A DNA stretch of 64,000 nt from positions 1,178,001 through 1,242,000 of the forward strand of contig NW_027590136.1 of assembly GCF_964213995.1 (NCBI RefSeq). The letters are read 5' to 3'. A program made the translations under genes and the position numbers. Shown piece by piece: positions 1 through 64,000 of this stretch (its first letter is position 1; the number at the start of each line of letters is the position of its first letter). Under the pieces are notes generated by a model. That model did no database searches. It was not told the DNA's origin and saw only the letters and a program-made list of their open reading frames with translations. The stretch is from Mustelus asterias (Eukaryota).

Positions 1-9869: not shown

Positions 9870-12032
9870 AGAACAAAGAACAAAGAAAATTACAGCACAG
9901 GAACAGGCCCTTTAGCCCTCCAAGCCTGCACCGACTATGCTGCCCGACTTAACTAAAATCCCCTACCCTTCCGGGGACCATATCCCTATATTCCCATCCA
10001 ATTCATGTACTTGTCAAGACGCCCCTTAAAAGTCTCTACCGTGTCCACTTCCACTACCTCCCCCGGCAACGAGTTCCAGGCACCCATTACTCTCTGTGTA
10101 AAAAATCTCCCCCGTACATTGCCTTTAAACATTGCCCCTCGCACCTTAAACCTATGCCCCCGAGTAATTGACTCTTCCACCCTGGGAAAAAGCTTCTGAC
10201 GATCCGCTCTGTCCATGCCTCTCATAATCTTGTAGACTTCTATCAGGTCTCCCCTCAACCTCCATCGCTCCAGTGAGAACAAACCAAGTTTCTCTAACCT
10301 CTCCTCATAGCTAATGCCCTCCATACCAGGCAACATCCTGGTAAATCTTTTCTGTACCCTCTCCAAAGCCTCCACATCCTTCTGGTAGTGTGGCGACCAG
10401 AATTGAACACTGTATTCCAAGTGCGGCCTAACTAAGGTTCTGTAAAGCTGCAACATGCCTTGCCAATTTTTAAACTAATACCCCGGCCGATGAAGGCAAG
10501 CATGCCGTATGCCTTCTTGAGTACCTTCTCCACCTGCATTGTCACTTTCAGTGACCTGAATACCTGTACACCCAGGTCCCTTTGCCTATCAATACTCTTA
10601 AGGGTTCTGCCATTTACTGTATATTTCCTATCTGTATTCGACCTTCCAGAATGCATTACTCTCATTTCTCCAGATTAACCTCCATCAGCCATCTCTACGC
10701 CCAAGTCTCCAACTGGTCTATATCCTGCTGTATCCTCTGATGGCCCTCAGCACTATCCGCAAATCCACCAACCTTTGTGTTGTCCGCAAACCTACTAATC
10801 AATCCAGTTATGGTTTACTCCAAATCAATTTTATATATTACAAACCAAAGGTACCAGCACTGATCCCTGAGGAACTCCACTTGTCACAACCCTCCATTCA
10901 GAAGCGCAGCCTTCCACTGCTACCCTCTGTCTTTCTTTGGCCGAGCCAGTTTTGTATCCATCTTGCCACCTCACCTCTGCTCCCATGCGACTTCACCTCC
11001 TGCACCAGTCTGCCATGTCAGAACCTTTTCAAAGGCCTTACTGAAGTCCATGTAGACAACATTCACTGCCCTACCCTCATCAATCATCTTCGTCACTTCC
11101 TCGAAGAACTCGATCAAGTTCGTGAGACACGACCTCCCCTTCACAAAACCATATTGCCTCTCCTGAATACGTCCACTTTTTTCCAAGTGGGAATAAATCC
11201 TGTCTCGAAGAATCCTCTCCAATAATTTCCCTACCACTGATGTAAGGCTCACTGGCCTGTAATTACCTGGATTATTCTTGCTACCCTTCTTAAGCAAAGG
11301 AACAACATTGGCTATTCTCCAATCCTCTGGGACCTCCCCTGCACTTTAACCTGGTGTTGTTAAACTTCTTACTGTGTTTACCCCAGTCCAACGCCGGCAT
11401 CTCCACATCATGACCTCCCCTGCAGCCAGTGAGGATACAAAGATTTCTCTTAAGGCCCCAGCAATTTCCTCCCTTGCCTCTCTCAGTATTCTGGGGTATA
11501 TCCCATCAGGTCCTGGGGACTTGTCCACATTAACGTTTCTCAAGAACCCCAATACCTCCTCCTTTTTGATCTCAATATGACTCAAACTATCTACACATCC
11601 TTTCACAGAATCATTATCCACCAAGTCCTTCTCTTTGGTGAATACTGACGCAAAATACGCACTTACTATCTCGCCCATGTCCTCTGGCTCCACGCATAAA
11701 TTCCCTCCCTTGTCCTTGAGTGGGCCGACCCTCTCCCTGGCTACCCTCTTGCTCTTTATGTATGTATAAAAAGCCTTGGGATTTTCCTTAATCCTGTTGG
11801 CCAATGCTTTTTTATGACCCTCTTTAGCCCTTCTTACTCCTTGCTTAAGTTTCTTTCTACCTTCCTTGTATTCCACACTTGCTTCGTGTGTTCCCAGTCT
11901 CCTAGCTTTGATAAATACTTCCTTTTTTTCTCTTTGACTTGGCTCACGATATCTCTCGCTATCCAAGCTTCCCAAAACGTGCCATACTTATCCTTCATCC
12001 TTACAGGCATGTGCCTGTCCTGAATCCCTATC
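9870..12032 (-). mobile_element. 5'-truncated CR1 LINE with frameshifted ORF2 (RT)
   Basis: Minus-strand ORFs carry [21 protein letters not shown] and LYRTLVRPHLEY..QFWSP; (gaacaaa)n 3' tail at 9870-9886. Confidence 0.95.
11344..11411 (+). mobile_element. 68-bp Penelope-like 3' terminal insertion with a 13-bp target duplication
   Basis: Matches 37361-37428; flanked by gacctcccctgca at 11331-11343 and 11412-11424. Confidence 0.88.
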
Positions 12033-12379
12033 AAATTCCTCAATGAAAAGATGGGAATGCGATGATACAACCCACTGTACCCCCACTTCCTCAATGAAAA
12101 GACGAGGAATGTGATTATGTAACCCAGTGTAATTCCACCTCTTCAGTGGATAGAATCAAACCGGAAATTGCTTCACTGGCCAGAGAAGGGGAACTATGAG
12201 CTCATTAACCTCCCTCTCCCCAAGCAGAGTGTTTGGAAGGGAACGGCTCTCAACAATATGAGCTCAGTTGTGAACTGTAGCAAGTGGCTTCTGGTTTACT
12301 GGCCACAGATTATAAACTTCCATTATGCTAAACAGTCTATTAAAAATATATTTACAGAACATAATTTTGCATTTATACG

Positions 12380-13370
12380 TACATAGACAAACTATGCACA
12401 GACACAAAGACACCCACCCACAATGACACACATACACAAATAAAGATACGTATACACACACACACACAGACACACACATTCATACAAACAGATACACAAA
12501 TGCACACATAGGCACACACTTGCACAAACAGGCACAGAAACAAAGGCATACACACTAACACTCAAATACGTATGCACACGCGCACAGAAACGCACACACA
12601 TACATGAAAGCACACGCAAACATGCACATACACGAACAGGTACACAGACACACACACACACACACACACAAACACATATATACATATACACAAATACAGA
12701 GAGACACACATACATACAGATACGCACAAATACACAAACATATACTCATACAAATACAGGTAGATTAGCACACGTTCACGATGACAGAAATATAAACATA
12801 AAGACACACTGTCATAAACATTAATGCCCTTTCATGGACACACATGGTGGTAGATGAACCGAATATACACGGACACAGAAACATACAGATGAACAGGGAG
12901 CAAAACGTTCACATGAACACATGTAGACGCAAGCATTAACATACTCATACAGAAATAAATTCCATAACACACATTAATAGGCATGGAACCATAAACCCAC
13001 AACAACACATAGTTTTAAAGAACTATCATCTCTTAAGTTCGTACACTAACACACTGACTGACAGGGACAGAAAGGGAAGAAAACATGAATAGACTGGTAG
13101 ATATGTGTCATGCAAAAGAAGGATCAACAAATAAAGCATGCGTGAACGCATGCACACGCATGAACAGAGACATCAATAAACATAGACTTCACAAAACAAT
13201 GCAGTCATAGATACACAATGACAGAAGAATAAAATATGCACACAGACACACAAGTACACAAATCAATACGCAGAGGCACATGAGCACGTACATTAACACT
13301 CATACACGCAGATTAATTCAAATAGATGCTCATGCACACAATACACAAACGCGAAATCTTAAACACAAAC
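12380..13370. repeat. Degenerate (CA/TA)n low-complexity tract
   Basis: acacacatac-type repeats; the C/V-rich ORFs are artefacts. Confidence 0.85.
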
Positions 13371-13918
13371 GGCAGGCAATCGATAAAAGTAAAATTCAAC
13401 CGTAACGTTTTTAGTAGATATATCCACCGATAGCTGCCCGTATTATACAATGATCCGACAAATATGTGGAACCACTGGTCTTCCTGAGAAAGCGAATTAA
13501 GTTAATGATATACTAAGCATTTCCATCATAAATAAGCAAATAAGATGGAAACTCACATCCCAGCTTTACACAGCAACTATCATAGTTTAAAACAATTATC
13601 ATCGATCGTGAATGTTCCTCGATATCAATCATAACATTCCTCAGTAAGAGATAGTGCCAAACTGTTCGAAACAAACTGCTACTGAAGATATAATGCTGTG
13701 TGTTTCGACACAGCCTGTCTGTGGAATGTAAGGGAAGAACCGGTATGACGATAGTTATGGAGATCGGTTACTGAGTGTCCTGAACTTAATAGTGAATATA
13801 TTTTGAAAACTAAATTAGAGGATAAGTTAATGACTTAATAAAGAGAAAAGGGAAAATAAGAAGAACAACAAGATTCCCTGGATAAATTAAATAACCTGAT
13901 TTTATATCCGTCCTCTAG

Positions 13919-14040
13919 ACTCCACAGACCGCATCTGGACTGAAGGCAATGAGGATGATACCATCTGTACAACCGCTTCCACATTCATCTTCCTGTTCTC
14001 CCTGAGCATTTTCTACAGCACTGCTGTCACTCTGGTGAAG
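13919..14040 (+). CDS. IGHM: IgM TM1 (membrane) exon
   Basis: Acceptor tcctctag| and donor |gtgaga. In frame with the CH4 donor: DSTDRIWTEGNEDDTICTTASTFIFLFSLSIFYSTAVTLVK, retaining the CART-like TF..LF.LS.FYS..VT pattern. Confidence 0.93.
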
Positions 14041-14168
14041 GTGAGATGATTCAATTCACTCACACGTCAAACTGACAGAAAAATCTCAAAATTTCATTGA
14101 TTAAAAACTCCAACATAAATTTCCCAGAACATAAACATCTGTTTCATTATTTTATGTCTCTTTTCCAG

Positions 14169-14177
14169 ATCAAGTGA
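14169..14177 (+). CDS. IGHM: IgM TM2 exon coding part (IK*), giving a KIK cytoplasmic tail
   Basis: Strong acceptor tgtctcttttccag|ATC AAG TGA, 128 bp after TM1. Confidence 0.85.
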   Translation: MK

Positions 14178-14240
14178 TGGGTTGAATTTTGGATGCTATA
14201 GATTTCCTTCAGCTGATGACTAAAATCTCGGTATGACACA

Positions 14241-15540
14241 TTTAGAACTAAATAGTCTCATTAGCGATAGACAACATGGTTTTGTACGAGGGAGATCATG
14301 CCTCACAAATTTGGTTGAGGTTTTTGAGGAGGTGACAAAAATGCTTGACGAGGGAAGGGCCGTGGATGTCGTCTACATGGATATTAGTAAAGCATTTGAC
14401 AAGGTCCCTTATGGCAGGCTGGTGCAACAGGTTAAATCTCACGGGATCAAAGGTGAACTAGCTCGATGGGTACACAACTGGCTTGGTCATAGAAGACAGA
14501 GGGTAGTAGTGTGGAGGGGTCTTTTTCTGATTGGAGGTCTGTGACTAGTGATGTTCCGCAGGGCTCTGTACTGGGACCTCAGCTGTTTGTGATATATATA
14601 AATGATTTGGAAGAAGATTTAGCGAGTCTGATTAATAAGTTTGCGGACGACAGAAAGATTGCTAGAGTTGCGGATAGTGATGAACATTGTCAGAGAATAC
14701 AGCAGAATATAGATAGGCCGGAAAATTGGGCGGAGAAATGGCAGATGGAATTTAATCCAGATAAATGCGAAGTGATGCATTTTGGTAGATCTAATGCAGG
14801 GGGGAGCTATACAATAAATGGCAGAACCGTCAGGAGTATAGACACACAGAGGGATCTGGGTGTGCAAGTCCACAGATCCTTAAAGATGGCAACACAGGTG
14901 GAAAAGGTGGTGAAGAAGGCATATGGCATGCTTGCATTCATTGGACGGCGCACAGAGTATAACAGTTGGCATATGATTTTGCAGTTATATAGAACGTTGG
15001 TTAGGCCACATTTGGAATACTGCATCCAGTTCTGGTCGCCACACTACCAGAAGGACGTGTAGGCTTTGGAGAGAGCGCAGAAAAGGTTTACCAGGATGTT
15101 GCCTGGTATGGAGGGTATTAGCTATGAGGTCAGATTGAGTAAACGAGGGTTGTTCTCCCTGAAAAGGCGGAGATTGAGGGGCGACCTAATAGAAGTTTAT
15201 AAAATTATGAACGGCATAGATAGGATGAACAGTTGGAAGCTTTTTTCCCAGGTCGGAAATGACAAACACAAGGGGTCACAAGTTCAAGGTAAGGGGGGCA
15301 AGATTCAATTCAGATATGCGGGGGATGTATCTTACACAAAGTGTCGTGGGGGCCTGGAATGCACTACCAAGCAATGTGGTTGAGGCGGACACGCTAGGAT
15401 CATTTAAGATTTATCTAGATAGCCACATGAGCAGACTGGAATAGAGGGATACAAACGGATGGTCGAGTTAGGAACACATGATCGGTGCAGGCTTGGAGGG
15501 CCAAAGGGCCTGTTCTTATGCTGTATTGTTCTTTGTTCTT
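14241..15540 (+). mobile_element. 5'-truncated CR1 LINE in the 3' UTR of membrane IgM
   Basis: RT motifs ([27 protein letters not shown]) and a (tgttctt)n tail; tgacaca at both 14234-14240 and 15541-15547 is a probable target-site duplication. Confidence 0.93.
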
Positions 15541-15929
15541 TGACACAAATACAATATCTGCTCTCGGTGATTCCAGTTATCACAGTTTATCATTCCGCAC
15601 CTGCAATTTACACAACCGTGGTCGGTACTCCAGTTTTCAATATGAAATATGCGAGATAATTTTTGTTGTAATGTGAACTGTAGTTAATAGTTTCCCTGTA
15701 GTTGAAATTTAATGTATAAATAAATGAGTTTTCTCGTTATTTATCCACAGTTGTTCATTTCCCAATACGTTGAGCTCCTGTTTTCTGTTTCATGTGTCTC
15801 CTACAGTTGTACATATATTGGACAGCTCAGAGTTCATGTCTTCCGTTCTCAATGTGGAACGAAATCGTTATGTTCAATTTTGTGAACTTTAAAGTAAACT
15901 TTTCTGTAAAATGTTCCCTGATTTTTTAA

Positions 15930-15946
15930 AATAAATCTTGAATAAA
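15930..15946 (+). terminator. Likely poly(A) signals of membrane IgM mRNA
   Basis: aataaa at 15930-15935 and 15941-15946 followed by T/GT-rich sequence; another aataaa at 15719-15724. Confidence 0.6.
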
Positions 15947-16104
15947 AATTACCTCACTCTGGCTTTGCTTTACTCCTTTATCTAAAGTCCATCGGCACCG
16001 CTCCATTTTTCCGATTACACGGTTACCCCCTTTTCCCAGACAGGTGTTTTCCCCAGTCCTGTCTGGGATGTGTTTGAGCACAAGATCCTTCAGTGAAAGA
16101 ATCA

Positions 16105-16123
16105 CTGCGCCACCTAGCGACCC
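16105..16123 (-). promoter_or_regulatory. Candidate CTCF-binding motif
   Basis: Reverse complement GGGTCGCTAGGTGGCGCAG fits the CTCF core (C/T)C(A/G)C(C/T)AG(G/A)(G/T)GGCGC. Confidence 0.55.
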
Positions 16124-16359
16124 AGCTTTACCGCTGCCTTTCTTATGATAACCGTGATGCCGGCGGGCACAGTAAGAAGTCTCACAGTAAAAAGACTACT
16201 TCATTTTATGATAAACGCCAGCGAGAGAATGATTGAACAGTGAGGGGAATCTTGGTGATTTCCATCATAAACTGGTCTGTCACTGACGAGTGGCAGGTAT
16301 TTCAAAACAAAAAAAGGCTCTGCTTCATCAGAGGCCGATGTAGCACACTAAAAAGGAGA

Positions 16360-16850
16360 ATCATAGAATTCCACAATATAGAAGGAGGCCAGTTGGCCCA
16401 TCGATTCTGCACCATACACAATTCCACCCAGGCCCTATCCCCATAACTCCATGCATTTCCTCTTGCGAGTCACCAGCAGCAGTGCTAATCACTGTGCCAC
16501 CGTGCCTCCTGAAGAAGAAAACTTCCTTTACTCTGTCCTACTGGCTCTGCTGCCTTAGAGCACCATGGGTCCGGGTTCAATTTCGGCTTTGGGTCATTGT
16601 CTATGTGGAGTTTGCACATTCTCCCCATGTCTGCGTGGGTTTCCTCCGGGTGCTTCGGTTTCCTCACGCACTCGAAAGATATGTGGCTTAGCTTGTTTGG
16701 CCATGCTAAATTGCCCCGAGTGTCAGAGGGATTAGTAGGGTAAATACGTTGTTTTACGGGAAGCGGGCCGGGGTGTGATTGTGGTCGGTGCAGACCCGAT
16801 GGGCCAAATGGTCTCCTTTTGTTTTGTAGGTATTCTAAGATTCTATGATT
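16360..16850. mobile_element. Rearranged SINE fragments in both orientations
   Basis: Minus-strand tail and head pieces at 16360-16505; plus-strand SINE body at 16540-16850 ending ttctatgatt. Confidence 0.75.
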
Positions 16851-18061
16851 CGCTGACTAAAAAAGTCGTTGCAGCGTTGGTTATCAGATTAAATCTTTCT
16901 CCCTATTGCCGATTAAAAATTCCAAGTCAGACAAGCCACAGGCTAGATATAAAACACGGAGAGAACAGTGAGGTATTAACTATGGGGTGAAACCTAGCGA
17001 CTGGGACATTATTTGCACACACATATAATCGAGTCGACATTTTAAAATGATTACCAGAGTTTGGGGCATGTGATATATACAAGGGGAGAAAGCGCAGCAA
17101 TTTCCCGATGTGGGAACAACAAATAAATAGAAAACATGGGAAATATTCCCGGAGAAAGGGATTTATTCTGATACAGAGACTCCAGATTCGCATTTTCTCC
17201 GAAACACATGAAGATACATTTTGCTCCCCCTGTTCTACTCGACATGCACACGCTCAACTTTCTGGTGAACACACAGTGACTGCCGACTTCAAGCTTTCCT
17301 TTTTGTACCAATTAACACTGTCTCTATGATTCCTTTTCCGATTATGCATTATTCCCAATAAGCATCATTGCCTCTGACGCCACCTGGAATCACTGAATAT
17401 CACCCAAGGGATTCTCTCTCCCTGCTCCATTCACTCTGATAATATCTCCCTGTACACACTGAACATAACCCCAGGTATCTACCAGTGACCTTCAGACTTT
17501 CACGCCCTGAGCTTCCTGTCCACCTTCATGTAATTATGGTCTTCCACAGGCTGCCGATGATATGCGCATTTCCTGAGCATTCTGGACTGGCCCTCTTGGT
17601 TTTCCGACATTCTGTTTGGTGAGGATCAAAGCTTTTCATTCTAATGTACTGAAGTTCAGCTCCAGGCTATCGGTTGGTTACAGATCGTATCAAGTTAAGA
17701 GGGAGAAGAATTAACGTCTTACATGCGGGCTCAGCAGAACTTCTCTGAATGGTTATAGCTGATATTTAAGCTTTCTTTTGCTCGAACCCCTTTTAATCAT
17801 CACGTCCACCCACACAGCCATATGCCCACCAACCTCACTATGCTACTTTTACCTTAAGTTTACCTTATGTCTCGGTACTTTCCCCAGGCTCGGGAGCTCT
17901 CAAGATAGTTCAGAAGCCCTTAATGTTGCTAAGAGTTGACAACCATTCCCGTTGAATTGGAGGAACTGCAGCCGCAACCTCTGCCAGAACCATTGAAGAT
18001 TCAGCTATTGATTGACTCATAAAAAAACTGACATTACCACCGCTGAATCTCCAACCATCAA

Positions 18062-19845
18062 CATATAGAACATAGAACATAGAAAGCCACAGCACAAACA
18101 GGCCCTTCGGCCCACAAGTTGCGCCGATCACATCCCCACCTCTAGGCCTATCTATAGCCCTCAATCCCATTAAATCCCATGTACTCATCCAGAAGTCTCT
18201 TAAAAGACCCCAACGAGTTTGCCTCCACCACCACCGACGTCAGCCGATTCCACTCACCCACCACCCTCTGAGTGAAAAACTTACCCCTGACATCTCCTCT
18301 GTACCTACCCCCCAGCACCTTAAACCTGTGTCCTCTCGTAGCAACCATTTCAGCCCTTGGAAATAGCCTCTGAGAGTCTACCCTATCCAGACCTCTCAAC
18401 ATCTTGTAAACCTCTATCAGGTCACCTCTCATCCTTCGTCTCTCCAGGGAGAAGAGACCAAGCTCCCTCAACCTATCCTCATAAGGCATGCCCCCCAATC
18501 CAGGCAACATCCTTGTAAATCTCCTCTGCACCCTTTCAATGGCTTCAACATCTTTCCTGTAATGAGGTGACCAGAACTGCGCGCAGTACTCCAAGTGGGG
18601 TCTAACCAGGGTCCTATAAAGCTGCAGCATTATCTCCCGACTCCTAAACTCAATCCCTCGATTAATGAAGGCCAGTACGCCGTACGCCTTCTTGACCGCA
18701 TCCTCCACCTGCGAGGCCGATTTAAGAGTCCTATGGACCCGGACCCCAAGGTCCTTCTGATCCTCTACACTGCTAAGAATGGTACCCTTCATATTATACT
18801 GCTGCTTCATCCCATTGGATCTGCCAAAATGGATCACCACACACTTATCCGGGTTGAAGTCCATCTGCCACTTCTCCGCCCAGTCTTGCATTCTATCTAT
18901 GTCTCGCTGCAACTTCTGACATCCCTCCAAACTATCCACAACACCACCTACCTTCGTGTCGTCAGCAAACTTACCAACCCATCCCTCCACTTCCTCATCC
19001 AGGTCATTTATGAAAATGACAAACAGCAAGGGTCCCAGAACAGATCCCTGGGGCACTCCACTGGTCACTGACCTCCATGCAGAGAAAGACCCCTCCACAG
19101 CCACTCTCTGCCTTCTGCAGGCAAGCCAGTTCTGGATCCACAAGGCAACAGCCCCTTGGATCCCATGCCCTCTCACTTTCTCAAGAAGTCTTGCATGGGG
19201 GACCTTATCGAACGCCTTGCTGAAGTCCATATAGACCACATCCACCGCTCTTCCTTCGTCAATGTGTTTGGTCACATTTTCAAAGAACTCAACCAGGCTC
19301 GTAAGGCACGACCTGCCCTTGACAAAGCCGTGCTGACTACTTTTGATCATACTAAACTTCTCTAGATGATCATAAATCCTGTCTCTCAGGATCCTCTCCA
19401 TCAACTTACCAACCACTGAGGTTAGACTCACCGGTCGGTAATTTCCCGGGCTGTCCCTGTTCCCTTTCTTGAATATAGGGACCACATCTGCAATCCTCCA
19501 ATCCTCCGGAACCTCTCCCGTCTCCATCGACGATGCAAAGATCATCGCCAAAGGCTCCGCAATCTCCTCCCTCGCCTCCCACAGTAACCTGGGGTACATC
19601 CCATCCGGTCCCGGCGACTTACCAACCTTGATGCCATTCAATAGTTCCAACACATCCTCTTTCTTTATGTCCACATGCTCGATCCTTTCTGTCCACCGCA
19701 AACCAGCAGTACAACCACCCAGATCCCTTTCCACCGTGAATACCGAGGTAAAGTATTCATTAAGCAGCTCCGCCATTTCTAACGGTTCCGCACAAACTTT
19801 TCTCCCTTCACCTTTTAAGGGTCCTATGCCTTCACATCTCATCCT
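18062..19845 (-). mobile_element. Young 5'-truncated CR1 LINE with an uninterrupted RT/C-terminal ORF2
   Basis: ORF 18148-19887 has all RT motifs and no stop or frameshift, but no endonuclease domain; (catagaa)n tail at 18062-18083. Confidence 0.96.
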
Positions 19846-20138
19846 ATTGGGCTTACAATTGGCCAAAAACATAAATTGGCCGGCCACGCGAATTCTGTGG
19901 CTCCAAGATCACGTCGGAGGTGTTCCTTCAACAGTGACCCTCTGCCGCATAGAAGGACAAGGGCATCAGATTCATGGGATAAGCAGCATCAGGAGTTTCA
20001 AGTGAATGTCACTCACCATGCATAATTCGAAAGTTATCGCCGTCCCTTCATGTCGCTGGGTCAAAATCCTCGAATTCCCTCCCTCACAGCGCTGTGGATG
20101 TACCTACAACACGTGGACTGAAGCGGTTCAAGAAGGCA

Positions 20139-20494
20139 GTTCATCACCACCTTCTCAAGGGCAATTGCGGATGGGCAATAAATGCTGACTTAACAATTAT
20201 GCTCATCCCCAAAGAGTGATTTATTTAAACGGAACACCATAAATTGTAACTCCGATGCTGAATTATCACATGAGGGAAAACACACTCTCATAAAAGAATA
20301 TGCTGTTATGTATGAAAGCCGCTCTCGAAGATCTGACTTTCTCAGCAACGCGTTCTCTTCCATTTGATAATTCAGCATCGGAGTTACAATGTATAGTTCT
20401 CCAGGTAAAAAATCACTCCTAGGATATCACCATCGTTTGCAAGTCAGCATTTATTGCCCATCCTCAAGTGCCCTTGATAAGTTGGTGGTGAACT
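20139..20494. repeat. Long imperfect inverted repeat (fold-back) with a perfect 26-bp core
   Basis: attgtaactccgatgctgaattatca (20243-20268) is the exact reverse complement of 20365-20390; the outer arms include inverted LINE-tail sequence ggatgggcaataaatgctgactt. Confidence 0.88.
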
Positions 20495-22399
20495 CCGAAA
20501 TAATTTCACAAAAACGGAAATAAGTTTTAATTGTACTCACTGTAGCCATGTGGCAGACAGTTATGACACAGGAGGAGACAGGACAGTTTAATTCTCTGGA
20601 AGATAGTGTTGTCCCAGAAATAGATCTTATTAAGGATGCCAAATTAATGAACCTAAAGTTCCCCGGGTGTGACTGGCCCAATCGCCGTTTCATAAGGTAG
20701 GCTACATGAGCCTGCGTTCAGGTTACAGGAGCTATCAGAGAGTGTATTGAATTACTAAAGATGACTGGGCTCCCACATCGCCTTTTGGACCTTGAGTGAA
20801 TAAATGCTTCATCTATTCTCAATCATTGTACATATCGTAAACAATGTTTGGACGGGTAAAACCATCGCAATGCCATGTTGACTGCAGCAAAAATCGAGAA
20901 TGGACATTTATTGACCTTGAATAGAAATGTAGTCCTGTTTGCCGTTCACGTTCAGACCATATGAAACATATGAGAGTCATCACCAGGGTATGGAAATTGT
21001 AGTGTGGATTCAAATTCGATCTGCTGCACGGTGAGACTGGGGATTAAGGTCCGTAACAATATTTGGGAGTCAGGTGGCAAATAGATCAATAGACACCCAC
21101 ACCTGAATCATTGCAGTGTTTGACAGAGGAGAAACACCTGTAATAATTTTCTGGGGTTTTGGTGTGAGAAATATGGAGATTTCACTGATACCAGGCTTAT
21201 GTATAGGTTTTCGTGTGCGGGCCCACCAACTTAACAGTTGCAGAGAGGACACTTGCACATTCCTGTTCAGGCATTGGTCCAGGGCTCTGGGATAACGTCA
21301 ATAACCATCCCTCCATCACAAGCAGTTCCCCATGAGGGAGTGTAGAAGTCTATCCCGATCGAATGAGTCTGTGCTTACCTCTACAATTTCACTGCCTGAT
21401 CCAAAGCCGAAATGTGTCCACTCGGACAGAGAATTGCATACTGTGGTGGTATGAACTTGACGCTACTTGCAAAGGATGAGTGTGGAAAACAAAACCATTC
21501 TAATCAATAATGGATTTTCTACAGGTCCACATTAAGAATACAATCACAGAAGAATAGTGGGGGGAGCCGGACATCCGACTGATGTGGACCAGCACATTAA
21601 TTACACCAATTGGAATTCGGGAACAATAAAAAGCCGCCAATCATCACAGCTGTTTGTATTTGTTGGGAGTTGAATGCTGGGCTGCCTGAAGCTTCTCACT
21701 TCTCGCTTGCTCCTGTACTCAATCCGACCCTCAGTAATAAAAATACATTCCTTTCTGAGTTCAAACCGACATTCATTGATTCTGCATCAGTTTACAGGTA
21801 AGGACACAATTACTTCACCCTAAAACTTAGAAATTGGGAAAGAGTAAAAGGTGAGTGACAATTCCAGCAGTTGAATGGACAGAGGCCAGGTTCGCTATAG
21901 GTAAATGCAATAGTCAAGAATAGGAGCGGGAAATGGATCAGTCGATGTCTGGAATAATGAAATAAAGAATGGGGATTGAAGAGTAAGGACTGGAAATGAG
22001 AAAATAAGCAGTCGAGATGAAGGAATTAGAGTGGAAATAAGCGACCAGAGAGTAAGGATGTGGGATTTGAAAGTCGGGTCGTGAGAGTAGCGAATGCAGA
22101 TTGGGGAATGAAATGTGCTGACGGGGACTAGGAGAGCGAGGGATAATTGTGTTGAGATTGGGCTGTGTAAGTAGCTTACTAGTGGAGGCAGACTGATATA
22201 TGCGAGCCAAAGTAAGGATATATGAGCCAAAATAGAGCGATAAATGGGATTGTTCACCTCTCTCTCTTAGAACAGTTGACTGAGAGAAACCAAGGTATAC
22301 AGCAATATCTCAACGGGAGAGAGAGAGAGAGAGAGAACACCGCAGAGATACCAGGCAGGGTGCAGATATGAACTCGAAGGAGAGGGGACTGAAAGTTAC

Positions 22400-23192
22400 A
22401 AATCGGAACAAATGTGAGGTAATGAATTTTGGAAGGTCTAATAGAGATAGGAAATATACAGTAAATGGCAGAACCCTTAAGAATATTGATAGGCAGAGGT
22501 ATCTGGGTGTACCGGTACACAGGTCACTGAAAGTGGCAATGCAGGTGGAGAAGGTAGTCAAGAAGACATACGGCATGCTTGCCTTCATCGCCGGGGCATT
22601 GAGTTTAAAAAATGCCAAGTCATGTTGCAGCTTTATAGAACGTTGGTTAGGCCGCACTTGGAATACAGTGTTCAATTCTGGTCGCCACACCACCATAAGG
22701 ATGTAGAGGCTTTGGAGAGGGTACAGAAAATGTTTACCAGAATGTTGCCTTGTTTGGAGGGCATTAGGTATGAGCAGAGATTGGAAAAACTTTGTTTGTT
22801 CTCACTGGAACGACGGAGGTTGAGGGGTGACCTGATAGAAGTCTACAAGAGTATGAGGGGCATGGACAGATTGGATAGTCAGAAGCTTTTTCCCAATTAC
22901 TGGGGTGCATAGTTTTAAGGTGCGAGGGGCAAGGTTTAAAGGGGATGGACAAGACATATTATTTACACAGGGAATGCTGGGTGTCTGGAACTCGCTGCCG
23001 GAGGAGGTAGTGGAAGCAGATACGATCGTGACATTTAAGGGGCGTCTTGACAAATACATGAATAGGATGGGAATAGAGGGGTACGGTCCCCGGAAGGATA
23101 GCGTGTTTTGGCTCAGTCGGGCAGCATGGCCGGTGCAGGCTTGGAGGGCCGGAGGGCCTATTCCTGTGCTGTAATTTTCTTTGTCCTTTGTT
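22400..23192 (+). mobile_element. CR1 LINE 3' fragment
   Basis: KCEVMNFGRSN, LYRTLVRPHLEY and RRRLRGDLIEVYK motifs; similar to 9870-10670. Confidence 0.93.
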
Positions 23193-23679
23193 CACACAGT
23201 CAGCGTACAGATATCACCGTGACAGAAAGGAAGCTGCAACATGTTGATGCGTTTAAAATATATTAATATATTCTGGAGAATGTGGGATTGAGATAATAGA
23301 CTGTTTCCATATAACTGGCTTTATTTCTTACAATGTAGTATTAGTTTCAATGAATTACTGCACTTAATCAAATCTGTCTTGTTGCAGGATTCAATTCCAA
23401 TTTGATCAATGCAGTTTTGCAGAGTAGCATCATATAAATCTTTCACATCTATTGACTTCCCACCAGTTTCGCAGACGAACTTCATTCAGTCTGAACGACT
23501 AAGATAAAATTAAGGTGTTCAACTGCGCCCTTCAAAGATCAATAATTTTGGAGTGCTTTTTTAACAATCTATCGACAATCTATCTTCTCATTTCCCCAAT
23601 TTTTATTCGTCAAGCTATCTATCTGCACATTTCCCCACGGTTTTGAACAACTGTTCTTTATTATTTGACAAAACACCAA

Positions 23680-24643
23680 ATGGCGACGTTTGTGAGCTGG
23701 AATGCAACCATTGGACGATGATCAACTCTGCCAATCATACTGGCAATGCCAGTTTTGAGAGACCCGGAGCAACTGAATAAATTGAAACGCTCGTCCTCCC
23801 TTGCCTCCTCAGCTTCACTATCGTGCTGAGCATTGCTGGGCATTCAATTTCACTGTGGCATGTCACAAGACTGAGGAAAGTTTCTTCAGCGACTGATGTT
23901 CCCCTGCTTGACCTAACAATCACCAACATCTTGGTTATCCTGGCTTCTATTTTTTATCTTATTCACTTGATCCCTGGATGTCAGTTCACGAAGCTACTTC
24001 TTGAAACCCATCTGCTCATCGGTTTAGTCAACATTAAAAGCAATCCATCATTCATGGCCTGCATTGCTATTGACCGGTACCTCGCTTTTCCCATCCCATC
24101 AGGTCCCATGCCTGGAGGAGGCCCCAATACTACGTCGCCCTATCCATTGTAACATGGCTGGCAGTGTTAGCCATGACTCTGGCGGCCTTTCACTTTACAA
24201 GAAATACCGCATATGAAAGTATCACGTGCAAGGATAATATTTTAACGAGGCGATCTCGGTAAATGTTCATGCTATTTTGTGAGGCTATGACATTTGTTGT
24301 GCCAGTTCTGGTCCTATTGATCTGCTATGCTCTGACAGTGAAGAAGCTGACGGAAGCAGGATCTGGGAAGAAATATATGGAGCTGGTGAAGACAAAAGTG
24401 CTGAAAACCATTTCAGGAATCATGATTCTTCTCCTTTTCTGCTTTGCCCCTTTTCACATCCCAGAACTGTATTTTTTGAGTGAGGGCCTGATGGATCCAT
24501 TGAATCGAGCAGCATTCTTTTACTTATGCCATGTTAAGATCTATACCTGGGCCCTCACTTGCTTCTCTGCTTTCCTTAATCCCGTGCCGTACATTTTCAT
24601 GTCCCAGAACTTCCAATGGAGAACTCATTGCTGTGCCTCGTGA
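23680..24643 (+). pseudogene. Class A GPCR pseudogene, paralog of 38387-39385
   Basis: Starts MATFVSWNAT (versus MSTFVSWNTT); LLDLTITN, FMACIAIDRY, CFAPFHIPELYF, AFLNPVPYIF and WRTHCC are spread over different frames, with frameshifts, a deletion and a stop. Confidence 0.9.
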
Positions 24644-25374
24644 CATGCTGAAAAAATGTGAACATGATTCGGATACCGACAGAGTCTAAGTAAATATCAC
24701 TTTCACATTATCCTCATTTTACTCAGAGAGAATGTGCTGATGTAAATTATAAACAGGCCTACCCTGTTTGGGCCAACGATGCGATAATAAAGCAATGAAG
24801 GCGAACTTAACTTTCGTGCATTCTCTTCAAACTTAGCCGTGCGTCTAGCTAGATATATTTTCTGCGTATTGTAAATGTGACATCATAACATTTACAGTAC
24901 GCATCTGACTCGGTCAGACAACAAGTTCTAAAATCTTTCGCGATTCAAAACAAATACAAAATCGCATTCTGTCCTCTACACTGACGCCACTGTTCGCCAC
25001 TCACGTGGAAATAAATGTTTTCTCTCACTTGCCTGCAACTTTTTCACTATAACTGTAACCGTTAGGAAATCTATGGTCATGGGACAAGGTGTTACATCTC
25101 AGCGCCTGATCATGCTAAGCAATAGCCCACTGTTACTGATTAGCTAATTCAGCTACCTGGAGGCAATGGTTCCAGACCCAGTATGTGCAGCTCGATGATC
25201 ACATAGGGAAATCAGCTGCCACCTTCGTCCAACTCCTGGAATGTGCATGGGATAACACCAACCTGATCCTTGAGACTAAACTGATTGTTTTAAGGCCTGT
25301 GTTCTTCACACCTTCACTTATGGATGGGAGATATCGCATACCTACAGCGACCCGGAAATGTAATACCACAGGAT

Positions 25375-27000
25375 CATGAGACGTGGCAACATAAGTAGGC
25401 CATTCGGTCCATTGACTCGGCTCCGTCATTCAGTGAGATCATGAGTGATCTGATAATCATCAACTGCACTTTCCCACCTTATTCCTAGATGCCTTTACTT
25501 ATTAAAAATATGTCTATCTCAGCCTTGAACATAATTAAAGACCTCGGTCATACCATTCTCTACGGCAAGGAATTCCGCAGATTCAATACCCTCTGAGAGA
25601 TTTATTTTCTTCATCCCTGTCTTAATGGGCGACTCCTCACTTTCAGATTATGCCATCTGGTCCCAGACTCTCTCACAAGGAGAAACAAACTCTCAGCACT
25701 TACCCAATAAAAAAAACTCTGAGAATCCTCTATGGCTCAGTAATGTCACCTCTAATTCTTCTAAACGCCAATAAGTTCAAAGCCAGCCTCTTCTCGTAAG
25801 AACATCCCTCCATATTCCGAGCGACTTCAATTAACATTCTCTGGACTGCATCCAATGCTACGTCCAATCTTTCCTTACATAAGGGAACCAAAATTGTTCA
25901 CAGTATTCTAAGTATGTTCTGCTGGTGCCTTGCATAATTTTAGTAAGACTTCCTTATAATTATACTCCACCCCTGTTGAAGTAAGGACCAACATTCATTT
26001 TGCCTTCCCTATTACTTGCCAAATTTTTGTGCTAGCCTTTTGCGATATATAACCAAGACCTCTAGATCATTCTTTGCTTCAGCATTCTGTAGTATTTGTG
26101 CCATTTAAATAATCTGTCTCTCGTTCATTTTTCCTGCTAAAGTTCATAAGTTCACTCTTTCCTATATTATATTCCATCGTCCAAGTTGTTGTTCACATAC
26201 TTAACCTGTCTGAATCCCTCTCTGAACACTTGGCATCCTCACCCTTGCCTTTAGGCCTATTTTTGTGTTATCTGCATACATGGCAATAGTACATCCACTT
26301 CCGTTTTCCCACTCATGAAATATTGTAAATAATTGTGGAGCCAGCACTGTTCCCTGTGGCATTCCACTATTTACAGGCTGTCAACCTCAAAATGCCCCTT
26401 TTACCCCAACTCTCTTTCTTCTGTTATTAATTCCCTATTTTCTCTTACCCGTTACTCATTTTTCTTTCCATGTTAATATATTAACCCCAGGGCATAATTT
26501 TCGCAAGACTTCCTTATAATTACACTCAATCCCTTTTGAAGTAAAGGCCAAATTCATTTTGCCTTCCCTATTACTTGCACTTACCCTATAAAGTTACCCT
26601 TTGTGTGGTCCCTTATCAAAAGCATTTTGGGAATCCAAATATTATTAAAGATGCTGGTTCCCCTTTATCTATGTTGCTCGTTAATATCTCAAAGGTTTCT
26701 AATGCATTTGTGAGGCACGATTTCCACATTATGGTGCCGTACTGACTGTGGTTGAATATAATAGGTAATTCTAAAGAGTCTACATTCATTATAACTGATT
26801 CTAACGTGTTCCCAACAACAGATGTCAAGCTAACTGGGAGATAGTTACCGTTTTTGTCTCCCTCCCTTTCTGAATAAGAGTGTTTCATTGGCAGTTTTCC
26901 AATCTTCTTAGACTTTTCGCGACTTTAAGGAACCTTGACAGATTAGAATCAATGCATTCACTATCTCTGCAACTTCGTCATTTAGGATGCAACCCATTAC
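25375..27000 (-). mobile_element. Old CR1-type LINE
   Basis: Minus-strand ORF has [12 protein letters not shown] and KSCLTN; the 3' end aagtaggccattcggtcc lies near 25395. Confidence 0.8.
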
Positions 27001-27759
27001 GCCCAGAGACTCAGTGGCCTTTATTTAACCCCTCAAGCTCGACATGTTCGCTGCCTTTATTGCATACTGTGTATGTAGTGGCAAGAGAGAATCACAGATG
27101 AGACTATCCTCTCAGTCACATTATCGGAAAAGCGTTAGGGTAGATGGTGGCCCCATAACCAAGAACGTTGTTGGTCGTGAGGTGGCCGGAGCCAGATGAC
27201 CAACTGGGCGTCATATTTTCAATTTCAGTGAAGCTTTCAAAGTTTTATTTTGTACATCATTTATTGCCCTTGCATTGACTGGCCACTTCAGAGGGCATTT
27301 GAGATTCAACTGCAGACCTGGATCCAGGAGTCACGTGTAGGTCAGCTTATTGCTGAATCAGTTGGGTTTTTACATCGATCGACAATGTTTTGAAGATCAT
27401 CATTAAACTTCTGTTTGAATTCAAATTTTACCATGTGCCACGGTGGGAATCGATCCCGGCTTCTCAGCGGATTACCTCGACTTTAATTATTATTCGTCTC
27501 GTTTCAATTCCATTACTCCATTGCCCCTCTTCCTGACTATCCATTTTAAGTGGGTCACTTCGTCATTTTTTAAAAAATGCCCCTTTAAAGGATTGTGAGC
27601 TTGTTAATTCCATTCAAGGAGCTACATAGATGCGCATTGCTATTACGGATATCACAAATAAAATTTTGCATTTACTTTTCACTAGAAAAATAGATGAAAA
27701 TTAAAGAGTTAATGGTGGAGTGTCAAAATAAATGCAAGTTATGAAGACTGCACCGCTTT

Positions 27760-28115
27760 GGACGGCATGGTAGCACAGTGTTCTCACTGCTGCCTCAGAG
27801 CTCCAGGGGCCCTGATTCCATTCCGGCCTTGGGTGTTTGTCTCTGTGGAAATTGCACATTCTTCCATTGTCTATGTGGGTTTCTTCTGGGTGCTCCGGCT
27901 TCCTCCCACAGTGCAAAGATGCGCAGGTTAGTCAACATGCTAACTTGCCCCGAATATGCAGTTTAGCAGGATTAACCATTGCAACCACGCTGGCTCATGA
28001 GGATACGGCGAAATGGAGGAACTGGGTGAAATGCTTCTTATAAAGTCGGTGCACACTCGATTGGCTGAATTGTCTCCTTCTGAACTTTAGAGATTGCATG
28101 ATGATTCTATGATTC
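27760..28115 (+). mobile_element. tRNA-derived SINE (diverged)
   Basis: ggacggcatggtagcacagtg head and ttctatgattct tail. Confidence 0.8.
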
Positions 28116-29373
28116 TAGAGGATATTGTTTAAATATAAAAGGTCTTCCGTTCCAGACGAAGCTGAGAACTTTTTTCTCCCTCAGAGTGTCATTGGCATTT
28201 AAAAGTTTCGTCCTCAGAAAGCAATATGTCTTGGTCATTGTACTTAACCATAAGAAATGGAGCTTAAAATATCATTCGCCCATCGAATGTGATCCGCCAT
28301 TTAATGAGATCATGACTGATTAGATACGACAATCCTCAACTCCACTCCCCTCGCCCCTCTCATGCCCATAACCCTTTATTCGAGGCTGAGTTGAATAGAT
28401 GTTTTCATCGGCAAGGGAGTAGAGGGATATGGAGAACAGATGGGATAGTAGATGTGAAATAAGAACAAAACTTGCCATGATCTTTTCGAGCAGAATAAAG
28501 TGCTGATTGGTCTGCTTCTGTTCCGAAATCCGACAGTTTTAGGTTCCAATGACTGATTTGCAAGTAGGCAGGCACCCTCTGGATATATACGACCTGTTCA
28601 GGTTTGAATGTTTGGAGGTTTTCGAGAGAAACAACCATCGCAATGTCTCCTTCAGTCTGGCGTCGTTTTAGTAGAGATCATCCGGGGTATTTACGTGATG
28701 GAGGCTTTAACGCATATTGCTACTTATCATCTGATTAGCATAGCAAGAGGCTAAGTAAGGATTCTATCCTCAAGTAAATAGTGTACACTATGGATTAGGA
28801 TGTTTTCTCGCCTTGTTTCTATTTAGCGTTTTTTCTTGACAATTGGTTTGCAAAGTTTAGCATCTGAATTAAGAAATTAATTACTCATTACAGACACTTT
28901 GTGGAGTCTTTCATTTTTTTAACATCTAGCACAATTGAGACCGGAGTTATTGTGGTCGACTTTGCACTTGACTTTCTCTTCTCGGTCCTGGGTGGAAATA
29001 AATCGGGATTCGAACAGTTAGCCGAGAAGATAGAGACATACATGTACTGACATAGATGCTACTGCATTAGGAAGCAATGTGTGAATGTCTGTAACGTCCA
29101 TATGCACGAAAAGTATCGCAGGTTTATGAGAAAATATGTGTATTTTCAGAGATCCATACTGATTGATAAACGGATAGATATGCCTAAACAGGTGATAGTA
29201 AGAATGAGGTTTTCCTAGGCACTTCAAAGCCCCATTGAAATCGATTGGTACATAGCTAAAGAGTAAGGGGGCGGGGGTGGTAGTGAGAGTGAGGAAAAGA
29301 CCGAGGGAAAGAAAAAGACTGAGATGCAAAAATTAATTTACATTGGAATTAACAAATAAGAGAGGAACAAACA

Positions 29374-29960
29374 ATAGAACATAGAACATAGAACATAGAA
29401 CATTACAGCGCAGAACAGGCCCTTCGGCCCACGATGTTGCACCGACCAGTTAAAAAAAAAACTGTGACCCTCCAACCTAAACCAATTTCTTTTCGTCCAT
29501 GAACCTATCTACGGATCTCTTAAACGCCCCCAAACTAGGCGCATTTACTACTGATGCTGGCAGGGCATTCCAATCCCTCACCACCCTCTGGGTAAAGAAC
29601 CTACCCCTGACATCGGTTCTATAACTACCCCCCCTCAATTTAAAGCCATGCCCCCTCGTGCTGGATTTCTCCATCAGAGGAAAAAGGCTATCACTATCCA
29701 CCCTATCTAAACCTCTAATCATCTTATATGTTTCAATAAGATCCCCTCTTAGCCGCCGCCTTTCCAGCGAAAACAATCCCAAATCCCTCAGCCTCTCCTC
29801 ATAGGATCTCCCCTCCATACCAGGCAACATCCTGGTAAACCTCCTCTGCACCCTCTCCAAAGCCTCCACATCCTTCCTGTAATGTGGGGACCAGAACTGC
29901 ACACAGTACTCCAAGTGCGGCCGCACCAGAGTTGTGTACAGTTGCAACATAACGCTACGA
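29374..29960 (-). mobile_element. Young CR1 3' fragment
   Basis: Open 157-aa C-terminal ORF2 segment; (catagaa)n tail. Confidence 0.93.
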
Positions 29961-30624
29961 CTATAGAGTTAAGAAACACCTTCCACAGCGGATGAATTAC
30001 ATTAAATAATTTAAATATTGCCAAGGTCGTTCAATGTTTGTTTGCAGTTCATGTTGGCAACATGGAAAATGTTCCATGTCACACTCAGGATATGGAAATC
30101 TTAGTGTCTGCTGACATCCGATCGACTGCACGCCAAGCACGGGTATCGGTGTCTCTGATAATATAGTGGGGGTTAAATATGATGGAGAATAGATCTCACT
30201 CTGTGTTGTGAAGTGATATGCTGCAATTGGAAACTACAGTTTGAAGTGAAATAATAGATGTAAATAAAATGAACATATGTGTCTGCACTGACACTTGATT
30301 TTCTGTCGGGTGGGACGGGGAATGCGAGTTTTTAATTATAAAATGTCTGCTTTAGGGCTGCCGTGGACTCGGTTCACAAAGTTTGTGACAATAAGATCTG
30401 AGCAACTACACTCACCCCTCCCATCAGAGAGACAATCCGTTCACCCTCAGTTTTTGGTCATAGATTGAGCAACTGATCCAGGAGATGTGGGGAGTGGGAT
30501 TGCTCTGCAGGGATGCTGGAGGGTTGAGTAAAAGCCTGAGCTCGTGCCCAATTTAATAACTATCCCAGATAATTGATTGTATCCCCTCTGTCTGCACTGT
30601 ACTGGGCCCCAGGCCAAAAGTCCA

Positions 30625-31275
30625 AAGAACAACGAAAATTACAGCACAGGAACAGGCCCGTCGGCCATCCAAGGCTGCACTGACAGTGCTCCCGACTGAA
30701 CTAAAACCCTGTACCCTTCCGGAGACCGGATCCCTCTATTCCCATCCTATTCATGTATTTGCCAAGATGTCCTGTATACATCACTACCTCCCCCGGCTGC
30801 GAGTTCCAGGCACCCATCAACTTCTGTGTAAAAAAACATGCCTCGTACATCTCCTTTAAATCTTGCCCCTCGCACCTTAAAACTATGCCCCCTAATAATT
30901 GACTCGTCCATCCTGGGAAAAAGCTTCAGACTATCCAATCTTTCCATGCCCCTCATAATTTGTAGACTTCTATCAGGTTATCCCTCAAGCTCCGTCGTTG
31001 CAGTGAGAAGAAACCAAGTTTCTCCAACCTCTCCTTATAGCTAATGCCCTCCATACCAGGCAACATCCTGGTAAATCTTTTCTGTACCCTCTCCTAAGCC
31101 TCTACATCCTTCTGGCAGTTTGGCGACCAGTATTGAACACTATATCCTAAGTGCGGCCTAGCTAAGGTTCTAAAAAGCTGCAACATGACTTGCCAATTTT
31201 TAAACTCAATGCTCTGTCCGATGAAGGTAAGCATGCCGTATGCCTTCTTGATGACCTTCTCCACCTGTGTTGCAA
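30625..31275 (-). mobile_element. CR1 3' fragment
   Basis: Similar to 9880-10540. Confidence 0.88.
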
Positions 31276-31830
31276 TATTTGAAACACTTTCGGATGCATA
31301 TCAGCAATGACATCCAAAGTTATTATTGGGAGGTGCTGGAGAAGCGTATGACATGGACAGAGTTATTGGGCAAACAACAGCTCAGGAAATATAAATAGGT
31401 GTGATCCCAACAGTTCCACTTGGTAGGCGGGCGAATATGTCCCTGAAAGGTCTCACTTTCAATTCTACATTCCGTCAAACCGATTTTTCACAATTAAACA
31501 GAATCATCTGTTCCATTTCCTCAGCACAGTTCCAGAAAAAAGAGCATATTACTTGAGTCCTGAGGAGTACGAGAGCCACGAAGAGAAAGGTAGGTGGAAA
31601 TTGGAACCGCCATAGAAACACGCAGAGTTTGAAAGTGGGCAAATAAGCAGTGTCAATTATAGCGAGAAAGTATGGCCGAATGGAGAAATAGATTGGTCAG
31701 CAGAGAATGTGGATGGCCGTGTAGAGAATGCGATTGAGAGTAAAGAGCAGAAGTATGAGGCAAATTAAACACGGTATTAGGGATTAACAGAAAGAAGATT
31801 AAACGAAGAAGAAGCAGCATGAAACACACA

Positions 31831-31972
31831 NNNNNNNNNNNNNNNNNNNNNNNNNNNNNNNNNNNNNNNNNNNNNNNNNNNNNNNNNNNNNNNNNNNNNN
31901 NNNNNNNNNNNNNNNNNNNNNNNNNNNNNNNNNNNNNNNNNNNNNNNNNNNNNNNNNNNNNNNNNNNNNNNN
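31831..31972. other. Assembly gap (142 N)
   Basis: Run of N. Confidence 1.
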
Positions 31973-32249
31973 GATATCCTGGAGATTTTCGTTCCACGTG
32001 TTAGATTTGATTGTTGATCTTGTCAAGGAAAAATCTGCCGCTCTGAACAGTTCTCAACAGTAACGATTCACAACATGAGGAATGTGACCTGATGGTTTTC
32101 ATGAGAGAGACCACGTGAGTGTGAAGAAATACAGGAAAACATTGACACCAGCCACTATACAGATGTTCGCCTCTGCGTGTGTGGAAAGAAACATAGAAAA
32201 CGATATGCACATTTATTCCTAAAGCAGTGAGACTGAGGAAGAACAGTCT

Positions 32250-33150
32250 GCGTAAAGGTAACTTCATGTGAGAGAGGGACCTTACAGACAGTGTTCAATA
32301 CCTCCAATAGAGAGAGAAAACCTAAAATCTCCAGCCATTGTGAAGGTATCTCCTTGACAGAGAAGATTGTGCGACACCGTTCAGGGAACAGAGTGAGAGA
32401 GGGTTGACAGACTCCATTCAGTGCATAGATTTCACCCTCAGAGAGAGAGTCTGAGAGGCAGCAGTCGGTGCACTGGTAGTTCCGTGAGGGAAAGGGGACT
32501 GAGAGCAACCAGTCAGTGTATGGATATCTTCCTGAGAGAGAGAGGTTCTGAAAAACACAGGTCACAGTGCATATACCTCCCTGAAAGAGAGGGGGGACTG
32601 AGGGACAACAGTCAGTTTACAGATATATCCCTGGGAGAGAGAGAGGGGCTGGGAAATAGCTGTCAGTCTACAGATAGGTATCTGCATGAGAGCGTGGGGC
32701 TGAGACCCAACCATATGTGTGCGGCTATTTTTCTGCAAGAGTGGCACGGAGAGAGACCAGTACGTAACTATTTCTCCAGGGAGCAGGTAGGCTAACACAA
32801 ATAAATCTCCCTGTGAGAATAAATCAGCCAGTGTTCAAAACTCTCCCCTAAGGAGGCACTCTGAGAGAGTTTGGTTAATATACAGTTGTCTTCTTGAGAG
32901 ACAGGCATTGAGCGACGCAGGGCAGTGCGCACAATTCTTCCTGAAGTGAGGAACTGATATGCACGAGTCATAATGTCACTATTTTCATGACTGGATCGCA
33001 CTGAGAGGCCGATCAGTTTGCAAATGCCTGAAATGTAAAGGCGAACGAAAATCGACATTGAGCAGTTATCTTCCTGAGGGAAAGAGACTGAGGCAGAGGA
33101 TGAAACAGAGATTCGGGAGACAACAGTCCATGTAGCCATATCGCCATTAG
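32250..33150. repeat. Degenerate ~50-bp minisatellite
   Basis: The motif cctgagagagagagggactgagagacagcagtcagtgtatagatatct recurs at about 32480, 32531, 32580 and 32630. Confidence 0.7.
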
Positions 33151-34779
33151 AGAAGAGAGTAACAAACAGAAATCAGAGAACAGAAAAACTTAGGAGAAAT
33201 TTAGAACTACACCAGATTTTCCAGATAGCTCACTTTCCAACATCCAAGATGACTTTCCTTTCAGTTCTTGAATAACTAAAGTCACAGAATCACATAATAC
33301 GACAGTGCAGAAGAGTCCCTTCGGCCCATCGAGTTCGCAGCGACGCATTAAAGGCCCTGACCTGCCCACCTAATCCCACTTGGCCCATACCCGTAAATAT
33401 TATGGCGCGCCAAGTGCACATCCAGGTACTTTTTTTAAAGAATGTGAGACAATATGCTCCCATCACCCTAACAGCCAGTGCATTCCAGGCTGTCACCACC
33501 CTCTGGGTAAGAAACGCTTTTCCTCAAATCCCCCCCGAAATCTCCCACTCCTCATTTTTAACTTGTGTCCCCTCTTAACTGACCCTTCAACTAAGGGGAG
33601 CAGCTGTTCCTTATCCACACTGTCCATGCCCCTCATCACCTTGAACACCTCAATCAGGTTGCTCCTCAGTCTACTCTGTCCGAGAGAAAACGACCCAAGC
33701 CTATCCAACCTCTGTTTCTAACTTAAATGTTCCTTCCCCGGCAACATCCTGGTGAATCTCCTCTGCACCCCTTCCAGTGCGATCACGTCCTTCCTATAAT
33801 GTGGCGACCAGAACTGCACACAGTACTCCAGCTGTGGCCTCATCAAAATTCTGTGCAACTCCATCATGAACTCTCTGCTTTTGTAATCTATACCCCGATT
33901 GATGAAGGCGAATGTGCCATATGCCTTTTCACCACTCTTTTAACCTAATTTTTCGCCTTCAGAGATCTATGGACAAACACCAATGTCCCTTTGTCCTACG
34001 AAACTACCCAGCGTCAGACATTTCATCGGATACTTCCGTGTCAATTTACTCCTTCCAAAGTGTACCACTTCACACTTTTCAGGGTTAAATTCTATCTGTC
34101 ACTTATCTAGCCATTTGACCATCTCGTCTATATCTTCCTGTGTCCCAAGACACTCAGCCTCATTGTTAACCGCACGGCCAAGTTTTGCATCATCCGCAAA
34201 CATACTGATCCTATCCCCACATAGTCATCTGTGTCATTTATATGACTGACGAACAATAGGGAGACCAGCATGAATTCCTGTGGTACGCCACTGGTCACTG
34301 GCCTCCAGTCACTAAAGCAGCCGTCTGTGGTCACCCTCTGTTTCCTTCCGCTAAGCCATTTATGAATCCACCTGAGCTGATCACCTTGTATCCCATGTGC
34401 ATTTGCCTTCTTAATAAGTCTCCGATGTGAGACGTTGTCAAAGGCTTTGCTGAACTCCATGTAAACTATCCCAACCGCACTACCCTCATCTATACACTTG
34501 GTTACATGCTCAAAAAATTCAAAAACATTCGTTCGGCATGAACTCCCTCTGACAACCCTTGCTGACTATCCCTGATCAAACTTTCCTCTCCAAATGGAGA
34601 TAGATTCCCTCCTTTACAATCTTCTCCATTGGTTTCCCAACCAGAGACCTGGCTTGTCTCTGCAACCTTTCATAAATAACGGGATCACATTAGCTGTCCT
34701 CCAGTCCTCTGGCACCTCCCCGGTGAAAAGTTTAACAACACCAGGTTAAAGTCCAACAGGTTTATTTGGTAGCAAAAGC

Positions 34780-34816
34780 CACAAGCTTTCGGAGCCTTAA
34801 GCTCCTTCTTCAGGTG
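34780..34816 (-). ncRNA. Minimal type I hammerhead ribozyme motif (inverted copy)
   Basis: Reverse complement cac-CTGAAGA-aggagc ttaag gctcc-GAAAGCTT-gtg. Confidence 0.7.
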
Positions 34817-37295
34817 AGTGGGAATTCTGTTCACAAACAGGGCATAGAAAGACACAAACTCAATTTACAGAATAATGGTTGGAATGTGAATACGGACAGC
34901 TAATCAAGTCTTAAAAGTACAAACATTGTGTGTCGAGAGAGCATTAAGCCAGGTTAAAGAGATGTGTATTGTCTCCAGACAGGACAGCCAGTGAGACTCT
35001 GCAGGTCCAGGCAAGCTGTGGGGATTACAGATAGTGTGGCATGAACCCAATATCCCGGTTGAGGCTGTCCTCATGTGTGTGGAACTTGGCTATCAGTTTC
35101 TGCTCAGCGACTCTGCGCCGTCGTGTGTCGTGAAGGCCGCCTTGGAGACTGCTTACCCAAATATCAGAGGCCGAATGCCCGTGACCGCTTAAGTGCTCCC
35201 CAACAGGAAGTTTACAGTCTTGCCTGGCGATTGTCGAGCGATGTTCATTCATCCGTTGTCGCAGCGTCTGTATGGTTTCCCCAATGTACCATGCCTCGGG
35301 ACATCCTTTCCTGCAGCGTATCAGGTAGACAACGTTGGCCGAGTTGCAAACGTATGTACCGTGTACCTGGTGGATGCTGCTCTTACGTGAGATGATAGCA
35401 TCTGTGTCGATGATCCGGCACGTCTTGCAGAGATTGCTGTGGTAGGGTTGTATGGTGTCGTGGTCACTATTCTCCTGAAGGCTGGGTAGTTTGCTGCGGA
35501 CAATGGTCTGTTTGAGGTAGCACCCTCCGTGCTCTCATCCCACGTACTGGAGATCTCTACTGCCTCCTGAAGATACACAAGGCAAACACACCCGTCCGTC
35601 CCATCGTATCGGGCAATGGGACCCTGTGCGAGAACCTCTCCGGCTATGTCGAAGACATCCTAAAACCCATTGTACAAAGAACCCCCAGCTTTTGTCGCGA
35701 CACTACGGGCTTCCTACAGAAATTCGGCACAGATGGAGCAGTTGAACCAGGAGCGCTCCTCGTCACAGTGGATGTCTCGGCACTCTACACCAGCATCCCC
35801 CACGATGATGGCATTGCTGCAACGGCGTCAGTGCTCAGCGCCGACAACTGCCAGTTTCCAGATGCAATTTTACATCTCATCCGCTTCATCCTGGACCACA
35901 ATATCTTCACCTTCAACAACCAGTTCTTCATCCAGACACACGGAACAGCCATGGGGACCAAATTCGCACCTCAATATGCCAACATCTTCATGCACAGGTC
36001 CGCACAGGACCTTCAACCGATTTTTCTTCCTTTGGACTCATGGTGAACAATCACAGAAACAACTCTATGATGGCATCAACAAGTTCCATCCTACCATCAG
36101 ACTCAGCTTGGACTACTCTCCGGAATCGGTTGCATTCTTGGACACACGCATCTCCATTAAGGATGGTCACCTCAGCACCTCACTGTACCGCAAGCCCACG
36201 GATAACCTCACGATGCTCCACTTCTCCAGCTTCCACCCTAAACACGTTAAAGAAGCCATCCCCTATGGACAAGCCCTCGTATACATAGGATCTACTCGGA
36301 TGAGGACGATCGCAACAGCCACCTCCAGACGCTGAAAGATGCCCTCATAAGAACAGGATATGGCGCTCGACTCATCGATCGACAGTTCCGACGTGCCACA
36401 GCGAAAAACCGCACCGACCTCCTCAGAAGACAAACACGGGATACGGTGGACAGAGTACCCTTCGTCGTCCAGTCCTTCCCCGAAGCGGAGAAGCTACGGC
36501 ATCTCCTCCGGAGTCTTCAACATGTCATTGATGAAGACGAACATCTCGCCAAGGCCATCCCCACACCCCCACTTCTTGCCTTCAAACAACCGCGCAACCT
36601 CAAACAGGCCATTGTCCGCAACAAACTACCCAGCCTTAGGAGAACAGTGACCACGACACCACACAACCCTGCCACAGCAACCTCTGCAAGACGTGCCGGA
36701 TCATCGACACAAATACCCTCATCTCACGTGAGAACACCATCCACCAGGTACAGGGTACATATTCTTGCAACTCGGCCAATGTTGTCTACATGATACGCTG
36801 CAGGAAAGGATGTCCCGAGGCATGGTACATTGGGGAAACCATGCAGACGCTGCGACAACGGATGAATGAACACTGCTCGACAATCACCCGGCAAGTCTGT
36901 AAACTTCCTGTTGGGGAGCACTTAAGCGGTCACGGGCATTCGGCCTCTGATATTCGGGTAAGCGTTCTCCAAGGCGGCCTTCACGACACACGACTGCGCA
37001 GAGTCGCTGAGCAGAAACTGATAGCCAAGTTCCAGACATGAGGACAGCCTCAACCGGGATATTGGGTTCATGCCACACTATCTGTAATCCCCACAGCTTG
37101 CCTGAACCTGCAGAGTCTCACTGGCTGTCCTGTCTGGAGACAATACACATCTCCTTAACCTGGCATAATGCTCTCTCTACACACATTGTTTGTACTTTTA
37201 AGACTTGATTAGCTGTACGTATTCACATTCCAACCATTATTCTGTAAATTGAGTTTGTGTCTTTCTAAGCCCTGTTTGTGGACAGAATTCCCACT

Positions 37296-37332
37296 CACCT
37301 GAAGAAGGAGCTTCAGGCTCCGAAAGCTTGTG
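37296..37332 (+). ncRNA. Minimal type I hammerhead ribozyme motif in the Penelope terminus
   Basis: cac (stem I)-CTGAAGA-aggagc ttcag gctcc (stem II)-GAA AGCT T (palindromic stem III and cleavage site)-gtg (stem I'). Confidence 0.72.
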
Positions 37333-37452
37333 GCTTTTGCTACCAAATAAACCTGTTGGACTTTAACCTGGTGTTGTTAAACATCTTCCTGTGTTTCCCC
37401 AGTCCAACGTCGGCATCTCCACATCATGACCTCCCCTGGCCAGAGAGTAATT

Positions 37453-37792
37453 CATAGAAATCATAGAAACCCTACAGTGCAGAAGGAGGCCATTCGGCCC
37501 ATCGAGTCGGCACCGACCACAATCCCACCCAGGCCCTACCCCCACATATTTACCCGCTAATCCCTCTAACCTACGCATCTCAGGACTCTAAGGGGCAACT
37601 TTTAACCTGGCCAATCAACCTAACCCGCACATCTTTGGACTGTGGGAGGAAACCGGAGCACCCGGAGCAAACCCACGCAGACACGAGGAGAATGTGCAAA
37701 CTCCACACAGACAGTGACCCGAGCTGGGAATCGAACCCGGGTCCCTGGAGCTGTGAATCAGCAGTGCTAACCACTGTGCTATCGTGCCGCCC
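37453..37792 (-). mobile_element. Young full-length tRNA-derived SINE nested in CR1
   Basis: Near-identical to 2290-2632. Confidence 0.92.
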
Positions 37793-38386
37793 TGAATTAA
37801 AATTAAAATTTTGGGCCAGAGTCCCTGAAAATTCCTCTCTTGTCTCCCACAACAGGCTGGGACACAATGTATTTCGACCTGGAGATTTGTCCACTTTTAA
37901 GACCGCCAATAACTCCAAAACCTTGTCACTCCCTGAAATAATTTCCTCCAGAGCCTCACAATCTCTCTGCCCGACTTCCATATCTTCCTCATCATTCTCG
38001 TGGGTGATGACAGATGTGAAATATTCGCTCAACACCCTACCAATATCTTCTGCTTCCACCCACAGGTTTCCCCGTAGTCCTTACTGAGCCCTACTCTTTC
38101 CCTGCTTATCCTCTTCCCATTGATATACTTGCAGATTTACACGTTTCTGGTTCTGCTTCATTTTTGCCATTCTGCATGCTGCTGGCACTGGGATGTCTCG
38201 TGTCCTTTGGTAGCCATAGATTTCTGAGCAGAGCATTTCCCAGACTGTACCTATCAAAAACATTGGCGATTTGGAGACAAAACATAAAACTTAACAAGCA
38301 GTAATCTTACTGTATAATCTCACTGTATTATCAACTGTAATTGTATGATATAACTTTATATTTTAGCCAGTGCTCTTCATTTTGCG

Positions 38387-39385
38387 ATGTCACATCGAAT
38401 GAGTACTTTTGTGAGCTGGAATACAACCCGCTGGCCGGAGATCAACACATCCAATCAGAGTGGAAATACAAGTCTCGTGCCCGCAATTGACAGCAGCTTT
38501 GAACCATTGGATTGGCCTCAATTGACCATCTTTTTCTGTCTCCTTAGCTTAGTAGTTGTATTGGGAATTGGTGGGAACGCAATTGCATTGTGGCATATCA
38601 TAAGATTAAAGAAACTCTCGTCAGCATCGGATATACTCCTGCTTGACTTAACCATCACTAACCTTTTGGTCATTCTTGCTTCCGCCCTTGACATTATTGC
38701 TCTAACTGTAGACACTCTCTCAATGCTTGTAGATCAATATGTAGATTTTATTAATCTCTTGTATGTAATCAACCTTTATGGTAACCCACCTTTCATGGCA
38801 TGCATTGCTGTTGATCAGTACATCGCTATTGTCCATCCCATCAGGTCTCACTCCTGGAGAAGGCACCGATATTATGTTGTGCTGTCCATTGTAACTTGGC
38901 TGGCAATTTTCGCTCTAAGTCTAGCGGAGATCTTAATAGCGAGAACAATAGTGTCAAATATAGATTCATGCAAGGAAATGTCCACAGAGTGGAGACCATG
39001 GAAAGTCTTCATTCTTATTTCTGAAGTAATGGCGTTTGCCGTCCCAGTACTGATCCTATTTATCTGCTATGCCCTGACATCAAAGAAGCTGATTGAAGTG
39101 GGGACAGGGAAAGAATCCATGAAGCTGATGAAGATGAAAGTGTTGAAGACAATTGCGGGAATTTTGGCTCTTCTGCTTTTCTGCTTTGCCCCTTATCACA
39201 TTCCAGAATTGTATTTTGGGGTCAAAGATCTGTTGGAGCTATCGAATCCAGGCGCAGCATTTTACCGATGCAATGTTCAATTTTACACGTGGGTTCTCAC
39301 TTCCTTCACTGCCTTTCTCAATCCCTTGCTGTATATTTTCAGGTCCCAGAACTTTACCTGGAGACCGTGCTGTTGCACTGCTTAA
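38387..39385 (+). CDS. Intact single-exon class A GPCR, P2Y/LPAR-like orphan type
   Basis: 332-aa ORF with seven hydrophobic segments, N-terminal NxT/S sites, GN in TM1, ACIAVDQYIAIVHP, CFAPYH, NPLLY and C-terminal Cys residues. The true start may be ATG 38399, which aligns with the paralog start. Confidence 0.9.
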   Translation: MSHRMSTFVSWNTTRWPEINTSNQSGNTSLVPAIDSSFEPLDWPQLTIFFCLLSLVVVLGIGGNAIALWHIIRLKKLSSASDILLLDLTITNLLVILASALDIIALTVDTLSMLVDQYVDFINLLYVINLYGNPPFMACIAVDQYIAIVHPIRSHSWRRHRYYVVLSIVTWLAIFALSLAEILIARTIVSNIDSCKEMSTEWRPWKVFILISEVMAFAVPVLILFICYALTSKKLIEVGTGKESMKLMKMKVLKTIAGILALLLFCFAPYHIPELYFGVKDLLELSNPGAAFYRCNVQFYTWVLTSFTAFLNPLLYIFRSQNFTWRPCCCTA

Positions 39386-39779
39386 CTGTGTAACACTTTC
39401 AAACCCTCCCCTGACCCCACCACTAACGCATCTGATAGTATAGATAGATTCTCAGCTTTATGTTTATCCAACTGCATTCTAAGACAATGCTTGAAAGACA
39501 GTGAATTCGAGATCCAGAATAGCTATAATTCGTTCAGAAGTTTATATAAAGGTAAGACTAGATGTGCCGAATGGCCACCTTCTGCACTGAAGGAATTCCC
39601 TGATAAGTCTAAGCAGCTTCACTTATTGTTCAGGTCAGTCATTTCAAACCCATTTTTGTAAATGTCTAATTATCTGTTACATTCATGAGTTTGCAATAAC
39701 TCTGTTTATCTCCAGACCAGTTGTGTTATCTGCCTGATGCGGGGATGATAACGACTATTACATGTTTAATGTGCATAAT

Positions 39780-40740
39780 AACAGTCAACATCCTTGGGGT
39801 TACGATGCAGTAGAAACCCAACTGCATTCGCCACATAAACACAGACCAGATCAGAGGGTGTGAACACTGCGGCAAGTAACTCATCTTCTATCAGCACGGT
39901 TAGCACTGCTGCCTCACAGAGCCAGGGACCCAGGTTCTATTCCTGGCTCGGGTAACTGTCCGTTTGGAGTTTTCACATTCTTCCCGTATCTGCGTGGCTT
40001 TCCTCCGGGTCCTTCGGTTTCCTCCCACAGGCCAAGGATCTGCAGGTTAGGTGGATTGGCTATGCTAAATTACCCCTTAGTATTCGTCGCACTAGCTAGG
40101 GTAACTTCAAGGGGTTATGCGTGGGATTGTGGTCGGTACAGACTCGATGGGCCGAATGCCCTCCTTCTGTATTGTAAGATTCTATGATTCTATTTCCCCA
40201 AAGCCTGTCCACTATCTACAAGGCGCAAGCGAGGAGGGTGATGGAATACTTCCCACTTGCCGAGATGGGTGCAGGTCCATCAGCAGTCAAGACGCTTGAC
40301 ACAATCAAGGACAATGCATCCCACTTAATCCCCACCACATCCACAAACATCCTGTCCCTTCACCACCGATGATCAGTGGCAGCAGTGTGTATTATTTACA
40401 AGGTGCACTGCAGCAATGCACCAAAGATCATTAGACAGCACCGTCAAACCCATGATGAAATGCACCCAGAAGGACAAGAGCAACAGATATATTGGAACAT
40501 TACCATCTGCACGTTCCCCTCCAAGCCACTCGCCAGCCTGACTTGGAAATATATGGCCATTCCTTCGCAGTCACTTGGTCAATCCTGGAATTCCTTCCCT
40601 CACGGCATTGTGGGTCAACACATGGCACGTGCCCTGCAGCGTTTCTAGAAGGCGGCTTATCACCACTTTCTCAAGGGAAACTGCTGATGGGCAAAAAATG
40701 TTGGCCAGCCAGAGACGCCCATGTCACACGGTTGAATTGA
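39780..40740 (+). mobile_element. Old CR1/L2-type LINE 3' part with a nested SINE (~39893-40190)
   Basis: LSTIYKAQARRVMEY motif and ttctcaagggaaactgctgatgggcaaaaaatg tail; SINE head gcacggttagcactgctgcctcac. Confidence 0.7.
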
Positions 40741-41147
40741 AAATAAAGTTGAATTCAGCTGTTCAAAGACGGATGGCTGTGAACGTCACATTTGCCTACT
40801 CATTCAATTTATGACGTGACTCTCACGTTGTTATTGATCGGTATTCATCCAAAACCTGATTATTTTGGGGCTCTGATTGTTGGTTTCTTAAATTATTTCC
40901 TCGCTGCTGGGCCATATCTCTCTTCATTCATCCTCCTATCAGTATCAAAAGGGGAATTGCAGCGCCCTCTACTGTCTCATAGCTTGTTAGTGGCGGCCAT
41001 GGACGGCCCGAGTGTTCGGATGGATTCTTTATGTCATAACCAATTTCATGGCAGGGAGAAAACGACAACAGCATATGTATCTGCATATAAGTTTCATGCG
41101 CAAAAGAAATGTGGTTTTAAATGGAACGTCTTGTCGCCATCATTCAA

Positions 41148-41478
41148 TCATAGAATCCCTACAGTGCAGAAGGAGGCCATTCGGCCCATCGAGTCTACAC
41201 CGACCACAATCCCACCCAGGCCCTACCCCCATATATTCTACCCGCTAATCCCTTTAACGCATCTCAGGACTCTAAGGGGCAATGTTTAACCTGGCCAATC
41301 AACCTAACCTGCACATCTTTTGGACTGTGGGAGGAAACCGGAGCACCCGGAGGAAACCCACGCAGACACGAGGAGAATGTGCAAACTCCACACAGACAGT
41401 GACCCGAGCCGGGAATCGAACCCGGGACCCTGGAGCTGTGAAGCAGCAGTGCTAACCACTGTGCTACCGTGCCGCCCC
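41148..41478 (-). mobile_element. Young full-length tRNA-derived SINE
   Basis: Near-identical to 2290-2632. Confidence 0.92.
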
Positions 41479-44314
41479 AATGTATGGTACTTGTGTCATA
41501 TTGTATTATATATTGTAGTTGGTTTGACGATCTGTCAATAAAAACGACAACATTGATCACTTTTCTTGAAAACATGTTGTGTCATTACACCAAATTAATG
41601 CAGTCTTAGTTTTTTTAAAAAAGGTCTTGTTGATAAAAAAGACAGACTTTGTGTGGTCGGTAGTCTTCATATATAAGTTATATTAAAATGCAGGTACAAA
41701 GAAGTGTGTATATGTATACACGCACACACACGCGCGCGCGCGCATGCACATGCACACAGAAAATGTGTACATTCTTCCCTTTTCACGTACCATGCCTGAA
41801 GAGGGCAATATCAACCATGATCATTAATTGGGTTGGTCCATGATGGAGCTCGGCGAAGCGCAACAATGACTTTCCATTCCCATCTGCAATATGGCTGAGC
41901 AGGAACCTCGCCCGCTCTTACTACATGCCTCTGGATGGATTTTCACGTTTATAATCCTCTAGTTTGGCGCGGTTATGGATGCACCTGCTGTCCTTATCAA
42001 GTTCAAAACTCCAACCCAGAGATTCTGTCACAGAGGTAAGGGCCTTCTGCATGTTAGCCTCTGTGTAACAAAATCTCTGGATATGTCCGCAGTAAAATAA
42101 ATAGTTATACAAGGCAGAATAACGGATATTCATAGCTTAACAGAACAGGCTGGCAGAAATGCAAGTGTCCTGTTGAATAGAAAATACTGAAAGCACGACT
42201 GAATTTCAATAGAGACCAATCTCTATTTACAGTTCGTGTCTGTGAAGTGGAAAATATTTAGTGACACCTTTAAATATGGAAATCCCAGCACTGTACTGAT
42301 AGCTGATCTACTGCACGGTAGAAGTGGTCAGCGGGGCTGGTATTAATACGATGCCAGAATGCGAGGAGATAGAAATGAATGTGTGTGCTGCCAACTGATC
42401 TTTTGAACTAACCATTCAGCAACTGTAGCGTGTAAGCCACTGCTCCACAACGCAGCTCAAAGTGGAGAATTCATACCTTCTTTTTGATCCTTTGAACTTA
42501 TCGAAATCTAGTTGAATATCTCTCTTGCAAAAGGCTTTAATTTCATGAATAAATATATTGTGTGATGCCTCATCAAGTTTTCTTTTGGAAGTCGAAGTGA
42601 ATAATGTCTAATCCATTTTCCTTACATATTTGCATAACTTTTTCAAAGATGTGAAGAAAATGAGCAGATATTTCTCACATAATATTTTCTGAACCTTATT
42701 GATGAATCAAGTGGACTCGTTTGCATGCCAGAAATCATATAAACTTAATGATCACCTAAAAATGTTTCCAAATACAGAGTTAGGAACAATATGAGGAAAA
42801 TAATTCCGAGCTCTTGGTCACTTTTTATTTTAAAATGGCGTTATGTTAGTTAATTTCCAGTCGACAGAAGCTATATATATACCTTGCACATAGAGCAATA
42901 GAGTGACTACTGCTGCATTTCACTGACTGGCCTCCCATGTGAATGGATTCTGTCTATTTTGAAGTTCTTACTTCGATCCAAGGCATTTGTTTAGAAAGCT
43001 GGATAGATGAAGGAATATATAAGTAGATGTTGGACATATTTTTCAGAAACTGAACTGGACCAGTTGTATATATCCTGTAGGTAAGAGCAGGTCAGATGCA
43101 GTGATTACTTCATCTCCTGATTTCCAAAGCCTGACGACCATCCCGAAGTCCCAATTCTTCAGTTTGATGTAGTACTTCTATTTTACAGGATAAGTGTAGC
43201 TCCAACAAAACTCAAGAAGTTCAACATCATCGAGGACAAAGCAACACTCTTGACTGACACATCATACAACACCTCAAACATGCGCACCCTCCATCGCCAG
43301 TGCGCATTAGAAACATTTTGGATTATCAAAAAACTGACTGTGCAAAACCATTTTCCAAACATACGTCTTCCACCGCCTGAAAGGAAGAAGGCAACTGGGA
43401 CATGTAAACACCAGACAGTACAATTCCATTACAAGTCACCACCATGAAAACTTGGACCAATACCAGAATTCCTTTGCTGCAATGTGATGAATACAAGATA
43501 ACTCGCATATGTATAGCAATGTGAGAGCACCAACACCAAAAGGACTGCAGCGACTCGATAAGGTGGGTCACCACCACCCTTTTTGAAAGATATTGCAGGA
43601 CATGAAGCCTAGGGAACGGCTATGTTTGCTGGAGCAATTCAAAATTGTAGATACATAACAACATAATTCGAGCAGCCCAGATTTCTCAGAAACTTGTGGG
43701 ACTGGGGGAGAATATAGACATGAAGAGAGGTGGTACACACCGTGTATTTCTGTGCACGAAGGCCCCAGTAAATTTAAAGTCCCACAGGTCTCATACAAAA
43801 ACTGGACGTCGATCATCAAAAATTCAGTGTCAGGAAACTACATGGGATTGAATTTCATAACGAATGTGCCCATGATGAACCTCCCTTTGTCACCGTTGAT
43901 AAGTTTGAAATTTTGCTGGCCATATTGCTCCCGGGTTAAATCCAATCATTTCCCGATCCGTTTCACACAAACCCGCAGAGCTCCTGAATGAATATATTCC
44001 TAACTCTGTACTTTTAAACATTCTATCAGGGGACACCTTTTAAAAGTGATCTAATATCGAAAGCACACTCAATGTTGTCACATACTTTCTGAGTAAACAC
44101 AGTGACTGACTGAATTCAGTACTTGACCGGTAAAAGAGCAATCCCACTGGAATGGCATTGTGATATGGAGTTGGGTGACTACTTTTCTCCTGTGTATGTA
44201 AAATTGTAAGTATTAATTATACCCATGAACTGAGTGGTCCTGTTCCTTAGACTGATTTAAAATGATCTATTTCACTTTTCACCTTAATTAGAAAGACCAA
44301 CTGAACGAAAGATA

Positions 44315-45430
44315 TAGACCATAAGACCATAAGACATAGGAGCAGAATTAGGCCACTCGGCCCATCTGCAATTCAATCATGGCTGATATTTTTCTCATCC
44401 CCATTCTCCTGCCTTTTCCCCATAACCCCTGATCCCCTTATTAATCAAGAACCTATCTATCTCTGTCTTAAATATACTCAACTACCTCGCCACCGCAGCC
44501 TTCTGCGGCAAAGAGTTCCACAGATTCACAACACTCTGGCTGAATAAACTCCTCCTCATCTCTGTTTTAAAGGATAGTTCCTTTCGCCTGAGGTTGTGCC
44601 CTCTAGTTCTAGTTTTTCCTACTCGTGGAAACATCCTCTCCACGTCCACTCTCTCCAGGCCTCGCAGTATCCTCTAATTTTCAATAAGATCCCCCCTCAA
44701 CCTTGTAAACTCCAACAAGTACAGACCCAGAGTCCTCAACCGTTCCTCATACGACAAGCTGTTCATTCCAGGGATCATTCTTGTGAACCTCCTCTGGACC
44801 CTTTCCAAGGCCAGCACATCCTTCATAGATATGGGACCCAAAACTGCTCACAATGCTCCAAATTGTGTCTGACCATAGCCTTATATAGCCTCAGAAGTAC
44901 ATCCCTGCTCTTGTATTCTAGCCCTCTCGGCATGAATGCTAACATTACATTTGCCTTCCGAACTGCCGACTGAACCTTAAGAGAATCTTCAACAAAACCC
45001 CCGCAGTCCCTTTGTGTTTTTGTTTTCCTAAGCATTTTCCCATTCAGAAAATAGTCTGTGCCTCATTCCTCCTTCCAAAGTGCAAAACCTCTCACTTTTC
45101 CATATTTATTCTATCTACAACTTCTTTTCCCACTCTCCTAACCTGTCCAAGTTCTTCTGCAGCTCCCCTGCTTCCCCAATACTACCTTCCCCTCGACGTA
45201 TCTTTGTGTTATCTGCAAACTTAGCAACAGTGCCTTCACTTCCTTCCTCCAAATCGTTAATGTATATTGTGAAAAGTTGTGGTCCCAGCACTGACCCCTG
45301 AGGCACATCACTGGTCACCGACTGCCATCTTGAAAAATACCCCTTTAGCCCCACTCTCTCTCTTTTGCCCAGTCAGCCAATCCTCAATCCATGCCAAGAT
45401 CTTACCCTTAACACCATGGGCTCTTAACTT
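44315..45430 (-). mobile_element. CR1 LINE fragment
   Basis: VPQGSVLGPQLFTIYINDL and FADN motifs; (accataag)n tail. Confidence 0.9.
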
Positions 45431-47617
45431 AGTTATAGACATCGAGTTCATAGTAATGCAAGTTAAACTGAGGGAGAAACAGTATAACTGTTGATGTGAG
45501 GCAGAACAGGAGAGTGAGGAAGACACAGAAAGCAGGGATAGAGCGTGACTGGTGAGAGTCAGCCACATTAAACCCTCAAGAAACAACAATTAGGGTACAA
45601 GTTACGTCACTTCAGGGTGACTAGCCAATCGCAGCACTGAGAAACACCCACTCAATTTCCCAATAATTGAAGCTGCCTCTTATCTGAGTTTACTCTGTGA
45701 TATAAGACTGGAAGCAGCAACATATTTTAGACAGTCGATGTTCACTGTCAGATCAAGAATCACTTGTTCCCTGTGTGCCTTCTTTGCACTGTCGCCAATG
45801 CTTCCACGTCCTTCTGGTAGTGTGGTGCCCTCTGCCTGCTTAATCACCTTGGTCACCTGTGTTGCCACTTTTCGGGAACTGTGGACCTGCACAGCCAGAT
45901 CCCTCTGTATGTTAATGTTCCTAAGAATATTTTTCCAACTGTGTGACCTCGCATTTAACTGCAGTGAAATTCGTATTTCACTATTTTTCCAATGTACATA
46001 AGATGTAAATATTTCTTTGCAAGTTTATTCTTCCAGCTAATATGCTGATTTTGCTGTCTATTTTCCTCTAAAAGGAAAAGTTGTACCTCAAGTTCTAAAA
46101 TAGTTGATAAGTGCAGTCGTACTCAACACTCATATATACATACACATATGTGCGCTCATGCAAGTTTTACAATGGGATGGATGATGCAAATTATTTCATT
46201 TTTTGACTTCATATTTCTTCGACATTCAATATTAGGACAGTCAAAACTCAAATTCACAAAAGGTCGGCGTGGGGTTAGAAAATCTGCTGTCTCAATCATT
46301 CGAACGAGAGTTCAGATTGAAATAGAAACAAAAATCACCTTCTAATGCACATTGTGTCTTCATACATTCAGCTCTGAGATTTTATGCCATCTTCTGATTG
46401 GTCTGTTACAGTCTCTCTGTGTCATTCATGCTTGAGTTTGAAATCTGGTCAGATATGCCTGCAAGATTTCGTTTTCTTTGGGAAATTACAGTTACCTGCT
46501 TCTGCAAATGACACACTCAAATACACTGCATTTTAAAAAAATCGAACGAATACTGCATTTCCATTGAAACAACTCTATATCCTGTTTGTGCGCTGTTAAC
46601 CCTTACATCCGCAAATCAGGAATGCAGGTTTTCCACATTCTCTAATCCAATAGTTTTACATATCTTTAGGATGAGGAAAATAAATTGGGGATGACAGATT
46701 TCTGGAAAAAAATATGTATATTTTCTTGCTGCTTGAAATTCGGATAGAATACTTTACTGCCCATTTTATAAGTTAGTTGAACACATGTTCACATGTTGCT
46801 ATTCATCTACTGACATAAATTTGATTTTTTTTCAAAGTTTTTAGGAATTACCTTCTTTAATTACCCACATCTCTTTTCCAGCCAGTTCCAGGAAATTACC
46901 AATTTCTTTTGTAATGAATTCCTTCCCCCAGCGACACTTCCCTGGAGCATGATATCTATTAAATGAAGCAATAAAACTTTCAGATTCGAGAATGCATTCA
47001 CCACCATTAAAGTGTAAACAGGTGAATTGAAAATATGACCCCAACGGCTTTGTTTTAAGGAATGTGAATGTGGAATGAGTAACAATGGGAGGAGATTATA
47101 CTGATAATGATAACCAAAAAGATCTAGTTTATTTTTCGGAAAACCATAATCAAAATGCTGCTGGAGCAAGAGAGTTATTTGTCTTTGGAAACTAATATTG
47201 TGTCATTCAAATGGAAACAGCAAGCTAAAGATAATTCGGGGTCAGGACAAAATGATTGCGAATTCAGAACAATGGTACTTGCACAAACCACGAGCCCCTG
47301 GAATGTCGAAGAGTATGCAAGATGGTAGGAGGCTAAGTAAAAGATGTTTATTCAGCTATTGAGAGCTCATTGCCTTAAAATCTGAGCAGAGCAGACAAAG
47401 TGCAGGGGGCTGAAAGTGGGTCCAGAAAAGAGAGGGCATGAGGTATATTAGCAAGTCAAACTCAGGGAAACAAAAGTTTATTTTTAAAAGTTCAGCAACT
47501 TCACAGCTGCACCTGCGGTTCTGTTGCTGAAGTGTGAATACTGAGTGACATCATCCGTGATTAAAGTTTCCAGCAGGAACTCGCTGGTGCTTTCTCCCTT
47601 TTATATCAGCACTGTAG

Positions 47618-49757
47618 ACTCATAGAATCCCTACAGTTCAGAAGGAGGCCATTCCGTCCATCCAGTCTGCACCGACCGCAATCCCACGTAGGCCCTATGC
47701 CCGTAACCCCACATATTTACCCCATTATTACCTCTAACCTAAGCATCCCGGGACACGAAGGGGCAATTTACCATGGCCAATGCTCCTAACCCGCACATCA
47801 TTGGAGTGTGGTAAGAAACCGGAGCACCCGGAGGAAGCCCACACAGAAGATTAGGGCCAGTCAAGGATAGGAGTGGGCCAGTCAAGGACAGGAGTGGGCC
47901 AGTCAAGGACAGGAGTAGGCCAGTCAAGGACAGGAGTGGGAAGTTGTGCGTGGAGTCTGAAGAGATAGGAGAGGCACTAAATGAATATTTTTCGTCGGTA
48001 CTCACACTGGAGAAGGACAGTGTTGTTGAGGGGAGTACTGAGATGCAGGCTGTTGGACTGGATGGGATTGATGTTCATAAGGAGGAGGTGTTAGCAATTC
48101 TGGAAAGGGTAAAAATAGATAGGTCCCCTGGGCCGGATGGTATTTATCCTAGGATTCTCTGGGAGGCTAGAGAGGAGATTGCAGAGCCTTTGGCTTTGAT
48201 CTTTGTGTCGTCATTGTCTACAGGAACAGTGCCAGAAGACTGGAGGATAGCAAATGTTGTCCCCTTGTTCAAGAAGGGGAGTAGGGACAACCCTGGTAAT
48301 TATAGACCGGTGAGCCTTACTTCTGTTGTGGGCAAAGTATTGGAAAAGATTTTAAGGGATAGAATTTATAATCACCGAGAAAGGAATGATTTGATTAGGG
48401 ATAGTCAGCACGGTTTTGTGAAGGGTAGGTCGTGCCTCACAAACCTTATTGAGTTCTTTGAGAAGGTGACCAAAGAGGAGGATGAGGGTAAAGCGGTTGA
48501 TGTGGTGTATATGGATTTCAGCAAAGCGTTTGATAAGGTTCCCCATGGTAAGCTTTTGCAGAAAATACGGACACATGGGATTGAGGGTGATTTAGTGGTT
48601 TGGATCAGGAATTGGCTAGCTGTAAGAAAACAAAGGCTGGTGGTTGATGGGAAATATTCATCCTGGAGTTCAGTTACTAGTGGTGTACCGCAAGGATCTG
48701 TTTTGGTGCCACTGCTGTTTGTCATTTTTATTAATGACTTGGATGAGGGCGTGGAAGGATGGATTAGTAAATTTGCAGATGACACTAAAGTCGGTGGAGT
48801 TGTTGACAGTGCGAAGTGAAGTGGCAAGTTACAGAGGAACATAGATAAGCTGCAGAGCTGGGCTGAGGGGTGGCAAATGGAGTTTAATGCGGAAAAATGT
48901 GAGGTGATTCACTTTGGAAGGAGTAACAGGAATACAGAGTACTGGGCTAATGGTAAGATACTTGGTAGTGTGGATGAACAGAGGGATCTGGGTGTCCATG
49001 TGCATAGATCCCTGAAGGTTGGCACCCAGGTTGATAGGGTTGTTAAGAAGGCGTACGGTGTGTTAGCTTTTATTGGTAGAGGGATTGAGTTTCGGAGCCA
49101 GGAGGTCATGCTGCAACTGTACAAAACTCTGGTGCGGCCGCATTTGGAATATTGCGTACAGTTCTGGTCGCCGTATTATAGGAAAGATGTGGAAGTGTTG
49201 GAAAGGGTGCAGACGAGATTTACCAGGACGTTGCCTGGTATGGTGGGAAAATCGTATGAGGAAAGGCTGAGGGGCTTGAGGTTGTTTTCGTTGGAGAGAA
49301 GAAGGTTAAGAGGTGACTTAATAGAGGCATACAAGATGATCAGAGGATTGGATAGAGTGGATAGTGAGAGCCTTTTTCGTCGGATGGTGTTGGCTGGCAC
49401 GAGGGGACATAGCTTTAAATTGAGGGGTGAAAGATATAGGACAGATGTTAGAGGTAGGTTCTTTACTCAGAGAGTAGTAAGGGCGTGGAATGCCCTGCCT
49501 GCAGCAGTGGTGGACTCGTCAACGTTGAGAGCGTTCAAGTGGTTATTGGATAAACATATGGATGATATTGGAATAGTGTAGATTAGAGGGGCTTTAGATT
49601 GGTACCAGTGGTCGGCGCAACATCGAGAGCCGAAGGGCCTGTACTGCGCTGAAATGTTCTATGTTCTATGACACGGGGAGAACTTGCAGATTCCACACAG
49701 ACAGTGACCCAAGCCTGGGTCCCTGGCACTGTGAGGCACTGTCTCACCGTGCCGCCC
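47618..49757 (-). mobile_element. SINE interrupted by the CR1 at 47848-49670
   Basis: The SINE halves ...ggaagcccacacag | acacggggagaacttgcagattcc... join into the consensus. Confidence 0.82.
47848..49670 (+). mobile_element. Young 5'-truncated CR1 LINE with one frameshift
   Basis: ORFs 47944-48819 and 48877-49581 carry the RT motifs; (atgttct)n tail; four 21-bp repeats at the 5' end. Confidence 0.95.
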
Positions 49758-50749
49758 AAGAATGATTTTTCTCATTATCCATTGGAGATATTGTCAAGTG
49801 ATTGAAGTTGGAATCACTGTAGCCAGCAATCTGTACATTTGATCCAGCTATCAGATTTTTGTCCCAATCGGAATGGAAATGGGTCAATTTTTCTGCCCTC
49901 TAATTCTTCTGACAGACATTGTCAATGTTTAATCTTCCATAATGGATGCTGTTAAAGATATTTTAATATTTTCAATTTAGTTGCCTCAATTTCACACAAT
50001 GATTCTTTAAAGTTTGAAAACACAATTTTGTAGGCACATATTTTATGTTTTATATCTTAACAGCCTTGATTCACATTGTGTCCTTGCTGGGTCAGAAATG
50101 AGGGATAAACAAACTACCCAATTTTGCAGCTCTTTGTCTATAATTCTATAAGTTACTGTGAAACCGAGAAAGCAAATTAGTTGCAATCAAAACTTGCACC
50201 CAATTACCTCAACAAATTTCACAAGCATTTATCAGGGAATGTTTCACTGTTTATTCCGCAGAAACAGGTGGACGGTTCCCTAACACACAATAAATACAGA
50301 GCCAAAATGGTACTTCAATTATTCCTGACTTTGTTAACATCCAGAAGGGATACGATGGTTCAAGTGATTATGTTCCAAATGGCAATATGCTTCTGTTTTA
50401 CAAACTAAATTTCACACAGATACTGAGAATCATGTGCATAAACATGCGTTCACATTTGTGCATCTCATATTCAGACACACTCTCTGTCGTATTCATGCTG
50501 TCGTACACAGACCTGCACACACATATACACACACATGCACACAAACAGAGTGACAGAAACAGAAGGAACACAGAATATCTTACTAATGCACACGCATTTT
50601 CGCAAAGACTATCACACAGACGCATACACTCACATCGGCCCTCACACACAGGCAGACACACCGACAGACAAAGACTCCCTGCTCAACACATACTCTCTCT
50701 CTCTGTCTCTCTCTCTCTCTCTCTCTTTCTTGCCCCTTTCCTATAACAC

Positions 50750-52200
50750 TTCAAACCCATTCTAATTAAAAATCTGTACACCTCTTCCTTTAATTTGCTC
50801 GAAGCCGAATGGGTAATGAATTGCATGGACTCACGACCATTTGAGAGAAGCAAATGCTCCTCATCTCTGCAGTAAACCATCATCTAAAACTAGGATCTCT
50901 TGTTCCTCATTGCCCCCTAAAAGAGGAAACATGCTTTGCACGTCTACTTTGACAATCTCTCTGATCATATTGATTACCTCAATTAGATCGCCCTTCATTC
51001 TTCTAAACTGGAAGGTGCATAGGCCTAAACTGACAAATCTCTTCGTAGGTCAAACCCCTCATCTCTGGAATCAAACGTGTGAACCTTCTCTGAAGTGCAT
51101 CCAATGCAATTGCATCCATCGTCATAAACGGGACCAAAACTGTGCACAACATGCTAAGTCCCGTCTCACTAATGCATTGTATAGGAGCAGCACCACATTG
51201 CTATTTTTATATTCTATTCCATTAAACTAAATGCCAAGACTCTATTTGCCCTCATTGATAGCTGCTGTACGTGCATATTAGTTTTCTGTGAATCATATGC
51301 ACGAACACCCAGAACCCGCTGCACCAAAACACTCCGAAGTATCTCTCCAATGAGATAATAATTTGCCTTTGTATATTTTTCCTACCAAGATGGATAACCT
51401 CACATTCATCCATGTTAAACTCCATTTGCCAAATTTTGCCACATTAATTTACCCTAAACCTATTCAATTTTTAGTTTCTTATTTAACTGTTACACCTTAG
51501 ACTCCCACCGACCTTTCTGTCATCCGTAAATTGACGATGATATCGACAATGCGTGCATCAAATTAATTAACATGGTTCGTAAAGAAATGAAGCTGGAGGA
51601 CTGATCCCTGTGGCATCCTACTCGATACATCTCGACAACACACAAATAACCCATTTAGACCGAATCTCTGCTTCATGTTGGTTAATCTATCCTCTATCCA
51701 AGCTTATAAATCATCCCGAATATCACGTTAAGTAAACATGTGTATTATCATTTTGCATGGCACGTTACAAATACATTTTGGACTTCAGGTCTACATCTAC
51801 AGGACCTGCATTACCCATTTTACTATTTGCATCTTCGAAGATCTCAAGCAAAATACGGTTTACGTTTCATAACACCGTGCTGGGGCTGGTGAATTGCATT
51901 TTCACTTCCTACACATCCTGCTATTACTTCCTTTAAAATTGATTCGAACAATTTCCCAATGATGGATGTTAAACAAATAGATTCCAACTTTTGCTTCCCC
52001 CCTTTTTGAATAAGGATGTTACATTAACATTTTTGATATTCACTGGAACCACATCCACATCCAGTAAATTTGAGAATATTGTAGCAAATGGATGCACTCT
52101 CTCCAACGCCATACAATTTAAGGTCATTGACACGAAGGCAGCCAGGCTCTGGGGGCTTGCCTGCCGTCAAGCACAATCGCTCAGTGCATTTTCTCTCGTG
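50750..52200 (-). mobile_element. Highly diverged CR1-type LINE
   Basis: gaccaaaactgtgcacaac and ggactgatccctgtggc are reverse complements of QFWS and PQGSVL coding sequence. Confidence 0.65.
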
Positions 52201-53674
52201 ACGATGATATAACTTCTTCCCTTTCTATTTTCTCTGCTGCAGCTGGACGAGAACATAAATGAGATCACGCATAGATTATTCTGCAAAGTTTTTTTTCTCA
52301 ATATGTGCGAATAAATATACATGCTTTGGTTCGGGTTCAGCTAACTTTCACTCTCTTGATCCTCATTTGGGCAAAACGGGTACTCTTACGAAGAACGTTG
52401 AGTAGTATGTGCCTGTACTCAGTAGAGTTAGGAGTAATGCGAGGTGCTCTTATTGGACATTGTGAGATTAGGAGGAGGTAAGAAGGGTCCGCTTCTGAGA
52501 GGAAGCTCTCCTGCAACAACTCTTCGCTGCACATGTTCGTTGGGGAAATCTGGAATTAGGGGCACTTTCTAACTATTAATGGAGTGATTCTCTGGGCATG
52601 CTCGTCTCAAAATCCAGAGAATCCAGCCAGAGGTCAATGGACCGTTACATGGCCCACCCCCCACCCGCTACAATTCCCCTGGCGAGCGGGATGGGAGAAT
52701 TCTGGCCATGATGTTTCCATTCAATACTGCGATGAGAGGTACGTTTTTTTCCGTCAGAAGTCCTATGGTCCTTATAATGTTCTTCCTCAAAGAGCAGCCA
52801 ATGCTGTGTCACTGGATGAATCAAATGCTGAGTTAGACAATTGTTTGAACTACAGGGAATTCAAGTGTTGTGGGGAACACATGGCAACGTGTAGTTCACA
52901 CCAAGATTGAAACACCCATGAACTTATTGAATGATAGAGGTGTCTACAATAGCCAAGTGGTTGACGTTGGCTCTTATTTATGTCCATTTGATCCGAATAG
53001 CACTTTTCGCTCACCCTAATTTCCTTCCATTGTTGGTAATGTCCAAAGGCCTTCAATAAGAATGTTTCTGTTCTGGCTAATTTATAAGATTTCTCAATGT
53101 TTCACAAACCTCGACTCTTCATACTTTTCTTGCAACTTCTAGGATCGTTTCCTTCCACCGGCCCACCCCGCCCCACCCCTTTCCCTGCCCCACCGATCTC
53201 CACAATTTGAACAGTTGAAATTTTGTTGATTTCCTTTAGTCTGTTTGTGGTTGGATTTCACATCCTATTACCAGTTCCTCGAACTTCTCTTGCTCGTTTT
53301 ACACGTCACCTCTCCAAACTCATTCGTCAGTTCAGTATTTTTTAAATTTCCTCTCACCTAATATCGCGAGACCAGTGTTTACCCGTAAGTCCTGTCTATC
53401 GCGATATACTTCAGTCAAAATTTGTTATAGATGCCTAACTGTAAGGATGGCTGTCAGCATTTATTTTCCCCAGGAAGTGGTGATGGAAATCCTGCTGCAG
53501 CAGCTTCCCATAGTTGCATTGTATTTCGAGTACAGCCAAAGAGCAAATGCTATGGGAAAGTTGATTAACCGCTTGTTTGACTCTCGCTGGAAAACTGAAT
53601 GCATCACTTTATCTTCAACAAATTGCTGGCCAATGATCTTCCATCATTCTAAGTCCCTTCACCTTGCTTCATTA

Positions 53675-53920
53675 GGGAATCCTGACAGTGCAGAAGGAGG
53701 CTATTCGGCCTATCGACACTGCACTGACTCTACGAACAGCCCATTCCCCACACACCCCATGCTAACCCATCTAGCTTACAGATCTTTGAAGTGTGGGAGG
53801 AAACCAGAGCACCCGGACGAAACCAATGAAGAAATGGAGAATGCGTAAACTCCACATAGAGAGACACCGAGGCCGAAATTGAACCCGGCTCACTGCCGCT
53901 GAGCCAGCTGTGTTAACCAC
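53675..53920 (-). mobile_element. Diverged SINE
   Basis: acagtgcagaaggagg and gtgggaggaaaccagagcacccgg blocks. Confidence 0.75.
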
Positions 53921-56194
53921 TCTGATCTCGAGGGTAAGATCATCAAACTGTAGAAGTTTTGTTTTGCCTTCATCCCCTGGATTGCACTCACATTGTACAA
54001 TTTTCTAATAAATTATCTGAAAGTGTGTTGGAGGTTCACGAAGGTCTGATGGCGCCATGTATAATAGAACTGCGGCCGAGACAGACGGTACTGTGTCCAG
54101 TCCAATCGCAGAACTTCATCCCCAACAGGCGGTAAGAACAGGCCATACTGCTGGCCAGCCACACTTGATGCATAAGAGCGCATTACTTGTGTTAGTAGAT
54201 GCGACAGACGAGTGGCGAATCTTCTGGTAGCAGCTGTCAGTGCAATGGGAACAAAAGCATTCTCTCCGGACGGAGTGTAGAAGGAAGTACTTCGCCTTGG
54301 ACAATGGATTCTTGCTAGTATAAAACTTCTCTCAGAAATAAATGTTTCCTCCATTTTGTTTTGGTCTGCCATCTGTTTTGGTTTCCAGTGTTCCACTGTT
54401 ATCAATCATGTCTCTTAGCGCCGCCAATACCTTTTATTTTTTATGTTATTTCGGTAGGTTTGACCCAAGAACTACAAAGATGAAATGATCACGCTCAGAG
54501 GCTTCAGTAACTCACTGAAATGTTTGCTTCTCTTTTGCATTACCGTCCACTCCACTTTTTCTTAACATAACGATGCAATAATGTAATGTTTAGTTACATA
54601 CAACCACACACAAGTGGTTAACTCAGTGTTCATTGACAATAATTCATTGGAATTTTTGTTTGGGTTTCAATGACAATGACTGAAACATGTTTGCTTTGCC
54701 GAAATTCATGTTCTGATTAATAACTAGCCACTGCTCTTTACTGATGACGCAGTCTGGTGTCATTAGCAACGAATTGTTTCACGTAAATAACTCACCTTTG
54801 ATAAGGTTGGACGAAAATAATAATTCCCAAAGGCCCTGCTACGGAATGCTCAAAGAGCGTCAGAAGTTGATACAAGCCCAAGAATTCTTCCAACATTGAT
54901 GAGCAACTGTGCACGTCTGAACCATGGACTGTTTTTATTTTCTTTCTGCGCGTTCACATCTCCTATACAAGGCAGACAGACAGATCAATAGTCTCTCCTT
55001 TATAGAAACGACCGAGTTTGATATATCACTGACTCCATTTGTGACTATCAAACCAAATAATACAAGCTTCACAGTTCCAACATAAATACCAATCCAGATA
55101 TATCAGTGGTCTCATTTATACATTTTCACTTCATCTTTCAATGAATCTGGCAGTCGCTGACTCGACCAAAGTTAACTGGCCACAGTTTAGTGCCCTTCAA
55201 AAGGGTATAATGAGTTGCCTTCTTAAACCGCGGCAGTCCATGTGGTGTGGGTACACTTGCAGTGTTGTTCGGAGGTGAGTTCCTGAATTTTAACTGAGCA
55301 GCAGTGAAGGAACATCCGATATATTTTCAAGTTTAAATTGAGTGTAGCATGGATGGGAAATTCGAAGTGGTGCTGTACCCTTGCAACTGCTGAACGCCTC
55401 AGACATCGACTTCAGCAAGCAGTGGATCTCCTTTTTCATTCATGGTTTCTGCTTGGAAACACGCAGATTTGCTTTTTTGGCACAATGACTTCTGTACGCT
55501 TACTAAGGAAGTAAGTTAATGTAATGGCATACTCGTTCAGTCTGTTCGCAGAGTTTTTAAAGTACTGAGCAGTCCACTGGCTCTATGCAATCCCGTCGGA
55601 GATCATCCGATTCCTCAGCCCAACAATGCACGACTTTTTTTGACGGATTCTTCTGCTTCAGTTTTTTTTCTTGCAACCCGGGTGCAGGAGCCGTGTGGTC
55701 TGATTTTCCAAAGTGTGGGCGAGCGACAGAGCGGTAGGCATGTTTGATACTTGTGTAGCCGTGGTTTAGGACATTTGGTCTTTGCTGGAACAGCAGACTT
55801 GTTGCTGGTAACTTGATAATACGCCCTTGAGCTTGGCCAGATTGAGGTGAGCATCTCATCTTAATTGACCGATTGAATGTGTAGGCGTGAATTAGATAGT
55901 TTGCATTGTGTTGATCCTTAAGTAATTATCATTTTGCTTACCTTAATAACACAACAGTGCAGATGTGAATCCGTCGCGTGTAGTTGGACATCAATCTTTG
56001 GAGACAGCTTCAGTTCCCATTGCAAAACTTATTATGTGTTCAAGTCCCAAAACATACCGTGGAGCCTCATTGAGGACACAAAAAGACAGATCAGTGTTGG
56101 GAACCACTTTTTCCCACGTGAATAGCAAAACACCCAGTGGCCACTGGAATTGCTGGAAATGTCATAGGACGGAGCCAGAACAGATAAGACATTC

Positions 56195-56492
56195 TCTTTT
56201 CCATCTTCTTCTGTCGGGAAAAAAGATACAAAAGTCTGAGGTCACGTACCAACCGACTCAAGAACAGCTTCTTCCTTGCTGCTGTCAGACTTTTGAATGT
56301 ACTTACCTTGCATTAAGTCGATCTTTCTCTGCACCCTAGCTATGACTGGAACACTGGATTTTGCACTCTCTCGTTTCCTTCTCTACGAAAGATATGTTTT
56401 GTCTGGTTAGTACGCAAGAAACAATACTTTTCACTCTATGTTAATACATGTGACAATAAGCAATCAAATCAAATCTTATCAAATCAAATCAA
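56195..56492 (+). mobile_element. LINE 3' end (L2/Rex-like) with an (aatca)n tail
   Basis: cattctctttt..ctcaagaacagcttcttcc..aatacatgtgacaataa(aatca)n. Confidence 0.6.
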
Positions 56493-56641
56493 CATGATTC
56501 TGGACAGATACATGAATTCACATATTGGGTCAGCATCGCAAAGGTAATAACAATTTTACTGTGAGGCTTAATGTGAAACATTGACGAGAAGAGCAACTGA
56601 TGAATAGAGGTGAGATTTATCTTTTTGTATTGCTGTTTGTT

Positions 56642-57550
56642 TTACCTTTGAAAGAATTTAAATATCAGAATGAATGGACATTTCACGCCATCTTTTAACT
56701 CCTCCCTGAATTTACTCTGGGTACCTGCAAAAATAAATGGGTTGACAAGAAACTTAACTGCTGAAGCATATATCCTGCTTCTTCAAGAATTAAATTTGAT
56801 CCACTGGAATTTGAACCTGAAGAATATGAAATCCTCGAAACTTGTACATAAAGGAAAGTTATAAGAACCAACACATATGAGAGCATGAAACTGCCCGAGA
56901 CGCAGAAAAGTAACACAATGGATTGTCTCCTCTTCTCCATCTCTGGGTCACTTCGATTCTCTGCATTGCTCTTGCCTCTGAGTCTCTTGCGGGCTCTACT
57001 TGCCGCTAGGATGTGTCTGACGGTCAGTACATTCAGCAACAGAATAAGGAAAAATGGGAAACATGTGGTTAAAACCACCATTAGGCAGTCAAATGCGATC
57101 CATGCAGCTGATGTATAAAATATTGCTTTGGTGCTGCGGAACCAAGGTACACCATCGATAATAATGGAAGGCTCACATGTAAAGTATAGGGGGATTTTTC
57201 TCGCAAAGCTGAAAACACAGACAGTTCCTAGAACCACAGCCGCTGTTTTCTCCGTCCAATATTTGGCTTTCAGTTTCTGACAACAAATAGCTATAAATCT
57301 ATCAAGAGTGAAAGCGACCGTCACCCAGACAGACGAGTCTCTAACACCATAAATGAGCAGAAAACTGACACTGATAACCGGAGTGATGGACAAGAAACCG
57401 AATGAGAAATAGGTACCTAAAATCTGATTTAATATCACGCTCGTGATCATCACCAGGCGATCAGTCACGCCATTGACATCAGATAGTAGGTCATGCATTT
57501 GGAGAGACCGCATCTTCCTCTAGAAAAGATGAGAATCACTGCCAGATTCG
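56642..57550 (-). pseudogene. GPR139-like GPCR pseudogene (main coding exon)
   Basis: Acceptor ccatgtcacag| then NLAVILIFSRGRCGLSKCMTYYLMSMA, frameshift, TDRLV..SVWVTVAFTLDRFIAICCQKLK..DPEMEKRRQSIVLLF..GYMLQ, frameshift, NPFIFAGTQSKFREELK..*. Confidence 0.85.
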
Positions 57551-59449
57551 CTGTGACATGGAAGAGATAGAGAATGGATTAGGATAGAAATCAACATGGG
57601 TCGGATATTGTTGGACATCTTCACAACTGGGTCAGTGTCAAGAACGAACAGAGTTAACATAACATTAATACGCTATTTTCCCACTGGAGAAAATAAAACA
57701 ACCTTCTAATATACAGCAATTGCTCAATACTATAATGTTCTGCTCGGACGGCTGCTGGTTCTGTCTTATTCTAAATATTGAGTTCTCCACTGTGGGACTC
57801 AATTAGAGGAGGTATAATCATTTTTGCTCCCTAAGTTAACATGTAGAGAAGATTTGCCGTGAAATGATGCATATGCGATTTGAAAGAGTCGTATCTGAAA
57901 TTAATTTCAATTACTTCCGCAGTGACAGCATGTTATGCAAAAATGCAATGACTTATGCAGTCTAGAGCAGGTTGCGATAGGGCTCACATATTTATAATGT
58001 GACTCCTAATTGACAATTATTGCATGTCAGCTCCGTTCAAATTCAGAGTCCACAATATTTTTGCAAATCGTGGTACATTGATGGAGAACATAACAATGGT
58101 GGCAACATAACTGCTGAATATTGGACTCAAGAATATAGAAGCCTCAACCATTCAGTCAGCAGAAGAGCGACTGTTGTGCAAATTAAATAGCAATCAACTA
58201 TTAAGGAGAAATGTGTAAATGATCAGGTAGCTTTTAAAACTTTTGCACAGCCGTGCATAGCCGTAAATTGCACCTGATTCTACGTAATTGGCATTGTTTT
58301 CCTCAGAGGAGCGTTAAAATTTCAGCAAGTTAAACTATTACAAGCATACATAATGAACTATGTGCGCTCAAATAGATCAACCAGCAGGTCTAGTTTGTCT
58401 AGTTGGTAGATTAGTAAGTGAACATCCACAAACACGCTGTTGTTGTTTGCTGTCCCTGCCGGACATAATGGAAGCTTAAAAAACTGCAAAAAGGTGAAAT
58501 TTATACATGACAGCAGTCTCCTGGGAGAAAATTAGGTGGTTTACTTTTAAGATGATTATTTTTGTAACAAACGCATTAGTACAGCACCTGCTGGGCTGGT
58601 GTTTATTGTTTTTCATTGAATGTAATGTTTATTTTTCATGGAACCTGATACAGATCTAAAGTATTATGAACAGAATGACCCTGACAAAACTTAATTGTGA
58701 AAATGATAAGGATTTGTGTGATGAACTTCGGCCAAATCAGCCAACCTCTCTCTTGACTCCACTCCAGAATCGTGTCAATTATTTATGCGAGCCAGTTTGA
58801 TCATTAACCAAGTTGTTTTCCAATCACTCTGAAATTACACATCTGCTTTATTGCAACTGCGTGCATGCTCAATGTGGACACGTTCAGTTAAGTACTGTTG
58901 TATTCGGTGTGGATACGCCAGGTTGAACATAATTAGATTCCGTGCACAGATCAATGCTGTTGTACTAAGTTTGGACAGGCCTAGTTCACCAGGAACATGA
59001 CTACCTCAGTGCAGTTGCATTCAGATATTTATTGTTCGGTATGTGTAAATGCAATGTAAAATAAATTTGTTGATAAAACATGGTGACATTCTGAGGGCAC
59101 AATTTCAGATATGCGTAGTTCAGTTCACGATATCTGTCATTCACTCAAAGCCCTATAGTATGAGGGTCAGTATATCACCATTGCTTCAGTCACTTCCACT
59201 CTTACACTTTACATCTGGTAATCGCGTCTGCAGTAACGCCTCCGTACCTGGGTATTTAATCTCGGTTTCAGCTGTATCAGAGGTAGATGATAAACATTAC
59301 ATTAAACAGGAAACATACAACGCACCCATTAGATTGACGTCATTGTCCCTACATGTGGGCGAAGTGGCAGACAAGCTGCTTAATTTTCTGTTGTCTGGTC
59401 CTCATTTTCAGGCCACGTTGTTGGCCAGCAGAGGGCCACTTTTTAAATG

Positions 59450-60370
59450 TTATTATTAATTTCCGGGATGGGGACTCGCCCATCCCAGTTGCCCTTGAAA
59501 AAGCATTGGTGAGCTTCTGTCTTTAATCGCAGTAATCAGTCAGGTGTAGGCACACCCCCACAGTACTGTTAGGGAGAGAATTCCAGGGCTTTGCCACAGC
59601 GGCAGTGAAAGAGCGGCGATATATTTCCAAATCAGGATGGTAAGCGACTTGCAGGGGAACCTCCAAGTGGTGGTGTTCCCACCAGCATCTGCTGGCCTTA
59701 TCCATCTAGATGTTCGTGGGTTTGGAATGTGCTGCAGAAGGGATATTGGTTTGTTCCTGTAGTGCATCTTGTGGATTGTGTATACAGTTGTCACTGTGGA
59801 CCGTGTTTGAACGATTGAATATTTGTGGAAGGGGTAGAAATCAAACGACTCATTTATCCTCGATGGTTTCAAGCGTTTTGCATGCTGTTGGGATGCAATC
59901 ATTCAGTCAGTTGGAGATAATTGCATTATACAACTGACTTATGTCTGGTGGACAGGTTTTGTAGAGTCAGGGGGTGAGTTATTGGCCTTTCGTCTGCTCT
60001 CGTAACCATAATATTTAAATGGATAGTCCAGTTGATTTTCTGATCAATGGTAACGCCGAGGATGTTAACAGTGGTGGACTCAGCGATTTGTATTGCATTC
60101 AATGCCAAAGGACGGTGGTTATGTTCCCTTTTGTTGGAGATGTTCTTTGTCTTGCACTTGTATGGTGTCAGTGTGCCGTGTGAATTGTCAGCTCAGCCCT
60201 GAATATTGACTAGGTCTTGCTGCATTTGCACATTGCCTGCTCCAATATCTGAAGAGTCGTAAATTATGCTGAACATTATGAAATTATCAAGGAACATTCC
60301 CACTTCTGAAATAGATATGGAAAACAGGTCTTTGATCAAGCAGCTGAAGGCAGTTGGACCTAGGCACGGT
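59450..60370 (-). mobile_element. Old CR1/L2-type LINE
   Basis: Same family as 39780-40740 (TVNILGVTIDQK, cccatcccagttgcccttga tail). Confidence 0.7.
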
Positions 60371-62481
60371 AATTATTCTCATTTTATTACACAACCTGTC
60401 TATTAATAATCCAACAGCTGAGGGTCATTGGAAAAAAGACGGTGTCACCTTTTGCCCCAGGCTAATACATTACCAGAGCTCGAGGGAGGGAGGGCTTTCA
60501 GAGGTGTAGTGTACAAATAGACATGGCCTTGCACTGGAATGTAGTGAAAAATTATTCAATTGCCTGCCGGTACATCTGGTGAGTCCTCGGCTCGTGAAGC
60601 TTAACATGACAAAAGGCGACACCACAAGTATTGTGAGCCCTGGACTTTAAACTGATCTTCAGCATCTTTCCTGCACCTTAGTTCTTGAGTTCAGTTTGAG
60701 CAATTTAAAAATGAATCTAAATATTCCTTAACAGTGGGAAATACAACTATTTTTCGAATGCATGACTGCTGCTGATCAATGTTGCCACTTTAATGTTATT
60801 TCCTTTTCTATAGCAAAAAAGCAAACACATTTTTCCTCCTACTTCTTTCTTAACGTTTCACCCTTGTTGGTCATTGGCAGTCAATCAGCACTAATTAGGT
60901 ATTTCAAGCCTGATAGATCAAAAGTAAGAGCAATAATGCTTTGCAGTTACTTAGAGTTTAAGGGATCTGCAAATTTAAACTTTAATGAATAAAAATACTT
61001 CACTTCACAATTGCCGTTTCCTATGACTTTTATTCCCTATGACTGTAGTTAATTCGTTATTTATTAGGTTATTAATTATAGCTTTTGGACTCTACTTTAG
61101 TTTGGAAGTTGAAAAGATGTTGCCCTGAATTATGTCCGGACAGGCCTGCTGAGCTGAAGTGAAATTCTTCCTCCACCCATTGCCAGAGCAGTTTTGTTTT
61201 TAAGGACGAATTTTGTTGGCACTGTGCCGCTAATCAATGAGGCCAGTTGGTTGTCTGCTAGTGCATGGATAAGAAGGCATGCACTGGTGGGCACCAGTTA
61301 TCATCTTACGTTAACCTTTTGAGTTGTCAGCAGAGAGAGTGTTTGTTTGCTTCCCTTTTATGTTAATTCTCAATTTGTCCTCTTTCCCTATTCTACCAGC
61401 CTAACTTTCTTATTTGCTTCCACTCCGAACTTATTGCATTGGGCCTCCTCCTCACTTGAATAATCCCTCTGACATACAACATGTATACACATAATTTTTT
61501 TGTTTCATTATTTTCTCTCTTTAACGCGTCATCCGGACAGACATGCCCTTGTTTTGCTTAACTTTCAGACTTGCTGCAATGGATCTATCATCTTCTGATA
61601 TGTTTCCCTTAATGGTGACTTCTGATCAGTCACATTTTTTTGTCATAAAACATTGGTTGCACTTTTGCATGACCTCAGCACACTTCTCACATTTAATTCA
61701 TTCATCTGCCGATTTGGATGTCCAACATCATAGTGATTGTCTCTTGACTAATGTAAATCTTATCATAGGGTGATATCCTTGATCAAAAGTTCAAGCGAGA
61801 TACTTGGTTCACTTAGATCACGCGATTCCCAAGTAGCAGATTCATATGGCATTCGACTGGTCAAGGACATTTCCATGAGCAGGATGCATGAATTATTCGC
61901 TTTCCTTACCATTTGTTTTGATATTGCTGCCAGCGACTTTCGGGTCATTAGCAGCATTTGATATCATTCCAGTTTAGTTATTGCATCATATTTACCACAA
62001 CATGTCCCTTGCAAGCTTATCTCTATGATTTCCTGGCAGGTTGGAACCCCCCCTCTATGTCCAAAACACACACGCATTTTCTCTGCCTGTCCCCTTTTTA
62101 ATCTCTTTCTCGGCTTCTCTCACACCCACTCTCTATCACCTTAACATGTAGAATAGCCTTAGGAGCGGGACAGTAACCAATTTATTTTTCAACTAAAGTC
62201 AAATAGATTTTTTCTTGTCGCCCAACAACATCATTTATTTCCAAATGTGCAACGACTCTCAAAAAAGTAAGGAGACCGCCATTCCTCCTGTGCTTTCTAT
62301 CTATTCCTATGCACAATTGTCGTGGTGGAATCACAAGCGCCCATTCCTCAGAACAATTCAGCCATGTTGAAATTATGTGGCTGTGGCATGACTGTGATGA
62401 AACTCATCAAGATTATTCATGGATTCTGTGCTGTGGCAGATATGCACTGAAATCCATTTTTCCATTCCTCTTACTTCTTAG

Positions 62482-62800
62482 AGCGGCACGTTGGCACAGT
62501 GCTTAGCACTGCTGCCGTCCGACACCAGGTAAATGCAGTTCAATTCTGGCCTTGGGTCTCTATCTGTGTGGGGTTTGTACGATCTCCCCCTGTCTGCATG
62601 GGTTTCCGCCAGATGCTCCGGTTTCCTCTCGCACTCTAAAGATGAGCAGGTTATGTTAATTGGCCGTGTTAGCTTTCCCACAGTGTTAGGCAGATTAGCA
62701 GGGAAGATGCGTGGGTTAGAATCTGTGTGAGATTTTTATTGGTGCATGCTCAATGGGCCGAACGGCCTCCTTCTGCACTGCATGTATTCTATGATTATAT
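62482..62800 (+). mobile_element. Diverged SINE
   Basis: gcggcacgttggcacagtgcttagcactgctgcc head and ttctatgatt tail. Confidence 0.8.
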
Positions 62801-63629
62801 GATTTTTGTTTCTGTTTCCAATCTAATATGGTATTATTTCTTGCTCTCGTCCAATAAAACGCTATCACTTCATAGTAGTCTTTATTCGGGTGTACTTGTA
62901 TGTGCAGGTGTTCATACCTTGCATATTTAATTCACACCATTCCAAAAGAAGGCAACGAACCATCCCTGGGTACAGGTCCATTGATACCGGCGTCTCCTAC
63001 CTTGGCATTCGTCGCCATGCCACAATAATCGGAAGCCGCACCTCCTTCACCATTCCTGAGGTCATTCAAATAACCTCAATTTGTTGTTTTTTTCATTCCT
63101 GCTATTTCGTGGCACTGGCCGCAGTATGTCTTCATATGCACATTTACTTCCTCATTCTAAAAATCAATTGCGCCCAATGAAAATGTATTCCACTGCCAAG
63201 TCGAATAGATCTGTAGGTTCAAATTATTTTATTCAGATTTTCAAACTTAAGTTTTTATTTATGTTGTGGGATTTTTACATACCCGGAAGAAACAGCATTT
63301 CCTCCACACCCAACTCAACATCTTCCTCGCATTTGTAGGAAGGAGATGGCGATGTCGTAAAATGTCAAGACAGTGCGATTCAGTTTCAGCATTTGGCCCA
63401 CACCGGAAATATTCAGATATCTTTGTAATATTGTTAATATTGTTCTCGTTCACAACTTGCTTCATGGAAGCAGCGTGCAAATGATTTGGGTAAGAGTTTC
63501 AGTTGTCCACGGCACCACGTGGTGGTTCTTTACTCAACGTCATTGTTCAATGTTTTGTTGGAATTGGGGTGGGAGCTACTCTGTGTCTGAAGTGAACCAT
63601 TGGTGCCAGGGTCCTTTGCAACGAAAGGA

Positions 63630-63905
63630 GGAAAACAGAATCACGGAATCTCAACCTGCACCAACAATAATCCACATACTTACCCAGCTAATCTTGCGAA
63701 AAATGAGGGGACATTTATTATGGACAATAAACCTAAGGTGCACATCTTTGGTTTGTGGGATGGAACCGGAGCACGCAGGGGGAACTCGCGCAGACACGGG
63801 AAAAATGTACGAACTCCAATCAGACAATGACCCGAGGCTGGAATTGAACACGGGTCCGGAGCGCTCTGAGGCAGCAATGCTAAGCACTGTCCACCATGCC
63901 GCCCA
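63630..63905 (-). mobile_element. Diverged SINE
   Basis: Reverse complement head gggcggcatggtggacagtgcttagcattgctgcctc. Confidence 0.75.
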
Positions 63906-64000
63906 CACTATGTCACCATGCCCACGGTATATAAGTGTAACGAATGACGAAAACATAAGTAGAAATAGATTGATTGAGAAACAGGGAGATTTTGTGTGAG

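Follow-up and report, generated by a model that had tools for sequence, protein, structure and literature searches.

A common Neptune-like Penelope element of the starry smooth-hound probably inserts at a short mirror-symmetric target genome-wide rather than seeking another transposon

Why should two Penelope-like elements (PLEs) occupy one and the same base of two separate copies of another retrotransposon? The window analyzed here, a stretch of 64,000 nucleotides from Mustelus asterias, holds such a pair, and the first-pass annotation had taken it for the mark of a LINE-targeting retroelement. In the cited passages of recent work, PLE target choice, cutting, and the origin of the inverted arms and tails stand as an open question (PMC8557442; PMC11167929). 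The same-base claim itself holds: the right junction, CATCATG joined directly to ACCTCCCC, is found twice, at 11412/11413 and 37428/37429. Translation of the hosts confirms that both insertions lie in the antisense of the G-E-V-P-E-D-W-R codons of RT-encoding LINE copies, and these copies are as diverged as had been supposed (~66% identity by self-BLAST). Like the first-pass annotation, we take this LINE to be of CR1 type. Both right junctions stood as first described; the left ones needed small corrections to duplication length and coordinates, and the duplicated target, although present, is 12 bp long, not the 8 of acctcccc.

At the first locus, the host ORF2 copy (10146..12010, approximate ends, − strand; from translations and self-BLAST) is split at the G-E-V-P-E-D-W codons. 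Along the + strand follow the left half-site CTG (11327..11329, placed by sequence and motif), the left copy of the 12-bp duplication ACCTCCCCTGCA (11332..11343), the insert, the right copy (11413..11424), and the right half-site CAG (11427..11429). The insert is a 5'-truncated PLE 3' end that stops at the ORF start codon ATG, is without an inverted arm, and has 93% identity to the PLE end of the second locus; its size, put earlier at 68 bp, is 69 bp (11344..11412, + strand), or 68 if the duplication takes the shared G. The second locus lies in an ORF2 copy of a different family (33401..34725, approximate start, − strand; RVT_1 E=1.1e-8). Here the left half-site CTG (34709..34711, + strand) precedes the left copy of the 12-bp duplication, ACCTCCCCGGTG (34714..34725, + strand), which is two bases longer than first described and matches the same site in locus L031. 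Next come an inverted arm (34726..35521, − strand), a direct arm (35528..37428, + strand), and a + strand segment (37429..37443) made of the right duplication copy (37429-37438, two bases lost), two spacer bases, and the right half-site CAG (37441-37443). The inverted arm comprises the GIY-YIG region (E=4e-4, slightly short of the Pfam cut-off) and the pLTR without the last ~45 nt, the tail, and is 94.6% identical to the direct arm across 792 bp. The direct arm, 5'-truncated and frameshifted, runs through RT (RVT_1 E=1.9e-6, slightly short of the cut-off), linker Zn finger, GIY-YIG (PF01541 E=3.3e-5, on 36640-37041), pLTR, tail, and ATG. Two more CR1 copies of the window have empty homologous sites: the third copy reads ATG-N16-CGG, without the right half-site (19476..19533, approximate, − strand), and the fourth TTG-N16-CAG, with an imperfect left half-site (48215..48236, + strand). 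As for the older fragments reported near 4782 and ~16155, 4784-4904 is indeed an older PLE end (75% identity) outside CR1; the other gave no BLAST match, PLE-end words being visible by eye.

Judged from its sequence, the element appears to be a Neptune-like (or Nematis) EN+ PLE. A single open ORF of 892 aa, present in 3 of the 20 candidates retrieved, encodes a telomerase-related RT (RVT_1 E=1.7e-9; best fold matches are TERT structures), as EN+ PLEs do. They also share the C-terminal GIY-YIG endonuclease with CCHH, two Cys within the motif and two His behind it being read from the sequence, PF01541 going unreported for the whole protein. The architecture agrees as well: tandem pLTRs (2,991-bp tandem units in locus L183), an inverted 5' arm (106/152 ends; 73/79 of those with a duplication), a 30-40-nt tail, and a target duplication. 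Ahead of EN, the linker C-x4-C-x2-C fits the CX2-5CxxC pattern that, in the cited passages, defines Neptune and is common to Nematis (PMC8557442). Protein homologs are unnamed or uncharacterized and come from sharks, turtles, echinoderms, ticks, and lancelets. Within the pLTR we noted by eye a minimal motif, presumably hammerhead-like by the consensus (CTGA-GA, stem II, GAAA; 37296..37332, + strand), which differs from the minimum-energy fold; a ribozyme search against Rfam gave no match at E<=1. Arm ends peak near this motif, a peak confounded by BLAST breaks between subfamilies.

Exact copies of the 18-nt element end occur 33,803 times in the genome. Sixty-eight of these precede ACCTCCCC-N40-H (~88 once corrected for H; ~0.5 for a random 8-mer), nearly all in the CR1 GEVPEDW site. 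The shared word had been claimed as target, not element, and rightly so: as a PLE terminus ACCTCCCC is rejected, since intact copies read on as ATG ACT ACC ATC GAC and only 1 of the first 30 ends carries it. Both orientations are used at the site, the one opposite to the window's being the more frequent, with 240 ends on 5,711 sites versus 0.39 expected; the window's orientation adds ~90. One and the same base is struck in several CR1 families, and the flanks are, as anticipated, non-random, this position being hit ~600 times more than chance. Base-precise, recurrent, and independent insertion of this kind is a trait of target-specific retroelements. Such elements would also have a majority of their copies at a single position of one repeat and would land in the host repeat more often than chance allows; neither trait was found. 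Exact patterns assign ~340 of ~38,800 ends (0.9%) to GEVPEDW; among 100 ends listed there are 5 (4 independent), a higher share than that, and among unselected ends 1/152. Overall the site takes only about 1-2% of ~39,000 ends, leaving ~98-99% elsewhere. The 152 unselected ends, all drawn from a single contig within its first 33 Mb, show no CR1 enrichment against random expectation (9/152 vs 72/1,320 random tiles, p=0.85), their nine CR1 hits falling at nine different positions. Nor do they show an overall SINE preference (Fisher test, 9 hits each for CR1 and SINE), and no microsatellite or AT-rich targets were seen among the listed sites.

What the insertions do share is a mirror-symmetric target, (C/A)TG-N16/17-CA(G/T), centered on the duplication, whose modal lengths are 12-13 bp. 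The full motif is centered on 47 of 79 duplicated sites and absent from 32, versus 0, 1, 1, 1, 1, and 0 in six shifted controls; the other 73 of the 152 ends were left unscored (duplication <9 bp or tandem read-through). Spacers measure 16 (29 sites) or 17 (19 sites), and CA(G/T) falls most often two bases outside the duplication, to the right (40 sites) and to the left (34 sites). The motif also predicted a second perfect site in the CR1 majority sequence; across 15,661 such sites we counted 212 ends where 1.1 would be expected, most of them joined two bases within CTG. By raw count, 0 ends fall on a TTG-N17-CAG site that lies ~120 bp away from GEVPEDW and that, picked as a non-dyad control, turned out near-dyad; its 19-mer is exact in 12/30 hot-spot hosts. 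SINE sites are also repeatedly hit. Because the genome-wide symmetric motif accounts for GEVPEDW and the second CR1 hot spot, a LINE-targeting lifestyle is not supported, and GEVPEDW is likely a hot spot since it is among the best matches to the general target, not since CR1 is recognized. In the literature searched, we found no published description of this symmetric target.

The hot spot could also be explained in other ways. It might be inflated by an amplified CR1 copy already bearing a PLE, through segmental duplication or a chimeric master; duplicated pairs do exist, and no left host half was found within 1.5 kb at 6/30 sense and 12/30 antisense loci. Such missing halves, however, are no commoner than in unselected ends (73/152), both orientations and several host families are hit, and flank identity among 60 hot-spot loci does not exceed 95.2% (median 88.8%). 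Hot-spot inserts with a recognizable left host half all differ in length (24/24 and 18/18), bearing out the independence of insertions that had been assumed; the amplification reading is thus largely refuted already, and we give it almost no weight. For the window's pair, a single duplicated insertion was likewise rejected on host identity, flank divergence, and insert lengths. More is to be said for a family adapted to the GEVPEDW codons of CR1 ORF2 as a safe haven, the genome-wide motif being relaxed specificity. Besides the ~600-fold enrichment and the several CR1 families struck at one base, the site has the highest occupancy measured (at least 4.2% plus ~1.8% filled), ~3 times that of the second CR1 site in the same orientation. 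Scored with a target matrix trained on 45 other, unrelated insertions, it ranks near the top, at percentile 99.2-99.9 among 1,324 background dyads, as expected of an original target. Against this stand the small share of ends at GEVPEDW and the unenriched CR1, the repeated hits at the second CR1 site and in SINEs, the emptiness of the window's CR1 sites that are without an intact half-site (two cases only), and the little information in the central spacer columns of the matrix. From its 18 edge columns, predicted occupancy is 3.3% sense, 1.35% antisense, and 1.7% at the second site, versus 4.2%, ~1.8%, and 1.35% observed, an agreement within a wide error, the sense prediction being loose (5-95% bootstrap 0.6-7.9%); with all 26 columns the sense prediction is 1.8% and the antisense one just 0.23% (0.02-0.6), too few for the observed hits. 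Since the prediction is loose and the all-column version under-predicts antisense hits, a residual CR1- or chromatin-specific boost may act beyond the motif; the safe haven as such we consider improbable. We hold instead, with good confidence, that a Neptune-like PLE inserts genome-wide at the center of (C/A)TG-N16/17-CA(G/T) with a 12-13-bp duplication, likely as a dimer nicking each strand two bases 5' of CAG, the GEVPEDW hot spot likely arising through target match.

How such a target is cut and copied may be read from the junctions, where homology to the element reaches 2.1 vs 0.5 nt on the right (n=47) and 1.5 vs 0.46 nt on the left (n=41), and from the inverted arm, which starts mostly 30-46 nt before the element end. 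Subfamily markers agree between the arms, 95-100% identical, in 79/81 insertions (a looser pairing, with some arms mis-paired, gave 88/95); therefore one source template is the rule, and the idea that insertions generally draw on two unrelated RNAs is rejected. We lean, if only slightly, toward a two-fold symmetric machine in which a dimer reads CTG-N16/17-CAG, cuts with a 12-13-nt stagger, and uses both overhangs as primers on its RNA, each from a fixed start; inverted arm, tail, and duplication would then follow from one reaction. The dimer would nick at 5'-^NNCAG on both strands, leaving 12-13-nt 3' overhangs; the bottom-strand 3' end would prime reverse transcription on element RNA at the ORF start codon, and the top-strand 3' end 30-46 nt upstream, giving the inverted arm. 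The tail would then be the offset between the two priming starts, and the register would be set by ~2 nt over which each overhang end pairs with the RNA, a pairing that would also contribute to site choice. Dimerization is predicted to run through N-terminal helices: modeled as two copies, the N-terminal 340 aa score 0.48 vs 0.01 for the best of 3 controls, the runs agreeing in at least 20% of contacts with a low partner pLDDT of 61-62, on a fragment run without the alignment. The score mark is reached by 21/30 solved homo-pairs and 0/23 single chains (eukaryotes only, 17/29 and 0/30). Sequential cutting of a real target by a single tethered endonuclease, with the inverted arm made by fold-back or template jumping on the first cDNA, is a less likely course that still deserves some credence: GIY-YIG homing endonucleases are given as monomeric nickases in the cited passages (PMC8557442), self-priming has been proposed for inverted PLE structures (PMC3846280), many arms stop at nearly one inner point, and arms from one template are as compatible with fold-back models (PMC3846280) as with double priming. 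On the other side, the inverted arm exceeds the direct arm by at least 100 nt in 10/73 cases and therefore does not come from fold-back copying of it, the arms are of different subfamilies in 2/81 insertions, the left junction shows homology of the top-strand end to the element, and both the fixed mirror spacing of the half-sites and the dimer model speak against sequential cuts.

Tens of thousands of insertions yield a cut geometry in which both strands are nicked two bases 5' of CAG with a stagger of 12-13 bases; together with the priming registers, it can be tested with intact 892-aa ORFs and a defined 22-bp substrate. The mirror-symmetric target likely shows how PLEs cut and copy at both DNA strands. 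It also brings a caution, in that repeated same-base nesting inside a repeat need not signify targeting; such insertions are prone to homoplasy if used as shark phylogenetic markers. We thus think it probable that a very common shark element lands in a short mirror-image signal across the genome, rather than seeking another transposon.

In L1 twin priming, a second nick primes inverted cDNA within one duplication; the L1 arms derive from separate portions of the RNA and the position of the second site is arbitrary, whereas the two shark PLE arms overlap and the distance between their starts is fixed at 30-46 nt. Among target-specific retroelements, Tx1L is one of those aimed at other transposons. 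Such elements (PMC4640811), like the spike-moss 28S PLE-X (PMC8557442), insert recurrently at one base of a multicopy sequence; in the cited passages most of their copies are on-site, while here 1-2% are, in both orientations and with the host repeat unenriched. In the GIY-YIG homing endonucleases I-TevI and I-BmoI, too, the nuclease domain reads a short tolerant cleavage motif, but as described in the cited text this is CNNNG, the nicks are only two bases apart, and a long site for binding lies separately (PMC12774661), in contrast to two mirror half-sites and a 12-13-base stagger. PAc, the Poseidon element of Anolis carolinensis, cleaves and extends both strands, starts RT at two internal points that delimit the tail, and is a predicted dimer with an N-terminal helical interface (PMC11167929), all likenesses that in the shark element come from sequence and model. 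According to the same passages, however, PAc prefers and cleaves ATT, where the shark element uses CAG half-sites with a fixed spacing; its in vitro priming involves no homology (~2 nt here), and it starts 111-118 nt inside the ORF instead of at the AUG (PMC11167929); Poseidon, as there described, is without the linker Zn finger of the shark element. Closest are the Neptune and Nematis EN+ PLEs, with their single ORF of RT, CX2-5CxxC linker, and CCHH GIY-YIG, their tandem pLTRs, inverted 5'-truncated arm, 30-40-nt tail, and duplication (PMC8557442). Yet in the cited passages their insertion bias is toward microsatellites or AT-rich DNA and their duplication length is called variable (PMC8557442), whereas in the shark element CTG and CAG mirror each other across a spacer and the duplication keeps within a narrow 12-13 bp.

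In the window, we examined two insertions of a Penelope-like element (PLE) within ORF2 of LINE copies which we take to be CR1. Both junctions described in the first-pass annotation are present in the sequence, and both insertions fall, as it held, in the antisense G-E-V-P-E-D-W-R codons (the GEVPEDW site) of reverse transcriptase (RT)-encoding copies that are diverged from each other (~66% identical). The first insertion (11344-11412) is a 69-bp element end flanked by two copies of a 12-bp duplication; the second, of 2.7 kb, consists of two oppositely oriented arms, the inverted one at 34726-35521 and the direct one at 35528-37428, within a 12-bp duplication whose right copy lacks two bases. 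A perfect CTG-N16-CAG occurs at both sites, and the homologous site is empty in two further CR1 copies of the window, one reading ATG-N16-CGG and the other TTG-N16-CAG. About 10 bp past the right half-site of the second insertion, a tRNA-type SINE (~37453-37790, minus strand) interrupts the host CR1, which picks up again near 37793. The window also holds the 3' part of a CR1-type ORF2 from a young copy (18148-19908, minus strand; 586 aa open, RVT_1 E=3.6e-34), an open intronless rhodopsin-family GPCR ORF ~900 bp downstream of the second insertion (38354-39385, plus strand; 7tm_1 E=7.8e-31), and a second GPCR-like ORF fragment, possibly a pseudogene (56695-57519, minus strand; 7tm_1 E=5.7e-9).

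The PLE fragments of the window match RT and GIY-YIG domains and, judged by sequence against the domain definitions in the excerpts of PMC8557442, the element would be a Neptune- or Nematis-type PLE. An open ORF of 892 aa, present in 3 of the 20 candidates fetched, encodes an RT and a CCHH GIY-YIG domain, with a C-x4-C-x2-C linker between them; the predicted structure (mean pLDDT 92) finds its best fold matches in telomerase RT structures, and the closest named homolog is a shark protein, at 94% over half the protein's length. At locus L183, where the element forms tandem units of 2,991 bp, the ORF start codon coincides with the insertion ends, beyond which the element reads ATG ACT ACC ATC GAC. 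Since the element continues in this way and its insertions end at the start codon, ACCTCCCC is target sequence; that it might be the element's own terminus is ruled out by these units, which continue differently. The units at L183, at least three, are near-identical (99.6%); together with the three open 892-aa ORFs (L233, L234 and L240), this suggests recent activity of the family. Elsewhere (L090:2300-2700), a 198-bp tandem unit combines the PLE terminus with a hammerhead-like core, a putative retrozyme-like non-autonomous PLE derivative (cf. excerpts of bioRxiv 10.64898/2026.07.22.740005).

The 18-nt element end occurs 33,803 times in the genome. After 68 of these ends comes ACCTCCCC-N40-H, in almost every case at the GEVPEDW site (~88 once corrected). 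A further 240 ends, oppositely oriented, fall no more than 12 nt from the site 20-mer, of which the genome holds 5,711 occurrences including the filled sites. With total ends put at ~38,800 (13-nt anchor; the 8,778 having C at +41, divided by a C fraction of 0.226), 0.39 would be expected in that orientation. Given this excess and a filled fraction of at least 4.2% plus ~1.8%, the site is a real hot spot, and the genomic flanks are non-random. Its insertions are independent events because insert lengths are all different among the loci whose left host half survives within 1.5 kb (24/30 sense, 18/30 antisense) and the downstream flanks share no more than 95.2% identity, which also speaks against descent of the two window loci from one duplicated insertion. 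At one such site (G000:C10:410789-410855) two PLE ends stand tail to tail, one per orientation.

A preference of the family for LINEs, as the first-pass annotation proposed, does not follow: few ends lie at the site and CR1 overall is not enriched. Exact patterns place ~0.9% of ends there, compared with 1 of 152 unselected ends, 5 of 100 matches in one listing (4 independent) and none seen among the 100 matches listed in another; we estimate that the site takes 1-2% of ends. The 152 ends, all within the initial 33 Mb of contig C1, comprise the first 100 matches listed, 50 loci with A 46 nt downstream, and extra ends in those loci. Compared under equal criteria and window-derived references with 1,320 background tiles cut from DNA sampled at even intervals, 200 kb in all, they are enriched neither in CR1 (9/152 vs. 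72/1,320, p=0.85), where the nine hits occupy nine different positions, nor in the abundant SINE (9/152 vs. 105/1,320, p=0.43). This SINE receives recurrent PLE insertions at ~30-51 and 162-163 of its window copy (L005, L021, L083, L115, L015, L101), in both orientations at the first position.

Duplications of at least 9 bp, with modes of 12 and 13, flank 79 of the 152 ends, to which scoring was limited. In 47 of them, against 0-1 in six shifted controls, the duplication sits at the centre of (C/A)TG-N16/17-CA(G/T), a symmetric motif first noticed in 60 loci; 31 of the 79 carry strict CTG/CAG, and the modal half-site stands two bases beyond the duplication, left and right. Minor spacer classes of 21 and 12 (7 sites each) occur among the unbiased loci. 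This rule forecast a second CR1 hot spot at N-W-L-x-x-R-R-Q-R codons, which was confirmed (212 ends at 15,661 sites; 1.1 expected), the junction lying mostly at the forecast base, with one sub-class displaced by 7 nt along the element to a point at which the element-target match is three bases. A TTG-N17-CAG site in the same CR1 family has no ends. A target matrix from 45 insertions, two members of the CR1 hot spots excluded, scores GEVPEDW at the 99.2-99.9th percentile among 1,324 background dyads and predicts occupancies of 3.3% (sense), 1.35% (antisense) and 1.7% (second site), with a bootstrap range of about tenfold; those observed are 4.2%, ~1.8% and 1.35%. Thus, CR1-specific recognition is not needed to explain the hot spot. 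A residual CR1-specific effect may nonetheless add to GEVPEDW occupancy, as all 26 matrix columns under-predict the antisense class (0.23%). Overall, we consider this likely to be a PLE whose target is symmetric and bipartite, the CR1 site being a by-product; the earlier interpretation holds for flanks, target sequence and independence, and LINE targeting is set aside.

In target-primed reverse transcription, the usual geometry links duplication bounds to nick positions. Bounds two bases inside each half-site would imply nicks at 5'-^NNCAG on each strand, leaving 12-13-nt 3' overhangs. Right junctions cluster from -4 to +3 around the ATG, and homology to the element reaches 2.1 nt at right junctions (controls 0.5) and 1.5 at left ones (controls 0.46). 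Of the 79 insertions, 73 carry an inverted arm, whose start lies mostly 30-46 nt before the end. Subfamily markers are common to both arms in 79 of 81 insertions (shuffled mean 34) and arms are 95-100% identical to each other, versus ~88% to other copies (12 pairs); therefore, both arms normally derive from one template or one locus. Arms from a single template also agree with fold-back models (excerpts of PMC3846280), yet in 10 of the 73 the inverted arm exceeds the direct arm by at least 100 nt, which argues for priming by an event of its own. Among the unbiased loci, many arms of both kinds terminate 85-145 nt before the end, around a hammerhead-like motif.

Modelled as two copies, the N-terminal 340 residues score 0.48 (best control 0.01), with pLDDT 61-62, contact agreement of at least 20% and interface residues 42-80; the mark used was reached in 21 of the 30 solved homo-pairs tried and in none of 23 single chains. 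The model lends support to a predicted dimerisation via the N-terminal region. Across full-text searches of openly available papers and the excerpts of PMC8557442, PMC11167929, PMC3846280, PMC3681739, PMC4640811, PMC9977147, PMC12774661 and the bioRxiv preprint, the targets described for PLEs are AT-rich, microsatellite, telomere or 28S, with no spaced mirror motif among them. The predicted dimer of the shark element parallels PAc of Anolis carolinensis, for which the excerpts of PMC11167929 report a predicted dimer, cleavage of both strands and two RT starts.
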